A DNA stretch of 59,121 bases, the filler included. It is 5 parts of 5 records of this genome, joined end to end, with 100 filler letters (N's around TTAATTAATTAA, not from the genome) between each part and the next. Parts side by side here need not be neighbours in the genome. Positions count along the whole stretch, not along the records: positions 25,101 to 41,232 come from SRR31156797_2618; 4 more parts are not named here. The stretch is one strand, 5' to 3'. This document shows, one piece after another, positions 1 to 59,121 of the stretch. The first letter of the stretch is position 1; the number at the start of each line of letters is the position of its first letter. The notes below the pieces were generated by a model. That model had not been told where the DNA came from. It did not search any database and was given only the letters and a program-made list of their open reading frames with translations. The position numbers and the translations under genes were made by a program.

Positions 1-2
1 CT

Positions 3-1217
3 AAGTCAGCATCCCAGCTTATCTTTGATAAAAACAAAAGCAGCCTTCTCAAGGCGATCCGTGATCACGGTCCCGTATCCAGGGTCGAGCTCTCCCAGTT
101 AACGGCTATCTCCGCTCCCACGGTGACCAGGCTTGTGAACAGCCTGATAGAGGACCGTCTGGTAAAGAATACGGGCATGGGGAACTCCAGCGGCGGACGC
201 CCCCCCGTGATCCTGGAGTTCGACGGCGACAGTTCCTATGTCATCGGCATCGACTGGGGCCTGACCCATATCAAGGGCATACTCTCCAACCTGGACGGCG
301 AGGTCCTGTTCGAGCGGGATATCCCCCAGGGGCTGAGCAGCAGCATCGAGGGTGACCTTGAGCGGGTAAAGGATCTTGTCAGAAAGCTGATAGGCAGCGC
401 CTATGTCCCAGCGGACAGGCTGAAGGGCATAGGGATAGCCGCGGCCGGCTATATCAATAAGCGCAGCGGCACCATCGAGTACTCTCCCGTTCAGAAGTGG
501 CACCGCATCAACATCAAGGATCCCCTGCAGGAGGAGTTCGGCGTCCCCGTGCATATCGATTATGTGTCCAGGGTGATGGCCCTGAGCGAACAGCTTTACG
601 GACTGGCCCGGGGCTATGACGACTTCATCTTCATCACCATAGACTACGGCATGGGCGCGGGGATCATCGTCAACGGGGCCCTGGTTCACGGGGACGACGG
701 GTATTCGGGGGAGTTCGGGCATACCCGCATCGTTCCCGGAGAGAAGTACGGCAGCCGCAGCTGTCTCTGCGGAAAACCGGACTGTCTGGCCGAATATGTC
801 TCCGGACGGGGCATCGCATTCTCCGCGGGGGAGCGCCGCGGCGAGATAGATCCCGTTCTGGCCGGGCTGGACGGGGCGGATGCGGACGGGCTTCAGACGG
901 AAATTACGGCCAAGCAGGTCAGCCTGGCCGCGGAGAAGGGGGATCCGGTCAGCCGGGAGATCCTTGCCGATGCGGCCCAGATGCTGGGCGTGGCCATAGC
1001 CAATATCTCCAACCTCTTGAATCCCAGAGCCGTTATCCTGGGGGGCAAGCTGATGCGCTCGGATTTTTATTTTGAGAATATCCGGGATGTGTTCGCCCGG
1101 AACACCCTGGTCGGGGTTCCCCGTGAGATCAAGGTCCTCCGCTCGGAGCTGCAGGACAAGACGGCTGTAAGGGGAGCGGTGGCCCTGGTGCTGGAAAAGA
1201 TCCTGACATTCGGTTGA
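3..1217 (+). CDS. ROK family transcriptional regulator (5'-partial)
   Basis: Frame is open from position 3 (KSASQLIFDKNKSSLLKAIRDHGPVSRVELSQLTAISAPTVTRLV, a winged HTH). It continues with GGRPP, GIDWG, GMGAG, GEFGH and the CLCGKPDCL zinc motif typical of ROK proteins. Confidence 0.93.
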   Translation, partial: KSASQLIFDKNKSSLLKAIRDHGPVSRVELSQLTAISAPTVTRLVNSLIEDRLVKNTGMGNSSGGRPPVILEFDGDSSYVIGIDWGLTHIKGILSNLDGEVLFERDIPQGLSSSIEGDLERVKDLVRKLIGSAYVPADRLKGIGIAAAGYINKRSGTIEYSPVQKWHRINIKDPLQEEFGVPVHIDYVSRVMALSEQLYGLARGYDDFIFITIDYGMGAGIIVNGALVHGDDGYSGEFGHTRIVPGEKYGSRSCLCGKPDCLAEYVSGRGIAFSAGERRGEIDPVLAGLDGADADGLQTEITAKQVSLAAEKGDPVSREILADAAQMLGVAIANISNLLNPRAVILGGKLMRSDFYFENIRDVFARNTLVGVPREIKVLRSELQDKTAVRGAVALVLEKILTFG

Positions 1218-1247
1218 ATCTTGCCTTTTTTAAGGCATAAAAAAAAG

Positions 1248-1276
1248 TTGACAAATCGGAAAACCGGCTACATAAT
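1248..1276 (+). promoter_or_regulatory. sigma70-type promoter for the tctCBA-sulfatase operon
   Basis: TTGACA (1248-1253), 17-nt spacer, CATAAT (1271-1276), located 130 nt upstream of tctC. Confidence 0.75.
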
Positions 1277-1323
1277 TCATCCATACAGCCTGAATGGATC
1301 TTTCCTAAATTGCTGTGAATTCT

Positions 1324-1343
1324 TTATTTCATGCATTAAATAA
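1324..1343. promoter_or_regulatory. candidate ROK operator palindrome
   Basis: TTATTT-catgcatt-AAATAA downstream of the promoter. It resembles AT-rich NagC/ROK-type operators and a ROK gene is adjacent. Confidence 0.5.
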
Positions 1344-1405
1344 GTGGTTTTCAGGCTGTATCAACTTCATCCGGAAGATCCGGATACGACAAAAGGAGTC
1401 ATTTA

Positions 1406-2335
1406 ATGAAAAAAGCATTGGTAGCACTTGTAGCGTTCCTGATGGGAATGTCCCTGTATGCTAACGGAACCGCCGACGGCGGAGCCGACTTCCCTTCGAA
1501 AGCCATTGAACTGAATATGTCCTGGCCTCCCGGAGGCAGCTCGGATACCCAGGCCCGGGTCCTGATCGAGAACGCCAAAGAGGTCTTCGGCTATCCCGTG
1601 GTCATCGTTGACAAGTCGGGCGCGGCCGGAACCAAGAGCGTGATGGCCACCAAGGTGGCCAAACCAGACGGCTATACGGTAATGTGGGCGGCCGGCGGTC
1701 AGTTCACCCTGACCCCCCAGAATATCGACGTGGACTACTCCATCGACGACTTCAAGACCGTGATGGGCGTTTCCCTCGAGCACTGCCTTGTGGTCACCTC
1801 CAAGGACTCTGGGATCGAGACTCTGGACGATCTGAAAAAGCTGGACACTGTCACCTACGGTTCCCCCGGAGCCAGCTCTGGTCCCGCCGCCGCCATAGGC
1901 ATGCTTCTGGACAAGATGGGGGTCAAGTACGATCATGTCCCCTTTGCCGGCTCCAACGAGTCCAGCGCCGCCGCTCTGGGAGGCCATGTGACCATCTCCG
2001 ACTCCAGGACTCCCCTTGTGGAGAGCATGAAAGACCTGAGAGTGCTTTGTATCCTCAGCAACGAGCGCTCCCCCCTTCTGCCCGGTATCCCCACTGCGAA
2101 AGAGCTGGGCTACGACGTGGTCCTGGAGTCCTACAACGGCCTCTATGTTCCCAAGGATACGCCTGACGAGGTCGTCGACGCCCTGGCCGCCGGATTCGGA
2201 AAGATGCAGGAGCGCTCCGCGTTCCAGGACTTCGCCACGAACTCCAAGATCGATGTCTTTGTCGCCGACAAGGTCTCCCTTGAGAAGAAGGTGAAAACCG
2301 ACGCCGCCTTCTTCGAGGCCTATTTCAACAACTGA
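1406..2335 (+). CDS. tctC: tripartite tricarboxylate transporter substrate-binding protein (TctC/Bug)
   Basis: Signal peptide; FPSKAIEL..WPPGGSSD, KPDGYT, HVPFAG, LPGIPTAKELG motifs; followed by tctB/tctA-like genes. Confidence 0.92.
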   Translation: MKKALVALVAFLMGMSLYANGTADGGADFPSKAIELNMSWPPGGSSDTQARVLIENAKEVFGYPVVIVDKSGAAGTKSVMATKVAKPDGYTVMWAAGGQFTLTPQNIDVDYSIDDFKTVMGVSLEHCLVVTSKDSGIETLDDLKKLDTVTYGSPGASSGPAAAIGMLLDKMGVKYDHVPFAGSNESSAAALGGHVTISDSRTPLVESMKDLRVLCILSNERSPLLPGIPTAKELGYDVVLESYNGLYVPKDTPDEVVDALAAGFGKMQERSAFQDFATNSKIDVFVADKVSLEKKVKTDAAFFEAYFNN

Positions 2336-2351
2336 GCCTAAGCTGAAACCG

Positions 2352-2389
2352 CCGCCTCCCCGGCTGATGCGATACAGGAGGGGAGGCGG
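2352..2389 (+). terminator. intercistronic stem-loop after tctC
   Basis: CCGCCTCCCC (2352-2361) pairs with GGGGAGGCGG (2380-2389). There is no U-tract, so it is more likely an mRNA-stabilising hairpin than a terminator. Confidence 0.45.
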
Positions 2390-2404
2390 TTCGGGGGGTA
2401 TTAT

Positions 2405-2881
2405 ATGAAAACGTCTATTGAAAAAATTATCACCGGCTGTGTCATCCTGGTCCTCAGTCTGCTCATGCATCACATGGCGTCCGCACAGATCAAAGAGGCC
2501 TCCCTGGCGGGGGTGTCCCCCCGGGCCGTACCCTTTCTCGTGGCCAGATGCATACTCTTCCTTTCCCTGGTTATGATCGCCCAGGGAACGGGTCGTTTTT
2601 TTCTCGAGAAGAGAGGGGGAAGCGGGACCATGTCCCGGGTCCGGTATCAGGCCTTTCCCTTCCTGCTCTTCGCCCTGATCGTCCTTTACACCCTGGTGAT
2701 GAACTATGCCGGCTACATCATCGCCTCCTTCACGGTGCTGCCCCTGATGATGTATGTCCTGCATGTCAGGGAGGTGAAGAACTATCTTATACTGACCGGC
2801 CTTGTGATCTTTGTCTTCATCGTTATCGATGTCCTGTTGAAGATCCGACTGCCCAAGATCGGAATCCTGGGCGTTATTTAA
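2405..2881 (+). CDS. tctB: tripartite tricarboxylate transporter small permease TctB
   Basis: 158-aa hydrophobic protein with SPRAVP and a C-terminal LKIRLP motif, between tctC and tctA. Confidence 0.85.
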   Translation: MKTSIEKIITGCVILVLSLLMHHMASAQIKEASLAGVSPRAVPFLVARCILFLSLVMIAQGTGRFFLEKRGGSGTMSRVRYQAFPFLLFALIVLYTLVMNYAGYIIASFTVLPLMMYVLHVREVKNYLILTGLVIFVFIVIDVLLKIRLPKIGILGVI

Positions 2882-2893
2882 GGAAGAGATTTT

Positions 2894-4438
2894 ATGTTAA
2901 GCAATATACTGAGCGGGCTCATGGGGCTTCTTTCCCTCAAGGTCTTTCTGATGATGAATATAGGCATATTCGCCGGTCTGGTCTTCGGCTCCATTCCGGG
3001 GCTGACCGTGCTGATGTGCATCGTCCTGCTGCTCCCCCTGACCTTCGGGATGCAGCCCATCCTGGGGATGGTTCTCCTTCTGGGAGCCTACTGCGCCGGA
3101 AACTACGCCGGCTCCATCACGGCCATCCTGATCAATACCCCCGGAACCCCCGCCGCCGCGGCGACCACCATCGAGGGCTATCAGCTGACCAAGAAGGGCA
3201 AGGCCGTCAAGGCCCTGAATATGGCCCTCATCTCATCGGTGACAGCCGGACTGATCAGCACGGTTGTGCTCCTGGTGGTGGCCCCCCTGATCGCACAGAT
3301 CGCCGTCGAGTTCGGGCCTGCCGAGTTCTTCGCCCTGGCCGTATTCGGTCTGAGCATCATCGTCTCGGTCTGCAGCCATAACCTGGTGAAGGGGATGGTG
3401 GCCGGGCTGATCGGCGTTTACGTCAGCATGATCGGCATCGATCCCATTATGGGAACGCCCCGCCTGGCCTTCGGGAACTACAACCTCATGTCCGGGATCA
3501 ACCTGGTCCCCGCCCTGGTGGGCGTCTTCTCCGTATCCGAGATGCTCAACCTCAGCGAAGGCTTCGTCAAGAAATGGCGGGAAAAACAAAAGGAAAAGAT
3601 CTCGGTGACCGAGGCTATGAGCGGCGAGGGGCTGACCCGGGAGGATCTCAGGGGATCCATGAAGACCATCATCAAGTCCTCCCTGATCGGCACCTTCGTG
3701 GGAGCGGTTCCGGGAACGGGGGCCATCCTCTCCAGCTTTATGAGCTATAACGAGGCCAAGCGGAGCAGCAAACACCCCGAGGAGTTCGGAAAGGGCACCC
3801 TGGAGGGCGTGGCCGCCACCGAGGCGGGGAACAACGGGATCACCGGCGCCACCCTGATCCCCATGATGACCCTGGGAATCCCCGGGGACGTGGTCACCGC
3901 CGTTATGATGGGGGCCCTGATCATGCACGGCCTGCCCGTGGGGCCGGCGCTTTTCACCAAGCACGCGGGGGTGACCTACGGAATCATCATGAGCCTGTTT
4001 TTCATCAACATCCTGATGTTCTTCCAGGCCAAGGCCTATATCAAGTTCTTCGTGAAGATCGTCAACATCAACAAGGAGTTCTTCACGGTCATCCTGCTGA
4101 TCTTCTGCGTTGTGGGCGCCTTCGCCGTGAACAGCACCATGTTCGATGTCTTCGTCATGCTGATCTTCGGGATCGTCGGCTACATCATGCAGAAGTATGA
4201 CTTCCCTCTGATCCCCCTGGTGCTGGCTCTCGTTCTGGGCCCCCTGGCGGAGACCAGCCTGAGGCAGGCGCTGATCATCTCCAAGGGAAGCCCTTCCATC
4301 TTCTTTGTGAAGCCGATTTCCGCGGTCTTTCTGGGGCTGTCGGCAATCTCCCTGATGGTCAGTCTCTATCAGTCCCGGAAGATCGAGGACTCGGAACCGG
4401 CAAGCGACCCGGCACCGGAGATAAGAGCGGAAAACTAA
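2894..4438 (+). CDS. tctA: tripartite tricarboxylate transporter large permease TctA
   Basis: GSIPGL, AILINTPGTPAAAAT, GAVPGTGA, EAGNN and TLGIPGD TctA signatures. Confidence 0.95.
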   Translation: MLSNILSGLMGLLSLKVFLMMNIGIFAGLVFGSIPGLTVLMCIVLLLPLTFGMQPILGMVLLLGAYCAGNYAGSITAILINTPGTPAAAATTIEGYQLTKKGKAVKALNMALISSVTAGLISTVVLLVVAPLIAQIAVEFGPAEFFALAVFGLSIIVSVCSHNLVKGMVAGLIGVYVSMIGIDPIMGTPRLAFGNYNLMSGINLVPALVGVFSVSEMLNLSEGFVKKWREKQKEKISVTEAMSGEGLTREDLRGSMKTIIKSSLIGTFVGAVPGTGAILSSFMSYNEAKRSSKHPEEFGKGTLEGVAATEAGNNGITGATLIPMMTLGIPGDVVTAVMMGALIMHGLPVGPALFTKHAGVTYGIIMSLFFINILMFFQAKAYIKFFVKIVNINKEFFTVILLIFCVVGAFAVNSTMFDVFVMLIFGIVGYIMQKYDFPLIPLVLALVLGPLAETSLRQALIISKGSPSIFFVKPISAVFLGLSAISLMVSLYQSRKIEDSEPASDPAPEIRAEN

Positions 4439-4468
4439 AGAAAGCAATCCAATAAGGAACTGAAGACC

Positions 4469-5866
4469 ATGAAAAAACCGAATATCCTCTTTCTTCTGAC
4501 AGACGATCAGAGATTCGACACCATAGCCGCCCTCGGTAACAGAGAGGTTTCAACCCCGCATATGGACGCCCTTGTGCGCGGGGGAGTCTCATTCACCAAT
4601 GCCCACATCCCGGGAGGGACATGCGGGGCCGTCTGCATGCCCAGCCGGGCCATGATACATTCGGGTAGGACCCTCTTTCACCTGAATGACAACGGCAGTT
4701 CCATACCCGAAGAACACAGCCTGCTGGGGGAGGAGCTGCAGAGGGCCGGATACAACTGCTGCGGCATCGGCAAGTGGCATAACTCGCCCCGCTCCTTCGC
4801 CAGGAGCTTTAACAGCGGAGGGGAGATCTTCTTCGGAGGGATGTGGGACCACTGGAACGTTCCGGCCTGCGACTATGACCCCGATGGAAAGTACGACTAC
4901 GCGGTCCCCTATGTCTCAGACCCCTTCCACTCCCGGGAGGTCACCGAGGTGGTGAGCGACCATATCAGCCCGGGCAGGCACTCAAGCACCCTGTTCTCCG
5001 ACTTCGCCACCGACTGGCTGAAAAACTACAAGGACGAGAAGCCCTTCTTCCTTTATACCGCCTTTATGGCCCCCCATGATCCCCGGACCATGCCCGAGGA
5101 GTTTCTGAGGATGTACGATCCGGAGACGTTGGAGCTTCCTCCCAACTTCCAGTCCGAGCACCTGTTCGATTACGGCATCCGGGACGTCAGGGATGAGGTG
5201 CTGGCTCCCTATCCCCGGACCGAGGCCGAGGTCCGGCAGCATCTGGCGGAGTACTACGGCATGATCAGCCACCTGGACTACGAGATCGGCCGGATCATCG
5301 ACGCCCTCAAGGAGACGGGTGAGTATGAGAACACCGTCATCGTCCTGGCGGGGGACAACGGTCTGGCCCTGGGGCAGCACGGCCTGTTCGGCAAGCAGAG
5401 CGCCTACGAGCACAGCGTGCGGGTACCCCTGATCTTTTCCGGGCCCCGCATCAAGGGTGACCGGCGGGATCACAGGCCCTGCTATCTGCTGGATATCGGA
5501 CCCACCCTGTTGGATCTTCTGGAGCTTTCCCCGCAGGAGGGCGCTGAGGGAATCAGCCTGAAGGCGGCCCTGACAGGGGAAGGGGAGGACAGTGTCCGCG
5601 ACACCCTCTACTTCGTCTATGCCGATCTGCTGCGGGCGGTCAAGGAGGACGGATTCAAGCTTGTGGAGTACGCCTCCGCTCACGGCCGGCGCACCCAGCT
5701 CTTCTGTCTGGAAGAGGACCCCTTCGAAACCACCGATCTCTCCCGGCATCCCTCATACGCTCCCGTCCTCGAGGGGCTGCGCGAGACCCTTCTGGAGCAG
5801 AGGGATCTCTGGGATGACAAAGACGATGAGGTGAGTACCAGGTTCTGGGATTGCTATTCCGGCTGA
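4469..5866 (+). CDS. formylglycine-dependent sulfatase (Cys-type)
   Basis: PNILFLLTDDQR, CMPSR (CxPxR), GKWH, PHDP, DNG..GQHGLFGK; no signal peptide. Confidence 0.93.
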   Translation: MKKPNILFLLTDDQRFDTIAALGNREVSTPHMDALVRGGVSFTNAHIPGGTCGAVCMPSRAMIHSGRTLFHLNDNGSSIPEEHSLLGEELQRAGYNCCGIGKWHNSPRSFARSFNSGGEIFFGGMWDHWNVPACDYDPDGKYDYAVPYVSDPFHSREVTEVVSDHISPGRHSSTLFSDFATDWLKNYKDEKPFFLYTAFMAPHDPRTMPEEFLRMYDPETLELPPNFQSEHLFDYGIRDVRDEVLAPYPRTEAEVRQHLAEYYGMISHLDYEIGRIIDALKETGEYENTVIVLAGDNGLALGQHGLFGKQSAYEHSVRVPLIFSGPRIKGDRRDHRPCYLLDIGPTLLDLLELSPQEGAEGISLKAALTGEGEDSVRDTLYFVYADLLRAVKEDGFKLVEYASAHGRRTQLFCLEEDPFETTDLSRHPSYAPVLEGLRETLLEQRDLWDDKDDEVSTRFWDCYSG

Positions 5867-5908
5867 TGCTTAGGCTTAGCAGGCCAGGCTGTTTTACCTG
5901 ATATCTAT

Positions 5909-5940
5909 CGTCCCCGCCGGAACTGGCTTCCGGCGGGACG
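5909..5940. terminator. hairpin between convergent operons (probable bidirectional terminator)
   Basis: CCCGCCGGAA (5913-5922) / TTCCGGCGGG (5928-5937) between the stops at 5866 and 5951. Confidence 0.6.
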
Positions 5941-5950
5941 AGAATCTCCT

Positions 5951-6802
5951 TCAGTCAATCATGCTGATGATCTTATCCACCGCCGGCTTGTTGGAAAGGC
6001 AGGATAGTTCCGGGCAGCTCTTGTAGTTGGGCAGCATCTCCAGGGTAAGGAACCCATCGTAGGCTATCTCCCTAAGCGCCTGTGAAACGGCCTGGAAGTC
6101 AACATCCCCGGCGAAGAGGTCTACGAAAGCCCCCAGGCCCGTTTGGGATCTCCGGAAGTCGGAAAGGTGAATCCCCACTATGCGCCTGCCCAGGATCCGG
6201 ATCCAGTCCTCCGGATAGCCCGTATACAGGGCATTGCCCGTATCGAAGTAGACCCCCACATAGGGGTTGGATATGGTATCGATAAGCGCCCTGAGCTCCA
6301 GAGGGGAAAGGAGGAACTTGTTCCAAACATTTTCGATCCCTATGCGGACCTTCAGGGACCGCGCCTGCTCGCCCAGGCGGGAAAAGGCGTCCAGACAGCG
6401 TTCATAGGCCGCTTCATAGCCGACGACCGGGCTGTCCTGAATGAAGTCGCAGCCCACGTATCCGGGCACCATCAGGGTTTTGTCGGCGCCCAGTACCGCC
6501 GCGGCCTCCAGCTGCCGCTGAAGTATGGCAAAGGCCTCGGCCCTCACTCCTTCGTCGTCGCTGAGAAGGTTTTTCTCCCATATGGACCAGACACCCAGGG
6601 AATGGATCTCCAGTCCCCGATCCCGGGCCCCCTCCATCAGGAGCCGGAGCTCCTTCTCTGTTGTGGAAGGGGTCAGGGCCCCGCGGCTCCCCATCACCAG
6701 TTCCACGCCCTCGTATCCGGCGGCCGCGATCTGGTCGAAGGCCCAGTAGGGATCGGCCTCTTCTGAAAAGGAAAACAGGCTGTAAGCGGACTTCAGTTTC
6801 AT
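5951..6802 (-). CDS. sugar phosphate isomerase/epimerase, xylose-isomerase-like TIM barrel
   Basis: GYEGVEL, IENVWNKFLLSP, YFDTGN, IHLSD, GDVDF, LTLEM metal-ligand motifs. Confidence 0.9.
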   Translation of the reverse strand: MKLKSAYSLFSFSEEADPYWAFDQIAAAGYEGVELVMGSRGALTPSTTEKELRLLMEGARDRGLEIHSLGVWSIWEKNLLSDDEGVRAEAFAILQRQLEAAAVLGADKTLMVPGYVGCDFIQDSPVVGYEAAYERCLDAFSRLGEQARSLKVRIGIENVWNKFLLSPLELRALIDTISNPYVGVYFDTGNALYTGYPEDWIRILGRRIVGIHLSDFRRSQTGLGAFVDLFAGDVDFQAVSQALREIAYDGFLTLEMLPNYKSCPELSCLSNKPAVDKIISMID

Positions 6803-7809
6803 AGGTTCACCACCTTTCCTGTCTCCAGGGACTCTTTTATCGCAAGAAGCACCTCGAAGACCCTTTGGATGCTCTCAGCCGAGAGCATCTTGAGGGGCCT
6901 GTTCTTCCTTACGCAGTCCGTAAAGTAGGCCAGTTCCTCCCTGTACGCATCGCTAACGGGTATGTCCAGGATACGCGGGGGGCCGTCGCTTCCGTATGCA
7001 ACCGTCTGCCTGAGGGCCGCATCCACGTCTTCAAGGTTGACCCCGGCGCTCATCCTGTACTCAACCGCTTTCCGGTCTCCGCATATCCGGAGGAGGGTTG
7101 AAAGAGGGTAGGTAGGGGGCATGTCCAGACTGCTTTCCGATACGGCGCGTACCCCGTTTCTGAAGCGGAGGGCGCTGCTCACATGGTTCCAGCTTCCCAT
7201 TTCGTTCTGAGTCCCCTGGGCATAGACGGAATCCACATCGCCGAAGGTATGGCAGAGGTAATCCAGGTCGTGAAGGTGAAGATCGAAGAGGGCGCCGCCG
7301 CTGAGCTCGGGATCGGCGTACCATTCGCTCCATACGGGATGGGTCGCCAGGCGGGAGGCATAGGCCGTCTTTACGGTTCCCAGTTCCCCCCTTTCCACCA
7401 TCCGGGCCAGCGCCCTGTTTTCGGACCAGAAGCGGACGACCTGGGCTACGGCGAAGCGAACGCCCGCCTCTTCGACTGCCCCCAGCATCCTGTCCAGAGA
7501 GTCCCGGGACAGGGTGACCGGTTTCTCACAGAAGATGTGCTTTTTCTCCTCCGCCGCCCGAATCACATAGGGTTCATGGAGGAAGGTGGGAAGACAGATA
7601 TCCACGGCATCGGCCACATCGTCCCTGAGCATGGCCTCGTAGTCATCATACCAGGGGATGCCGTATTTTGCGGCGAAGGCCGCGCCTTTCTCCGGGTTTC
7701 TGGAGACCACGGCCGTCAGCCGCGCTCCCTCGACTCCCCCGGCGCCGGAGAAACACTCCGCATGGGTCTCTCCCATAAATCCGGTACCGATAATTGCAAA
7801 TCGCAGCAT
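6799..7809 (-). CDS. Gfo/Idh/MocA family NAD(P)-dependent oxidoreductase
   Basis: IIGTGFMG Rossmann motif, HIFCEKP, GGALFDLHLHDLD. Confidence 0.93.
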   Translation of the reverse strand: MLRFAIIGTGFMGETHAECFSGAGGVEGARLTAVVSRNPEKGAAFAAKYGIPWYDDYEAMLRDDVADAVDICLPTFLHEPYVIRAAEEKKHIFCEKPVTLSRDSLDRMLGAVEEAGVRFAVAQVVRFWSENRALARMVERGELGTVKTAYASRLATHPVWSEWYADPELSGGALFDLHLHDLDYLCHTFGDVDSVYAQGTQNEMGSWNHVSSALRFRNGVRAVSESSLDMPPTYPLSTLLRICGDRKAVEYRMSAGVNLEDVDAALRQTVAYGSDGPPRILDIPVSDAYREELAYFTDCVRKNRPLKMLSAESIQRVFEVLLAIKESLETGKVVNL

Positions 7810-7818
7810 AATCCCTTC

Positions 7819-8766
7819 CTAGTTTCTCTTTCTGATATTGTCGATGTTGCTCAGGACAACCGCGGAGACGATGATCATCCCGGTCACGATGGTCTGGGTG
7901 TAGGAGGGGACCTGCAGGATATTCATGGCGTTGCTGATCACCCCCATAAGAAGGCAGCCGAGGAAGGCTCCCTGAACGGTTCCCCGTCCCCCCTCGAACG
8001 TGACTCCGCCGATGATGGCCGCCGTCAGGGCCTTGGTCTCGTAGCCGGTGCCTCCGTTTGCCGTGATGGAGTCGATCCGCGCGGCGAAGACCAGGCCGGC
8101 GATGGCGCAGAACAGTCCCGCCAGGGCGTAGACGATGATCTTGTAGCGCTCTACGGCGATGCCCGAGAGGAAGGCGTTCTTCTCATTGCCTCCGATCGCG
8201 ACGATGCGGCGGCCGAACTTGGTCATGTTCAACAGGAAGTAGGCCAGCAGGATCATCGCCGTAAGAACCAGCAGCATGGTGGGGAAAATATCAAACAGCC
8301 TGTATTTTAATCCGTTCAGTTCGCCTTTGAAGCTCATGATCCTCCCCTCAGAGATGGTCAGGGACAGGCCGTAGAACACCAGGCTCGTTCCGAGGGTGAT
8401 GATCAGAGGGATGCAGCGACTCTTGGCGATGATGATACCGTTGACCATGCCGCAGATCAGTCCCGCCCCGAGGCCTGCAGCGACGGCGGCCGGGAGGCCT
8501 CCCCCGGTGAGTATCACCTTGCTCACGATGATGCCGCTGAGTATCATGATGTTCCCGATGGACAGATCGATTCCGCCGGATATGAGCAGGAGGCTCATGG
8601 CCATGGTCAGGATACCCAGGACGGAGATCTGCTGGAGAATGGTGACTATGTTTTTCAGGGCTATGAAACGGGGATTGATCACCGAGATCACCCCTATGAT
8701 CAGAAGGATGACCAGGGCCAGCATCACCCGCTGATCCCTGAGGACTCTTAGTTTGCTATCTGCCAT
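7819..8766 (-). CDS. monosaccharide ABC transporter permease (RbsC-like)
   Basis: GGIDLSIG, TKFGRRIVAIGGNEKNAFLSGI, IIGGVTFEGGRG; start placed at MADSKL (8766). Confidence 0.92.
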   Translation of the reverse strand: MADSKLRVLRDQRVMLALVILLIIGVISVINPRFIALKNIVTILQQISVLGILTMAMSLLLISGGIDLSIGNIMILSGIIVSKVILTGGGLPAAVAAGLGAGLICGMVNGIIIAKSRCIPLIITLGTSLVFYGLSLTISEGRIMSFKGELNGLKYRLFDIFPTMLLVLTAMILLAYFLLNMTKFGRRIVAIGGNEKNAFLSGIAVERYKIIVYALAGLFCAIAGLVFAARIDSITANGGTGYETKALTAAIIGGVTFEGGRGTVQGAFLGCLLMGVISNAMNILQVPSYTQTIVTGMIIVSAVVLSNIDNIRKRN

Positions 8767-10282
8767 TCTTTTTGACTCCCAATGCTTGTTTGATGATCTC
8801 TTTTTCATTGATATTCTCACCGCTGAGCTCGCAGGCCACGGCGCCGTCGCGTATGACGAGGACGCGGTCGCTCATGGAGATCAGTTCGGGCATGTCGGAG
8901 CTGATCATGATCACCCCCTTGCCCCGGCTGGTAAGCCGGCTCATCTGCTTGTAGAATTCGGCCTTGGCGTTGACATCGATGCCTCTGGTGGGCTCGTCGA
9001 AGATATAGACCTCCTGGTCCACCATGAGCCACTTGGCCAGGACGACCTTCTGCTGATTGCCTCCCGAGAGATTAATCGCTTCGGTTTTGACGGAGGGGGT
9101 CTTGATCTTCAGATCCCCGATCAGCCGTTTCACCTTGTCCTGATGACGGTCCTGCCGATAGAAAAAGCCTTTGATTCTGGACATGATGGCGATGATCAGG
9201 GCGTTTTCCAGTACAGATTTCTGAAGCATCAGTCCCAGTCTCTGCCGGTCTTCCGTGATAAAGGCAAAGCCCTCTCTGATGCTGTCGGCCGGGGACTTGA
9301 TCATCAGCTCTTTTCCCTTCATCAGGATGGTTCCGGCATGGCGGGGATCGGCTCCGGTCAGGGCCCTCAGGATCTCGGTTCTCCCCGATCCCACCATACC
9401 GGCGAAGCCGAGGATCTCTCCCTCCCTGACGCCGAACGAGACCCTGGGGCTTTCCGCATCCAGCTGCAGATCCCTGACCTCCAGCAAAAGCTCGCCCATG
9501 GGATTTTTCTCTTTCTCATAGAACATCTCGACGGGACGGCCGACCATGTCGTTTGTCAGTACGCCCAGATCCATGTTTCTGTCGGGATTGGGATAGGTGT
9601 TGACCTCCCTGCCGTCCCGGATGACCGTGATCCGGTCCGCGATGGAGACGACCTCATTCAGGAAATGGGAAATGTAGATGATGCCGATGCCCTGTTCGGC
9701 AATCCGCCGAGCCAGTTCCAGGACCTTGGCCGCATCCTCTGTATTGAACATGGAAGTCGGTTCGTCCATGATCAGGATTCCCGGGTTGAAGGAAAGGGCC
9801 TTGAGGATCTTGACGAACTGCTGATCCGAGACCGACAGATCCTCAATCCTCGTCTCCAGGCAGATCTCTATCCCCAGCTCTTCCATCTGACGACGGGTTT
9901 CCTCCCGCATGGAGGGATAATCGACGGTCCCCCATCTAGTGCTCTTTTCATTGCCCACGAATATGTTTTCCACCACATTCATGGTGGGAACCAGATCGTT
10001 CTCCTGGTAGACGATGGCGATTCCGAGCTGTTTGGCGAGGTGAGGAGTCAGGGTGTCGTAATCCCTGTCATGGAGGCTTATACTTCCCCCGTTCGGGGTG
10101 TAGGCTCCGCTGAGGACCTTCATCAGCGTTGACTTGCCGGCTCCGTTTTCTCCTACTAGGCAGTGGATCTCTCCCGGGAAGAGATTGAAGCTGATGCTGT
10201 CGAGGGCCCTGACGCCGGGGAATTCCTTGATGATATCCCTGACGGATATCAGTGGGCGTTGGTCGTTCATTGTGTTTTTCAT
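8756..10282 (-). CDS. monosaccharide ABC transporter ATP-binding protein (RbsA/MglA-like, tandem ABC domains)
   Basis: GENGAGKST, MDEPT, LSGGNQQKV, FDEPTRGIDV. Confidence 0.95.
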   Translation of the reverse strand: MKNTMNDQRPLISVRDIIKEFPGVRALDSISFNLFPGEIHCLVGENGAGKSTLMKVLSGAYTPNGGSISLHDRDYDTLTPHLAKQLGIAIVYQENDLVPTMNVVENIFVGNEKSTRWGTVDYPSMREETRRQMEELGIEICLETRIEDLSVSDQQFVKILKALSFNPGILIMDEPTSMFNTEDAAKVLELARRIAEQGIGIIYISHFLNEVVSIADRITVIRDGREVNTYPNPDRNMDLGVLTNDMVGRPVEMFYEKEKNPMGELLLEVRDLQLDAESPRVSFGVREGEILGFAGMVGSGRTEILRALTGADPRHAGTILMKGKELMIKSPADSIREGFAFITEDRQRLGLMLQKSVLENALIIAIMSRIKGFFYRQDRHQDKVKRLIGDLKIKTPSVKTEAINLSGGNQQKVVLAKWLMVDQEVYIFDEPTRGIDVNAKAEFYKQMSRLTSRGKGVIMISSDMPELISMSDRVLVIRDGAVACELSGENINEKEIIKQALGVKKNGR

Positions 10283-10362
10283 ATTTTATTCTTGAACCCG
10301 GCCTCCCCCCCGCGGGGAGGAGACCGGGCTGTTTTCCAGGGCTCGCGCCCTTGAGTCGGGAT

Positions 10363-11352
10363 TTACTTCAGGTACTCGTAGGCCGCGGCGTAGTCGTCCC
10401 AGGCGATAAACGCGTCCAGCTTATCCGCAGATACGGGGATGATCGGAAGGGCTGTGAACTTTTCACTGGGAGCCCTGCCGTTGGCGACATAGTCGTAGAT
10501 GTTCATAAAGGTCTTCACACCCTGGATGGATACGGGGGCGGTCATGTTGGCGGTCTCGATACCGTCTTCAAGCATCCTGTATCCATCGGGAGAACCGCCG
10601 GTGGAGATGATGGGAACGCCCGATCTTCCGGCGTCCTGAAGGGCCTGATAGCAGCCCTGGGCCATCATGTCGTTGTTGGCGAAGATCACATCGAATTCCG
10701 TATCGCCGGAGATGACGTCTGTCGTGATATTGTAGGCCTTGTCTGTCAGCCAGTCTCCGTGGAGCGTCGCTACCACGTCTACCTTGCTTCCGAACTCAGA
10801 CAGAGCGCGGTCGATGCCCTCCTGGTATTTCTCGTAGACACCGGCACCTCTCTGTCCGGCGCAGTAGAACACCTTGGCACCGGGGTAGGTTTCGGCGATA
10901 AACTTAATGGCCGCGTAGCCGATGTCGTCGTACAGGCAGGCGACGGTGGCCAGGTAATCGCCGGGCTCCTCGGTGTCCATGGCGAAGTTTTCAACCGTAA
11001 CGGGGATGCCCGCTTCGTTGGCCATCTTGACCAGCTGAGCGCCCTGTTCCGTTGAGATGGGGAAGATAGAGATCCCGTCCACCTCCTGCAGGATCAGGCT
11101 TTCCATGGCCGTGATCGACTCTTCCAGACTGTTCTTCGAGTCCAGGATGACGGTCTTTACGGGCCGGTCGGCCTGGGTGGCGGCATATTCGAAGGCTCTG
11201 GCAGAGTACTCATTCCAGATATCCGTCATATCGTAGGCGATATATCCTATGGTGTAGCCCTCTTTTTCCGTCTGTCCTTCCTGCTGTCCATTGGCGAAGA
11301 TCGATGCCGCGCAGAACATCAAGACCAGTAATGCAATCAGATTTCTTTTCAT
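10363..11352 (-). CDS. sugar ABC transporter substrate-binding protein (RbsB-like)
   Basis: Signal peptide ending FANGQQE (Spirochaetales-style), AGIPV, IFANNDMMAQG; first gene of the ABC triplet. Confidence 0.9.
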   Translation of the reverse strand: MKRNLIALLVLMFCAASIFANGQQEGQTEKEGYTIGYIAYDMTDIWNEYSARAFEYAATQADRPVKTVILDSKNSLEESITAMESLILQEVDGISIFPISTEQGAQLVKMANEAGIPVTVENFAMDTEEPGDYLATVACLYDDIGYAAIKFIAETYPGAKVFYCAGQRGAGVYEKYQEGIDRALSEFGSKVDVVATLHGDWLTDKAYNITTDVISGDTEFDVIFANNDMMAQGCYQALQDAGRSGVPIISTGGSPDGYRMLEDGIETANMTAPVSIQGVKTFMNIYDYVANGRAPSEKFTALPIIPVSADKLDAFIAWDDYAAAYEYLK

Positions 11353-11411
11353 AATTCTCCTCCTGTAGATTCATATATAAAACACTCATCAGGTGTTTAT
11401 ACGCGGTGCTT

Positions 11412-12224
11412 TCAGAGAACGAATCCCCGTTCCCTCAGATAGTCTGCAGACCGGCGGACCGCTTCGTTGACCTCGTCCAGCGATGCCGGTCCTTTCTCTG
11501 TGAACTCTATCTCTATACTGAAGGGGGCGCTGTTGCCAGCCGATTCAAGGAGCTCGAAGATCTCGGGAAAGCGGACGTACCCCTCTCCCAGGGCGGGGAA
11601 ATCCCATGCCTTCCTGTCTCCCCCCTTGTCCTTCAGATGGAGATAGGCCACCTTATCCAGGCACTCCCGGATGTCCTTTTCGGGATCCACATCCCCGTAG
11701 AAGATGACGTTGGCCGTGTCGTAGTTGATACCGACCCGGGGGGAGCCGACCGCCTCTATGATGGGCGTTAAGGCGGCGGCGCTGGCATGGTCGCCATGGG
11801 CCTCCAGGACCAGCGTCATGTCCAGAGAGTCCAGAAGGGGGAGGAGCTCCCGGATGTTGCGGGCCAGACCGTCGATTCCGGAGACGGCCCTGTCTTTCAG
11901 ATGCGCCTCGCCTACGGACGATACGATAAAGGGGCTGTCGAAGAACGCAGCCAATTCGATGTTGTCTATGAAGTCGGGGATCCTATCGGGATCCATCAGG
12001 TTGCAGTGTCCGCTCAGACCAGCGGTCTTCAGCTTCCGTTCTTTCATCAGGCGGCGTACCTCCAAGAGCTCCTTGAGGCTCTGGTCGGGATAGACATGCT
12101 CGGTCCATCCCTTGGTGGCGGTGAGTTCCACATAATGGAAACCGGCTTCCGCTATCCCGGACAGGGCCTCTTCGAGCGAATAGCCGTGATAGCAATTCGT
12201 ATTTACCGCAATAATCCTGTTCAT
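11412..12224 (-). CDS. sugar phosphate isomerase/epimerase (TIM barrel)
   Basis: AGFHYVEL, LEAHG, NYDTAN, HLKDK, LGEG, SIEIE motifs. Confidence 0.88.
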   Translation of the reverse strand: MNRIIAVNTNCYHGYSLEEALSGIAEAGFHYVELTATKGWTEHVYPDQSLKELLEVRRLMKERKLKTAGLSGHCNLMDPDRIPDFIDNIELAAFFDSPFIVSSVGEAHLKDRAVSGIDGLARNIRELLPLLDSLDMTLVLEAHGDHASAAALTPIIEAVGSPRVGINYDTANVIFYGDVDPEKDIRECLDKVAYLHLKDKGGDRKAWDFPALGEGYVRFPEIFELLESAGNSAPFSIEIEFTEKGPASLDEVNEAVRRSADYLRERGFVL

Positions 12225-12236
12225 GGAAAGTCTCCT

Positions 12237-13439
12237 TCAGCCCAGTATCAGGGCGTCGTTCATAGGGGATGAAAAGCTGTAGTGAATGTCGAGGAAGTAG
12301 CGCGCCGCTCCCTGTGTCATGGCATCTGCGGACAGCCTCGTATAGTGCAGGTCCACGTGGTCGGTGAACTGCCTGAAACCGCAGCCCTTCAGCTTTGCCT
12401 TAACAAGGTCGAGAAAGGGTTGCCCCATGGCGGCTCCCTTCCCCCCGATGACGATGATCCTGGGATTGTTCAGGGAGATGAGGATGCCGATGCCATGGGC
12501 CAGATCCTCTGTGAAGGATGCGGCCAGGGCGGAGGCATGGGGATTCCCTTCCGCCAGATCCCTGCTGAACTGCTCGAAGTTCCGGGGACTGTCCTTTTCC
12601 GAATAACCGGCATCCGTTCCTCTGCCGGGCAGGCCTATCTCTCCCAGAAGGATGTCCGTGCATCCCCGGTTGCCGCAGGCGCAGAGCGGGCCGTGCCTGT
12701 CGAGGGACATATGGCCGAACTGGCAGGAGACGGCGCCCGCTCCCCTGTGCATCTTTCCTTCGGCGAAGAGGACGGCTCCCACTCCTTCGTTCAGGTTCAG
12801 GTAGGCGAAATCCCTTTCGTTCAGCTCGGTCAGTTTGGTTTCCGCATAGCCCAGACAGGCCGTATCGTTGAAAAAGCCGAGGGGAAGGGCGGGGAATCTT
12901 TTCTTCAGCTCGGCGGGAAGGCTATCGTCTTCGATGACATCCAGAATCGTGGAATGGAGGGTGCCCTTTTCGGAATCAACGATTCCTGGGAAGACCACGC
13001 TGAGTCCCAGCAGCTCAGAGCCTTGGGTGTCGCAGAAGGGTCGGATGGTATCCCTGTAGATACTCTCAATGAGATCCGGAGCGTCCTTGTAGTTCTCTAT
13101 GGGAGTCTTATGGCGGAAAAGGATGGATGAGTTTATCGCCACCAGGCTGAAGATCATCCTTTTCTTCTCCCAGGTGATGACGAGTATGCCGTTTCTCGAC
13201 GCGTCCAGCTCCAGTACCGACAGGGGCTTCCGTCCGGGTTTGACCGAGTCGCCGGAGAAGGCGGTCTCATTGATAAACCGTCCGTTCAGCAGCTCATCCA
13301 CCAGAGAGGAAACGGTCGTCTTGGTCAGCTTTGTTTTTTTTGCCAGTTCCGCCCGGGTGATCCTGGGATTATCCGCAATGGATAATAGGATCAGTTTCAG
13401 GTTGTGCTCCCGAATCATCTTCTGGCTCAATGCTTTCAT
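12237..13439 (-). CDS. ROK family transcriptional regulator (XylR-like)
   Basis: ITRAELAKKTKLTKTTVSSLV HTH, PGRKP, QFGHM, CACGNRGC. The ATG at 13439 has GGAG upstream; an alternative GTG start is at 13445. Confidence 0.92.
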   Translation of the reverse strand: MKALSQKMIREHNLKLILLSIADNPRITRAELAKKTKLTKTTVSSLVDELLNGRFINETAFSGDSVKPGRKPLSVLELDASRNGILVITWEKKRMIFSLVAINSSILFRHKTPIENYKDAPDLIESIYRDTIRPFCDTQGSELLGLSVVFPGIVDSEKGTLHSTILDVIEDDSLPAELKKRFPALPLGFFNDTACLGYAETKLTELNERDFAYLNLNEGVGAVLFAEGKMHRGAGAVSCQFGHMSLDRHGPLCACGNRGCTDILLGEIGLPGRGTDAGYSEKDSPRNFEQFSRDLAEGNPHASALAASFTEDLAHGIGILISLNNPRIIVIGGKGAAMGQPFLDLVKAKLKGCGFRQFTDHVDLHYTRLSADAMTQGAARYFLDIHYSFSSPMNDALILG

Positions 13440-13459
13440 TCTCACTCCATGATTAAAAC

Positions 13460-13478
13460 GTTAGTCCAATGGACTAAC
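13460..13478. promoter_or_regulatory. perfect palindrome, candidate autoregulatory ROK operator
   Basis: GTTAGTCCA-A-TGGACTAAC (9-1-9) about 20 nt upstream of the ROK start. The TTAGT...ACTAA ends resemble XylR-type operators. Confidence 0.65.
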
Positions 13479-13700
13479 TAATTAATAACATGGAATATTT
13501 ATCCGGGCAAGGATTTTTATCGACTAATGCAAAAGCCGCCTCCATAGGGGGTGGTTTGAACGCGGCGATAGGCTTCAGCCGGGTATCTTCAGTAATTAAA
13601 AAATGAATTGTATATCTTCCTATAGAGTAGGGGATAGCGAGATAGAGGCAGGTTGGGTCGGGGCCCGGATCGGGATGATCTCAGGCCCCGGGAGAGGGGC

Positions 13701-15170
13701 TCAGTAGACCGCTCTGATCCTTTTGACCCACTCGCGGACCGGATCGTCCAGGCGGTGCATCTCATCCAGCAGGCTGGATATCATCTCCTGTTTGACGGAA
13801 GCGCTCTCCGGATCGGCGATCAGGTTGACCATCTCGTTGGGATCTTTTTCCAGATCGTAGAGCTCTCCGCGCTCAGGAGAATTGAAAACCAGCTTGTGGG
13901 TCCGGGTTCTCAGCATCCTCTGGTTGTAGTCGGTGAAGTGGCCCGTAAACTGGCCGTAAACGAAAGACCGGCTTTCGAAACATCCGTCCCTGCGGAGCAG
14001 GGGGAGGAGGCTCCTGGCCTGATCCAGCTCCGGTGTGTCTTCTCCCGCCAGCTCCAGAGCGGAGGGGAAAAGATCGTGGAGGTAGACAAACTCATCCGTA
14101 CTGCTTCCCGGATCGGCTACCAGGGGGGATTTGATGATCAGGGGGATCCTGTAGGTCTCGTCATACATGAACTCCCCCTTTTCTATCAGCCTGTGAGCGC
14201 CCATGGCGTCGCCGTGGTCCGCCGTGAAGACGATGGTGGTCTCCTCGTAGAGCCCCGCCTCCTTCAGGTAGGCGATAAACTCTCCCATATAGTGGTCTAT
14301 CATGGTGATGTAGCCCCAGTAACAGGCGATGATCTCGCACCATCCCTCCCAGTCCAGATCGTGGACGCCCCACATATGGGAGATATGCTTCTGATGGAGG
14401 GGCTTGGAGTGAAAGGCCTCCTGGAAGGAGGGATCCTTGGCTATGGACTTGCGATCGTACAGGGAGTAGTAGGGCTCGGGGATCACGCAGGGGGTGTGGG
14501 GGCCCCAGAAGTTCATCCACAGGAAGAAGGGCTTCCCCTCCTCCCTGTTTTCCAGGCTCGTTCTGGCTTCGTCGCAGAGGAAGGCGGGGATGGTCGCCTC
14601 CGGGGAACCGCTGAGCCTGCCCCGCAGTTCCTGTATCTGGAGATGGGGATTCATGCCGCAGAAGCTCTCTGTGACCTCGGGAACGGGGTGGCCCTTCTCT
14701 TTCAGCCACTCCTGATATCTGTTCCCTTCGCCCGGCCCCTGGTCGAAGACCATATTTTTGTAGACCCGGGAGCCCGGATAGCCGTAGCCGGGGAAGTCAT
14801 GCCCCCGGAAGCCGTAGTCCGACGGCAGTTTGGACTCGGCGATATGCCACTTGCCCAGGTAGATCTTGTCATAGTCCCGCAGGTAGTCTCCCATGGTGGG
14901 GATGTGGGGGAGGGGATCGGCCTTCTGAAAGCGGTTGTGTCCGGTCTCGGCGTTCTGGGTCACCCCGTGTGAGCTGGGGATGCGGCCTGTGAACAGGCTG
15001 GTGCGGGCGGGGCCGCAGATGGCCGAAGGGGTGAAGGCGCTCTCAAAGAGCAGCCCGTCCCGGGCCAGGGCGTCCAGATGGGGAGTCTTGACCGTGGGAT
15101 GGCCGTAGGTTCCCAGCATATCCAGCCGCTGCTGATCCACCAGTATGTATACGATATTCTGCTTTTTCAT
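13701..15170 (-). CDS. formylglycine-dependent sulfatase (Cys-type)
   Basis: NIVYILVDQQR, CGPARTSLFTG, GKWH, GPHTP, ADHGD; no signal peptide. Confidence 0.93.
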   Translation of the reverse strand: MKKQNIVYILVDQQRLDMLGTYGHPTVKTPHLDALARDGLLFESAFTPSAICGPARTSLFTGRIPSSHGVTQNAETGHNRFQKADPLPHIPTMGDYLRDYDKIYLGKWHIAESKLPSDYGFRGHDFPGYGYPGSRVYKNMVFDQGPGEGNRYQEWLKEKGHPVPEVTESFCGMNPHLQIQELRGRLSGSPEATIPAFLCDEARTSLENREEGKPFFLWMNFWGPHTPCVIPEPYYSLYDRKSIAKDPSFQEAFHSKPLHQKHISHMWGVHDLDWEGWCEIIACYWGYITMIDHYMGEFIAYLKEAGLYEETTIVFTADHGDAMGAHRLIEKGEFMYDETYRIPLIIKSPLVADPGSSTDEFVYLHDLFPSALELAGEDTPELDQARSLLPLLRRDGCFESRSFVYGQFTGHFTDYNQRMLRTRTHKLVFNSPERGELYDLEKDPNEMVNLIADPESASVKQEMISSLLDEMHRLDDPVREWVKRIRAVY

Positions 15171-15214
15171 CCTTTCAGTCCTCCTTCGGTCAGTCCGGCT
15201 ACAAGTTTTTTCTG
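15167..15214 (-). CDS. C-terminal fragment of a carbohydrate ABC permease (MalG-like), cut by the contig end
   Basis: Reads QKKLVAGLTEGGLKG*, the typical C-terminus of CUT1 permeases; the stop overlaps the sulfatase ATG (ATGA). Confidence 0.7.
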   Translation of the reverse strand, partial: QKKLVAGLTEGGLKG

Positions 15215-15314
15215 NNNNNNNNNNNNNNNNNNNNNNNNNNNNNNNNNNNNNNNNNNNNTTAATTAATTAANNNNNNNNNNNNNNNNNNNNNNNNNNNNNN
15301 NNNNNNNNNNNNNN
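15215..15314. other. artificial contig-joining linker
   Basis: 44 N + TTAATTAATTAA (stops in all six frames) + 44 N. Confidence 0.98.
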
Positions 15315-15340
15315 ATAATACGAAAATCAAAGATAAGAAC

Positions 15341-16639
15341 CTAATTGTCCCGGCCGAACATGTACCCGGCAGAGAGCCCAAGCCCGTAGGCAACGCTCAA
15401 AAAGGCATCGGCGTGCTTGATCTTATCCTGGCCGAACTTCTCCCTGAACACCCGGCGCAGCATGGGGATGTAGGAGGAGCCGCCCGTCAGGAACACCTTG
15501 TCGATGTTCGCTTCGGTCAGACCCGCCCGATTCAGGGTATCCTCGATGGAGCCCTGGATCCTGGCGACATTGGCGGCAATCATCTCTTCAAACGCCCCTT
15601 TTTCAACCGCTTCCCGGATAACGATGCCCTGCTCGTTAAACTCGAGGGTGGCGCTGTCACTATCGGAGAGGGCGCACTTGGTCTTCTCGATGGACCGGTA
15701 GAGGTTGAGACCCAGGTTGTGTTCCACCAGGGTCTGAAGATTTTCGACCAACCGCTTATCGGGAAACGAGGCAAACTGGTGAAACTCCTTCACCGACCGG
15801 ACCAGCTTGGGATCCTTGAGCTGGGGAATCCAGTTCCACAGCCGAAGCCTGCGGGTGATGGTGGATGACAGCCCCAGGAGATTGGTGCTCATGGGCAGGC
15901 ACACCTTCACGTCTTTACCAAGGTAGGGGGCCGCCTTTTCCCACATGAGATCGGAATCAAAGGTGTTACCGCCGATATAGATACCCCCGAGGGAAAGAAT
16001 GTCCTCGTTCCGGTCGTAATCGTTACGGTTCCCGCCCTTCAGCCGGATAATGGTGAAATCCGAGGTACCGCCGCCGAAATCCCCGACAAAGATCAACTGC
16101 TCCTCGCCCTCTTCCAGGGTTTGTTCGTAGGAAAGGGCCGCAGCAATGGGCTCAAGCTGGAACTCAATGTTTTTGAACCCGGCCAGCTTTGCCGCCGTCC
16201 GAAGCCGCTCCTCGGCCATCCTGTCCTTTTTGGGATCCTCTGAAAACACCACCGGACGGCCCATCACCACCGAGTCGAGCCCGTGATCGTCCCCATTCTC
16301 GCCCTTGGTCTTCAGGTCCTTCAAAATAAGCGCAACCAGCTCCTCGATGGAAAAGCTCTTCCGGTTGATGGTGGTCTCCGTAAAGGTGGAATCCGGCAGA
16401 AATGATTTAATGGACTGCATATAACGGCCGTCAGAACCGTTCAGGACATACTCCTGGACCGCCTCCTCGCCCGTGTGGATGCTCTCCCCCTCCTCGTCCC
16501 GGTAAAAGTAGAGAACCGATTTCAAATACTTGGTGTTGCTGTTCTTCGGATCCACATCCACCATGCCCACCTGACCATTGTTGCTGATGGCAAGCGCGGA
16601 GTTGGACGTCCCAAAATCAAGACCGCAGGTTGTTGTCAT
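15341..16639 (-). CDS. yegD: Hsp70-family protein, YegD-like (nucleotide-binding domain only)
   Basis: GLDFGTSNS, MGRPV, EPIAAA, DFGGGTSDF, FLTGGSS; 432 aa with no substrate-binding domain. Confidence 0.85.
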   Translation of the reverse strand: MTTTCGLDFGTSNSALAISNNGQVGMVDVDPKNSNTKYLKSVLYFYRDEEGESIHTGEEAVQEYVLNGSDGRYMQSIKSFLPDSTFTETTINRKSFSIEELVALILKDLKTKGENGDDHGLDSVVMGRPVVFSEDPKKDRMAEERLRTAAKLAGFKNIEFQLEPIAAALSYEQTLEEGEEQLIFVGDFGGGTSDFTIIRLKGGNRNDYDRNEDILSLGGIYIGGNTFDSDLMWEKAAPYLGKDVKVCLPMSTNLLGLSSTITRRLRLWNWIPQLKDPKLVRSVKEFHQFASFPDKRLVENLQTLVEHNLGLNLYRSIEKTKCALSDSDSATLEFNEQGIVIREAVEKGAFEEMIAANVARIQGSIEDTLNRAGLTEANIDKVFLTGGSSYIPMLRRVFREKFGQDKIKHADAFLSVAYGLGLSAGYMFGRDN

Positions 16640-16669
16640 ATCATCCCCCCATGATTCAAAAAAGCGAAG

Positions 16670-16698
16670 ATAATATTTTTTTACGGGCCCGGTGTCAA
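16670..16698 (-). promoter_or_regulatory. sigma70-type promoter of the YegD-like gene
   Basis: Minus strand TTGACA (16698-16693), 17-nt spacer, TATTAT (16675-16670). Confidence 0.7.
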
Positions 16699-16827
16699 CC
16701 TTTTTTTGAATAACAGCGAAACCGCAACCCTGAAATTAAAAAAGCGCAATGAGGAGGAGGGGGACGCTTTGCACATCTATTTCCAACAGATGACCTGAAA
16801 AGGGATCAAGCTCCAGGTTCCGTGAAG

Positions 16828-17259
16828 CTATTGTCCACCAACACCGATATAGAGTGAAATAATTTTTTTAAAGGGCAATGAGCCAGATTCCATGTTGACC
16901 AATTCCAATATAGCTTCGCTGTTTTCATTTTTGGCAATAATCTTATCATCCAAGGAATAACTAAAACCGCCTGGCTTTTCAATGTGCGAATTAAAACGTT
17001 TCGAGCCAAACTCGGTACGAAGAATATCCACAGAATCCCGCGTCTTGAACCATTTCTTCCAGATTACAGCTTTTGTTAGCGTATTTGACAGCTGTAATGG
17101 AACTTTGTCGAAAGGGAAACCTTCCGGTAATAATATCGTAATGGTCAAATTATAAATCAAGCAATGTTTTTGTTCGACAATAACAATAGAAACATCCGAT
17201 AATAATTGCACATAACGTCTAATGGGTTCGTTGCTGTATACACTTACGACATTCTTCAT
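16828..17259 (-). CDS. hypothetical protein (cassette-like, AT-rich)
   Basis: 143-aa ORF co-oriented with the array; no recognisable motif. Confidence 0.5.
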   Translation of the reverse strand: MKNVVSVYSNEPIRRYVQLLSDVSIVIVEQKHCLIYNLTITILLPEGFPFDKVPLQLSNTLTKAVIWKKWFKTRDSVDILRTEFGSKRFNSHIEKPGGFSYSLDDKIIAKNENSEAILELVNMESGSLPFKKIISLYIGVGGQ

Positions 17260-17336
17260 ACTTTTTCAGTTTATTATTATCTCACGCGTGGGTGGTGAAC
17301 CATCGTTAAAACTGATAGATTGTCCTAACAAAGGCG

Positions 17337-17882
17337 CTATTCATTTCTAGGATAATTGAGGCGAAAATGAGGTTCACTACTTCGCATTGCAGGTATAAGA
17401 GTATATTCGATTGTTCGAGAGATTTTTTTAGTGCCGACCGTATACTTAAGGTAATAATGACTGAGCTCCCCTTTTGAAAAAACAAAATACTCTTTAATAT
17501 TACTGCTATTATTCAGCCAGAACTTATTGTCGGTTATCTTAAAAGTAGAATGGTTATCTATGAGTTGCGCAGTGTATTGCAATTCAGGATCAATTGCTGG
17601 ATCACCACTCCAAAAAACATAGGCTATATCAGAATTTTCAATGCCCATAAATTGACCTTTGACAAGTTCAATAAAAAGGGTGCTATCACAAGGATTGAAT
17701 GAATTATCGGCAACACTGCATTTTTTATCAACTATTTTATACAAGCCAAGATGGTTTTCCAAATGAGAAGGTTTACCAATAGAACATGCGCTAATTGAAA
17801 CCAATAAAAAAACAATCAATTGACAGGTAAAGAAGATTCGAATTTCAAAATTATTGGAAACTTGCTTAATCATTTCTATCAT
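17337..17882 (-). CDS. hypothetical lipoprotein
   Basis: Hydrophobic stretch LIVFLLVS followed by a lipobox-like ISAC; 181 aa. Confidence 0.6.
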   Translation of the reverse strand: MIEMIKQVSNNFEIRIFFTCQLIVFLLVSISACSIGKPSHLENHLGLYKIVDKKCSVADNSFNPCDSTLFIELVKGQFMGIENSDIAYVFWSGDPAIDPELQYTAQLIDNHSTFKITDNKFWLNNSSNIKEYFVFSKGELSHYYLKYTVGTKKISRTIEYTLIPAMRSSEPHFRLNYPRNE

Positions 17883-17918
17883 TTTCCTAATAAATTTTTT
17901 CCTATAACTAAAGTACGA

Positions 17919-18323
17919 TTACCAAGGGTAACTGATGACAATTCGCGTCTTCGTATCAACCCAATCATATATATTCTTTGCATCCCCCACCTCAACGTGA
18001 ATGCAACCAGCAGTTGGGGCACCGTTACCTGCATAAGTTGCCGGCCCAGGCCATTCGTGTATATAAATACCACGCTGTCCCCAAATTAAGATAGAGTAGT
18101 TCATACGGCATGGGACGTTAATTTGTCCTATGCCAGGATAGTCGCATACATATTCTTGACTGAAATAGGGATGGCGTTTTACGTTTGGTAATGCAGGATT
18201 GATGGTGAGGTCTTTTGGATACTTTATACCTTTTTTGCCAAGACATCGGAATGTTCCCAGACCAATACACTCCATCCCGCCTTCACAAAGGTGATTAAAC
18301 TTGATATCGATGCGTTTTATCAT
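17919..18323 (-). CDS. L,D-transpeptidase (YkuD)-like catalytic domain protein
   Basis: GIYIH-x14-TAGCIHV..DAKNIYDWV matches the HX14-17[S/T]xGC motif. Start re-placed at MIKRID (18323) behind an AGGAG RBS, because the track start (18407) lies inside the attC. Confidence 0.72.
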   Translation of the reverse strand: MIKRIDIKFNHLCEGGMECIGLGTFRCLGKKGIKYPKDLTINPALPNVKRHPYFSQEYVCDYPGIGQINVPCRMNYSILIWGQRGIYIHEWPGPATYAGNGAPTAGCIHVEVGDAKNIYDWVDTKTRIVISYPW

Positions 18324-18391
18324 TACTCCTCTTATAAAGAAGCGTCGATTGATTCGGCTTTGATCATGTGTTCTAAACAGTTTTATAGATT

Positions 18392-18479
18392 TGTTAACGC
18401 TCAGCATAACCGGCTGGGTAAAGGCGCAGAGCGAAGCGGCGCGTCTTTACCCAGTCCGAGTCATGCTGTTGTTATCTCA
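18392..18479 (-). mobile_element. integron attC recombination site
   Basis: Minus strand: TGAGATAAC-aacagcatgacTcggActgggtaaagacgc-gccgcttcgctct-gcgcctttacccagccggttatgctgagc-GTTAACA. It shows R'' and R' cores and a long imperfect stem with two unpaired bases (18455, 18459), and it lies just after the stop at 18488. Confidence 0.85.
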
Positions 18480-18487
18480 TCATTATG

Positions 18488-19417
18488 TTAATTTTCGATG
18501 TCCGACATTAGGATTTCAGAAGTACCATCTTCCTTTTTTATAAGAATTCTATTATTAAGACCGCAATACTTTGCCCCTGTATTAACAGCATTGGCAAGTA
18601 ATTTTATACCCCACGAATCTTTTATTGATGAATTTGAAGTGAATTGACCCGAAAAATCACTTACTACTTTGAACTTTGAAATATCTTTTTCAGAGGCAAC
18701 CTGATTCACAATCTGAGAAAGCATTCTAAAAAAAATATCATAAAATTTTGATTGATGGTCAGCATTTAATTTGAAATTACCTTTGAAAGATTTGGCTTCC
18801 TTTAATGGACTATTTGTATGGTACTTTTCAGGTACTCGAATTAAGTTAACCCCCATAGATTTTTGATTAATGTTCTCTTGATCAAGCTCAATCCAAGATT
18901 TTAGTATGTTTTTTGTTTGAACAGTCCATTTTTGATTTTCTAACTTTGACAATTTAAATTTTAAAATAGCTGGCCCTAAAGATATCTTAAGATCGCCTTC
19001 CTTTTGATCAATTTCAAATATATTTGCTGAAGTTTCCATTGAAAGAGTTATAGAAGAAATTTTTTCATTAAAAAAACACGATGATAAAACCAATGTTTGA
19101 AAGATTTCAACACTGCTATTTTTTTTGTCAATGTAACATATTATGAAAGGGTATTTATGCGAAAGTAGCCACTCCACAGATTTTTCATCTTTGTATATTA
19201 TGTCATTCTTGTTACTTTTTATTTAAACAAAGTAATAATTTTCGATATGAAGTCGCTGACCGAGTCTTTCTCCTAAAGTACAATATAAATCAATTCCAGA
19301 ATCCTCTGGGTGTGGAACAGGAGTAGACGTTCCGAATGCAGAGAAAATATATTGTGCAAGATATTCAGACCTAGTGCCTTCATGAAAATTTGGAGCTATT
19401 GAACCTGTAGCACTCAT
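18488..19417 (-). pseudogene. PD-(D/E)xK / DUF4365-like nuclease gene interrupted by an in-frame TAA
   Basis: ORFs 19223-19438 and 18488-19177 are in the same frame and read EDSGIDLYC...YYFV*IKS. The TAA at 19225-19223 sits where the Q (CAA) of a QxK motif is expected. Confidence 0.72.
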
Positions 19418-19429
19418 ATATACCTTTTG

Positions 19430-19448
19430 AGATAACACGATGTTGAAC
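19430..19448 (-). mobile_element. attI-like simple site
   Basis: Minus strand GTTCAAC-atcgt-GTTATCT: an inverse core (RYYYAAC), a 5-nt spacer and a core. GTTATCTCA is the exact complement of the R'' TGAGATAAC in this cassette's own attC. Confidence 0.6.
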
Positions 19449-19705
19449 AGTTTTTTTTCTGAAGATCATGTTGCTGCTGCTGCATGATATCCAGAAGGAT
19501 TATGTGTTTTTTCACCCATAAGCATAACTTATTTTTGATACAGCAGGATAAAAAAGATAGCAAGTTTTTTAACATTTATTTTTATTTAGGGATGGAGAAT
19601 TTCCCCTTCTTTCCATCCCTTTTAGGAGCTTGATATGTCTGAAGTCAAGAATTGAAGAGTTGAGAGAAAAAAGTGTTTGACATTGATGTTGAAGATTTGC
19701 GACAG

Positions 19706-19722
19706 TGTCACCACTGGTGACA
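19706..19722. promoter_or_regulatory. TetR operator palindrome, copy 1
   Basis: TGTCACCA-C-TGGTGACA, downstream of TTGACA (19677-19682) and upstream of tetR. Confidence 0.8.
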
Positions 19723-19747
19723 AACACAAACAACCTTGGGAGGAGCC

Positions 19748-20365
19748 ATGAACAAAGGTCTGTCTGCCACGGACAAGAAAGAGATGACGAAACAGAAGTT
19801 GGTTGATGCTGTGGGCAGGATTTTAGCCAAAGAGGGATTCAAGGGTCTTGGCGTGAACAAGATTGCCCGGGAAGCAGGCGTGGACAAGGTGCTTGTCTAT
19901 CGTTATTTCGGGGGATTGCCCGAGCTTGTCCTGGCCTACAGCCAGACCGGGGATTTCTGGCCCACCAGGGAGGAGCTGATCGGGGAAGACCTTGAGCTCC
20001 TGAAACAGATGCCCTTTGACCGGCAGATGGCTGAATTCTTCAAGCGTTTTCTCCGGGCCATCCGGAAACGCCCCCAGACCCAGGAGATCCTTGCCTGGGA
20101 GATGCTGGAGCGGAACGAGCTGACAAAGCAGCTGGAACAGGTGCGGATCAAAACCATTCTTGAGTATTTTGAATGCTTTGACAACCTGCCGGACACCATT
20201 GACCTGTCCGCCATCGTGGTTCTCATGGCAGGGGCGGTCAATTATCTGATCATCAAGTCGCGGATCCACACCACGGTGGGCGGAATCGACCTCACGTCCA
20301 ACCGGGGATGGGAACGGATGGAAACCGGGATCGATCTTCTCTTAAAAGGCATTTTTGACAACTGA
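19748..20365 (+). CDS. TetR/AcrR family transcriptional regulator
   Basis: GFKGLGVNKIAREAGVDKVLVYRYFG HTH; ATG at 19748 after GGAGGAG. Confidence 0.93.
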   Translation: MNKGLSATDKKEMTKQKLVDAVGRILAKEGFKGLGVNKIAREAGVDKVLVYRYFGGLPELVLAYSQTGDFWPTREELIGEDLELLKQMPFDRQMAEFFKRFLRAIRKRPQTQEILAWEMLERNELTKQLEQVRIKTILEYFECFDNLPDTIDLSAIVVLMAGAVNYLIIKSRIHTTVGGIDLTSNRGWERMETGIDLLLKGIFDN

Positions 20366-20381
20366 TTTTTTTTACCCGAAA

Positions 20382-20398
20382 AGTCACCACTGGTGACT
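20382..20398. promoter_or_regulatory. TetR operator palindrome, copy 2
   Basis: AGTCACCA-C-TGGTGACT; the 15-bp core GTCACCACTGGTGAC is identical to copy 1. Confidence 0.8.
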
Positions 20399-20433
20399 CT
20401 TAACGATATCATAAACAAAAGGATTATACGGCC

Positions 20434-20874
20434 ATGGAAAACAACCACCCTGCCCTGGACTATTTTACCAAAGGATACTCATGCTCCGAGGCCATTGCCG
20501 CAGCCTATGCCAAAAAACTCGGCCTTGACCTGGAAACCGCTGTCAAGATTGCCACAGGATTCAGCGGCGGCATGGCCCAGGGCAAAACCTGCGGCGCCGT
20601 CACCGGGGCCTTCATGGTCCTGGGCCTTAGGGCAGGTTCGGGCGTTATTGGGGATGCCTATTCCAGGGACAGGGTGTATCTGCTTGTCCAGGAATTCAGC
20701 CAGCGGTTTACAGAGCGTTGCGGAGGGACCCGTTGCAGTGACCTGCTGGCCATCAACGGCATTGACATGAACAATCCCGGGCAGATGAGAACCCTTCGGC
20801 AGACCGGTCCCTGTGCTGAGATGGTGAAGGCGGCAGCCGGGATTTTAGACGAGTTGTGTGAAGAGGAACTCTGA
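20434..20874 (+). CDS. C-GCAxxG-C-C family putative redox-active protein
   Basis: GYSCSEA, GFSGGM..GKTCGAVTGA, TRCSDLL and PCAEMV: four conserved Cys positions. Confidence 0.88.
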   Translation: MENNHPALDYFTKGYSCSEAIAAAYAKKLGLDLETAVKIATGFSGGMAQGKTCGAVTGAFMVLGLRAGSGVIGDAYSRDRVYLLVQEFSQRFTERCGGTRCSDLLAINGIDMNNPGQMRTLRQTGPCAEMVKAAAGILDELCEEEL

Positions 20875-20890
20875 ACGGCTTTAGCGATAG

Positions 20891-20932
20891 GGATATGCCG
20901 TTGGCAAACTTGCGGATTGGCATATCCTTTTT
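20891..20932 (+). terminator. probable intrinsic terminator
   Basis: GGATATGCC / GGCATATCC stem followed by TTTTT; the loop is large. Confidence 0.5.
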
Positions 20933-20972
20933 GTGCCAGGCGAACCAAGTTGCTGAAAAATGCCTTGACAAT

Positions 20973-20994
20973 TTATTTGATAGTATCCAGTATT
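20973..20994. promoter_or_regulatory. candidate MarR operator, copy 1 (overlaps the TTGACA promoter at 20965-20970)
   Basis: TTATTTGATAGTATCCAGTATT, 19/22 identical to 21459-21480. Confidence 0.65.
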
Positions 20995-21020
20995 AACAAA
21001 AACAAATAAGAGGATAAGGA

Positions 21021-21440
21021 ATGCCGGATAAATTACTGTTCATGTTGTCAAAGGTACAACACGCCGTGACAACTCACTTGAGAAAGGAATTGAAAAAAGA
21101 AGGCATTGCATTGTCCCCCGGGCAGATGGGCATCCTGCTGGCCCTTGAAAGGGACAGGCAGACCACCATGGGAGAACTGAGCCAGACGGTTGAGGTGGAC
21201 AATGCCGCGGCTTCCAGGCTGGTGGATAAGCTGGAACGGGAAAATATGGTTGAGCGGTATATCGATCCCGGTGACCGGCGCAAGGTGATTATCGCCATGA
21301 CCCGGGAGGGATTGGAGAAAGCCGGTATCGTTAAAAAAATCGCCCAGGCCGCCAACGATAGAATCAAAGAAGGGTTCAGCGACAAGGAGATTGCCATATA
21401 CAAACAAGTGGGGCTGGCAATTGTTGAGAAATTCAAATGA
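21021..21440 (+). CDS. MarR family transcriptional regulator
   Basis: LSPGQMGIL, TMGELS, ASRLVDKLE, DPGDRRKV..MTREG. Confidence 0.93.
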   Translation: MPDKLLFMLSKVQHAVTTHLRKELKKEGIALSPGQMGILLALERDRQTTMGELSQTVEVDNAAASRLVDKLERENMVERYIDPGDRRKVIIAMTREGLEKAGIVKKIAQAANDRIKEGFSDKEIAIYKQVGLAIVEKFK

Positions 21441-21458
21441 AGCATTTTTTTTGCGTTA

Positions 21459-21480
21459 TTATTTGACAGCATCAAGTATT
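21459..21480. promoter_or_regulatory. candidate MarR operator, copy 2
   Basis: TTATTTGACAGCATCAAGTATT, containing the imperfect palindrome TATTTGA-N5-TCAAGTA, upstream of the hotdog-fold gene. Confidence 0.65.
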
Positions 21481-21507
21481 GTTGTCAACAAATAAGGGGA
21501 GGGGTGT

Positions 21508-21972
21508 ATGAATCGGATAATGAAAGTGTATCAAACATGTGTCGGGTTACCGTTTGGCAAGACGCTTTTTTCAAAGCTTATTTGTTTTAATGCGCCTTAT
21601 TTTGGGAGTATCAAACCCCGTTTTCTGGAATTGAGACCGGGGTATTGCGAAATTCTGCTGAGGAAAAAACGGGCGGTGACCAATCATCTCAAATCGGTCC
21701 ATGCCATTGCCATGTGCAATGTCAGTGAACTGGCGGCAGGATGCATGCTTGAGGCCAGCATCCCGGGGACCATGCGGTGGATTCCCAAGGGCATGGAGGT
21801 CTCGTATTTAAAAATCGCCAGAACGGATTTGAAGGCGGTGTGCGAAATACAGCTTGAAGAGCTTAACCAGCCCGGGGAGTTCCCCATGACGGTTCATGTA
21901 ACGGATAAAAACGGGATAGAGGTGTTCCGCGCTGTCATTACCATGCATCTGTCGTTAAAGAAAAAACAATAA
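21508..21972 (+). CDS. hotdog-fold / PaaI-like thioesterase (DUF4442-like)
   Basis: APYFGSIKP, NHLKSVHAIAMCN, RWIPKGM..YLKIA motifs. Confidence 0.8.
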   Translation: MNRIMKVYQTCVGLPFGKTLFSKLICFNAPYFGSIKPRFLELRPGYCEILLRKKRAVTNHLKSVHAIAMCNVSELAAGCMLEASIPGTMRWIPKGMEVSYLKIARTDLKAVCEIQLEELNQPGEFPMTVHVTDKNGIEVFRAVITMHLSLKKKQ

Positions 21973-21982
21973 TTCGATGTCC

Positions 21983-22015
21983 GGGCAAAAGCGCCGGCGT
22001 CATGCGCTTTTGCCC
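21983..22015. terminator. hairpin between convergent genes
   Basis: GGGCAAAAGCGC / GCGCTTTTGCCC 12-bp stem. Confidence 0.65.
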
Positions 22016-22045
22016 CTTTGGTGCATGATTTGGCTGTGGTCCGGC

Positions 22046-22873
22046 CTAGGGGGCGGCGTTTTCTTCCACCCGGTCAAGCCATTCGGTAAGGAGATTGGCA
22101 AACAGGGCTTCCTGCTCGATCTGCAGATTGTGCCCCGCACGGTCCAGCATGGCAAAGGTGGCCCGGGGGTAGTTTTTGAGCACGCCCAGGGCATCCTGAC
22201 TGCCGACCACAGCGTCCTGGCGGCCTGTCATGATCAATGTCGGCGCCTCAAAGGGGGTTGGCAGGGAGTCGACATCAAAGGAGAACGAATACCCCTCATT
22301 GGCAAATTTGTTCAGGAATGGCTGGTCGGCAATATCACAGCCCACCTGGATTTCGTTTTGTGTCCGTTCCCATGCATGTTGGGTCAGGACCACGGATGTG
22401 GACTCGAATACCTCTCTTTCATCCTTTTCCAGGGTTGACAGGAAAGGTTCCTCCCGGACCAGGGGGGCATGGTCCGGCACGGTTCTTTTCCTGTGCTCGG
22501 GAATAATTACCGGGCAGAGCAGAAAAAGCCCGTCTATGGCGTCGGGTCTGTCGCGAACGAGGCCCCTTGCCAGATAACCGCCATAGGATTGTCCGAAAAG
22601 AACGAAATTTTCATCGGGTATGATCTGGTCTATGAATTGAGAGACAATATCCAGCATGATATCGCAATTGGAAATACACGGCTTTGATTGACTCTTTCCC
22701 ATGCCCGGCAGGTCAAAATAGATTCGCTTCCATCCACTCAGATTTTCAAAGACCGGCTCCATACATCCGGTAATGGCATGATGATCAATACCAAAACCGT
22801 GAATAAAGATGATGGGCTTCCCCTCTCCGAAAATGTTGTAATGAATTTTTATATCCCTTACCAGACAATCCAT
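22046..22873 (-). CDS. alpha/beta-fold hydrolase
   Basis: IHGFG, DLPGMGKS, nucleophile GQSYGG, GRQD, AGHNL; start placed at MDCLVR (22873). Confidence 0.9.
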   Translation of the reverse strand: MDCLVRDIKIHYNIFGEGKPIIFIHGFGIDHHAITGCMEPVFENLSGWKRIYFDLPGMGKSQSKPCISNCDIMLDIVSQFIDQIIPDENFVLFGQSYGGYLARGLVRDRPDAIDGLFLLCPVIIPEHRKRTVPDHAPLVREEPFLSTLEKDEREVFESTSVVLTQHAWERTQNEIQVGCDIADQPFLNKFANEGYSFSFDVDSLPTPFEAPTLIMTGRQDAVVGSQDALGVLKNYPRATFAMLDRAGHNLQIEQEALFANLLTEWLDRVEENAAP

Positions 22874-23012
22874 TTTGTTCCCTTTACTTGATTTAACACA
22901 TAACTTCTTTATCAGCCACGGACTGATTATGGGGCCCCTTGCCATGAAACGGCCAATTTAAGCCCCCTACCAACTGCTTCCATGGGCCGATGCATGACCC
23001 AAAAATAACAAA

Positions 23013-23084
23013 CAGCGCTTTAATCGGTCTTACGCATATGATTCAGTTTTGAATCATATGCGTAAAACAGATTAAAAAGCACTG
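23013..23084. repeat. long intergenic inverted repeat
   Basis: Perfect 16-bp arms TTACGCATATGATTCA (23030-23045) / TGAATCATATGCGTAA (23050-23065) with a 4-nt loop, extending imperfectly to about 70 bp. Confidence 0.85.
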
Positions 23085-23240
23085 GCAAAGAGTGTATATC
23101 AACAAGAATGAGGCCTGTAAAGGGATACTCGGAATGAATTGATCCCGGTACCGGCCAAGATTTTTTTCGAAGCTCTTTACACACCCCCATGTCCACTATA
23201 GATTGGGGTATGCATGCAACCAGGGAGGGGAAAAAACGCC

Positions 23241-24011
23241 ATGGATAAAAAGATCAGGACCATTGCTGAAAAAATCGTTAATTCCCGGCAGTTTGTGGTT
23301 TTCACGGGGGCCGGAATTTCAACGGAGAGCGGCATCCCCGATTACCGGGGAAAAAACGGAGTATGGGAGACCCGGAAGCCGGTGTTTTTTGATGCGTTCA
23401 TGGGCTCGAAAAAGGAGCGGATCCGTTACTGGCAGCAGAAAACGGCGTTCAACAAGAGCCTTATGTCCACCGGGCCCAACAAAGGGCATCGGGCCCTTGC
23501 CTCCCTTTACAGGCAGGGATACCTCCACACCCTGATCACCCAGAACATCGACGGACTGCACCAGGAGTCGGGCATTCCCGACGAGGCCATCATAGAACTC
23601 CACGGCAATACCCGGCGGGTAAGGTGCATGACCTGCTCAAAGACCATCCCCTTTGCCGAGGCAGAGGCCATGATCGAAAACGGGGATCCCGCGCCCTGCT
23701 GCCCCTGCGGCGGCTATTACAAACCGGACACCGTCTCCTTTGGCCAGGCAATGCCGGAACAGGAGACAGAGCGGGCGTTCCGCCTGTCCTCCACTGCGGA
23801 CCTGTTCATGGTGGTGGGATCGACCCTCGTGGTGCAGCCCGCGGCGCTCATGCCCGGATATGCAAAGCAGAACGGGGCCTTTCTCGTGATCATCAACCTC
23901 ACGGAGACCCCCTACGACCAATCCTGCGATATCCTCATCAATGCCGGTGCGGGAGATCTCCTCGAAACCATTGCGGCGGAAACATCCATGCACGGCCCAC
24001 GGGACAGGTAG
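23241..24011 (+). CDS. cobB: NAD-dependent protein deacylase (Sir2/CobB family)
   Basis: GAGISTESGIPDYRG, TQNIDGLHQ, ELHG, CxxC..CxC zinc motif, VGSTLVVQPAA. Confidence 0.92.
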   Translation: MDKKIRTIAEKIVNSRQFVVFTGAGISTESGIPDYRGKNGVWETRKPVFFDAFMGSKKERIRYWQQKTAFNKSLMSTGPNKGHRALASLYRQGYLHTLITQNIDGLHQESGIPDEAIIELHGNTRRVRCMTCSKTIPFAEAEAMIENGDPAPCCPCGGYYKPDTVSFGQAMPEQETERAFRLSSTADLFMVVGSTLVVQPAALMPGYAKQNGAFLVIINLTETPYDQSCDILINAGAGDLLETIAAETSMHGPRDR

Positions 24012-24086
24012 ACGGGGGGACCCATGGCATAACGGTTGAGTACCTTGGCAAAAGCTGAATTGATACGGGGATGGGGAGTTCCGACT

Positions 24087-25000
24087 ATGGGAGTGCTTGA
24101 GAACAAGGGTGAAATTTCTTTTTACAATCGGTGTGGTAAGTTTCTTGAAACAGCATTTTCAAATAAAATACGGCTTTTTTACTATACGATAATCGCGTGT
24201 CAATATTTTGCTATCACCCTGACGGCATCCAACAGTGCGGTATTTTATCTCACAAGGGGAATATCAATCGATTGGCTGGCGTATTTAGGAACCTTTTCAG
24301 CCCTGGCCATAGTTATTTTCGAATTTCCGACTGGATTGATTTCAGACAGGTTCGGCAGTGCCGTTTCAATCGTAATATCCATGGCGCTAAGGGGAGGGGC
24401 TGCACTGGCGGTGGCTGTTTGTTACGGGCCTGCCATGTTTTGCTTGATAACTGTAGTATCCTCAATTGGCTCGACCTTTTATTCGGGAGCTGCGGAAGCA
24501 TGGATTTTCAACAAAGACAAATCCATAAAAGAAGACATGACGGATTTTTTTTCCAACGTATTTGTCATTACGGGGGGAGCCAGGATTATCGGGGGATTGA
24601 CAGGGGCGTTACTGGCTTCCCGAATACCCGAAATACCCTTTATGGTTTCCGGCCTGATGTTGTTGCTGCTGTCTGTTATTTTTATTTTATTTGAACTGGG
24701 TTTAACCGGAGAGAAATCAAAAGACCTGACAAAAACAACGAATTCCTTTTTCTATGTTTTGTGTAACGATGCAAAAGACACGATGATGTTGATTTACAAC
24801 AACAAACGTTTGTTTCACATGAGTATAAGCTGTGTGTGTTTCATTATTTTCTGTGGCATCCCATTGATCTACTGGCAACCTTTTTTCCATGAGACAACAG
24901 GTTCCGTGGGCTCACTGGGTTTAATCTGGGCCGGTTTCACAGGCATGAATATATTCGGCAGTTTTATTCTGAAATCACCTTTTATGAGAAACGTAAAAGA
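24087..25000 (+). CDS. MFS transporter (3'-truncated by the contig end)
   Basis: FEFPTGLISDRFG motif A, FYSGAAEAW and multiple TM segments; start uncertain. Confidence 0.8.
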
Positions 25001-25100
25001 NNNNNNNNNNNNNNNNNNNNNNNNNNNNNNNNNNNNNNNNNNNNTTAATTAATTAANNNNNNNNNNNNNNNNNNNNNNNNNNNNNNNNNNNNNNNNNNNN
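25001..25100. other. artificial contig-joining linker
   Basis: 44 N + TTAATTAATTAA + 44 N. Confidence 0.98.
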
Positions 25101-25274
25101 CTTGCCGCAGCCCGACTCCCCCACCAGGCCGATGGTCTCGCCCCGGAAGATATCCAGATCCACGCCGTCCACGGCCTTCACATGGCCCACGGTCTTCTTA
25201 AACACTCCCTTCTTGACGGGAAAATGGGTCTTTACGCCTCTCAGTTTCAGGAGGACATCTCTGTTCTTATCCAT
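25101..25274 (-). CDS. oligopeptide-type ABC ATPase OppF/DppF-like (3'-truncated)
   Basis: [30 protein letters not shown]. Confidence 0.88.
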
Positions 25275-26272
25275 TATTTGACAACCTCCTTCCAGTTCCA
25301 GCAGCGCACCCGCTGCTCCCCGTCGACCGTAGTTTCATCGGGCATGCGGTCGCAGGCCTCCGTGCGGAAATCGCAGCGGGGAGCGAACTGACAGCCCTTG
25401 GGGCGATCGAAGGGATCGGGCGTATTGCCGCGGATGGGCTCGATCTCCTGCTCCTTGCCCTTACCCAGGATGGGGATGGACTCCAGCAGGGCCTTGGTAT
25501 AGGGATGGGCGGGATGACGCAGGACCTGGTCCTTTGTGCCTCCCTCCACGATATTTCCCATGTACATGACCACTACGTCATCGGCCATCTCGGCCACCAC
25601 GCCCATATCGTGTGTGATCATCATAACGGCGGTTTCGTTCTCTTCTTTGAGCTTGTCCATCAGCTCGAAGATCTGGGCCTGTATGGTCACGTCCAGCGCC
25701 GTTGTCGGCTCGTCGGCGATCAGCACCTTGGGATCGCAGCTCATGGCCATGGCGATCATGGCCCTCTGACGCATGCCTCCGGAAAACTGATGGGGGTACT
25801 CAGCAAAGCGCTGCTCCGGCAGGGGGATGCCCATCTGCTTCAGGAGTTCGATGGAGCGCTCCTTCGCCTCCCTGCGGCTCATCTTCGTATGGCAGAGCAG
25901 ATTCTCCATAATCTGGAAGCCCACGGTGTAGACCGGATTGAGGGCGGTCATGGGATCCTGAAAGATCATGGAGATATCCCCTCCCCGGAGCTGCCTCATA
26001 ACCTTTCCGTTCCGGGGCTGAGCGTCTATGCGAACGGGCCCTTTGTCTGAGTGGTAGACGATGGAGCTGTCCTCTATCCGGCTCAGGGTGGGGAGGAGCT
26101 GCATGATGGAGGAGGCGGTCACGCTCTTGCCGCAGCCCGACTCGCCCACCACGCAGAGGGTTCTCCCCTTCTTCACCGAGAAGGAGACTCCGTTCACCGC
26201 CTTGTTGCAGCGGTTATTGGTATAGAAAAAGGTCTTCAGATCCTTTACTTCGATAATTACATCATCTTTCAT
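25274..26272 (-). CDS. oligopeptide-type ABC ATPase OppD/DppD-like
   Basis: [51 protein letters not shown]. Confidence 0.95.
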
Positions 26273-26287
26273 TGCATCATCCTTTCC

Positions 26288-27202
26288 TCATCCCTGCTGA
26301 GAGGGGTCGGTGCTGTCCCGCAGGCCGTCTCCGATCAGGTTGACGCTGAGGACGAAGAGAGAGATCACGATCCCCACGGGAAGCCATATCCACCAGTTAT
26401 CCTTGAGAACCGTGATATCCTGGGCCACATTGAGGATGTTTCCCCATGTGGGGATATTCAGAGGAACCCCCAGCCCCAGAAAGCTCAACGAGGTCTCCTG
26501 AAGGATAAACATGGCCGTGCTGAGGGTGATGTTTACCATGATGGGGCCGAAGGCGTTGGGCAGCATATGCTTGTAACAGATCATCAGATCGTTAAGGCCG
26601 AAGGCCCTGAGGGCCTGGACGTACTCCTCTTCCCGTATGGAGAGCATTCTGGCTCTGGTCTGCCGGTAGATTCCTCCCCAGCCGGAGAGCATAAAGATAA
26701 AGATCAGATTCCAGACGCTCGGCCCCACGATGGAAACCAGCAGCAGGACCAATATGATCCGGGGAAAGGACATCAGCATCTCCGAGATCCTCATCGCCAG
26801 CATATCCAGCTTGCCGCCCTTGTAGCCGGCGTAGCAGCCCACGCCCACGCCGATCAGGGCGGAGCCGAGGGCCGATCCGAGGCCGACGAGGATGGAGATC
26901 CGTCCGCCGTAAAGGATCCGGGCGTAAACGTCCCGTCCCGTCTTGTCCGTTCCGAACAGATGCTCCGACGAGGGAGCCTGCAGCCTGTTGATCACGTCCA
27001 CCTTCATGGGATCGTGACGGGTGAACAGGGGGGCGAATACGGTGGCTATCATGATCAGGGTGAAGATAACCAGTCCGACCACCGCCAGGCGGTTGGACAG
27101 GAACTTCTTCAGGCTCCGGTTCATCGTATCGTGCTTCAGCTTGCCCGCCTCTTCAAGAGCCCGGAGGCGGTCCATCTTTCTATCCAGTTTTGATTTTCCC
27201 AT
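26288..27202 (-). CDS. ABC permease OppC/DppC-like
   Basis: HLFGTDKTGRD, HMLPN, LSFLGLG, GDGLRD. Confidence 0.93.
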   Translation of the reverse strand: MGKSKLDRKMDRLRALEEAGKLKHDTMNRSLKKFLSNRLAVVGLVIFTLIMIATVFAPLFTRHDPMKVDVINRLQAPSSEHLFGTDKTGRDVYARILYGGRISILVGLGSALGSALIGVGVGCYAGYKGGKLDMLAMRISEMLMSFPRIILVLLLVSIVGPSVWNLIFIFMLSGWGGIYRQTRARMLSIREEEYVQALRAFGLNDLMICYKHMLPNAFGPIMVNITLSTAMFILQETSLSFLGLGVPLNIPTWGNILNVAQDITVLKDNWWIWLPVGIVISLFVLSVNLIGDGLRDSTDPSQQG

Positions 27203-27211
27203 ATACTCTTC

Positions 27212-28171
27212 CTAATCCAGTTTGATTCTCGGGTCCAGCAGGGCCGTAAAGAGGTCGACCAGAAAGCTGGCCACCAGCACCGCCATCACCGTAAACAGGG
27301 CGATCATCATAACCAGGGGCAGATTCTGACACTGCACCGCCGCTACGAATTCGTTGCCCACGCCGGGCCACTGAAAGACCTTCTCGATGACAACCGTTCC
27401 GCCGATAAGCATGGGCAGCCGGAATCCCACAAGGACGATAACGGGGGTCAGGGCGACCCGGAAGCCATGGATCAGATTGACTCTCCACTCGGGGAGCCCC
27501 TTGCTGCGGGCGGTCTTGATGTAGTCCTTGTTCATGGCGTCCAGCATGCTGGCCCGGGAGTATCGCATCACGCCGGCCGTCAGGGTAAAGGCGAGAACCG
27601 AAGCGGGCAGGATGATGTGGGGAAAGCGGTCCCAGAATGTTTCCATCCCCGGAAGGAGACGCCCCCCGTGGGGCAGCCATTCCAGGTTGAGAGCGAAGAT
27701 AAGGATCGCCACCAGACCGAAGAAGAAGCGGGGAATGGAGACCCCTATCATCCCCAGGACGGTCAGGGCGGTATCCGTACCCGAACCCTTCTTCAGGGCG
27801 CTGACAGTCCCCAGTACGCTGCCGATCAGGGTGGAGAACAGCAGAGCCGTCAGCGACAGCTCCAGCGTGGCCGGCAGCCGGTCGAAGACGATGTCCTTGA
27901 TGGGGACGCCGCTGGCCAGGGAGTATCCGAAGTCTCCCCGGAGCACTCCTCCCGCCCATTTGAAATAACGGACGAAGAAGGGATCGTTCAGTCCCAGACT
28001 GTCGCGCAGTTCATCCAGCGCCTCGGGAGACAGTTCCGACAGCATGTCCGGGCTGATCATGTAGGACACGGCATCGCCCGGGGTCATCTCTATCCCCAGG
28101 AAGACCAGAAAACTGATGACCACAATCATGGGGATGATGATCAACAGCCGTCTGATGGTAAAGGTCAGCAT
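27212..28171 (-). CDS. ABC permease OppB/DppB-like
   Basis: PGD, GDFGYS, RLPATLEL, DYIKTARSKGL, EKVFQWPG, LDPRI; ATG at 28171. Confidence 0.93.
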   Translation of the reverse strand: MLTFTIRRLLIIIPMIVVISFLVFLGIEMTPGDAVSYMISPDMLSELSPEALDELRDSLGLNDPFFVRYFKWAGGVLRGDFGYSLASGVPIKDIVFDRLPATLELSLTALLFSTLIGSVLGTVSALKKGSGTDTALTVLGMIGVSIPRFFFGLVAILIFALNLEWLPHGGRLLPGMETFWDRFPHIILPASVLAFTLTAGVMRYSRASMLDAMNKDYIKTARSKGLPEWRVNLIHGFRVALTPVIVLVGFRLPMLIGGTVVIEKVFQWPGVGNEFVAAVQCQNLPLVMMIALFTVMAVLVASFLVDLFTALLDPRIKLD

Positions 28172-29217
28172 ACACAACTCCTTTTACCAAGCTCGATTGA
28201 CTTGTTTCTGATAAATTTTAGTATGTTCATGGCGTAGAGATCAAAACCGGCATCCGAGGGATGCAGTCTTCCATCTCCCATATAGAGTTCGGAATGGGGG
28301 AAAAGCGCATCCCCGTCCAGAACGGTGATTTCGGGAAAGCCTTCGGCCATATCCCTCATGGTCTGCCTGAGCCCCCCGAAGCTTCCGACTCTGGATATCA
28401 TGGCCTCGTCTATCCTCCAGATGGGAGTCATGGCCAGGACGGGGATACCGGGATGGATGCGGGTCAGGGTTTCAAAGAACTCCCGGCAGCGCTCCCTGAA
28501 CTCATCCGGAGTGGCCCGGAGGTTCCAGTCGTTGGTTCCGTAGGCGCATACGACCATATCGGGACGGTAGGGCATCCCCCCATCAAGGGATGAGGCGTCG
28601 AAATAGTAACCCGCCACACCCTGATTAAGCATTTCCGCCTCAAGCACGGCCGAGAGGAGGACCGGATAGGTGTGGGAGGGATAAAGGGCGTCCATCCCCT
28701 GGGTAATCGAGTCTCCGAGAAAGAGGACCCGGCTTCGATCCTCCCGGGACGTCGGCCGCAGAGAGGCTCGGTGATCGATCTGTATCTCCCCGATATAGAC
28801 CTCGCAGCCGTAGGGAAGCAAGACCGTCAGGCGGACGTATCCGTCGTCGTCCCGAGAAGCCTCTTTGAGGGAGATATTCAGCTGACCCGTATCGTCCTTG
28901 ATGCGCTCCGAGCCCAGGCGCCCCGTGAAGGCGCCGTTGATATAGATATCGAACCAGGCGTGGTCCCGCAGAGCGTATCCCAACTCATACCAGATCTTGA
29001 CAAAGCCCGAATCGGTCATCAGGTCCAGGGCGATGCCGCTGCAGCAGCGAGCCCTGTTCAGGTACTCTGTGTCGCTCGTCCAGTCGGCCCGAGCTCCCGC
29101 CTCCCGGTACACATTCAGTTGAGCCTTTGTAAAGCGGAGAGGCAGGCTCCACCTGTCCGAATGCTCCACATCCAGACAGCCCGTAAAAAAGGACTTGACG
29201 ATCTGTCCCGTCTTCAT
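28165..29217 (-). CDS. SGNH/GDSL esterase (candidate sialate O-acetylesterase)
   Basis: FLGDSITQG, NQGVAG, YGTNDW, DGRLHP blocks. Start MKTGQ (29217) is coupled to the sulfatase stop. The substrate is inferred from context only. Confidence 0.85.
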   Translation of the reverse strand: MKTGQIVKSFFTGCLDVEHSDRWSLPLRFTKAQLNVYREAGARADWTSDTEYLNRARCCSGIALDLMTDSGFVKIWYELGYALRDHAWFDIYINGAFTGRLGSERIKDDTGQLNISLKEASRDDDGYVRLTVLLPYGCEVYIGEIQIDHRASLRPTSREDRSRVLFLGDSITQGMDALYPSHTYPVLLSAVLEAEMLNQGVAGYYFDASSLDGGMPYRPDMVVCAYGTNDWNLRATPDEFRERCREFFETLTRIHPGIPVLAMTPIWRIDEAMISRVGSFGGLRQTMRDMAEGFPEITVLDGDALFPHSELYMGDGRLHPSDAGFDLYAMNILKFIRNKSIELGKRSCVC

Positions 29218-30659
29218 AAGCGCCAGCCCCTCTGGGCGCTCAGGTTGCGATCGGGAACCCATTGATACTCTCTGTCGGGAAGACCGACCAGTTTTCCGTT
29301 TCGCAGCCATTCCAGATCGCCGCCGTAAAGCTCTTTCACAAGAAGGGCCTTCAATTCCTCCAGCACCGGTGCATGGTCAGGATCGTCTGCCAGGTTGCGC
29401 AGTTCCCGGGGATCCGCCTCCAGATCGAAGAGGAGGCTTCTGTTACCTGCTGCGTAGTAGATCAGCTTGAAGCGGTCCTTTCGGATCATACGGGTGGCCA
29501 GCTCGTCTTCGTTATGCTCGCCATAGATAGACTCACGGGATTCGGGGCCCAGCATATTCCGTCCCTCCACGGTCTCAGGGACTTCGATGCCGCAGAGATC
29601 CAGGACTGTGGGCATCACGTCCCGAAGACAGACCAGATTGTCCCGCACCTTCCCTTCAGGAGACATCCCCGCAGGGGGAACCAGGATCATGGGGATGCGG
29701 GCGCTGGACTCGAGCATCTCTCTCTTGCCCCAGAGTCCGTGATCCCCCAGGGCGTCGCCGTGATCGCAGGTGAAGAGGATCAGGGTGTTATCCAGCAGTC
29801 CCTCCTCCCAGAGGGTGCCGATCAACAGACGGATCTGATGATCTATATAGCTGCACTGGGCGTAGAATCCCCGTCTGGCCCGCAGATCGCCGTCCGGTTC
29901 GCTTGGGGTTCTCTTCCTGTTCATCTGGTTCTTAAGGCTGTAGGGAAGTGTCTCGGGATCGAGGGCCCAATCCCCTATCACCGGCCCGTCGATCGCCGCG
30001 TCACAGTACATATCCCAGTAGTCCCGGGGGGGCGTGATGGGGGGATGGGGGGCGATATAGGAACAGTACCAGAAGCCCGGCTTGTCGGGATTCCGCCTCT
30101 GGATGGCCCGGCACATGTTCTTCGTGGTCCAGTGAGTGGGATGGAGCTCCTCATCCAGATGCCAGGGTCTGACGCTGTACTGATTGACGCCCATACCGTG
30201 GGCCATCTCCGCTCCGGCATGGCCCTTGTCGGCCAGGAAGATCTCGTAGTCGTCCTTGAGCATTCCCAGATGATGGCGGCCCTCCTCGCAGATCAGGGCC
30301 TCATCGAAGCCGATCCTGTCCCGCTGGGGATAGACATGGAGCTTTCCCACCGCCGAGCTCTGATAACCGGCCCGTCTGAAGGTTTCGGCCATGGTGGGGA
30401 TGTCCCCTGGCATCCTGAGGGTCTGATTGAAGATCCTGTCCCCGTGAGTCCGTGCGGAGGTTCCGGTCATAAGACTACGCCTTGCCGGAATACAGGTGGG
30501 GTGGCAGGAGTAGGCGTTGCTGAACCTGACTCCGTTGTCGCAGAGCTGGTCCAGGGTCGGGGTATGGATATGGGCATGTCCCTCGCTTCCCAGGAGCCTG
30601 CCGGGCCAGTGATCCACGCAGATCATAAGCACGTTGGTTTTGGATTTTTCCGTCTTCAT
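29214..30659 (-). CDS. formylglycine-dependent sulfatase (Cys-type)
   Basis: CIPARRSLMTG, GKLH, APHPP, CDHGD..GDHGLWGK. Confidence 0.92.
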   Translation of the reverse strand: MKTEKSKTNVLMICVDHWPGRLLGSEGHAHIHTPTLDQLCDNGVRFSNAYSCHPTCIPARRSLMTGTSARTHGDRIFNQTLRMPGDIPTMAETFRRAGYQSSAVGKLHVYPQRDRIGFDEALICEEGRHHLGMLKDDYEIFLADKGHAGAEMAHGMGVNQYSVRPWHLDEELHPTHWTTKNMCRAIQRRNPDKPGFWYCSYIAPHPPITPPRDYWDMYCDAAIDGPVIGDWALDPETLPYSLKNQMNRKRTPSEPDGDLRARRGFYAQCSYIDHQIRLLIGTLWEEGLLDNTLILFTCDHGDALGDHGLWGKREMLESSARIPMILVPPAGMSPEGKVRDNLVCLRDVMPTVLDLCGIEVPETVEGRNMLGPESRESIYGEHNEDELATRMIRKDRFKLIYYAAGNRSLLFDLEADPRELRNLADDPDHAPVLEELKALLVKELYGGDLEWLRNGKLVGLPDREYQWVPDRNLSAQRGWRL

Positions 30660-30774
30660 TATGAATTGTCCTCGGAGCCTTATAACAGGGCCTTTAAGAA
30701 GGGGCAGGCCGCTCGCTAACGGGTCGTCCCGCCCCCGATTTTTTTACATTAAATCAGCATTCTGGTAAGAACCG

Positions 30775-32472
30775 TCAGTTCTTCTTGGGGTACTTGTTGA
30801 AGTAGATCAGCCGGGTATAGCGGATGTCTACGGGATGAACCGTCATGTTGTCCATCTCTTCGATGGCCTTTACGTCGGCCACGACCTTGGTGAAGGAGTA
30901 GTCGATCTTTCCGGCGTCCGCATTGATCACCAGATTGGGATCTCCGTCCTGGGAGGGGCTCATCATGATCTTCTCGATGTTTCCGCTTCCGCTCTTGTCC
31001 CAGTATCCCTTATAGGGGACCAGGGCGCAGTAGTCGTTCATGTTCACATCGTCGATGATAAAGGGACCCGTTCCCACGGGATGCTGCCAGAAGGGATCCT
31101 GCTGGGATTTCAGGGGATCCGAGTTCTTCAGAAGATGACTGGGGAGGGGAGGCCACTGGGAGAATGTGAACAGGGCGTCGGGATCGAGCTCTGCAAAGCT
31201 GATGGTGATCCTGTCGCCATCGACCTGGATTCCGCTGACAGAGTCGGCGCTGCCGTCCTTATAGGCCTTCGCGCCCTCGATGGAGGCATAGGTCTTCTCC
31301 ACAATGGGATTGATTCCGGGAACTTTCAGGGTGTACTCGACGGTAAAGACCACGTCCTCGGCGGTGAAGGGAGTTCCGTCGTGCCAGGTCACGTCGCTGC
31401 GAAGGTCCATGGTCAGGGTCAGGCCGTCCTCACTCATGGTATACTCCTCGGCCAGCTGTCCCTGAGAGGGGGTGAGAGAGCCGTCGGCGGTGATCAGGCG
31501 GTCGAAGAGGAACTTGTTGGTCATCATCAGTCCGGGGTTGACGAAGGTGCTCTGGAAGTACTCCATGGGCCCGGTGTTTACGTGAAGCACGCGCTCGCCC
31601 TTCTCGTCGGGTTCCACGTCCCAGTCAATGATGCGCCAGTTATAGGCGAACTGCTCATTGCCGTAGGGGATTCCTTTTCTGTCCACCCGGTCGCTTTCCA
31701 CGACGAAGACCTGCTGATAGTAGAAGGGCATGGCGTAGAGGGCCTTGTTCTCATACTCGGAGAGGGCGTGGTAGGCTTCCATCTGCTTGGCTACGTCCGC
31801 TGTGGCGCGGGTGGCCTTCACAAGGCGTTCATATTCGGCATCGGCAGGGGTATGGGAGTTGTTCTGAGCACCGGGGGCGAAGCGGTTGAAGAATCCTCCC
31901 AGCACGGCGGAACCGATGGCGCCGTATGCCATATCCCAGGTCACCTCGGCGGGTCCGTTCTCTATATCGGCGGGAGCGACCCAGAGCTGACCCGCGATAT
32001 CGCCGGTGACCTGACGGAAGGTCATCTTCATACCCACGTCAGCCAGATAGGCCTGCATGACGGTCATAAGGTCCACCGTGAGCTGATCGCCATAGTAATA
32101 GGCCACGTCCAGCACGTAATCGGGATCCCAGTTCGCCGCCTTCAGAAGGGCGCGCGCCTTGTCGGGATCGTACTTATAATAATCCAGTCCGTCGGCCTTC
32201 CAGGGGCCGTTCTCGATCAGGCTGTTGGCGGGAAGGGCCTTGCCTTCGAAGAGACTGCCGGTGACAGCATCGGCGTCGATGGCATAGGCGATGGCCTGCC
32301 TGACCCGGATATCGCTTAAGGGGTTGCTGTTGACAGGCCCCACCTGTTCCAGGGCGTAGTCCATATTCCCCGTATCAGTCGACACGACCTCGGCTTCCTT
32401 TTTGCAGCCGGCGACGAATAGTACTGAAGCCAGTACCGTAAGCACCAATAGGGTTCGATACACACTTTTCAT
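30775..32472 (-). CDS. family 5 (OppA/DppA-like) ABC substrate-binding lipoprotein, apparently circularly permuted
   Basis: Lipobox VAGC. PLSDIRVRQAIAYAID and YDPDKARALL come before FDRL..LAE..DGLTLT..LR..VTWHDGTPFTAEDV and PVGTGPF. Confidence 0.9.
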   Translation of the reverse strand: MKSVYRTLLVLTVLASVLFVAGCKKEAEVVSTDTGNMDYALEQVGPVNSNPLSDIRVRQAIAYAIDADAVTGSLFEGKALPANSLIENGPWKADGLDYYKYDPDKARALLKAANWDPDYVLDVAYYYGDQLTVDLMTVMQAYLADVGMKMTFRQVTGDIAGQLWVAPADIENGPAEVTWDMAYGAIGSAVLGGFFNRFAPGAQNNSHTPADAEYERLVKATRATADVAKQMEAYHALSEYENKALYAMPFYYQQVFVVESDRVDRKGIPYGNEQFAYNWRIIDWDVEPDEKGERVLHVNTGPMEYFQSTFVNPGLMMTNKFLFDRLITADGSLTPSQGQLAEEYTMSEDGLTLTMDLRSDVTWHDGTPFTAEDVVFTVEYTLKVPGINPIVEKTYASIEGAKAYKDGSADSVSGIQVDGDRITISFAELDPDALFTFSQWPPLPSHLLKNSDPLKSQQDPFWQHPVGTGPFIIDDVNMNDYCALVPYKGYWDKSGSGNIEKIMMSPSQDGDPNLVINADAGKIDYSFTKVVADVKAIEEMDNMTVHPVDIRYTRLIYFNKYPKKN

Positions 32473-32578
32473 AGAATCCTCCTGTTCTCATTTATCAGAC
32501 GAAGGCAGGGCGTCCTGCTTCGATCCGATTCTATTTTTCTTATCTCCGCCGCAGAACGGCAAAGCAAAAATACCAGAA

Positions 32579-34066
32579 TCAGCGCGCGCCGGGCCTCTCT
32601 TCAAAGAAAGTCGTGGCGTCCACCTGTCCCGATCCGCTGCGCCAATTCCCGAAAAACTTGCTGACGCAGTCCCTCAGTGGATCTCCCGTTTCCGCGGTCA
32701 ACCGCATCAGACGCCGCCGCATTTCATCAAGCTTTTCCGCAGATTCGCCGCTCCGCAGAAGATTGCGCATCTCCCCCGGATCACTATTCAGATCGTAAAG
32801 CTCATCGTAATCTCCGGGCGTGAAGATAAGCTTCCATCCGTCATCACTGACAAGGGCTCTCTGGGAGTAGAGGAACCTCAGGCCGTGGAACTCCAGAAGC
32901 AGCTCCTCTCTGCGGCTCCGACCCTCGAGATCCTCCAGAGCATGTGCCAGGGAGATACCGTCGAGGCCCTCCGGGAGATCGATGCCGCAGAGCTCCATCA
33001 GGGTGGGCATGATGTCCATATTCATGGCCAGATCCTCCCGGGCGCCGGCCTTGAAACGGCCCTTTCCGTAGAAGACCAGAGGGATGTGCTGAGCCTCCTC
33101 ATAGAGGAGTCCCTTGTCCATCAGCCCCCCGTGGGAGCCGGTCATATCCCCGTGATCTGTTGAAAACACCACCACCGTGTCCTCGGCCAGGCCGCTCTCT
33201 TCCAGCCAGTCCATCATACGGCCTAGCTCGTAGTCCAGCATGGCGCTGCAGTCGTAGTAGCGGGCCGTGATCTCGGCGGCCTTCTTCCAGTCGGAAGGAT
33301 GGTCCTTATAGAAGTCATCCCTTTCCCTGCGGATGCGTCGGGGCTTCTCAGAGAGATCGTCGCCAAAGCTGGGCCAGGGCTCGATCGACTCCGGATCGTG
33401 CATGCCGTAGAACTCGTCCGAAGGCATATGGGGGCCGTGGGGACCCCAGAACTGACAGGTCAGGAAAAAGGGTGTGCCTTCGTCCCGATACCGGCTCATA
33501 AGCTCCTTGCTCTTCTCCACCAGATAGTGTCCGGGGGTGGATTCCTGGGGACCTCCCCATCTCCCGGCGACAAGGGTCTGGCCGTCGGGATTGAGAAAGA
33601 TCTCGGGATGCGGTTCGTAGGCCAGTCCCCGCTCCTCCAGATAGGAACGGAAGCCCTCGTCCTCTCGGATGTTCCCGTAGCCCGGCAGGTTCATACCCTC
33701 GAAGCCGTAGTCTCCGGGGCCCATATTCGTTCCCACATGCCACTTCCCCGTATAGGCGCAGCGGTATCCGGCATCCTGAAAGGAGCTGTGGAGCAGTTCC
33801 TCAGGACGAGGGAGCTCGGCTGCCAGAGAGTGGTACATATCGCAATTGGTACCCATGCCGTGACGGAAGGCGTACTGTCCGGTGAACATGGACGCCCTGG
33901 CGGGGGAGCAGAGGGTGCAGGGCGTATAGGCCCTCTCGAAACGGACGCCCTCCCGGGCCAGACGATCGATATTCGGGGTCCGGCAGTGGAAATTTCCGTT
34001 ATGCGAAAGGGTGTCGAAACGAAGCTGATCCGCCCCGATCCACAGCACATTGGGACGACTCTTCAT
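32579..34066 (-). CDS. formylglycine-dependent sulfatase (Cys-type)
   Basis: PNVLWIGADQLR, CSPARASMFTG, GKWH, GPHGP, TDHGD; ATG overlaps the nanA stop (TGATG). Confidence 0.93.
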   Translation of the reverse strand: MKSRPNVLWIGADQLRFDTLSHNGNFHCRTPNIDRLAREGVRFERAYTPCTLCSPARASMFTGQYAFRHGMGTNCDMYHSLAAELPRPEELLHSSFQDAGYRCAYTGKWHVGTNMGPGDYGFEGMNLPGYGNIREDEGFRSYLEERGLAYEPHPEIFLNPDGQTLVAGRWGGPQESTPGHYLVEKSKELMSRYRDEGTPFFLTCQFWGPHGPHMPSDEFYGMHDPESIEPWPSFGDDLSEKPRRIRRERDDFYKDHPSDWKKAAEITARYYDCSAMLDYELGRMMDWLEESGLAEDTVVVFSTDHGDMTGSHGGLMDKGLLYEEAQHIPLVFYGKGRFKAGAREDLAMNMDIMPTLMELCGIDLPEGLDGISLAHALEDLEGRSRREELLLEFHGLRFLYSQRALVSDDGWKLIFTPGDYDELYDLNSDPGEMRNLLRSGESAEKLDEMRRRLMRLTAETGDPLRDCVSKFFGNWRSGSGQVDATTFFEERPGAR

Positions 34067-34992
34067 CAAAGCGTCTCCAGGAAGTCGATTCCTTCAATCT
34101 TGTATTCTTCTTTTATCCTGTAGAAATCTCTTTTCAGTTGATCCTCTTCGGCGGATGTCAGGTTGATAAAGGGGCTGCGGCAGTAACCCGCGTCAATGCC
34201 CATCCAGCTGAGGGCGCGCTTCATCATGCCCACGTAGTTCCCTCTCGTGCAGTGAACGATCAGGGCGTTGGCCATGGCCTGGATCTCTTCCGCCCTCTTG
34301 TAATCACCCGATTTCATAGCGTCGTAAATCCTGATGAAGACCTCGGGCATCAGGTTGTAAAAGGAGCCGATCAGACCGTCGGCCCCGAAGGAAAGGCCCG
34401 AAAGAGACATCTCATCGCAGCCCGAGTAGATCATAAAATCTTTTCCGATCTCCTCCTTCATCCTCATGATCTCAAAGTGGCTTGTGGCGGTATACTTTAC
34501 CCCGTCCACGCCTTCGATATCGGCAAATCTCTTGAGCTGATCATAACCCACCAGACCGGCCAGGGGGATATTGTAGACCACCATGGGGATCTCAACAGAA
34601 TTCGTTATCTCTTTATAGTATTTAAAGATACTATCATCTGTAAATTTCCAGTAGAAGGGAGGAACAGAGGAGACCGCATCGGCCCCGGCGCTCTCGGCCT
34701 GCCGGGCCAGATCGATGGATACCTTTGTTCCGATGGCACCGACATGAACGATCACGGGAATACGTCCGGCCACCTGATCGATCACAATGGTAACGACTCG
34801 CTTGCGCTCCTCGGGACTCATCAGAAAACCTTCTCCGGTGCTTCCGGTCAGATACAGACCGGTAACGCCCTTCTTAATCAGATGCTCAACCAGTTGCCGC
34901 ATCCCCTCTTCGTGCAGAGATTCATCCTCTTTGAAAGGGGTAATCAACGCCGGGATGACGCCTTTTATATCCTTAAGACTTGTTCTTGACAT
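34066..34992 (-). CDS. nanA: N-acetylneuraminate lyase-like (DHDPS/NanA family)
   Basis: GLYLTGSTGEGF, VPPFY, VYNIP, GVKYT Schiff-base Lys, GLIGSFYN; an AGE epimerase lies in the same cluster. Confidence 0.8.
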   Translation of the reverse strand: MSRTSLKDIKGVIPALITPFKEDESLHEEGMRQLVEHLIKKGVTGLYLTGSTGEGFLMSPEERKRVVTIVIDQVAGRIPVIVHVGAIGTKVSIDLARQAESAGADAVSSVPPFYWKFTDDSIFKYYKEITNSVEIPMVVYNIPLAGLVGYDQLKRFADIEGVDGVKYTATSHFEIMRMKEEIGKDFMIYSGCDEMSLSGLSFGADGLIGSFYNLMPEVFIRIYDAMKSGDYKRAEEIQAMANALIVHCTRGNYVGMMKRALSWMGIDAGYCRSPFINLTSAEEDQLKRDFYRIKEEYKIEGIDFLETL

Positions 34993-35049
34993 ATATCATT
35001 CTCCTGATTTTCGGGCCTCAGCCCTTCCGGAAAGCCTCTCTTTCCAAAC

Positions 35050-35134
35050 TTGTATACCAGAATAACTCTCTTTTTTCCGATTTGTCAATAAATAATATTG
35101 ATCTTTCCATATCTTCGTATACAATTGGATACAT
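35050..35134. promoter_or_regulatory. divergent promoter region with three GntR/FadR-like boxes
   Basis: TTGTATACCA (35050-35059), TCGTATACAA (35115-35124), TTGGATACAT (35125-35134). Minus-strand TTGACA at 35088-35083; plus-strand TTGATC-16-TACAAT at 35098-35125. Confidence 0.6.
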
Positions 35135-35156
35135 TCATATTCCAAGGAACTCTACG

Positions 35157-36608
35157 ATGAAGAAAAGAAACGTACTGCTGATAATCTCCGACCAACACAG
35201 GCAGGAGGCCATGGGCTGCCGCGGAAACGGCATCGTCCGGACACCTCATATGGACAGACTCTTCTCACGGGGCGTGCTGTTCGACAGAGCCCTCTCGCCC
35301 GCCCCCCTCTGCGGCCCCGCCCGCTGCTCCATCTTTTCGGGGCTCTACCCCCATCAGGCCGTCGGGATACTGCAGCCCGAAGCTCTGGGAGCCCGGGACG
35401 AGCTGGAATGCGGAGTGGAAACGGATATGATGCTCAACACCAGCTCCCTGAGAGAGCCCGACCATCTGACACGCCCTTTCAAAGAGGACGGCTACTACAC
35501 GGCCTATGCGGGGAAATGGCATCTGGGCAATGACATCCTCCCCGATTGGTTTGAGAACTGTTGTGGAGAGGATAACAAGCAGTACTGCGACTGGCTGGAG
35601 AAAGAAGGGCTGCCTCCCACGGGATGGTCTCTCAAGGATTCTGAAGTACGAAGTGAGAGGATTCCACCCATGTCCATACCCCGGACAAAGGCAAGCCCCG
35701 TCACAGGCGAACAGTATAACGACGCCTGGATCGCCGATCTGGCCCTGAACTATATGAGGGAGAGACCGAAGGACGTCCCCTTCTTTATCAGCTGCGGCTT
35801 CAACGGCCCCCATCCCCCCTTTATGATCCCCGAGCCCTGGTACTCCATGTATGATCCCGAAACCATACCCGAGCCCGCGAACTTCCATCCCGGCAAGGGA
35901 GAGCCCGCGTGCAAGGGGAACAGTTTCTACAGGCAATTGTGGAAGGATCACGGCGAGGACTGGGCCGCCTGGAAGAAGAGCATGGCCGTCTACTACGGAT
36001 TCGTCTCCTACATAGACCATCAGATAGGACGGCTCACAGCCGAGTTGGAGGAGCAGGGAGCGCTGGACGACACCCTGATTATCTATACCAGCGATCACGG
36101 CGAGATGCTGGGCAGCCACGGTCTCTGGCACAAGATGCAGGCCTACGAAGAGTCCCTGAGAGTTCCCCTCCTGTTCAGCGCGCCCTGGCTGCCACAGGGC
36201 AGGCACAGCCAGGCGGGGGCCTCTCTTCTGGATATTCCCTCCACCATCCTCTCCCAGAGCGGCTACCCCGTCCCCGATGTCTACGAGGGAGAGGATCTCA
36301 GCCCCGCACTGGCCGATCCCGAAGCCGAGGCGCCCGTCCGATACCTCTTCTCCGAGCAGAAGCCTCTGGGCCGCTTTCACAAGGAATCGGACTGGCGGAT
36401 GATCACGGATAATAGCTACAAGCTGATATGGAACAGGGACGATATCTTTGAACTGTACGATCTGCAATGCGATCCTTCGGAGCTTGTCAATCTTGCGGGA
36501 AAAGAAGAGATCCTGCCGATAGAGGCCGAGCTGAAAAGAAGACTGGAAACCTGGATGGAAAATACCGGTGACGACCTGATCCGGGACTACAGAGGAGGGG
36601 CGTCATGA
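35157..36608 (+). CDS. formylglycine-dependent sulfatase (Cys-type)
   Basis: Start MKKRNVLLIISDQHR (35157), CGPARCSIFSG, GKWH, GPHPP, SDHGEMLGSHG. Confidence 0.93.
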   Translation: MKKRNVLLIISDQHRQEAMGCRGNGIVRTPHMDRLFSRGVLFDRALSPAPLCGPARCSIFSGLYPHQAVGILQPEALGARDELECGVETDMMLNTSSLREPDHLTRPFKEDGYYTAYAGKWHLGNDILPDWFENCCGEDNKQYCDWLEKEGLPPTGWSLKDSEVRSERIPPMSIPRTKASPVTGEQYNDAWIADLALNYMRERPKDVPFFISCGFNGPHPPFMIPEPWYSMYDPETIPEPANFHPGKGEPACKGNSFYRQLWKDHGEDWAAWKKSMAVYYGFVSYIDHQIGRLTAELEEQGALDDTLIIYTSDHGEMLGSHGLWHKMQAYEESLRVPLLFSAPWLPQGRHSQAGASLLDIPSTILSQSGYPVPDVYEGEDLSPALADPEAEAPVRYLFSEQKPLGRFHKESDWRMITDNSYKLIWNRDDIFELYDLQCDPSELVNLAGKEEILPIEAELKRRLETWMENTGDDLIRDYRGGAS

Positions 36609-37300
36609 AGATCGAGACTATGGAACAGAAAAAAACATCCTATGAACACCTGAAGGAGTTGATCCTCGAGTACAGGATCGAACGCCATCATCGTTTCACC
36701 GAGGCCCAGCTGGCGGAGATTCTGAACACATCCCGCATCCCCGTACGGGAAGCGGTGCAGAAGCTGCTGCTGGAAGGCTATATGGAACGCCATGAGAAGA
36801 GCGGTTACCGGATCACAGAGTTCTCCCCTCAGGACGTGATCGATATCTACAACTACAGAGAGGCTCTGGACGGTATGCTGACCAGGCTCTTCACAGAGAG
36901 GATGGACGCCACTCAGCTTTTCTGCCTGGAGACCAATCTGAAGTCTATGGAAGAGGCCCTGGATATACCCGAAGAGAGATTCGACCAGACCCGATTCTCC
37001 CGCATGGACCAGGAGTTCCACCGCATCATCGCCCGGGGCGCCCACAATCGCCTGATGGAACAGCAGCATGAGCTGATCCTGGAGAAGATCATCTATATAG
37101 CGGGACGAAACCACAGGGATTTCAAGGACAGCCGGGAGGACCTGATCAACTATGAGAGTTTCAAAGACTCCTACCATCAGCATAAGGAGATATTCGAGGC
37201 CGTTCGCAAACGCGATCCCGATGGGGCCGAACGCCTGGCCAGGCTCTCGGTCCGCAACGGACTGAAAAAGAACCTGAAGATCATGTACGGACAGTACTGA
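36605..37300 (+). CDS. GntR family regulator (FCD domain)
   Basis: EAQLAEILNTSRIPVREA HTH; DQEFHRII..AHN; HKEIFEAV..RDPD. Confidence 0.92.
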   Translation: MKIETMEQKKTSYEHLKELILEYRIERHHRFTEAQLAEILNTSRIPVREAVQKLLLEGYMERHEKSGYRITEFSPQDVIDIYNYREALDGMLTRLFTERMDATQLFCLETNLKSMEEALDIPEERFDQTRFSRMDQEFHRIIARGAHNRLMEQQHELILEKIIYIAGRNHRDFKDSREDLINYESFKDSYHQHKEIFEAVRKRDPDGAERLARLSVRNGLKKNLKIMYGQY

Positions 37301-37311
37301 AGGACAAGATT

Positions 37312-39009
37312 ATGACAAAGAACGAACAACAGGCCATGTCCTCTTCCCAGAGCCATCTCTACAGGATGGAACAGCTGATGAAGAAAGACGAAAGGCCCAA
37401 TATCCTGCTGATCATGACCGACCAGCAGAGGGCCGACAGCGTGGGCGCCTGGGGCAGCCCCTTTATGAAAACACCCCATATGGACCGCCTGGCCGCGGAA
37501 GGACGGCTCTACCGGAACGCCTACTCCCCCAACCCGATCTGCATGCCCGCCAGGCATAATCTGCTCACCGGGCTTACCGCCAGATACCACGGCTACCCGG
37601 ATAACTGCTGGGGCTTCGGCATGCCCCCGGGACTCCCCACCTTCCCCGAAATCCTCTCGGATAACGGCTACGAAACCCGGACAATAGGCAAGAACCACTT
37701 CTACCCTCCCCGCCGGCACAACGGTTACCTCAATATGGAGCTGATGCAGGAGGTCCCCGCCTTCCGGGAGCAGGATGACTACCTCATGTACCTGAAGGAT
37801 CAGGGCCTGGGCCACGTCTCCAACATCCACGGCGTCAGAAATCTGCTCTATATGGTGCCCCAGCAGTCCCAGATCCCCACAGAGCACCACGGCACCAACT
37901 GGGCGGCAGACAGAGCCATAGACTTTATCACGACCAACAACGGACGCCATCCCTGGATGCTCAAACTGGGTTGGATAGCGCCCCATCCCCCCTTCGACGT
38001 TCCCCCCGAATACGCGGATATGTACAAGGATGCGGAGTTACCCGAGCCCCTGAAATCGGAAACGGTAACCAGCCCGCTGGCCGAAGAGAACAGGATGCTG
38101 GGGGATCTGCCGAACGAGAAATACATCCGGCGGATGCGTGAGCTCTATTACGCCGCCGTCTCCCATATAGACGACAACCTGGGCCGCGTCCTCGCCGGCC
38201 TGGAGGAAACGGGACAGCTGGATAATACGCTGATCATCTTCACCAGCGACCACGGAGAGATGCTGGGAGACCACGGGACCTACCAGAAGTGGTTGCCCTA
38301 CGACAGCTGCGCCCGCATCCCCCTGATCATCCGCTATCCCGGAAAGGTAAAAGCGGGAGAGGTCAGCGAGGAACTGGTGGATCTGAACGATCTCTACCCC
38401 ACCATCCTCGAGGCGGCGGGGCTGGACTACCCGGGCGACCATAAGCTGCCCGGCGAGAGCCTTATCGCCGATTCCCCGGAAAAAGACCGGCGCTACCAGT
38501 ATATAGAGTACTCCACGGGCTCCCGCCGCTGGATCAGCCTGAGGGACGAGAGATACAAATACAACTACTACTTCGGCGGCGGTCGGGAAGAGCTCTTCGA
38601 CCTTGCAGTAGATCCGGGGGAGTGCCGGAATCTGATGGACACGGCTCCCGGCGCGTCCCTTCCCGAAGGCCTGCAGGCCCACAGAAACCGGCTACGCGCA
38701 GCCCTGATCCGCTATGAAGAGACCTGGGGACTAACGGATAGCGTGGTCGATGGCGATCTGGAGATCAGGGCCCCGTACGAACCCAAGCCCTACCGCAACC
38801 AAGCCTTCCCGGTCTTTCAGAACAAGCTCACCGATCCCGGGGAACGTGAGGCCATGAACGCTCATCTTGATGAGGTCCTGGAGGTCAGCCGCAGGGAGGC
38901 GCTCGTTCGTTTCCGGGATCTGGACCTGGCATGCTGGCAAAAAAACGGCGGTTACAGCGACAAAAAGATAGAAGAACTATTACAAAAGGAAGAGGTATTG
39001 AAAAGATGA
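37312..39009 (+). CDS. formylglycine-dependent sulfatase (Cys-type)
   Basis: PNILLIMTDQQR, CMPARHNLLTG, GKNH, APHPP, SDHGEMLGDHG; the true start may be slightly downstream. Confidence 0.93.
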   Translation: MTKNEQQAMSSSQSHLYRMEQLMKKDERPNILLIMTDQQRADSVGAWGSPFMKTPHMDRLAAEGRLYRNAYSPNPICMPARHNLLTGLTARYHGYPDNCWGFGMPPGLPTFPEILSDNGYETRTIGKNHFYPPRRHNGYLNMELMQEVPAFREQDDYLMYLKDQGLGHVSNIHGVRNLLYMVPQQSQIPTEHHGTNWAADRAIDFITTNNGRHPWMLKLGWIAPHPPFDVPPEYADMYKDAELPEPLKSETVTSPLAEENRMLGDLPNEKYIRRMRELYYAAVSHIDDNLGRVLAGLEETGQLDNTLIIFTSDHGEMLGDHGTYQKWLPYDSCARIPLIIRYPGKVKAGEVSEELVDLNDLYPTILEAAGLDYPGDHKLPGESLIADSPEKDRRYQYIEYSTGSRRWISLRDERYKYNYYFGGGREELFDLAVDPGECRNLMDTAPGASLPEGLQAHRNRLRAALIRYEETWGLTDSVVDGDLEIRAPYEPKPYRNQAFPVFQNKLTDPGEREAMNAHLDEVLEVSRREALVRFRDLDLACWQKNGGYSDKKIEELLQKEEVLKR

Positions 39010-40067
39010 CATCCAAAGAGCGCGTATTGAATACCCTGGATCACAAAGAGACGGACCGAGTGCCCCTGATGTACAGGGACGTTCCCGAGGTCAGAAACCG
39101 GATAAAACATGATCTTCAGATACGAAGCGATGAGGAGCTCTTCCGGCATTTCGGTATAGATTTCCGCTGGGTAGGGCCCCGTTGGACAGGCCCTGAACTG
39201 ATGATCTCCGAAACAGAGAAGAAGGACCACTGGGGAGTGGAGTGGATCTACACAGAGTTTGAGGACGGCGCCGGCTACTGGAACGAGAAGTCCTGCCCCA
39301 TGCGGGAGATGGAGAGTGCCCGGGAGGCGGAGGCCTGGCCCGTCCCCGAACTGGACTGGTGGGACTTCTCAAGCCTCAGCGCCGACTGCGACGCCTACTC
39401 AGACTACGCCGTGATGACCGCCCCTGGCTACAGCTCTCCGGGGATCTTCCAGTTTCCCATCCAGTCCCTGATCGGCGTGGAGCGCAGCCTGATGGACATG
39501 TACGTCAATCCCGATTTCCTCAACGCCCTGATAAAAAGGATTCAGAGTTTTCAGCTTCCCTATGTTCGGAAGATGATGGAAGCGGCGGAAGGGAAGATCG
39601 ATTTCTTCCGCCTGGGCGACGACTTCGGCACCCAGCAGAGCCTCCTGATGGGCCCAGATCCCTGGCGGGAGTTTATCGGTCCCGCCCTGAAGGCCATGGC
39701 CGACATCGCCAAGGAACAGGGAGCCCGCTACTACCAGCACAGCTGCGGCGCCGTCCGCCCCCTGATCCCCGACTTCATAGAAATAGGAGTCGACGTGCTC
39801 GACCCCCTGCAGGTCCTGGCGGAGGGGATGGTCCCCTCGGAACTGAAGGCTGAGTTCGGAGACAGGATCTGCTTCTCCGGAGGCGTGGACGAGCAGGAGC
39901 TCCTCCCTCACGGCAAGCCTGAAGAGGTGAAGGAAGCTGTCTGGTGTCTGCTGGATGATATGAGGGGAGGAGGCTTTATTCTGGGCCCCACCCACAACTT
40001 TCAGGCCGACATCCCCACCGACAATATCGTGGCCATGTACGAGGCCGCTGCGGAATGGAAAGGATAA
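39006..40067 (+). CDS. uroporphyrinogen decarboxylase / MtaA-CmuA methyltransferase superfamily protein
   Basis: MTSKERV..DRVP, DHWG, GDDFGTQ..LLMGP, HSCG, GGVDEQ..LP.G, GPTHNFQ; start at 39006. Confidence 0.85.
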   Translation: MTSKERVLNTLDHKETDRVPLMYRDVPEVRNRIKHDLQIRSDEELFRHFGIDFRWVGPRWTGPELMISETEKKDHWGVEWIYTEFEDGAGYWNEKSCPMREMESAREAEAWPVPELDWWDFSSLSADCDAYSDYAVMTAPGYSSPGIFQFPIQSLIGVERSLMDMYVNPDFLNALIKRIQSFQLPYVRKMMEAAEGKIDFFRLGDDFGTQQSLLMGPDPWREFIGPALKAMADIAKEQGARYYQHSCGAVRPLIPDFIEIGVDVLDPLQVLAEGMVPSELKAEFGDRICFSGGVDEQELLPHGKPEEVKEAVWCLLDDMRGGGFILGPTHNFQADIPTDNIVAMYEAAAEWKG

Positions 40068-40071
40068 GAAG

Positions 40072-41232
40072 ATGACGAAAGAAAGAATCAGAGAGCTGAA
40101 AGATTTTTATTACAACGAGATGGTTAACGACGTAATCCCCTTCTGGCTGGACAACGCCCTGGACCGGGAGTACGGCGGCTATATGGACTTCCTGGACAGA
40201 ACGGGCAAGCCCCTGTCCACCGATAAGGGGGGCTGGGTACAGGGACGTACGGTCTGGGTCTTTTCCACCCTCTACAGGGATGTGGAAGAGCGGAAGGAGT
40301 GGTACGAAGCCGCCGAGCTGGGGGTGCGTTTTATCAGGGAGAAACTCCGGCGCAAAGAGGACGGACGGGTCTACTTCGAGGTAAGCCGTGAGGGAGAGCC
40401 CCTGGTGATGCGCCGCTACCTCTTCTCCGAGGTCTTCGCCTGTATCGGTCTGGCCGCCTGGTCGGAGATCTCCGGCGACAAAGAGGCCCTGGAAGAGGCC
40501 CGGGAGCTCCTTGCCCTGATCGACAGGCTCTCCGAATCGGGGGAACTGGAATCCAAAATAGATCCTGCCACGCGTCTTATGCGGGGCCACTCCATGACCA
40601 TGATGATGATCAGCCTCTGCCAGATCCTCCGCCGGGCAGATCCCGCGGGAGAGACCCACTATACCGAGAGGATAGACAGGCAGATCGACGAACTCTTCCG
40701 CTACTTCGTGAAGCCCGACAGAAAGGTTCTCCTGGAGACAGTCGGCCCCGGGGGAGAGATCACAGAGGGCCCCGAAGGACGCTGCATCAATCCCGGCCAT
40801 GCCATAGAAACCGCCTGGTTTATCTTCGATGAGGCCGAGTACAGGGGCGACAAGGCTCTGCTGGAAAAGGCCCTGCCCATCATGAACTGGTCCATAGAAA
40901 GGGGCTGGGACAAAGAGTACGGCGGGATCTTCTCCTTCCTGGACGCCGACGGAAAGCATCCCGCTCAGGTGGAGTGGGACATGAAGTACTGGTGGCCCCA
41001 CTGCGAGGCCCTGATCGCCTTCCTCCAGGCCTACGATATGACGGGAGAGGAGCGTTACGAGAAGTGGTTTGAAAGGATCCACGACTACACATGGAAGCGC
41101 TTCCCCGACCGGGAGCACGGAGAGTGGTTCGGCTACCTCCGCCGGGACGGATCGGTGCAGGTGGAGCTGAAGGGCAACCACTTCAAGGGGCCCTTCCATA
41201 TCCCCCGTCTTCTGATAAGATGCTATAAGCGA
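40072..41232 (+). CDS. N-acylglucosamine 2-epimerase (AGE family), 3'-truncated
   Basis: PFW..D.EYGG, DKGGWVQGR, NPGHAIE..WF, KYWWPHCE, GEWFGYL, KGPFHIPR. Confidence 0.92.
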
Positions 41233-41332
41233 NNNNNNNNNNNNNNNNNNNNNNNNNNNNNNNNNNNNNNNNNNNNTTAATTAATTAANNNNNNNNNNNN
41301 NNNNNNNNNNNNNNNNNNNNNNNNNNNNNNNN
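41233..41332. other. artificial contig-joining linker
   Basis: 44 N + TTAATTAATTAA + 44 N. Confidence 0.98.
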
Positions 41333-42081
41333 CCGGCGTCGACCGCCGGGCTGGCGCCGCCCAGAAGAGTCGCGGTTTCGGCGATGCCGCTGTAGGTCCA
41401 AAGCGTCTCGCCGTTGGCGCCGTTGAGCGCATAAAGCTTGTTGTCGAGCGTGATGACGAAAACCCGGCCGCCGCGTGCCGTCGGCGCCGAGCGCATCGGG
41501 CCGTCGACCTTGCGTCGCCAGATCTCGGCCCCGGTCGTCGCGTCGAGCGCGATGACCTCGGCGAAACCGGTCGACGCGAAGATGCTGCCGTTTTCGAACG
41601 CCAGGCCGCCGCCGATATGGCCGTCGTCCTCGTCGTCCGGCGTCAGTTCGGTCGACCACAGGGCGTCGCCGTTGCCGGCATCGAAGGCGCTGACTTTCGT
41701 TTCGGCGTCCATGACGAAAATACGGCCGCCGGCGACGATCGGGGTGGCGGCGATGCGTTCCTCGTCGTCGGCGCCGGTGCCGATGTCGACTCGCCAGACC
41801 GTGGCCAGCGCCTCGCCGACTTCCAGATGGTGCATCGCATGGTTGGCGTAGCCGCCGGTCTGCGGCCAGTCGGGATTGGTTTCCGGCGGTGGCAGCAGGA
41901 TTTCGGCATCGGCCAGTTCCGGATCGGGCAGCAGTTCGCGGGCATGGGTCAGCACCGACAGGCGTTCACCCGGCAGCGGCGGGGGGTCGTCATCGCCGAA
42001 CCAGTCACTCATGGTATCGCAAGCGCCGACAAGCAGCATTGCGATGGCCAGTACGGCTACTCTCCCGGACGCTCCCAACAT
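41333..42081 (-). CDS. PQQ-like beta-propeller lipoprotein (BamB-like), 3'-truncated
   Basis: Lipobox VGAC, PLPGERLSV, WPQTGG and repeated A(F/L)(D/N)xxxGxxxW blades; downstream of a YfgM-like gene. Confidence 0.85.
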
Positions 42082-42125
42082 TGTCTCTCCCTACGGCGTG
42101 ATGTCCCGGTTTTAAAGAACCGTAC

Positions 42126-42785
42126 CTATTTGCCCAGGATTGCCAGCATCTCGGCGGCCCGCGACCGGATGCCGTTCGGCGCCGCCGGGTCGTTGGCAAG
42201 CTGCTCGAATATCTCCCGGGCCTTGGCTGAATCGCCGCCGCGCTGGGCGGCCAGGCCGGTGATCTCAAGCGCGCTGAAACGCCAGGGCTTGTCGGCCGCG
42301 GTCAGAGGCGCCAGCCGCGCGCTCAGGGCCGCCGGGTCGGCATCGTCGACCTCGAGCAGGGCACCCAGCACGGTCGCCAGGTCCCGGTAATGCTGCGAGA
42401 TCGAGCTTTCCGCCGACAGTTCGCGATAGGCCCCGATCGCGCCTTCCCGATCGCCGCTTTGCTCAAGCACGGCGGCCTCCTGGAAACGGGCCAGGGTGGC
42501 ATAGCCGGCACTGCCGTCCTCGGCCAGTTCGGCAAAGGCGTTACGGGCGGCTTCCAGATCGCCGTCGGCTTTCAGGCTCAGCGCCGATTGGAACTGGTCG
42601 CTCTGTTCCATCCGCGACTTGATGTCCCAGGCTTGCCAGCCCTGATAGCCGGCGACTCCGCCGATCAGGATGACGGCAACGGCAATGACGTAATTGCCGT
42701 ACTTTTTCCAAAGCTTGCTGTAATGCTCCTGGCGAAGCTCCTCGTCGATTTCTCGAAGGAGGCTGTCTTGTGCATGGTCGGCCAC
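42126..42785 (-). CDS. tetratricopeptide-like membrane-anchored protein (YfgM-like)
   Basis: LLREIDEELRQE...WKKYG, a TM segment and helical repeats; upstream of the BamB-like gene. Confidence 0.82.
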   Translation of the reverse strand: MADHAQDSLLREIDEELRQEHYSKLWKKYGNYVIAVAVILIGGVAGYQGWQAWDIKSRMEQSDQFQSALSLKADGDLEAARNAFAELAEDGSAGYATLARFQEAAVLEQSGDREGAIGAYRELSAESSISQHYRDLATVLGALLEVDDADPAALSARLAPLTAADKPWRFSALEITGLAAQRGGDSAKAREIFEQLANDPAAPNGIRSRAAEMLAILGK

Positions 42786-42897
42786 AAAAAACTCCGGGAT
42801 CGTGGATCAGATCGATGACGTTTCTTCGGTTAACGTTCGGCGCCAAACATATCCGCCAAGGCGGCCAAAGGCAATTGTCCCTGATACGGCGGCCGGA

Positions 42898-43452
42898 CTA
42901 TTGCCGCCACTTGATCGAACAGCCCAGGCTGGCGGTCTGGTCTTCCGGCCCGTGGCCGGTCTTGGCGACCTGCGACATCGCCTCGAACAACTCGCGGCGA
43001 ACCCCGGGAGCCGCCGGCTGGCGTCCCGATTCGTCAAGCCGTCCGCGGTACTGCAGGCCGAGCTCGGCGTCGAAGCCGAAGAAGTCGGGCGTGCAGACGG
43101 CGTCATACGCCCGGGCGACGTCCTGGGTCTCGTCGAGCAGATAGGGAAAGGTGAAACCGTTGGTCTCGGCAAAGACTTTCATCTTGTCCGGCGAATCGTC
43201 CGGGTAGTTGACGTAGTCGTTCGACATGACCGCGGCGACGCCGATGCCCATCGCCTGCAATTCCTTGGCGTCGCGAACCAGGCGGTCGGCGATCGCCTTG
43301 ACGTAGGGGCAGTGATTGCAGATGAAAACGATCAGGGTCCCGTTGGGGCCCCGGATATCTTCAAGCCCATAGGATTTGCCGTCGATTCCCTTCAGGTCGA
43401 AGGCGGGGGCTTTCCAGCCGAAATCGCAAATCGGCGTTTTGGTGGTGACCAT
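42898..43452 (-). CDS. thioredoxin-like / AhpC-TSA family protein
   Basis: APAFDL, FICNHCPYV, YDAVCTPDFF, YRGRLD, SLGCSIKW; start MVTTK (43452). Confidence 0.9.
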   Translation of the reverse strand: MVTTKTPICDFGWKAPAFDLKGIDGKSYGLEDIRGPNGTLIVFICNHCPYVKAIADRLVRDAKELQAMGIGVAAVMSNDYVNYPDDSPDKMKVFAETNGFTFPYLLDETQDVARAYDAVCTPDFFGFDAELGLQYRGRLDESGRQPAAPGVRRELFEAMSQVAKTGHGPEDQTASLGCSIKWRQ

Positions 43453-43607
43453 AATCCGGTCCTCTCGTTCTAAATGGATGTCCGGTGCCATGACGGCGAT
43501 TGTTCGGACCGCTAGTTAGCCAAGAAAACGGGTTTCGATCAATGCCAATGACCAGATGGACTGCGGTTCGAAGGGTACAAGGCTTCTTCTTTCCGCCGGC
43601 GGCGGAT

Positions 43608-43623
43608 TTAACGCCTCCTTAAC
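43608..43623 (+). promoter_or_regulatory. CtrA-binding box
   Basis: TTAA-cgcctcc-TTAAC is an exact TTAA-N7-TTAAC match, in an alphaproteobacterial intergenic region about 60 nt upstream of the lipoprotein gene. Confidence 0.65.
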
Positions 43624-43684
43624 CCCGGGGTTTCAAAATGGGTTTTGCTTGGGATGATCTGAATTGGGCAAGGAAATCTCCGTT

Positions 43685-44020
43685 ATGGTGACGGTTCGAA
43701 TTGCTGTGATTGCCGCATTTCTGTCTTTGCTCGGCGGCTGCGCTTTTTTCCCGGAGACGGCTGCCGTCAACGGCGCCATGGTCGTCGGCACCAAAAAGAC
43801 GATGGCCGATCACGTCATATCGTTGGCAAGCGGTAAAAACTGCTCGACCGTACGCGTCGAACGCGGCCTTGAATACTGCGAGGAAGACGAGGTCATCCCA
43901 AAACCCGATGTTTACTGTTATCGGGAACTTGCCGGTGTCACATGTTACGAAAAAATCGATCAGCGCCGTGGCGACCATGGGCGGCTTGGCGACAACGACC
44001 ACAATCTTGTCACGAAATAG
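43685..44020 (+). CDS. small cysteine-rich lipoprotein, unknown function
   Basis: Lipobox LGGC; SGKNCS..YC..YCYRELAGVTCY. Confidence 0.75.
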   Translation: MVTVRIAVIAAFLSLLGGCAFFPETAAVNGAMVVGTKKTMADHVISLASGKNCSTVRVERGLEYCEEDEVIPKPDVYCYRELAGVTCYEKIDQRRGDHGRLGDNDHNLVTK

Positions 44021-44119
44021 GGTTTGCCTGTCGCAGCGTGAACGGCCCGGGCGCATGATTGCGTTGACCGCTCCAGCCGTCCCGCCGCGTGTTCCCGAGG
44101 TTTCGATGGTTGTTCCGGC

Positions 44120-45328
44120 ATGAAACGACCCAGGCTACGCAAAAAGCGAGGACGGCTGCTTTTGGGGGCCGCCATTTTGATCCTGGCGGCTGTCGGCGGC
44201 TATTTTTTGTTCGTGCCCAGCGAAGAGGATCTCGCCGCGGAACGGTTGCAAGCCCAATTGGCGGCGCGCTACGAAGCGATTCAACCGCGAGCCGCCGCCG
44301 GCGAAGCGGCGGCGCAGTTTGCCGTGGGAGAGCATTTGCGGCGCGGTCTTGGGGTCGATCCGAACCCGGTCAAGGCCATGGAATGGTACCGCAAGGCGGC
44401 CGATCAAGCCCATATCGGTGCACAACTGGCCATCGGTCGAATGCACGAGGCCGGAAACGGTGTCCGCCAGGACTACAACAGGGCGGCCAGGTGGTACGAA
44501 CTGGCGGCAAATATCGGCCATAGCGCCGCGGCCGAATTCGCGTTGGCCGAATTGTACTATCACGGACGCGGGGTCGCGAACGATCCCAGCGAGGCGATCA
44601 AATGGTACGACCGCGCCGCCAATCAGGGGCACGCCGAAGCCCAATTCATTCTTGGCTCCATCTATGAAACAGGTTGGGGGGTCGAGCCCGACTTTGCCGA
44701 GGCCTACAAATGGTACAGCCTTGCCAACCGTAACCGGCCAAAAACGCGGGTGCGGGGTGAAGATTTCAACCCCCAGGGAGCGTTGGACAAGTTGGCATCC
44801 CGCATCACCCGGTTCGACATGAAACGTGGGCAGAAAATGGCCCGAGAATGGAAACCGAGCACGCCGGCACAAAACCGGTTGCGCGAAGGAACAAGCCTGG
44901 TAACCGCTTCCCGGCCCGGTCAGACGGCGAAACCGGAACCGGAACCCGAACCGCGGCAAGGGTTGCGCCTTCTCTCGATGGAGGTGCCCGTTGCTGGCGA
45001 AAAAAAGGAAAACCTGGCGGTCAACGTTATCGTTGAGCTTCGCGATCCGGAATTGGGTGTCGCGGTGTGCGGCCTGGCGCCACGGATCCGCGATGCCATT
45101 CTCCAGGCCCTGTGGAAGCAACCCGTGCCGACCATCGGCGGGCAGCCCGACCTCAGGCGTGTTCACGATCGCGTATTGAAGTCTGTCAACGAGGGGTTGG
45201 GGCAACCGGTTGCGGAATCCGCGTTCCTTTTTCCGGGTGAAAAGCCGTTGACACCGAATCAAACGCTGCAAACGCCATTCGACCGGATTCGCGAATGCCA
45301 TGCAATGGCGACTCCAGCTGCGCCCTGA
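44120..45328 (+). CDS. Sel1-repeat protein with N-terminal TM anchor and C-terminal FliL-like domain
   Basis: About four Sel1 repeats (AQFAVG..G.GV..NPVKAMEWYRKAADQ), a Pro-rich linker, then LAVNVIVELRD...APRIRDAILQAL...RVLKSVNEGLGQP. Confidence 0.8.
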   Translation: MKRPRLRKKRGRLLLGAAILILAAVGGYFLFVPSEEDLAAERLQAQLAARYEAIQPRAAAGEAAAQFAVGEHLRRGLGVDPNPVKAMEWYRKAADQAHIGAQLAIGRMHEAGNGVRQDYNRAARWYELAANIGHSAAAEFALAELYYHGRGVANDPSEAIKWYDRAANQGHAEAQFILGSIYETGWGVEPDFAEAYKWYSLANRNRPKTRVRGEDFNPQGALDKLASRITRFDMKRGQKMAREWKPSTPAQNRLREGTSLVTASRPGQTAKPEPEPEPRQGLRLLSMEVPVAGEKKENLAVNVIVELRDPELGVAVCGLAPRIRDAILQALWKQPVPTIGGQPDLRRVHDRVLKSVNEGLGQPVAESAFLFPGEKPLTPNQTLQTPFDRIRECHAMATPAAP

Positions 45329-45335
45329 CCTGCAA

Positions 45336-47111
45336 ATGAAAGAGCCGTTGTCCTCCGTCCTGTCCCGTGCCGTCGCCGCCCATCAGGCGGGCGATTTGGC
45401 ACTGGCTGACCGGCTGTACAAACGGATTTTAAAGTCCGATCCGAAAAACGCCGACGCGGCGCATCTTCGCGGCCTGATCGAATTCCAGAACGGCCGGCCT
45501 GAAAAGGCCGTGCCTTTGATCGAACGGGCCATCCGCCGCAATCCGTCCGATCCGCGATTTCACGCCAATCTCGGCCGTGTACTGCAGGCCGTCGGCAAGT
45601 CGGACAAGGCTGCGCACAGCTATCGGCGGTCCCTGGCCTTGGATCCGCGGGCAGCCGAGGTCCATTCCGATCTGGCCGCGGCATTGATTTCGCTGGCACA
45701 ATTCGAACCCGCCGCCGAGGCTTGCGATTCCGCTCTCGCGTGCAATCCCGATTTGGCCGACGCCCACCTCAATCTGGGAATCGTTCGGCGCAGTCTTGGT
45801 GATCCCGATCAGGCCCTCGTCTCTTTCGACCGGGCGCTTGTCCTCAGGCCGGACCATGCCTTCAGCCTTTTCCAGAAAGGCTGCGCGTTGCAGGGCATGG
45901 GCCAATTGTCCGCCGCCGAGGCCTGTTACCGGAAGGTCATTGCCCTGGATCCCGGAATTGCAGAGGTCAGGTGCAATCTGGGAAATATCCTGAAAGACCT
46001 CGGCGACTTCACGGCAGCGGCGGCGGAATATCGATGCGCCATACGACTTGCCCCGGGAATGGCCGAAGCCCATTCGAATCTCGGCGTGGTATTGCAGGAA
46101 ATGGGTGGTTCGGAGGCGGCACTTGAGAGCTTCGATCAGGCCGTCGATATCAACCCCGATGATGCTGAAACGCGGCGGAACCGGGCCATGATTTTGTTGC
46201 AGCTCGGACGCTTTGCGGAAGGTTGGAAAGAGTACGAATGGCGTTGGAAAACAAGGCATTTCGAACCCCTCCTGCGGGATTGGGGCGTACCGCAGTGGAC
46301 CGGTGCTCCCCTGACCGGGCGAAAAATCCTCGTCCATGCCGAACAGGGATTCGGCGATACCCTTCAGTTCATTCGCTATATTCCGGCGATCGCGGCACAA
46401 TCCGGTTCGGTGGTTTTCGAATGTCCGCAGCCGCTGGTCGAACTGGCCAAAACGGTCGATCCATCGGTGACGGTCATTGCCGGTGGCGAACCGATCCCGC
46501 CGGTCGATGTCGAGGCGCCGCTGATGAGCCTGCCCGGTCTGTCCGGCACCGAATTGGCTTCGATTCCAGTGGACGTGCCTTATCTCCATCCCGATCCCGA
46601 CCGCCTTGCTTTCTGGCAGGGGAAAATTCCGGATACCGGCAGGATGCGCATCGGTATCGCCTGGCGCGGCAGCGGCGGCTACAAGCGCGATACCGTCAGA
46701 TCCCCGGGGCTGGGCCCGATCCGGCCATTGTTTGAAACCGCCGGCTGCGATCTCTATTGCCTTCAGAAGGATGGCGGCCCGGCAGATCTTACGGCGGCCG
46801 GTCTAACCGAAGCCGTCACCGATATCGCTCCCGGTTTCGAGGTTTTTGCGGACACTGCGGCGGCGCTGTCGTGCCTCGATTTGATTGTCGCACCGGATAC
46901 CGCCGTGGCGCACCTGGCGGGAGCTTTGGGCTTGCCTGTGTGGATACTGTTGCCGCATGCCGCCGAATGGCGGTGGCTGCGCAACCGCGACGATTCACCC
47001 TGGTACCCGACAGCCCGATTGTTTCGGCAGGATCGACCCGGCGATTGGGATGAGTTGGTTACCCGTGTCGGCCGCGCTTTGATCGATGTCATCGCCGCCA
47101 ACAGAATTTAG
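45336..47111 (+). CDS. TPR-repeat protein with C-terminal GT-B (GT9-like) glycosyltransferase domain
   Basis: Many TPRs, then GWKEYEWRW, HAEQGFGDTLQFIRY, IGIAWRG, DTAVAHLAGALG, WRW..RDDSPWYP; start MKEPLS (45336). Confidence 0.88.
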   Translation: MKEPLSSVLSRAVAAHQAGDLALADRLYKRILKSDPKNADAAHLRGLIEFQNGRPEKAVPLIERAIRRNPSDPRFHANLGRVLQAVGKSDKAAHSYRRSLALDPRAAEVHSDLAAALISLAQFEPAAEACDSALACNPDLADAHLNLGIVRRSLGDPDQALVSFDRALVLRPDHAFSLFQKGCALQGMGQLSAAEACYRKVIALDPGIAEVRCNLGNILKDLGDFTAAAAEYRCAIRLAPGMAEAHSNLGVVLQEMGGSEAALESFDQAVDINPDDAETRRNRAMILLQLGRFAEGWKEYEWRWKTRHFEPLLRDWGVPQWTGAPLTGRKILVHAEQGFGDTLQFIRYIPAIAAQSGSVVFECPQPLVELAKTVDPSVTVIAGGEPIPPVDVEAPLMSLPGLSGTELASIPVDVPYLHPDPDRLAFWQGKIPDTGRMRIGIAWRGSGGYKRDTVRSPGLGPIRPLFETAGCDLYCLQKDGGPADLTAAGLTEAVTDIAPGFEVFADTAAALSCLDLIVAPDTAVAHLAGALGLPVWILLPHAAEWRWLRNRDDSPWYPTARLFRQDRPGDWDELVTRVGRALIDVIAANRI

Positions 47112-47126
47112 TTAAGAAGCGGGCAG

Positions 47127-47399
47127 TCAATCGGGAGGCGTTGCTTGTTTGATGCCGAAGGTGTTCTGAATCCAAGCGTAAGGATCTTCGCCTTCGGGCA
47201 GATCGAACACTCTTGCTGACACCCAAAGAACCAGCCAGGCGATGCCGGTGATGACCGGCACGCTCACGACAACTTTTGTCCAGACCGGTCCGACCAGGTC
47301 TTCCAGGGACTGACGGCTGAACGGGCGTTTGACGCCGCTGCCAAACATACCGTGAAAAATATTCGCGAACTCGGCAATCAATCTGAAGATCCGGGACAT
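47127..47399 (-). CDS. small hypothetical membrane protein
   Basis: 90-aa ORF with one hydrophobic segment, co-oriented downstream of the kinase. Confidence 0.5.
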   Translation of the reverse strand: MSRIFRLIAEFANIFHGMFGSGVKRPFSRQSLEDLVGPVWTKVVVSVPVITGIAWLVLWVSARVFDLPEGEDPYAWIQNTFGIKQATPPD

Positions 47400-47425
47400 T
47401 GCCCAATAATACCCCTATGCGGCGA

Positions 47426-49327
47426 TCATTCGAGAGGCGCGCAATCGTTGCCGACTGTTTCCGATTTCACTGCCGTCAAATCCGGCTTTTCATCGGACGC
47501 ATCCTTTTCAAAGGTCTGAAGCGTGAAGCGAATCTCGGTACCGCCGCTTTTCCCTTCGCTAATGCCCAAACGGCCTCCGTGCCGCTCGATAATCGATCGG
47601 CATATCGCCAATCCCATCCCCATGCCGTCGGTTTTTGTCGTGAAAAAAGGATCGAAAAGCCGGTCGCGCAAATCATCCGGGATACCCGGGCCGGTGTCGG
47701 CGACGGAAACCTCGATTTCACCGTCTTCCGTCCGGGACGTCCGAATGATCAACTCCTGCCGATCCTGGTGGTTTTCAGCCATGGCCTCGATGCCGTTGCG
47801 GGCAAGATTGATGACCGTTTGCTGTACCTGGATCGTATCACCCCGGGCCCATGGGAGGCCGTCGGCCAATTCGAGTCGCACCGCGATGCCCTGATGATGG
47901 GCTTCGCTTTGCATCAAATCGACCGCTTCGCGGATGACCGCATTGACGTCGACCGGCGTCAATTCGGGTTCGTCGCGTCGGATGAACCAGCGGATCCTTC
48001 GTATGATTTCGCCGGCGCGAAGGGCCTGGCTTGCGGCAGAATCCATTGCCTTTCGGAGTTCTCCGCTATCCAATTTTCCGGCATCGAGATGACGGACACA
48101 GCCGGAGGCGTAGTTCTGAATGGCCGTCAGCGGCTGATTTAATTCGTGTGCGAAGCCTGCCGCCATCTCGCCCATCGTGCTCAATCGGGCAACATGGGCC
48201 AATTCGTTCTGCAGTTTTTTTGTGTCTTCTTCTGCGTCCAGCCTTTGGGACACGTCACGCGAATTTATGACTATGCCGGCAACAATGGGGTCGTGCAGCA
48301 TGTTCTTGGCGACGGCTTCCAAAATCCGGGTCGATCCATCGGCGTGCAGGGCACGGAACTGGATGGACGCGGACGCCCCATCGGTGCCCACCAATCGGAA
48401 GAACACCTCTTTGACCGCATCGATACTCTCCGCGTGGATGAAATCAAACAGATTGGCCCCGAGCATGGCATCCGCCTGGCGACCCAAGGCCGTCTCGATG
48501 GACGGGCTTTGAAACCGGATGGTGCCGTCGCTTCCCAGAACGCTGACAAAATCCAAGGCGTTTTCGATCAACGCGCGGAATTTTGTTTCGCTTTCCCGCA
48601 CGGCTTCCTCGGCCCTGACGCGTTCGGCGATTTCGTCTCGCAACTCCTGGGTGCGTAGATCGACCCGCCGTTCCAGTTCTTCCTTGGCGTTGCGAAGGGT
48701 TTCTTCGGCGCGCCGGCGTGCCGTAACATCTTCGGCGACAGCAATCCCCAGGATCGGCCGGTTCTCGTCGTCAAATGCATAAGATGTCGTCAGTTTTACC
48801 CATATGGGATCGCCGCTTTTTCTGATGAAGCGGCGTTCGACGCTGTTGTCTCCGGATACTTGACGGTCCTCGGCCGCTTCGCGGGTCGCGGTTGCCAGGC
48901 CGTCCTCCGGATGGATCAGCTTTTGCCAACCGGTTTTCTGCAACTCTTCCTCGTCGTATCCGACGATATTCTGGAAGGCTTGGTTGGCGGTCTGGATGGT
49001 ACCTTCCGGTGTTGCCAGGAGAATTCCGGTGCCGGCGTTGTCATAGACTGCCCGGAACCTCGCCTCGCTTTGCCGCAGCGCCGCTTCCACCTTCCGGCGT
49101 TCCTCTATATTCCGCGACAGCATTCGCCATCGGTGGGCCGAAATCCAGATAAGGGCTATCGCCAAACCGATTATCGCGACCGGAAATTCGTCGAGTTCCC
49201 AGGCTTCGTGGGCACGCGTAAACTCTACCCACCATTCGACGACATCAAAGGCACCCAAAACGGCAACGGTGACCACCGGAGCAATCAATAATATTGCCAA
49301 TTCGTCTTTGGTGAAGGGGCCTTTCAT
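47426..49327 (-). CDS. PAS-PAS sensor histidine kinase (FixL/TtrS-like H-box)
   Basis: Two N-terminal TMs, two PAS/PAC domains, AGFAHELNQPL, NLARNG, DTGPGI, FFTTK..GMGMGL; start MKGPF (49327). Confidence 0.92.
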   Translation of the reverse strand: MKGPFTKDELAILLIAPVVTVAVLGAFDVVEWWVEFTRAHEAWELDEFPVAIIGLAIALIWISAHRWRMLSRNIEERRKVEAALRQSEARFRAVYDNAGTGILLATPEGTIQTANQAFQNIVGYDEEELQKTGWQKLIHPEDGLATATREAAEDRQVSGDNSVERRFIRKSGDPIWVKLTTSYAFDDENRPILGIAVAEDVTARRRAEETLRNAKEELERRVDLRTQELRDEIAERVRAEEAVRESETKFRALIENALDFVSVLGSDGTIRFQSPSIETALGRQADAMLGANLFDFIHAESIDAVKEVFFRLVGTDGASASIQFRALHADGSTRILEAVAKNMLHDPIVAGIVINSRDVSQRLDAEEDTKKLQNELAHVARLSTMGEMAAGFAHELNQPLTAIQNYASGCVRHLDAGKLDSGELRKAMDSAASQALRAGEIIRRIRWFIRRDEPELTPVDVNAVIREAVDLMQSEAHHQGIAVRLELADGLPWARGDTIQVQQTVINLARNGIEAMAENHQDRQELIIRTSRTEDGEIEVSVADTGPGIPDDLRDRLFDPFFTTKTDGMGMGLAICRSIIERHGGRLGISEGKSGGTEIRFTLQTFEKDASDEKPDLTAVKSETVGNDCAPLE

Positions 49328-49516
49328 GGGGATTTGCCGGAACTCGATCTGCCTACAAAAAAAACACGATGCCGACATCACTCCGCCAATTGGACGATGT
49401 GGTCGAACATCCTTTGATACTCGGAGATATCATCTTGTTCGGAGTCGTTCCAGGCTTGTCTGAATTCTATCGTTGCGCAAACTAGAATATATCAATTCAT
49501 CCCCAAATATAAGATT

Positions 49517-50413
49517 CTACTTATGCATCTCCCGGTATACGAGGTAAAGGCCGCCCGCCGCGACGATCATGGCGCCGACGATCGTCGGCAGATCCGGCAA
49601 TTCGCGCCACACTAGAAAACCGTATGCGGTCGCCCACAGCAGAGTCGAGTATTCCAACGGTGCCATCAGTGCCGCCGGCGCATTTCGAAATGCGACTACC
49701 AGAAGGATCTGGCCGGTTCCGCCGAGAACCCCGATCCCCGCCAGGACCAACAGGTCGGCCAACGGTGGCGATGTCCAGGCCCAGGGCAGCAGGGCCGCTG
49801 TTACCAGCAGGGCGCCGGTGGTGGGGAACAAACTCAGCGCCGCCGGGCTTTCCGTGTGCCGAAGTGCCCGGGTCGAAACCATCCAGCCGGCATAACAAAG
49901 GCTTGTCACCAGGACCATCAGGGAGGCGATGTTGAAGACGCCGGTGCCCGGCCGGATGATGATGATGGCGCCGATGAAACCAATTGCGATTGCCGCCCAT
50001 CGCCGCATCCCAACTTGTTCACCGAGAACAGCGACGGACAAAACCGCGATGAACAACGGTGCCGTAAAAAACACGGCGGTGGCGTCGGCCAGTTTCATTT
50101 GCGACAGCGCCCAGAAAAACGTAAATGCCGTCGCCAGAGCAAACCCTACTCTCATCAAATGGGCGAACGGCCGTCGCGAATATAGTGAAGCCAGTCCGCC
50201 GGTCTGCCGGACGAAAAGCAGGGTCGGTACCAAACCGAACAGATTCCGGAAAAAGATGATCTGAACCAGGGAATAGGTTCCGCTCAGCCATTTCACGCCG
50301 GCATCCAGGGTCGACAGCATGAAAATGGCCAGCGCCATCGTGCAGATTCCCAGCGCGATGCGGTCTCCATTTTGCGATCCGCTGCCTTCATGCACGTCGG
50401 CAGGCCTTTCCAT
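49517..50413 (-). CDS. DMT/EamA family transporter
   Basis: About ten hydrophobic segments; FFR, LGEQVG..RW, IRPG, APLEYS. Confidence 0.9.
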   Translation of the reverse strand: MERPADVHEGSGSQNGDRIALGICTMALAIFMLSTLDAGVKWLSGTYSLVQIIFFRNLFGLVPTLLFVRQTGGLASLYSRRPFAHLMRVGFALATAFTFFWALSQMKLADATAVFFTAPLFIAVLSVAVLGEQVGMRRWAAIAIGFIGAIIIIRPGTGVFNIASLMVLVTSLCYAGWMVSTRALRHTESPAALSLFPTTGALLVTAALLPWAWTSPPLADLLVLAGIGVLGGTGQILLVVAFRNAPAALMAPLEYSTLLWATAYGFLVWRELPDLPTIVGAMIVAAGGLYLVYREMHK

Positions 50414-50552
50414 GGTTGGCTTCGATTTGTGAATGCCCGGTTCGCTTGTCGTTCCGCCGGGATTGCTTCAAAGCCGATTCGTAGGACAAACCCGATGGCT
50501 TCGTCCACTAAGGAAAAAAGAGACCGAAAAGAAAGAGCGATCCGATCGGCCG

Positions 50553-51275
50553 CTAGTGCGAGCCGATGATCTCGCCATGGTGGCGGCAGTTTGCGATGGC
50601 CAGTTCGACAAAGACTTCGGTGATCTCTTCCGGCGTTTTCAGTGTGGCCGGGTCCTCGCCGGGGAAGGCCTGCGCCCGCATCGCCGTTTGTACTATTCCC
50701 GGATCGATCAGATTGACCCGTACCGGTGTCTTGGCGACCTCGGCGGCATAGGTCAAGACCATCATTTCGAGGGCCGCCTTACTGGTTGCGTAGGCACCCC
50801 AATAGGCCGTCGCACCCCGTGCCGCGCCCGAGGTAACGAAGATGGCCCGGCCGGAATCGCTGGTGCGCAGCAGCGGGTCGAAACTTCGGATCAGGCGCCA
50901 GTTGGCGGTAACATTGATCCTGATAACCTGTTCCCAGGTTTCCGGATCGATATGTCCGATCGGGCTAAGAATGCCGAGGATGGCGGCATTGCCGACCAGG
51001 ATATCGAGGTGTCCGAACCGCTCGAAAACGGCAGCACCCATTTGGTCGATCTTGCCGAATTCGGCCAAGTCCGCCGGCACCAGTGTGCAGGCGCCGCCGA
51101 TGGAGCGGATTTCATCGTCCAGTTCCTCAAGCGCGCCTTGGGTTCGGGCGACAGCGACCACATGGGCGCCTTCGCGGGCATAACGCAGGGCAACGGCCCG
51201 CCCGATCCCGCGCGAGGCCCCGGTTACCAGGGCGATACGCCCATCAAGACGCTTCTCCCGGCCGGTATTCGACAT
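50553..51275 (-). CDS. SDR family oxidoreductase (YciK-like)
   Basis: TGASRGIG, GNAA, YATSK. Confidence 0.92.
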   Translation of the reverse strand: MSNTGREKRLDGRIALVTGASRGIGRAVALRYAREGAHVVAVARTQGALEELDDEIRSIGGACTLVPADLAEFGKIDQMGAAVFERFGHLDILVGNAAILGILSPIGHIDPETWEQVIRINVTANWRLIRSFDPLLRTSDSGRAIFVTSGAARGATAYWGAYATSKAALEMMVLTYAAEVAKTPVRVNLIDPGIVQTAMRAQAFPGEDPATLKTPEEITEVFVELAIANCRHHGEIIGSH

Positions 51276-51278
51276 CGA

Positions 51279-52754
51279 TCAATCCCGTTCCGTCAGCAAC
51301 GACAATTGTTCGGGGACAGGGCCTTCCTCCTGGTCGACCAAAGCAATCGGGTATTCGCCGCTGAAACAGGCGTCGCAGAATTGCGGCGCCTGCGCATCGC
51401 GTCCGTTCATGCCGACGGCGCGATACAGGCCGTCGAGCGAGAGGAAGGCAAGGGTATCGACGCCGATGCGCCGAGCCATGCCCTGAACATCCAGTTTCGA
51501 TGCCAGCAATTCCTCGGTGGCGGGCGTGTCGATACCATAAAAACAGGAGTGCGCGGTTGGCGGGCTCGAAATCCGCATATGCACTTCGGCGGCGCCGGCA
51601 TTCCTGACCATATCGACGATTTTCATCGACGTCGTGCCGCGCACGATGGAATCGTCGACCAGGACGACCCGCTTGCCCCTGATCCGTGCCGTATTCGCAT
51701 TGTGTTTCAGTTTGACGCCCAAGTGCCGGATATTCTGGGTCGGTTCGATGAAGGTCCGGCCGACATAGTGATTGCGGATAATGCCCAATTCGAACGGCAC
51801 GCCGGAATGTTCGGCGTAACCGATGGCGGCGGGAACTCCCGAGTCCGGCACCGGCACGATCATGTCGGCGGGGACGCCGCTTTCTTCGGCCAGTTGGGCA
51901 CCGATGCGCTTGCGCACGTCGTAGACGTTGCGCCCTTCGACGATGCTGTCGGGGCGGGCGAAATAGATATATTCGAAAATACAAAAACGCGACGGCATCT
52001 TGGCGAACGGCTTGATGCTGCGGATGCCGTCGTCGTCGATGACGACGATTTCCCCGGGTTCAATATCGCGCACGAACTCGGCGCCGATGATATCGAAGGC
52101 GCAGGTTTCCGAGGCCAGAATATAGGCTTCGCCGAGCCGTCCGAGGACAAGCGGCCGAACGCCGCTGGGGTCACGCACGCCGATCAGCTTGCGCCGGGTC
52201 TGGGCGATCAACGAATAGGCTCCTTCAAGATGACGAAGGGCATCGATCATCCTGTCGACCACCGTCGAATAGTGGCTGATGGCGATCAGGTGAATGATCG
52301 TTTCGGTGTCGCAGGTCGATTGGAAGATGCATCCCTGGCGTACCAGCCGCCGGCGAATCTGATAGGCGTTGGTCAGGTTGCCGTTGTGGGCGATGGACAA
52401 GCCACCGAATTCGAAATCGGCGAAAAGCGGCTGAACGTTGCGCAAAATCGTTCCGCCCGAGGTCGAATAGCGGACATGGCCGATGGCACACGACCCCGGC
52501 AGCGTCCTGATGACATCTTCCGAACTGAAGTTGTCGCCGACCAGGCCGAGGGCGCGGTGGGTATGAAAATGCTCACCGTCGAAGCTGACGACACCGGCCG
52601 CTTCCTGGCCGCGGTGTTGCAACGCGTGAAGGCCAAGCGCGGTGTGGGCGGACGCATCTTCGTAACCGAATATGCCGAAGATCCCGCATTCTTCTTTCGG
52701 ATGATCGTCGTCTTCGTCGGTCACGCTTGTCCAGGGGGACGCACCGTCGATCAT
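51279..52754 (-). CDS. purF: amidophosphoribosyltransferase
   Basis: EECGIFG, LQHRGQE, GHVRYST, HNGNL, YFARPDS, VPDSG, LVDDSIVRGTT. Confidence 0.98.
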   Translation of the reverse strand: MIDGASPWTSVTDEDDDHPKEECGIFGIFGYEDASAHTALGLHALQHRGQEAAGVVSFDGEHFHTHRALGLVGDNFSSEDVIRTLPGSCAIGHVRYSTSGGTILRNVQPLFADFEFGGLSIAHNGNLTNAYQIRRRLVRQGCIFQSTCDTETIIHLIAISHYSTVVDRMIDALRHLEGAYSLIAQTRRKLIGVRDPSGVRPLVLGRLGEAYILASETCAFDIIGAEFVRDIEPGEIVVIDDDGIRSIKPFAKMPSRFCIFEYIYFARPDSIVEGRNVYDVRKRIGAQLAEESGVPADMIVPVPDSGVPAAIGYAEHSGVPFELGIIRNHYVGRTFIEPTQNIRHLGVKLKHNANTARIRGKRVVLVDDSIVRGTTSMKIVDMVRNAGAAEVHMRISSPPTAHSCFYGIDTPATEELLASKLDVQGMARRIGVDTLAFLSLDGLYRAVGMNGRDAQAPQFCDACFSGEYPIALVDQEEGPVPEQLSLLTERD

Positions 52755-53410
52755 TGATTGCCCTCGATCAGGCGTTCCATCTCGCGCCGTTCTCCGCGAT
52801 TGTACCCTTCCGCCCGTTTCTTCTCGGCACCTTTCGGCACCATATTCAGCATGTCGCCGAGTTCAAGCATTTTGTCCGCCTTTTTCTTGACGTTTCCGGC
52901 CGCTTTGTTGCCGGCGGCGGCGGCGTCTTCGGGGATTAGTGTTTTCAGGATGTCGGAGCCGGCCCTGATCAACGGCATGCTGCGCGCCGATTGCACCCAG
53001 GTCGGATGATCTGCCGGCGGAACCAGCCATGAAAGCGCCAAATAGGCGATGCAGACAATGACGGCGCCGCGGACGATTCCGAACAAAAATCCGAGCGAAC
53101 GGTCGAGGATGTTCAACGCACTGTCCTTGACCATTTTGGCGATGCCGCGGGTCAGGAGCGACAGCACCACCAGCGTCAGGATGAAAATGGCGACGCCGGC
53201 AACAAGGTCGGCGATCAAATCGATCGGAATCAGGTCGCGCGCATAGGGTTTGACGTAGGGATAGCCGTAGATGGTCGCAAAGATGGCCCCGATCCAACCC
53301 AAGACCGACAACACCTCGTGCACGAACCCGCGGGCATAGGCCAAAAGGGCGCTGATCAGCAGGACGACGCCGACGACGATGTCGGTGATGTTGATCGGAA
53401 GGTTATCCAT
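52751..53410 (-). CDS. cvpA: colicin V production protein CvpA
   Basis: RGFVHEVLS, LDRSLGFLFGIVRG; directly upstream of purF; start MDNLP (53410). Confidence 0.93.
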   Translation of the reverse strand: MDNLPINITDIVVGVVLLISALLAYARGFVHEVLSVLGWIGAIFATIYGYPYVKPYARDLIPIDLIADLVAGVAIFILTLVVLSLLTRGIAKMVKDSALNILDRSLGFLFGIVRGAVIVCIAYLALSWLVPPADHPTWVQSARSMPLIRAGSDILKTLIPEDAAAAGNKAAGNVKKKADKMLELGDMLNMVPKGAEKKRAEGYNRGERREMERLIEGNQ

Positions 53411-53698
53411 GCCGGGCTCTTTCGGTCTTTTCCTGCGCAGACCGCGTTGTCGTTCGTGCCGGTCCGAATTGTTGCACAATGTCGTCAACGCGGGCGATCC
53501 GGGTCAAGTCCAATCCGAAATCGGTGCCGGCCGATTTGCCCTGGGTCTTCTTCCGGTTTCGCTCCGCCGGCAGGATGGCCTGGCTGAAACCCAACTTGGC
53601 GGCTTCCTTCAGGCGGCTGTCGGTGTGGGCGACCGGGCGCACTTCGCCGGCCAGGCCGACCTCGCCGAAAACGACCGTTTCGGGGGAAACCGGCTGGC
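53403..53698 (-). CDS. radA: DNA repair protein RadA/Sms, C-terminal part (5'-truncated)
   Basis: TVVFGEVGLAGEVRPV...RLKEAAKLGF; radA-cvpA-purF order is typical of Alphaproteobacteria. Confidence 0.9.
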
Positions 53699-53798
53699 NN
53701 NNNNNNNNNNNNNNNNNNNNNNNNNNNNNNNNNNNNNNNNNNTTAATTAATTAANNNNNNNNNNNNNNNNNNNNNNNNNNNNNNNNNNNNNNNNNNNN
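53699..53798. other. artificial contig-joining linker
   Basis: 44 N + TTAATTAATTAA + 44 N. Confidence 0.98.
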
Positions 53799-54724
53799 GC
53801 AGCCATGGTTTCCCCTCCGAAGGTCCCCTTATGGCCGCAGCGGATGGTACAGGGTTTACAAGTATGATGGGATGTCTTGTGCACCCTTGCCATGGTTTCG
53901 CCATAGACATTTTCAGCCCGGTCATGGCTGGCTTCCCTGAAATTATTGATGGGCAGAAGTCCGGCCTCGTTACAGGGTTTTACATTTGAGGCTGTTCCGT
54001 AATTTCGATAATTCTCCCCGCTTAAGGGATTGGCATTTATATACCGATTACCGGTTTTTACTAATTTTTTAAATTTTACTGAATTTTTAGGTTTAATGCG
54101 GTACGCCCCGCCTGTGGCCACAATGGCCTTTAAATTTTTTGATCCCATCACGGTTCCGATGCCGCCCCGGCCTAAAAACCTGTGTCCTGATCCAATGTTG
54201 GCAAACCGCGCCAGGTTCTCTCCTGCCGGACCGATGACCAGGGATTTGGATGAATTTTTGTCCAAAACAGCCTGGGTCTCAGGAATTTGGGTTCCCCAAA
54301 TTTTCTCTGCAGACTTGAACTCAACACCCTGGGCCGTGATGTCAAGATAAACCGGCGCCCGGGACTTTCCGGTAATAATAAGGCCGTCCCACCCGGCTGT
54401 TTTAAAAGCCATGCCAAAGGGACCGCCGCAGGAAGAGGAAACCATGATCCCGGTGAGGGGGGATTTGGTCAATGCGGCAAACCGGCCTGAACAAGGCGCT
54501 CCCGTCCCCATGAGAATTCCCGGCATAAAGGCCAGGTAATTATCCGGGCCAAGAGGATCTGCCCCGGCAGGCATCCGGTCATATAGCAGTTTGAGTCCAA
54601 GCCCTTTGGCACCGAGATAAAGCCGTCGTAAATTGTCATTAATTTTGGTTATGGTTATGCTCAGGTTGGTCAGATCAACTTCAAGTATTCGATTGGTGCA
54701 GCCTTCAATCCGTTTTACCATCAT
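53799..54724 (-). CDS. aldehyde:ferredoxin oxidoreductase (tungsten AOR family), 3'-truncated
   Basis: ILEVDL, YLGAKGLG, KSPLTG, GGPFG, IGPAGEN, GRGGIG.VMGSKNLKAI, CKPCTIRC. Confidence 0.92.
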
Positions 54725-54933
54725 CCCGCCTCCCCATTTAGAATCAATAAAACTTATTCAATTTTCAACGGAACCCCCTATGGTTTCCCCTCCGGATATC
54801 ATATATTGCCATCCTATCCAGAAAAAGTTAAGGATTGGAAATAAAAAAACTTAATAATATTCTTTTAGGGGCTTGGCTGGGTTGACCTGCTCTCAAAAGA
54901 TTCTACACTTACCTGATAAAAACCAGATCCGGT

Positions 54934-55659
54934 TCAATCCTTATGAACATGGGGATGGCGGCCGTGCTTGTGCACATGCTCGTGGTGGTGGACGTGGATC
55001 TCTTCATCGGTAAGGATCTTGCCAGCTTCCATGGAAAATATCCGGTCCGCCACGGTGTTTAAAAAATCAAATTCATGGGAAATGATGAGATAGGATATAT
55101 CCAGGCGGTTTAAAATCCCGCTCAAAACCTTTTTTACCCCTGCATCCAGCCCGGATGTGGGTTCATCCAGCAGCAGGACCTCCGGTGACATGGCAAGGAC
55201 CGAGGCCAGGGCCACCAGTCGTTTCTGTCCGCCTGAAAGCCTGTGGGTCACCCGGTTTTGAAGCGCGTTGATGCCAAGGCTGTCAAGCACCTCTACAGCC
55301 TTGGCCATGGATGCTTTCCGCCCCAGTCCCATATTCAAAGGGCCGAAGGCCACATCCTCCATCACCGTGGGACAGAAAAGCTGGTCGTCGGAATCCTGGA
55401 ACAACAGCCCCACCCGGGTCCGGATGGCGGCAAAATCAGCCTCGGAATTCATGGGGGTGTCAAATATTTTGATGGATCCGGATTTGGGACGGCACAGGCC
55501 CATGATGGTGTGCAAAAGGGTGGTTTTCCCGCTGCCGTTGGGGGCCATGAGGCCGATACGGTCCCCCGGGGAAATTTCCAGGTTCAACCCGTCCAATACC
55601 GTTGCCGTTGAACCCGGATAGGAAAAACAGATTTCCTCCAGGTGGATAATGCTGGTCAT
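54934..55659 (-). CDS. cbiO: Co/Ni ECF transporter ATPase CbiO/NikO with His-rich tail
   Basis: APNGSGKTT, FQDSDDQLF, DVAFGP, LSGGQKR, LDEPT; C-terminus HVHHHEHVHKHGRHPHVHKD. Confidence 0.92.
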   Translation of the reverse strand: MTSIIHLEEICFSYPGSTATVLDGLNLEISPGDRIGLMAPNGSGKTTLLHTIMGLCRPKSGSIKIFDTPMNSEADFAAIRTRVGLLFQDSDDQLFCPTVMEDVAFGPLNMGLGRKASMAKAVEVLDSLGINALQNRVTHRLSGGQKRLVALASVLAMSPEVLLLDEPTSGLDAGVKKVLSGILNRLDISYLIISHEFDFLNTVADRIFSMEAGKILTDEEIHVHHHEHVHKHGRHPHVHKD

Positions 55660-56414
55660 TACGCGAAAAACCTTTCAATAAGGGTCAATGCCGTGGCTGC
55701 AGCTGCCATGGTGCAGAAAAACACAGAGTTTAGCCCATAGGGGGCATAGACGTCAAGGGTATGAAATTTCTGGCTGAACCCCCGGCAGAGCATGGCCTGG
55801 TATACCCGGGTGGCACGGTGGGAGGCACGGACAAAGAGCATTCCGGCCAGATAGGCATATGTTTTATAGGAGTGGATGTTTGTGCCGGGGCGAAATCCCC
55901 TAAATCTGGCCGCCCTGTGCAGCCGGTGGTACTCGTCCCTGATCACTGAAATATACCGATAGGTCATGAGCAGGAGAAAAACCATCTTATCCGGCACCTT
56001 CAAGCGGTGGAGGGCCGCCCCAAGGGACGCCACGGGCATGGTGAGGATCAGGGCGGAAAAGATCAAAAGAATGGCAAAGGATTTCAGGGTAATCCGTGTG
56101 CATACCTCAATCCCGTACCGGCTGATGGTAATCCAACCGTAGTGGGCAATGACATCCCGGGTAAAGGTCAGGGGCAGAAAAATCCATATCATGAGGACAA
56201 ACCAGAACAAGGGCCTCAGCCGTCCTGCCATCTGGTTGGGGGAAAGGCCTGCCAGTGCGCAGAGCATCAGACTCAGGCCCAAATAGCAGCTGATAATCCC
56301 CAGATGCTCGGACAATGCAGCGGCAATGGAAAGAAAGGTTGCGGCAAGGATCCGGACGCCAGGGTCCAGCCGGTGGATGGGTGAGCACCCGTGTTCAAAA
56401 GAGTGGTCAATCAT
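55659..56414 (-). CDS. cbiQ: Co/Ni ECF transporter T component CbiQ/NikQ
   Basis: IHRLDP, MTYRYI, AARFRGF, AMLCRGF. Confidence 0.92.
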   Translation of the reverse strand: MIDHSFEHGCSPIHRLDPGVRILAATFLSIAAALSEHLGIISCYLGLSLMLCALAGLSPNQMAGRLRPLFWFVLMIWIFLPLTFTRDVIAHYGWITISRYGIEVCTRITLKSFAILLIFSALILTMPVASLGAALHRLKVPDKMVFLLLMTYRYISVIRDEYHRLHRAARFRGFRPGTNIHSYKTYAYLAGMLFVRASHRATRVYQAMLCRGFSQKFHTLDVYAPYGLNSVFFCTMAAAATALTLIERFFA

Positions 56415-56898
56415 TGGGACTGCCTTTTTTCTTTTTCAACATCCCCAGCCCAAGGGCCAGGCCGAAAATAACCCCGATGCCGGCCAGGATTTTACCGGGG
56501 GCTACCCCCTTTTCCAGGGCCTTGTGAGCAGGCGTCTCATCAATCTTGACCGGACCGGCTTCAGGTGAAAATTCCCCGGCCTCAATGGTCCATTTTCCCA
56601 GATGACCGGGGCCGGCATCCAGGGTGAGCACCATGGCCGAGGCATGGCCGTCGGGCACTTTGAAAACGACCCGGCCGGCCTCATCTGTCTTTCCGGAAAA
56701 AATAAGGACCTCATCTGTACCAAGGGCTTTTATGGGGCAGTTTTTTGCAGGCTTGCCCCCTCCGAACCCACCCTCGGCATGAACCATTCCGTCTTCCACC
56801 CAGGCAAATAAAAGAACACGGTGAGCAAGGAGAGTTGCGGGTATCAAAACGGTCCCCAAACAGAGAACCAGGATACTATCCAAAATTTTTTTTTTCAT
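56407..56898 (-). CDS. NikL/CbiL-like accessory component
   Basis: Signal peptide then AHRVLLFAW, G.TD..G, DAGPGH and a C-terminal TM; located between the M and Q genes. Confidence 0.72.
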   Translation of the reverse strand: MKKKILDSILVLCLGTVLIPATLLAHRVLLFAWVEDGMVHAEGGFGGGKPAKNCPIKALGTDEVLIFSGKTDEAGRVVFKVPDGHASAMVLTLDAGPGHLGKWTIEAGEFSPEAGPVKIDETPAHKALEKGVAPGKILAGIGVIFGLALGLGMLKKKKGSPND

Positions 56899-57503
56899 GG
56901 TTTTATCTTTCGGGGCAGAATTTCAGGATAGACCTTCACCAAAAAAGAGATGCAGAATCCGGTGATAATGCCTTCGATGATCATCACCGGCACATGGGCC
57001 GTGACAATGGCCATGCTGGTTTTAAGGAATTGCTGGTCCGTAAGCCAGAGACTGGCTGCCAAAAGCAGGCATGAGCCGCAAATGGAAAAAAGGCCGGCCA
57101 AAAACCCGCCCGTAAAGGTCAGGGCCGGGGATTTTCCCAAAAGGGGACCAAACAGATAATGTACGGCAACAGCCGGCACCGCCATGATAACGGCATTGAC
57201 CCCCAGGGCGGTGAGTCCGCCGTATTGAAATAAAAGAGACTGAAGGACCAGGGCCGTCAGAATGGCCGGAAAGGCGGCCAGCCCCAAAAGCAGCCCCACC
57301 ACCCCGTTAAGGATGAGATGGACACTCACAGGCCCTAGGTTCACATGGATAAGGGAGGCCACAAAAAAGGCCGAGGCCAGGATGGCCACATGGACCATGC
57401 GGTCGTAATTGATTGTCTTCAGTCCCAGGGTGGTGCAGCCCAGGGTAAGGGCTGCACCTGCCCCGAGGACGGGACCTGAAAGAACGCCCTCGGATATATG
57501 CAT
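56895..57503 (-). CDS. cbiM: Co/Ni ECF transporter S component CbiM/NikM
   Basis: N-terminal MHISEG metal-binding motif, SVHL, LFQYGGLTALGVN, IEG; start at 57503. Confidence 0.93.
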   Translation of the reverse strand: MHISEGVLSGPVLGAGAALTLGCTTLGLKTINYDRMVHVAILASAFFVASLIHVNLGPVSVHLILNGVVGLLLGLAAFPAILTALVLQSLLFQYGGLTALGVNAVIMAVPAVAVHYLFGPLLGKSPALTFTGGFLAGLFSICGSCLLLAASLWLTDQQFLKTSMAIVTAHVPVMIIEGIITGFCISFLVKVYPEILPRKIKP

Positions 57504-57504
57504 C

Positions 57505-58278
57505 TTAGTTTTCCTGCCAGTTTTCAAATTTAACCCAGATCACAGCGCCTAATTCTATATCCTTTTTTTCACCTTCATGCACCATTTTTTTATCCGAGGT
57601 GTTCAAAGCGGCAAACCCCCACCAGCCGGAACGGGGTGCTGAATATGAAAAAACACCGTTGCCGTCGGCTTTGACGGTCTGGGTGATCATTTCTTCACCA
57701 GGGGCCTTGGCCTTTTTGTTTTGGTTGTAGTATTCCACTTCCACCTCTGCGTAGGGCACCGGTTTTCCATTGAGCTTGACAATGCCCTGAAAAATATTTC
57801 CGGCATAAAGGCCAAAGGGCTTTGAAAGGGGAACAATTTCAGTTTTGAGTCCCAATTCCTCATCCCAGCCTTCATCATCCCCAAATGCCGACACAATGGT
57901 CCGGGTATAATGGATGATAAAGCAATCCTCGGCAGGCTCCCAATAGGGCACAGGTTCCATGACAAAGGAATGGGCTCCTGGACGCCGGATCTTATACTCA
58001 AGGGTCCAGGCCGGATGTTCCATGACATTGGCCGGTTTGAGGCTGTTTAAAAGATCGGTTTTTTCTCCATCCCTGACCATAAAAAAAGCCGTGGGCTTTA
58101 CCAATTCCATGCCGATTCCTTCAAAGGGATGGGAAAAGGAAAGACTCAGGGATATGGACCGTTGATCTTCCGGAGCCACCATGTTGTCCGTTGGGATAAC
58201 CATGCCGAAATGGGCAAAGGCATTTGAGGTAAAAAACAAAATCAGGGCAAAAGATAGGATAGACAGAGGGTGTTTCAT
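57505..58278 (-). CDS. DUF4198 periplasmic protein (NikK-like)
   Basis: Signal peptide then AHFGMVIP, PYWEPAED..IIHY, EIVPL..P, GWWGFAAL. Confidence 0.82.
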   Translation of the reverse strand: MKHPLSILSFALILFFTSNAFAHFGMVIPTDNMVAPEDQRSISLSLSFSHPFEGIGMELVKPTAFFMVRDGEKTDLLNSLKPANVMEHPAWTLEYKIRRPGAHSFVMEPVPYWEPAEDCFIIHYTRTIVSAFGDDEGWDEELGLKTEIVPLSKPFGLYAGNIFQGIVKLNGKPVPYAEVEVEYYNQNKKAKAPGEEMITQTVKADGNGVFSYSAPRSGWWGFAALNTSDKKMVHEGEKKDIELGAVIWVKFENWQEN

Positions 58279-58313
58279 TTTTTAATTTCCTTACATTAAA
58301 TGGGGTTTAGGCC

Positions 58314-58364
58314 AAAAAAAACCACGAAGGGAAAAGGGGTTTTCCTTTTCAAACCTTCGTGGTT
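58314..58364 (-). terminator. intrinsic terminator inside the leader of the Ni/Co operon (attenuator-like)
   Basis: Minus strand AACCACGAAGG-ttt-GAAAAGG-aaaacc-CCTTTTC-CCTTCGTGGTT ending in a T8 run, 35 nt before the ATG at 58278. Confidence 0.75.
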
Positions 58365-58428
58365 GTCACTTTTTATCTATGTGTTTACTGCTAGCGCATT
58401 GTCGGGCTTCTGCCCGTATTTTCCAAAA

Positions 58429-58457
58429 AACTTACCCCCTCAATGAAAAATAGTCAA
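58429..58457 (-). promoter_or_regulatory. candidate sigma70 promoter of the Ni/Co operon
   Basis: Minus strand TTGACT, 17-nt spacer, TAAGTT. Confidence 0.5.
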
Positions 58458-58475
58458 CGCTTAAGTGCCCAGGCC

Positions 58476-58841
58476 TTATTTTTTAACCCAGGCCCCTGAC
58501 TCGCTCTGGACATATTGTCCTGGTTTGGCCCGTCCGGCCAGGGTATTGGCCCTCCGTTTCTGGACAAGTTCCACCGAAACCCCCTGCTGCTGGGCAATCT
58601 TTTTATAAATTGATTTGCGGTCCTTATTTTCAGCTGCCACCACATCGGCCCTGGACTGTTTACCCGTAACAAATCCCAGGTATCCCTGGTTGGTTTCCCC
58701 CACGATCCCCTCGGCCTTGAGGCTGGAGATCACCGGAAGCCTTTTTTTCATCCGTTCTTTGATGCCGCCGGCCCAAGTGATCCCGGTGACAATGAAAACC
58801 GCTGCAACGGCCATCAGAATGATTTTTTTGGTCTGTTTCAT
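58476..58841 (-). CDS. YdbL / DUF1318 family protein
   Basis: Signal peptide, KAEGIVGETNQGYL, AENKDR..Y..IA, GQYVQ..G.WVKK. Confidence 0.85.
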   Translation of the reverse strand: MKQTKKIILMAVAAVFIVTGITWAGGIKERMKKRLPVISSLKAEGIVGETNQGYLGFVTGKQSRADVVAAENKDRKSIYKKIAQQQGVSVELVQKRRANTLAGRAKPGQYVQSESGAWVKK

Positions 58842-59053
58842 TATTCCCCCTCTTTTTCTTCAAGTTCATCTTCAGCCGCGTCAATATCACCGAAGAAATC
58901 ATCCAGTGCCTTGTCAACCTTGACATTCACATCAATGGTAATGTGAATGGGCTTGATTTCAACCGGCTTTACTTCCACCTCATGGCTGGTACTGCATCCG
59001 GCCAGAGCCAGAAAAAAAAGACAGATTGCAATGGAACCCAGTTTTTTGGCCAT
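58841..59053 (-). CDS. YnbE-like lipoprotein
   Basis: Lipobox LAGC, KPIHITIDVNVKVDKALDDFF; upstream of the ydbL-like gene. Confidence 0.8.
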   Translation of the reverse strand: MAKKLGSIAICLFFLALAGCSTSHEVEVKPVEIKPIHITIDVNVKVDKALDDFFGDIDAAEDELEEKEGE

Positions 59054-59068
59054 TTTCTCTCCTTTATC

Positions 59069-59119
59069 TTATTCCATCATATTTTTTAGTTTATTACCAA
59101 ATTTCATGACCCGGTTAAA
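59069..59119 (-). CDS. C-terminal fragment of an upstream gene (possibly YdbH-like)
   Basis: Reads FNRVMKFGNKLKNMME* from the window end; identity inferred only from the ydbH-ynbE-ydbL gene order. Confidence 0.4.
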   Translation of the reverse strand, partial: FNRVMKFGNKLKNMME

Positions 59120-59121
59120 GG

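Follow-up and report, generated by a model that had tools for sequence, protein, structure and literature searches.

A two-operon locus suggesting cytoplasmic stripping of imported decorated sialic acids

Sialic acid catabolism of the Bacteroides/Tannerella type relies on a lyase (NanL/NanA), an AGE-type epimerase (NanE) and a transporter, and in Haemophilus ducreyi the SatABCD system is a family-5 ABC importer of sialic acid. Corrinoid three-component methyltransferase systems are represented by MtaABC of methanogens, the O-demethylases of acetogens and Desulfitobacterium, and CmuA, and the canonical pairs of substrate-specific methyltransferase (MT1) and corrinoid protein are encoded close together. 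Sialate O-acetylesterases, according to an excerpt of PMC5512079, include NanS from E. coli and EstA from Bacteroides, and an intracellular sulfatase cluster in Bifidobacterium breve UCC2003 acts on imported GlcNAc-6-sulfate, as described in an excerpt of a review (PMC7326374). The literature searched contains no description of a sialate sulfatase or of URO-D-like enzymes within loci for sialic acid, in agreement with an earlier note on this DNA that did not recognise the pathway as a described one. The locus presented here suggests that imported decorated sialic acids are stripped by enzymes so far uncharacterised.

Gene content and independent assembly

The window, meaning the whole 59,121-nt stretch of DNA that was analysed, includes a 16.1-kb draft-assembly contig that fills positions 25101-41232 exactly and is bounded by the spacers N44-TTAATTAATTAA-N44 at 25001-25100 and 41233-41332. 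Since the limits of the feature are those of the contig, oppF and AGE are cut by the contig ends and the DNA outside is no genomic neighbour. Gene calling by Pfam and NCBIfam searches and translations returned the two divergent operons with the content and order described before, one on the minus strand (25101-34992) and the other on the plus strand (35157-41232). The longest ORFs of sulf3, the SGNH hydrolase and the URO-D-like protein run too far at the 5' end, and the starts backed by orthologue N-termini were adopted.

25101..25274, minus: oppF-type ATPase, N-terminal 58 codons only, the rest cut by the contig end (Walker-A GESGCGK in the translation)
25274..26272, minus: oppD-type ABC ATPase (PF00005 and PF08352)
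26288..27202, minus: oppC-type permease (PF00528 and PF12911)
27212..28177, minus: oppB-type permease (PF00528 and PF19300)
28165..29217, minus: SGNH/GDSL hydrolase, candidate O-acetyl esterase (PF13472)
29214..30659, minus: sulf2, leaderless Cys-type S1 sulfatase, CIPAR (PF00884 and PF16347)
30775..32472, minus: family-5 solute-binding lipoprotein (SBP), circularly permuted (lipobox VAGC, DppA alignment)
32579..34069, minus: sulf1, leaderless Cys-type S1 sulfatase, CSPAR (Pfam, motif, N-terminus)
34066..34992, minus: NanA-like, N-acetylneuraminate-lyase-type aldolase (NF003164, solved matches, motifs)
34993..35156, no strand: divergent promoter region, candidate GntR/FCD operator (GTATAC boxes, palindrome)
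35157..36608, plus: sulf3, leaderless Cys-type S1 sulfatase, CGPAR (Pfam, motif, N-terminus)
36605..37300, plus: GntR/FCD transcription regulator (PF00392 and PF07729)
37312..39009, plus: sulf4, leaderless Cys-type S1 sulfatase, CMPAR, sharing 4 nt with the URO-D-like gene (Pfam, motif)
39006..40067, plus: URO-D/MtaA-fold protein, candidate substrate:corrinoid methyltransferase (PF01208)
40072..41232, plus: AGE, N-acylglucosamine 2-epimerase family protein, 3' end cut (PF07221)

The overlapping stop and start codons reported before comprise four overlaps of 4 nt (nanA/sulf1, sulf2/SGNH, sulf3/gntR and sulf4/URO-D) and one of 1 nt (oppD/oppF). No sialidase, kinase, NagA, NagB or glycosidase gene was found on the contig. 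An independent assembly of a coral metagenome run (X2) yielded a single 10,597-nt contig spanning 27556-38154 with 193 differences and two gaps, demonstrating that the gene order is not an assembly artefact. Near-identical DNA is present in the coral metagenome and the contig's DNA also turns up in a microbial-mat library, whereas the echinoderm source raised by the earlier note is unsupported. The contig derives from a marine spirochaete that is probably host- or mat-associated.

Lyase, sulfatases and importer

The NanA-like protein scored 270.9 bits against NF003164, below the equivalog cut-off of 281, and N-acetylneuraminate lyases make up all 33 of its best solved matches. Its catalytic and sugar-binding motifs (GSTGE, YNIP, K and DE) align with those of solved lyases, and it keeps the residues that correspond to the sugar-binding motifs in NanA of H. 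influenzae. AGE, truncated at the 3' end, also scored below the NCBI equivalog cut-off (378 bits against 600 for NF052547), and orthologues with 67-71% identity are present in three related loci (L001, L002 and L038). The GntR/FCD regulator matched NanR weakly (45.7 bits, cut-off 260), with orthologues of 48-54% identity in L001, L002, L003 and L032. The 164-nt divergent promoter region holds the palindrome GTATACAATTGGATAC, two of the contig's four GTATAC copies (35051-35056 and 35117-35122) and a GGATAC box (35127-35132), and related boxes were found upstream of the orthologous genes in the same four loci, suggesting a candidate operator of the regulator.

The C-x-P-A-R motif is present in all four sulfatases, which are mutually 27-34% identical and whose sulfatase domains begin 4-30 residues after the start codon. 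No hydrophobic leader was found in any of them (maximal 12-residue Kyte-Doolittle mean 0.09-0.83), bearing out the claim that they lack signal peptides, and the leaderless state is kept by their orthologues in spirochaete loci. The best solved relatives are 7oz8 for sulf4 (E 2.3e-76), deposited as choline-sulfatase, and 6pt4 for sulf1 (E 4.2e-49), a carrageenan sulfatase, neither of which is tied to sialic acid; the N-acetylglucosamine-6-sulfatase 5g2v and the mucin-desulfating sulfatase 7p24 are also among the solved relatives of these two proteins (E 1e-37 to 1e-50). Immediately upstream of the URO-D orthologues of L001 and L032 are sulf4 orthologues with 71% identity; a 60% identical sulf1 orthologue adjoins nanA in L002, and L040 has a likewise leaderless sulf3 orthologue (52% identical) next to a URO-D paralogue. 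The pairs sulf4/URO-D and nanA/sulf1 are conserved in relatives, but the locus contains only one or two sulfatases in close relatives instead of four, and the SGNH hydrolase has no orthologue among the 49 URO-D-like loci described below. Sulfatase-maturating enzymes (anSME) are present in the spirochaete relatives, with scores above cut-off in the genomes G001, G128, G003 and G005. On a second contig of the window, two more leaderless sulfatases are encoded next to sugar-uptake and ROK genes, which makes removal of sulfate in the cytoplasm a general trait of the bin.

The SGNH hydrolase matched PF13472 at residues 197-356 of the long ORF, with visible GDSIT and GTND blocks, and its N-terminal domain of ~190 residues matches no known family; searches returned neither a SASA (PF03629) match nor a solved relative. 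The SBP is circularly permuted: its residues 47-238 pair with DppA 299-491 in the alignment, and its residues 300-494 with DppA 36-236. Full-length homologues form at least 120 clusters, the structural model has a pLDDT of 83.8, and alignments to solved SBPs cover only ~240-300 columns. OppD orthologues (66-74% identical) were found in L001, L032, L039, L043, L047, L049 and L066, and a second ATPase gene follows oppD in relatives. The transporter orthologue in G090 does not adjoin nanA.

The URO-D-like family and its corrinoid link

A family profile was used to collect 49 URO-D-like loci, in which markers were assigned by ORF clustering and Pfam. Sialic-acid-type markers were present in 36 of them from at least four phyla, in line with the sialic-acid assignment proposed earlier: BNR_2 sialidase-like genes in 21, NanA-like in 19, AGE in 15, NanA-like together with AGE in 13, NanM or NanM-SSF in 8 and SGNH-SASA in 4, with an additional DHDPS domain in L039. 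NanA, URO-D and AGE genes are directly adjacent in four Planctomycetota loci (L008, L020, L022 and L046) and one spirochaete locus (L002), and 20 of the 49 URO-D loci, otherwise sialic-type, carry sulfatases. The tree resolved a 38-row URO-D-like orthologue clade (SH-aLRT 99), 27 rows of which lie within 5 kb of a sialic-type marker. Across phyla, members of this family sit within loci of the sialic-acid type.

The URO-D-like protein scored 63.6 bits against the MtaA/CmuA family TIGR01463, far below the cut-off of 235.4, and the NCBIfam search returned no hemE match. Its model (pLDDT 93.5) gave the best TM-score with MtaA (4ay7/4ay8). H245-x-C247 and H330 are invariant; the protein retains the HxC of MtaA-type enzymes but has His in place of their third Cys, a difference in one presumed metal ligand. 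In one paralogue clade H-x-D replaces H-x-C.

In locus L005, from a Puteibacter isolate, the genes directly after a 63% identical orthologue encode a corrinoid protein (TIGR02370, 176 bits), a methyltransferase of the MtaA/CmuA type (183 bits), CobW and a reactivation domain, Met_synt_B12. Stand-alone corrinoid proteins are encoded in four of the five genomes behind the loci. In G001, the closest relative, CobW, MT2, PocR/AraC, a corrinoid protein, RACo, CobU and CobT form a hub that lacks MT1; searches of G001 and G003 returned neither MttB nor MtaB. Among 151 Spirochaetia genomes, a stand-alone corrinoid protein was present in 47 of 54 with the URO-D-like gene and in 21 of 97 without it (odds ratio 24, Fisher 2.4e-15), and in the order of G004 (n = 121) the counts were 7 of 10 and 17 of 111 (odds ratio 12.9, p 4e-4), both comparisons being uncorrected for phylogeny, genome size and completeness. 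The remaining 7 of 54 and 3 of 10 bearers of the URO-D-like gene have no stand-alone corrinoid protein. The methyl-transfer role put forward in the earlier note is thus favoured by the Puteibacter set and the co-occurrence, but no corrinoid protein, MT2 or activator is encoded on the 16.1-kb contig. A corrinoid protein lies beside the URO-D-like orthologue in only one of the 49 loci, and none of the same-contig pairs compared in Spirochaetia lie within 20 kb, which sets them apart from the canonical MT1-corrinoid pairs. In G004 and G128 the corrinoid protein adjoins MtaB and may therefore serve methanol there.

Proposed pathway, rival readings and known systems

The reading preferred here, with a probability of roughly 0.5, is that a decorated sialic acid (nonulosonate) is imported and stripped in the cytoplasm of sulfate, acetyl and, corrinoid-dependently, methyl groups before NanA and AGE act. 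Under control of the GntR/FCD regulator, the Opp/Dpp-type ABC system with its permuted SBP lipoprotein would mediate uptake. Four old paralogous sulfatases would then remove sulfate esters, once a cytoplasmic anSME with its gene elsewhere had matured them, and the SGNH hydrolase would remove O-acetyl groups. The URO-D/MtaA-fold enzyme might next act as a substrate-specific MT1, demethylating the sugar and loading a corrinoid protein from a separate hub locus with MtaA-type MT2, CobW and a reductive activator. NanA would finally release pyruvate and N-acylmannosamine, which AGE would epimerise to N-acylglucosamine. Gene content, missing leaders, catalytic motifs, cross-phylum synteny and corrinoid association are observed, whereas every substrate is inferred, as is the order of desulfation, deacetylation and demethylation. 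The earlier note's overall reading has thereby gained comparative support for the sialic-acid assignment, the intracellular sulfatases and the methyl transfer, but the sulfatases could not be typed to sialate.

It is possible, though somewhat unlikely, that the locus serves mixed mucin or glycan fragments, the importer and sulfatases handling sulfated amino sugars or small sulfated oligosaccharides, such as GlcNAc-6-sulfate-type compounds from host mucus, while NanA and AGE process ordinary unsulfated sialic acid in parallel, without any sialate sulfatase. Sulfated glycoproteins abound in coral mucus, and the coral metagenome contains the near-identical DNA. The B. breve sulfatase (excerpt of PMC7326374) provides a precedent, and 5g2v and 7p24 among the solved relatives, together with the two leaderless sulfatases on the other contig, point the same way. 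However, the overlapping nanA/sulf1 and sulf4/URO-D pairs are conserved in relatives, and the contig lacks a glycosidase. The recurrence of sulfatases in sialic-type URO-D loci also argues against a mixed locus, although PVC and Bacteroidota genomes are generally sulfatase-rich.

Improbable, too, is that the URO-D-like protein is not a methyltransferase and instead, as a metal-dependent enzyme of the URO-D/MetE superfamily, has another nonulosonate role, for example as a decarboxylase, or with an anhydro, unsaturated or lactone form as its substrate. The corrinoid co-occurrence, uncorrected for phylogeny, would then reflect a shared lifestyle, and the low MtaA/CmuA score, the differing ligand, the H-x-D clade and the 48 of 49 orthologues without adjoining corrinoid genes speak for this reading; direct NanA-URO-D-AGE adjacency also suggests a core pathway step rather than trimming. 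Against this, the Puteibacter orthologue heads a complete corrinoid methyl-transfer set, the G001 hub is devoid of MT1, G001 and G003 yielded neither MttB nor MtaB, and the fold is nearest to MtaA, without a hemE match. It is quite doubtful that the substrate is another 2-keto-3-deoxy sugar acid (Kdn, Kdo or a nonulosonate of bacteria or algae, for instance legionaminic or pseudaminic acid, possibly with methyl or sulfate groups) rather than Neu5Ac/Neu5Gc. The sub-cut-off scores of NanA and AGE, the only 23-36% identity of NanA-like proteins in Planctomycetota and Bacteroidota loci to that of the window, a second DHDPS subfamily in five loci and up to seven BNR_2 paralogues in Planctomycetota/Bacteroidota loci, fitting a complex microbial or algal polymer, are consistent with it, but the window's lyase keeps the H. 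influenzae-type sugar-binding residues, and the neighbours NanM, NanM-SSF, SASA and DUF386/YhcH belong to Neu5Ac systems.

Compared with described systems, the preferred stripping pathway shares with NanS and EstA, as the PMC5512079 excerpt presents them, an SGNH-fold esterase within a sialic acid locus, but the contig's enzyme differs in lacking the SASA domain, a solved relative and an orthologue in the 49 related loci and in its unrelated N-terminal domain. With SatABCD it shares a peptide-type (family 5) ABC system proposed to carry sialic acid, whereas the contig's SBP is permuted relative to DppA/OppA. As in the excerpted account of B. breve UCC2003, a leaderless sulfatase with anSME-type maturation would act on an imported sulfated monosaccharide; the contig, in contrast, couples four divergent sulfatases to NanA, AGE and the URO-D-like enzyme.

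With corrinoid three-component systems, the contig's protein shares the URO-D/MtaA fold and HxC motif, and relatives have a corrinoid protein, MtaA-type MT2, RACo or Met_synt_B12 activation and CobW. It departs from them in the third ligand (His, not Cys), in a score far below the family cut-offs, in the scattering of the candidate MT1 among sugar loci away from the corrinoid hub, and in its presumed substrate, an alkyl methyl ether on a sugar acid instead of an aryl methyl ether, methanol or methylamine. The Bacteroides/Tannerella route likewise unites lyase, AGE-family epimerase and dedicated importer in one regulated locus, and NanM, SASA and sialidase genes occur in loci related to the contig's. 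Different from that route, the contig has no kinase, replaces the MFS/SSF carrier with an Opp-type ABC importer bearing a permuted SBP, and adds four cytoplasmic sulfatases, an SGNH hydrolase and a URO-D/MtaA-fold enzyme.

Gene content of the locus

The locus, window positions 25101-41232, is exactly one contig of 16,132 bp, as four N44-TTAATTAATTAA-N44 spacers (15215-15314, 25001-25100, 41233-41332 and 53699-53798) divide the window into five contigs. Because it is a whole single contig, genes outside it are not neighbours, and the oppF and AGE genes are cut at its ends.

Operons of the locus (Pfam, NCBIfam and translations)
minus strand: NanA-like lyase, sulfatase sulf1, family-5 binding lipoprotein, sulfatase sulf2, SGNH hydrolase, oppB, oppC, oppD, oppF (58 codons)
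plus strand: sulfatase sulf3, GntR/FCD regulator, sulfatase sulf4, URO-D-like protein, AGE

The two divergent operons, overlapping genes and four leaderless sulfatases described in the earlier note were borne out by these data, with overlaps of 4 nt in four gene pairs and 1 nt in one. Gene order is confirmed by an independent coral assembly: a single 10,597-nt contig of a coral metagenome run from another study spans 27556-38154 with 193 differences and two gaps, and further contigs of the same run cover the remainder. The coral strain departs from the window by single-base indels at 28296, 30739 and 39398/39401; the first falls close to the 3' end of the SGNH gene, in its last ~44 codons, where it would frameshift one of the two assemblies, and the pair in the URO-D-like gene is self-compensating. 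Small contigs of an RNA library (X3) lie on oppB/C, SGNH, sulf2, sulf3 and sulf4, and this library was not counted as expression or habitat evidence, its share of words being 0.07 and DNA carry-over being possible.

The lyase was placed by ranked PDB matches and NCBIfam scores. Its 33 best solved matches are all N-acetylneuraminate lyases (2e-53 to 2.7e-44), followed by the first DHDPS at 7.9e-40, and it scores 270.9 bits on NF003164 (just under the equivalog cut-off of 281) and 234.4 on TIGR00683 (below the cut-off of 382) versus 179.3 on the dapA model. By these rankings the enzyme is nearer to characterised NanA than it is to either DapA or the KDG aldolases. The motifs GSTGE, YNIP, GVKYTA, GCDEM and GSFYN align with counterparts in Haemophilus influenzae NanA (1f5z), and we take them to include the Schiff-base Lys and the Tyr as well as GSTGE and DE, the motifs that bind the sugar. 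AGE reaches 193.9 bits on PF07221 and, with its 3' end cut, 378 bits on NF052547 (cut-off 600); its scores on the cellobiose-epimerase and mannose-isomerase models are far lower, at 106 and 39.6 bits.

The regulator carries GntR and FCD domains and scores 45.7 bits on the NanR model, whose cut-off is 260. The 164-nt divergent spacer holds two of the contig's four GTATAC hexamers and the palindrome GTATACAATTGGATAC, and related boxes, TTGTATAC...GTCAAG and GGTATACAAT, lie upstream of orthologous genes in four reference loci found with the URO-D-like family profile.

Promoter regions with GTATAC-containing boxes
window 34993-35156, divergent spacer of the locus
L001 8135-8400
L002 8444-8665
L003 200-470
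L032 5677-5890

These boxes, which we take to resemble the GGTATA repeats of Escherichia coli NanR, are read as a candidate operator of the GntR/FCD protein.

The binding protein (30775-32472, minus strand) carries a lipoprotein signal. Relative to DppA/OppA its sequence is circularly permuted, the C-terminal lobe coming first: residues 47-238 align with DppA 299-491, and residues 300-494 with DppA 36-236. Its structural model (pLDDT 83.8) is confident except in the signal and two loops, and solved family-5 proteins align to it over only 230-300 columns (TMq 0.29-0.38), none of them colinearly. An assembly artefact was rejected as the cause, since the permutation is kept on the independent coral contig and in at least 120 homologue clusters (49-99% identity), including Oceanispirochaeta (74%), Dethiosulfatibacter and Sphaerochaeta, which align over 88-100% of the protein's length (two over only 49%). 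Permutation is accordingly a trait of a large and widespread subfamily; among the papers listed by a search of open-access articles and bioRxiv, no mention of circular permutation in OppA-type binding proteins was found. Orthologues occur in six loci with nanA, AGE and URO-D-like genes (L001, L032, L036, L039, L043 and L047), and also in a locus of genome G090 where URO-D paralogues are present and nanA is absent. In Pfam, the SGNH hydrolase matches only PF13472 and not the SASA family PF03629; SASA-bearing esterases are present in other URO-D-like loci.

All four sulfatases match PF00884 (135-188 bits) with Cys-type C-x-P-A-R motifs (CSPAR, CIPAR, CGPAR and CMPAR in sulf1 to sulf4), and each lacks a hydrophobic leader, its catalytic domain beginning very close to the N-terminus. 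Their mutual identity of only 27-34% marks them as old paralogues. A long 5' extension of sulf3 containing a hydrophobic stretch was rejected as the start, for it crosses the AT-rich divergent promoter with its GTATAC boxes, and orthologues start at MKK...NILL. Leaderless orthologues of sulf4 are found in L001, L032 and L044, of sulf1 in L002 and of sulf3 in L040, so that the intracellular placement put forward in the earlier note is supported both here and in spirochaete relatives; in the related loci of Bacteroidota and PVC type, most sulfatases have an N-terminus that resembles a signal peptide. The nearest solved structures, 7oz8 for sulf4 (deposited as choline-sulfatase, 2.3e-76) and 6pt4 for sulf1 (exo-2S-iota-carrageenan sulfatase, 4.2e-49), give no pointer to the substrate. 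It is gene coupling that ties the sulfatases to the sialic-acid pathway: the nanA/sulf1 and sulf4/URO-D pairs each overlap by 4 nt in the window, and both pairs are kept in spirochaete relatives.

Cys-type sulfatases of anaerobes need the maturase anSME, which scores above its cut-off in the closest relative G001, in G128, in Puteibacter (G003) and in G005, and not in the 2-Mb relative G002. A precedent comes from Bifidobacterium breve, in which a sulfatase works inside the cell on a sulfated sugar that has been taken up (PMC7326374).

Elsewhere in the window, contig 1-15214 encodes two more leaderless Cys-type sulfatases (4469-5866 and 13701-15170), with genes for a TctA transporter, a sugar ABC system, two TIM-barrel proteins resembling xylose isomerase, a ROK kinase and a ROK-type regulator beside them. 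Taking up sugars and desulfating them in the cytoplasm seems to be a general strategy of the bin. The stretch 16001-20000 has a GC content of 0.38-0.43 versus ~0.58 elsewhere, with several open frames lacking a Pfam family and a YkuD fragment, and could be of foreign origin or belong to a contig placed in the wrong bin. A 774-aa open frame at 50433-52757 has no Pfam match at E<=0.001.

The URO-D-like family and its genomic context

The reading of the locus hinges on its URO-D-like protein (P0001, 353 aa). Among 6,461 candidates scored, 2,924 homologues were obtained at E<=0.001, the best at 55-75% identity. A family profile built from 20 homologues retrieved 49 loci in reference genomes, spanning Spirochaetota, Bacteroidota (Prolixibacteraceae and relatives), Planctomycetota, Victivallales and Kiritimatiellales. 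The 526 open frames called in these loci were clustered, and cluster representatives and leftovers were scanned against Pfam. A sialic-acid-type marker was present in 36 of the 49 loci.

Genes accompanying the URO-D-like gene in 49 loci
BNR_2 sialidase-like: 21 loci (42 open frames)
sulfatases: 20 loci
NanA-like: 19 loci
AGE: 15 loci
NanA-like and AGE together: 13 loci
NanM-SSF fusion: 5 loci
second DHDPS subfamily: 5 loci
SGNH-SASA: 4 loci
NanM: 3 loci

The 13 loci lacking a marker by clustering include L039, to which the Pfam scan adds a DHDPS domain, five fragments of 3-6 kb (L003, L024, L027, L042 and L044) and one doubtful match (L048). In L002, L008, L020, L022 and L046 the genes for the NanA-like protein, the URO-D-like protein and AGE lie immediately next to one another. 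The family is tied in this way to loci rich in sialidases among marine Spirochaetota, Bacteroidota, Planctomycetota and Verrucomicrobiota-related phyla. In a quick maximum-likelihood tree, the window's protein falls in a clade of 38 rows (SH-aLRT 99), with a marker within 5 kb for 27 of them, and at least three other paralogue clades also occur in marker-bearing loci. All orthologues lack a leader (consensus MTxKERVL), which places the enzyme in the cytoplasm, acting on transporter-delivered compounds. Searching the ESM Atlas with the protein returned only clusters bearing generic URO-D names.

Three gene fusions were observed among the loci, physically coupling desulfation or deacetylation to sialidase-like domains.

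Fusions with sialidase-like domains
L014 11373-15092: sulfatase and BNR_2 sialidase-like, 1239 aa
L011 12484-14283: SGNH and BNR_2, 599 aa
L010 5272-9912: BNR_2 and SASA, 1546 aa

Likely methyl-transfer chemistry and the corrinoid link

The model of the URO-D-like protein (pLDDT 93.5) adopts the URO-D/MtaA TIM-barrel fold. The lowest Foldseek E-values belong to uroporphyrinogen decarboxylases (1.7e-13) and the best TM-scores to the methylcobamide:CoM methyltransferase MtaA (4ay7/4ay8, TMq 0.69), at 13-17% identity. A HemE identity was rejected, since the protein has no match to the hemE model TIGR01464 at E<=0.001, which the MtaA-like proteins of the Puteibacter locus L005 do match, and its gene stands in a sugar-catabolism context. 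On the MtaA/CmuA model TIGR01463 it scores 63.6 bits, under the cut-off of 235.4. His245-x-Cys247, invariant in 20/20 sequences, lines up with the HxC motif in MtaA-like proteins, and an invariant His330 occupies the position of their C-terminal Cys; H-x-C ... C are presumably the zinc ligands of MtaA-type enzymes. Against solved structures the family profile gave a single weak match, CdmB of Acetobacterium (9rui, E 0.0018), which is not informative on function.

A corrinoid connection is seen most directly in L005, from the isolate Puteibacter caeruleilacunae, where a URO-D orthologue of 63% identity is directly followed by four methyl-transfer genes, and these by a sulfatase, a second URO-D paralogue and an SGNH-SASA esterase.

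Methyl-transfer genes following the orthologue in L005
gene 1: methyltransferase-cognate corrinoid protein (TIGR02370, 176 bits)
gene 2: MtaA/CmuA-type methyltransferase (183 bits)
gene 3: CobW GTPase
gene 4: Met_synt_B12 reactivation domain

The gene order of L005 is that of a three-component corrinoid methyl-transfer system in which the orthologue takes the position of the substrate-specific methyltransferase. A corrinoid protein stands beside the URO-D orthologue in this one locus of the 49, and Pfam detects none on the window's 16,132-bp contig. At the genome level, a stand-alone corrinoid protein was found in four of five genomes behind the loci. G001, which carries a 69% identical orthologue in the same type of locus as the window, encodes a hub consisting of the corrinoid protein, CobW, an MtaA-type enzyme, a PocR/AraC regulator, RACo, CobU and CobT, without a substrate-specific methyltransferase. 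No MttB-family or MtaB gene was found in the G001 or Puteibacter genomes, so that in these two genomes no recognisable candidates remain other than the URO-D-like proteins.

Stand-alone corrinoid proteins and URO-D-like proteins (raw genome counts, ignoring phylogeny, genome size and completeness)
151 Spirochaetia genomes, among the matches listed: 47 of 54 with a URO-D-like protein, 21 of 97 others; odds ratio 24, Fisher p 2.4e-15
121 genomes of the order of G004: 7 of 10 with a URO-D-like protein, 17 of 111 others; odds ratio 12.9, Fisher p 4e-4

For the Spirochaetia, a URO-D-like protein denotes a match at E<=1e-40 and a stand-alone corrinoid protein an open frame of <450 aa; at least 68 genomes bear the latter among the matches listed, the 57 weakest matches lying outside the count. 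True orthologues (>=50% identity) are encoded in only about four of the 151 genomes, the remaining URO-D-like proteins being paralogues at 30-40%, and among the cases comparable from the matches listed, URO-D-like and corrinoid genes never lie within 20 kb of each other on a shared contig. The corrinoid protein adjoins MtaB in G004 and G128 and may serve methanol there.

Hub loci combining a corrinoid protein, an MtaA-type methyltransferase, CobW and RACo were noticed in sugar-degrading Spirochaetota and Prolixibacteraceae, and the MtaB beside the hubs of G004 and G128 suggests methanol use outside methanogens and acetogens.

Corrinoid hub loci
L058 (G001:C5:70000-89999) 5422-14366
L059 (G004:C2) 9839-18066

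A candidate pathway for modified sialic acids

The interpretation advanced in the earlier note is the best available reading of the locus. Its sialic-acid link is backed by the synteny survey of URO-D-like loci, and its methyl-transfer idea finds comparative backing in the L005 layout, the G001 hub and the co-occurrence across genomes. In full, the model holds that modified sialic acids, the candidate substrates, are imported and stripped in the cytoplasm before NanA and AGE act, and we give it a probability of about one half. The conjunction of corrinoid-dependent O-demethylation of sialic acids with true sialate sulfatases is a more tentative proposal, and on balance an unlikely one. Under this bolder proposal, corrinoid methyl transfer would be organised as hub and spoke, with the URO-D/MtaA-fold family as the substrate-specific arm of a system that strips sialic acids of O-methyl groups where oxygen is absent, and through its several paralogue clades the family may act on other methylated sugars as well.

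According to one paper (PMC9304399), sialic acids bear acetyl, methyl and sulfate groups, and the enzymes concerned are largely unknown beyond acetylation. Searches of open-access papers and bioRxiv found no sialate or sialic acid sulfatase, no report of uroporphyrinogen decarboxylase with polysaccharide utilisation and sulfatase, only irrelevant reports of uroporphyrinogen decarboxylase with sialic acid, and, among the papers listed, nothing on corrinoid-dependent demethylation of methylated sugars, in agreement with the earlier view that the pathway had not been described.

The locus and the ~2,900-member URO-D-like family provide concrete candidate genes for sialate sulfatase and sugar O-demethylase activities, and P. 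caeruleilacunae JC036 is a cultured organism that carries such genes. If they were confirmed, sialic acid catabolism would gain new steps, and the breakdown of glycans in anoxic sediments and host mucus would be connected with cobamide and one-carbon metabolism; enzymes for the analysis of modified sialoglycans would also become available. Set against known systems, the URO-D-like family would, if the reading is true, be the first corrinoid-dependent carbohydrate O-demethylase, and the first sialate O-sulfatases would be those leaderless enzymes whose genes overlap nanA and the gene of the URO-D-like protein.

Follow-up and report, generated by a model that had tools for sequence, protein, structure and literature searches.

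Natural circular permutation of a family 5 solute-binding lipoprotein and the occurrence of both chain orders in its family

Does a gene whose product carries the two halves of a peptide-binding-type protein in the reverse of the usual order encode a naturally permuted protein, and if so, what might such a protein bind and how did its order arise? This question is raised by P0001, a family 5 (cluster C) solute-binding lipoprotein of 565 aa encoded at positions 30775–32472 (minus strand) of the DNA analysed here. Few components of ABC transporters have been studied as thoroughly as the cluster C binding proteins. The window, i.e. the whole stretch of 59,121 nt, consists of five contigs separated by N/AT spacers at 15215–15314, 25001–25100, 41233–41332 and 53699–53798, with GC contents of 0.58, 0.46, 0.58, 0.60 and 0.51 in order. 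Open reading frames that reach a spacer are cut; the P0001 gene lies on the piece 25101–41232.

Chain order and predicted structure of P0001

The assignment of P0001 was based on its reading frame, phmmer and Pfam matches and an AlphaFold2 model. The gene is one frame without interruption, as the preliminary description had claimed, and all motifs quoted there are present in the translation in the swapped order that it gave. A signal peptide with the lipobox Cys23 at its end is encoded at 32404–32472. It is followed by half B (residues 47–284; 31621–32334), which forms the C-terminal half in the normal order and was delimited by comparison with DppA 299–491 and with 7kz9. A new linker (residues 285–294; 31591–31620), recognized by its length and a W-x7-G pattern, leads from the old C-terminus to the old N-terminus and lies where the junction had been expected, near 31580–31640. 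Half A (residues 295–561; 30790–31590), the N-terminal half in the normal order, comes last; it corresponds to DppA 36–236 and 4oet and stops just past the RLIYFN strand. All of these parts are on the minus strand. A hairpin-like stretch 3′ of the gene was considered as a terminator and rejected, since it folds no better than shuffled sequences (z −0.08) and no minus-strand terminator was called. No plasmid match to the gene was observed at 1e-40.

In phmmer searches against the PDB, residues 299–491 of the DppA chain 8z1z matched P0001 47–238 (i-E 3e-12), and residues 36–236 of the same chain matched P0001 300–494 (i-E 6e-8). The Pfam profile SBP_bac_5 scored 209.2 bits (gathering score 32.4) in two stretches, the better of which places profile positions 4–208 on residues 338–560; two partial matches had indeed been predicted. 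With a profile of 77 homologues, no collinear full-length match was found in the PDB: the best chain reached 134 bits, and the best stretch for each PDB chain listed covered one half only. The half profiles and the fold are based on the alignment underlying this profile as well (A1, 77 rows), in which one row (P0069) has the normal order. The accessible part of PMC8519434 describes the family 5 signature LA..W..S.D...TF.LR, and residues 341–359 of P0001 align with this motif of DppA, with Tyr replacing Trp. According to the same part of that source, the first lobe of cluster C proteins comprises two domains and takes in both ends of the chain, and the second lobe is one continuous segment; in SapA, domain Ia comprises residues 35–68, 230–312 and 532–561, domain Ib 69–229 and domain II 313–531. 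P0001 departs from this canonical order (Ia-Ib-Ia, II, Ia tail) in that its halves are swapped. It misses the NCBIfam equivalog cut-offs for DppA (72.8 vs 1005) and OppA (27.9 vs 947), and an ESM Atlas search returned SBP_bac_5 clusters only. P0001 is a cluster C binding protein that has undergone natural circular permutation.

The AlphaFold2 model of P0001 has a mean pLDDT of 93.0 and a pTM of 0.87. Its sole low-confidence part is the tether at residues 21–36 (about; pLDDT <50), with none at the junction. Solved structures match the model only half by half. In VIA-align comparisons, NikZ (4oet, 1–241) was superposed on residues 287–553 with a Z-score of 21.3 (rmsd 2.7, 239 aligned), and AapF (7kz9, 275–494) on residues 47–274 with a Z-score of 21.2 (rmsd 2.3, 199 aligned). 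No single row among the 50 from VIA-align covers both halves in full, and Foldseek TM-scores were at most 0.38 among the matches listed. Identities to solved chains in the structural alignments range from 16 to 27%. The two-lobe fold is predicted by the model to be retained.

The chain is opened in the loop that links the end of the N-K-[FY] strand to the P-L-x-D-x-R-V-R-Q-A helix. Of 240 permuted sequences (a redundant set), 232 start at the latter motif. The old termini are bridged by a 10-residue turn, the linker at residues 285–294. In the same redundant set, the linker gap is as long as that of P0001 in 191/240 sequences and the W-x7-G pattern is present in 190/240; it occurs in the P0001 clade, the Bacillus/Sphaerochaeta clade and the alphaproteobacterial clade, and G292 of the linker is invariant in alignment A1. 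Another 40 of the 240 sequences (the clade of L031, L062, L082 and P0163) carry a linker that is three residues shorter, a difference that stems from a deletion or from an origin of its own. The second lobe of DppA presumably begins at about mature-chain residue 262, and the cut in P0001 would accordingly fall just past the first strand of lobe 2. A cut at this place would leave both hinge crossings covalent and shift the lipid tether from lobe 1 to lobe 2. The new C-terminal strand may complete the sheet of lobe 2, and Venus-flytrap closure and docking to the permease would then be unharmed by the permutation.

The assembly was assessed by means of independent sequence data. In a run from a different study, the complete P0001 gene is contained in one 10,597-nt contig, which differs from the window by 36 bases and one gap, the latter outside the ORF. 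A 365-nt contig from the putative source run spans the junction, and a Logan protein, encoded on a contig that is also 10,597 nt long, is 98.9% identical to P0001 over residues 1–565. In run X1, low-depth contigs about 86–89% identical to the gene were observed (window 30740–32163), a sign that a further, related strain or species was present in this run. The best 120 of 4940 P0001 matches are 48–99% identical, with an Oceanispirochaeta protein as the nearest named relative among them (74%). With the order called by separate profiles for each half, 119 of these 120 homologues and all 80 genome loci kept from 503 in GTDB are permuted, so that the collinear full-length homologues asked for in the preliminary description do exist. 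The 80 loci belong to Spirochaetota (36), Bacillota (19), Pseudomonadota (14), genomes labelled Myxococcota (4) and Thermotogota (1), with six assigned to no phylum. One of them, L197 from the family of G004, is syntenic with the window, and 8 of the 38 genomes of that family contain a collinear match. An assembly artefact or a broken gene was rejected as wholly improbable, as the entire gene lies inside one independent contig, 119 collinear homologues are 48–99% identical to it and the GC3 values of the two halves are close (0.76 and 0.81). Neither a collinear alignment to a canonical protein nor a misassembly was found, and sequence, predicted structure, collinear homologues and independent assembly agree on a natural permutation rather than a fragment. 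The swap of the P0001 type is a real, widespread natural permutation that is common to many bacteria.

Gene neighbourhood and candidate ligand

The P0001 gene is flanked by two sulfatase genes. An SGNH hydrolase gene and oppBCD(F) lie downstream of it, and a NanA-like gene upstream. The sulfatases directly upstream (32579–34069) and directly downstream (29214–30659), both PF00884 and on the minus strand, are accompanied on that strand by an SGNH/GDSL hydrolase that is a possible acetyl esterase (28165–29310; PF13472), an OppB/DppB-type permease (27212–28177; PF00528 and PF19300), an OppC/DppC-type permease (26288–27202; PF00528 and PF12911), an OppD-type ATPase (25274–26272; PF00005 and PF08352) and the start of a second, OppF-like ATPase (25101–25274), which is cut at the contig end and resembles the gene at the same place in L081 and L083. 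The NanA-like gene of the N-acetylneuraminate lyase family (34066–34992, minus strand) has a GSTGE motif and NCBIfam PRK04147 as its best match; since its score of 270.9 bits is below the cut-off of 281, this is a best match and not a certified NanA. On the plus strand, the divergent side of the cluster carries two further sulfatases (34980–36608 and 37312–39009; both PF00884), and an N-acylglucosamine 2-epimerase (AGE) family gene (40072–41232; PF07221) is cut at the contig end. The latter scores 377.6 bits against NF052547, below the cut-off of 600.

Across the 80 loci, matches to OppB (orthologous to the OppB/DppB-type permease of the window), OppC and OppD were observed in 78, 77 and 74 loci, respectively. 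By tblastn, a NanA-like gene was detected in 57/80 loci and in 39 of the 45 that are at least 19 kb long; AGE-type epimerases were found in 22 of the 80, NanE in 14, NagA in 8 and NanR-like regulators in 39, and NanA occurs together with NanE or AGE in 34/80. In L185, the gene order is rpiR-SBP-oppBCDF-nanA-two hydrolases-nanE-ROK kinase, and the NanE of L078 scores above its cut-off (306.8 vs 189). In the 72 control loci, taken from distant family 5 members, NanA, NanE and AGE were all absent; these control loci are shorter (619 kb vs 1377 kb in total, with 15/72 reaching 15 kb). The presence of NanA-like genes in 57/80 loci and in 0/72 controls makes a sialic-acid-type sugar the likely ligand, and from this gene context we consider a nonulosonate-type ligand probable for P0001. 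The accessible part of PMC10952124 contains nothing on a transporter of the P0001 type. The preliminary description had proposed a distinct sugar-binding subfamily. The sugar-binding part is supported, as a prediction, by the nan-type gene context; the permutation does not define the subfamily, which includes normal-order members (see below).

Residues of the binding pocket were compared as well. In DppA, the dipeptide is held by R383 and D436, as described in the accessible part of PMC12136057, and these positions fall on a gap and an Ala of P0001 in a loose phmmer alignment. R554 is the same in all 71 in-family sequences compared; K529, Q274, N299 and T553 are almost invariant within the family and seldom seen in the outgroup. 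Judged from conservation, these five residues are candidates for contacting a sugar acid.

It is less likely, though a serious alternative, that the ligand of P0001 is no sialic acid but a different sugar acid, a sulfated oligosaccharide or else a peptide. Four sulfatases flank the gene, the NanA-like gene scores under its cut-off, and peptides, nickel or opines are the ligands of the nearest solved relatives. On the other hand, NanE and genes for ROK kinase, NagA, YhcH and NanR-like regulators recur around family members, and the dipeptide-binding residues of DppA are unmatched in the loose alignment with P0001. Ligands may also differ across the family, given that 23/80 loci have no NanA in the DNA examined, some of these loci being short, and that alphaproteobacterial and SAR324-type loci carry SDR and HpcH-type aldolase genes. 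In the SAR324-type and Rhodobacteraceae loci (L018, L019, L021, L022, L028, L043 and L044), genes adjoining the transporter encode a PLP-aminotransferase-domain protein of 775 aa, an HpcH-type aldolase, an RraA-like protein and an SDR, suggesting a different sugar-acid pathway.

P0001 would likely serve the adjoining OppBCD(F)-type importer and capture sialic acid or a modified nonulosonic acid. From the gene context, the four sulfatases and the SGNH hydrolase may strip sulfate or acetyl groups, and the imported sugar may be split by the NanA-like lyase and then passed to the epimerase.

Both chain orders within one family

In a search with representative sequences, proteins of normal order (AB) scored as high as permuted ones (BA), with 691 bits for P0160. 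A search with the AB protein P0069 yielded 47 new proteins (31 AB, 15 BA and a single fragment), and Clostridium and Proteiniclasticum are among the named sources of AB members. AB members within the subfamily of P0001 share its gene context and show 45–58% identity per half. An AB form at least 63% identical to P0375 is present in 13 of 284 scored genomes of the family of G001. Twelve of these 13 loci were fetched wide (G244, with a match near a contig end, was left out), and in these clostridial loci NanA is nearby in 12/12 and NanE in 11/12. The AB proteins closest to P0001 are 54–58% identical to it per half (P0069 58% in half A; P0341 54% and 55%), compared with 45% between the two AB proteins P0069 and P0375.

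To place the two orders, phylogenetic trees were calculated. In an IQ-TREE analysis of both halves, with 51 rows picked from 85 dereplicated ones, P0069, P0341 and P0162 group with the P0001 clade (98/96), and together they fall within a clade of 21 rows, most of them BA (100/100). BA forms one side in none of the bootstrap trees of this analysis, and a single clade of all permuted rows was rejected (AU p=0.00034), the tested group being defined by chain order and with FastTree results known beforehand. A mixture model without the long-branched P0162 (29 rows) gave P0069 and P0341 as sister to the P0001 clade (100/99) within an enclosing permuted clade (98/100), the backbone being a polytomy. 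Each half alone (29 rows) also places P0069 and P0341 with the P0001 clade (89/85 for half A and 100/99 for half B), and a single clade of all permuted rows was again rejected (AU p=0.005 and 0.040, respectively). In the permease tree, calculated with L036 left out, the backbone was not resolved. As AB proteins are nested among permuted ones, the order changed at least twice. Linker length and pattern are the same through all permuted clades, which favours a single origin followed by at least one reversal. We therefore lean towards a reversal rather than repeated gains, although several observations count against it. The backbone is a polytomy, 40 of the 240 permuted sequences have the shorter linker, and no close duplicated intermediate was found (see below). 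The A-to-B loop of P0069 and P0341, moreover, has 11 residues, as in other in-family AB proteins (35/38), and a loop of ancestral length is expected if it was inherited and not rebuilt.

This loop fits an alternative that we regard as improbable though worth weighing, namely that the normal order was kept down to the P0069 lineage and the permuted order was gained several times independently, each time at one permissive loop. The backbone polytomy is also compatible with it, as is the permease tree, in which the short-linker permuted clade groups with the AB clostridia on an unstarred branch (SH 89). Against it, at least three gains would be needed, all with one cut point and the same W-x7-G linker (190/240), and in the binding protein trees the short-linker clade lies inside a starred permuted clade. 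Recombination could likewise account for both the close kinship with the P0001 clade and the loop of ancestral length, if an AB gene of the P0069 lineage had both halves overwritten by a permuted donor and kept its old loop. Such a mosaic seems quite unlikely: two separate exchanges from one donor clade would be required, and a second family copy is absent from the five genomes searched and from the eight matching genomes of the G004 family.

One permutation followed by a reversal thus stays our preferred course. Together with an intact permuted lipoprotein, an OppBCD(F) importer, a sialic or nonulosonic ligand and at least two changes of order, it forms the reading that we favour overall, with a probability of roughly 0.7.

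Duplicated intermediates were searched for among proteins of 990–2825 aa. Among 35 matches, three were ABAB, all of them distant (best 117 bits), which is weak evidence of absence. A 1016-aa ABAB protein was rejected as a family intermediate, as it belongs to a distant Methanophagales cluster. The tandem ABAB family 5 proteins P0228 (of this cluster), P0122, P0123 and P0128 are 1016–1102 aa long and distant; they are of the kind required for a permutation via duplication, and their existence shows that this route occurs in cluster C. A metagenome scan for the P0069 locus returned permuted loci, fragments or distant proteins only, and in 401 genomes of the class of G002, G002 alone matched. The searches also yielded proteins of other architectures. 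P0168 combines an unrelated N-terminal region with a partial AB family member and is probably a chimeric assembly. P0237 (919 aa) carries a region with a GGDEF motif ahead of a distant family relative, a possible diguanylate cyclase-sensor fusion, and P0249, P0263 and P0271 (929–973 aa) resemble it in length and match position. In P0126–P0156, family 5 binding domains are fused to MCP signalling (PF00015) or protein kinase/AAA domains (PF00069, PF13191).

Relation to known systems and implications

Compared with canonical cluster C proteins (PF00496) such as E. coli DppA (1dpp/8z1z), C. jejuni NikZ (4oet), Pseudomonas AapF (7kz9) and Listeria CtaP (5isu), P0001 shares both halves by sequence and by fold (Z about 21, rmsd 2.3–2.7) as well as OppBCDF-type partners. 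Unlike them, it has its halves swapped, its termini in a loop of the second lobe and a new linker. Natural circular permutations are known from saposins and swaposins, concanavalin A and DNA methyltransferases. P0001 resembles these in combining the same fold with shifted termini and a short linker at the old termini. It differs from them in that both orders occur at 54–58% identity and the normal order is nested in the permuted one. In the literature searched, with subscription journals outside its scope, no permuted family 5 or peptide-binding protein was found.

With SatABCD (ST3; H. ducreyi SatA, 5yyb/5z99/5za4), the P0001 family has in common a family 5 binding protein and nan-type clusters. 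According to the accessible part of Severi et al. (2021, PMC8461474), ST3 is found in Actinobacteria and Pasteurellaceae, has a single origin and contains SatC, a permease-ATPase fusion. The P0001 family, in contrast, has separate OppC and OppD genes and no SatC-type fusion, and compared with the distribution given there it occurs in Spirochaetota, Bacillota and Alphaproteobacteria. SatA scores 65.6 bits against the P0001 family profile, half of the 128–133 bits of DppA. In the part of PMC5583593 that was accessible, the NanABC2 column of Table S6 is filled for two B. breve rows and apparently empty in four clostridial rows. Considering the low SatA score, the distribution and fusion of ST3 and the NanABC2 column, the P0001 family looks like an origin of predicted sialic-acid uptake that is separate from SatABCD, as far as these partly accessible sources extend. 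That the order was swapped once, that the swapped form spread over several phyla and was then undone in the sister lineage of P0001 and that, in addition, the family is an undescribed independent origin of sialic-acid uptake is a combination we put forward only tentatively.

A permuted chain is new for cluster C with respect to the solved structures and the literature found. P0001 on the one side and P0069 and P0341 on the other, with opposite orders at 54–58% identity per half, are natural pairs for testing the effects of chain ends and tether. They allow a direct test of what the placement of the termini and the membrane anchor does to folding, hinge motion and permease docking. The AB sister lineage offers a rare handle on the reversibility of permutations, with regard to both mechanism and direction. 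Automatic pipelines label the family ‘peptide/nickel transport’; in both of its orders, it is a candidate for the import of sialic acid by bacteria from marine, sediment and gut habitats.
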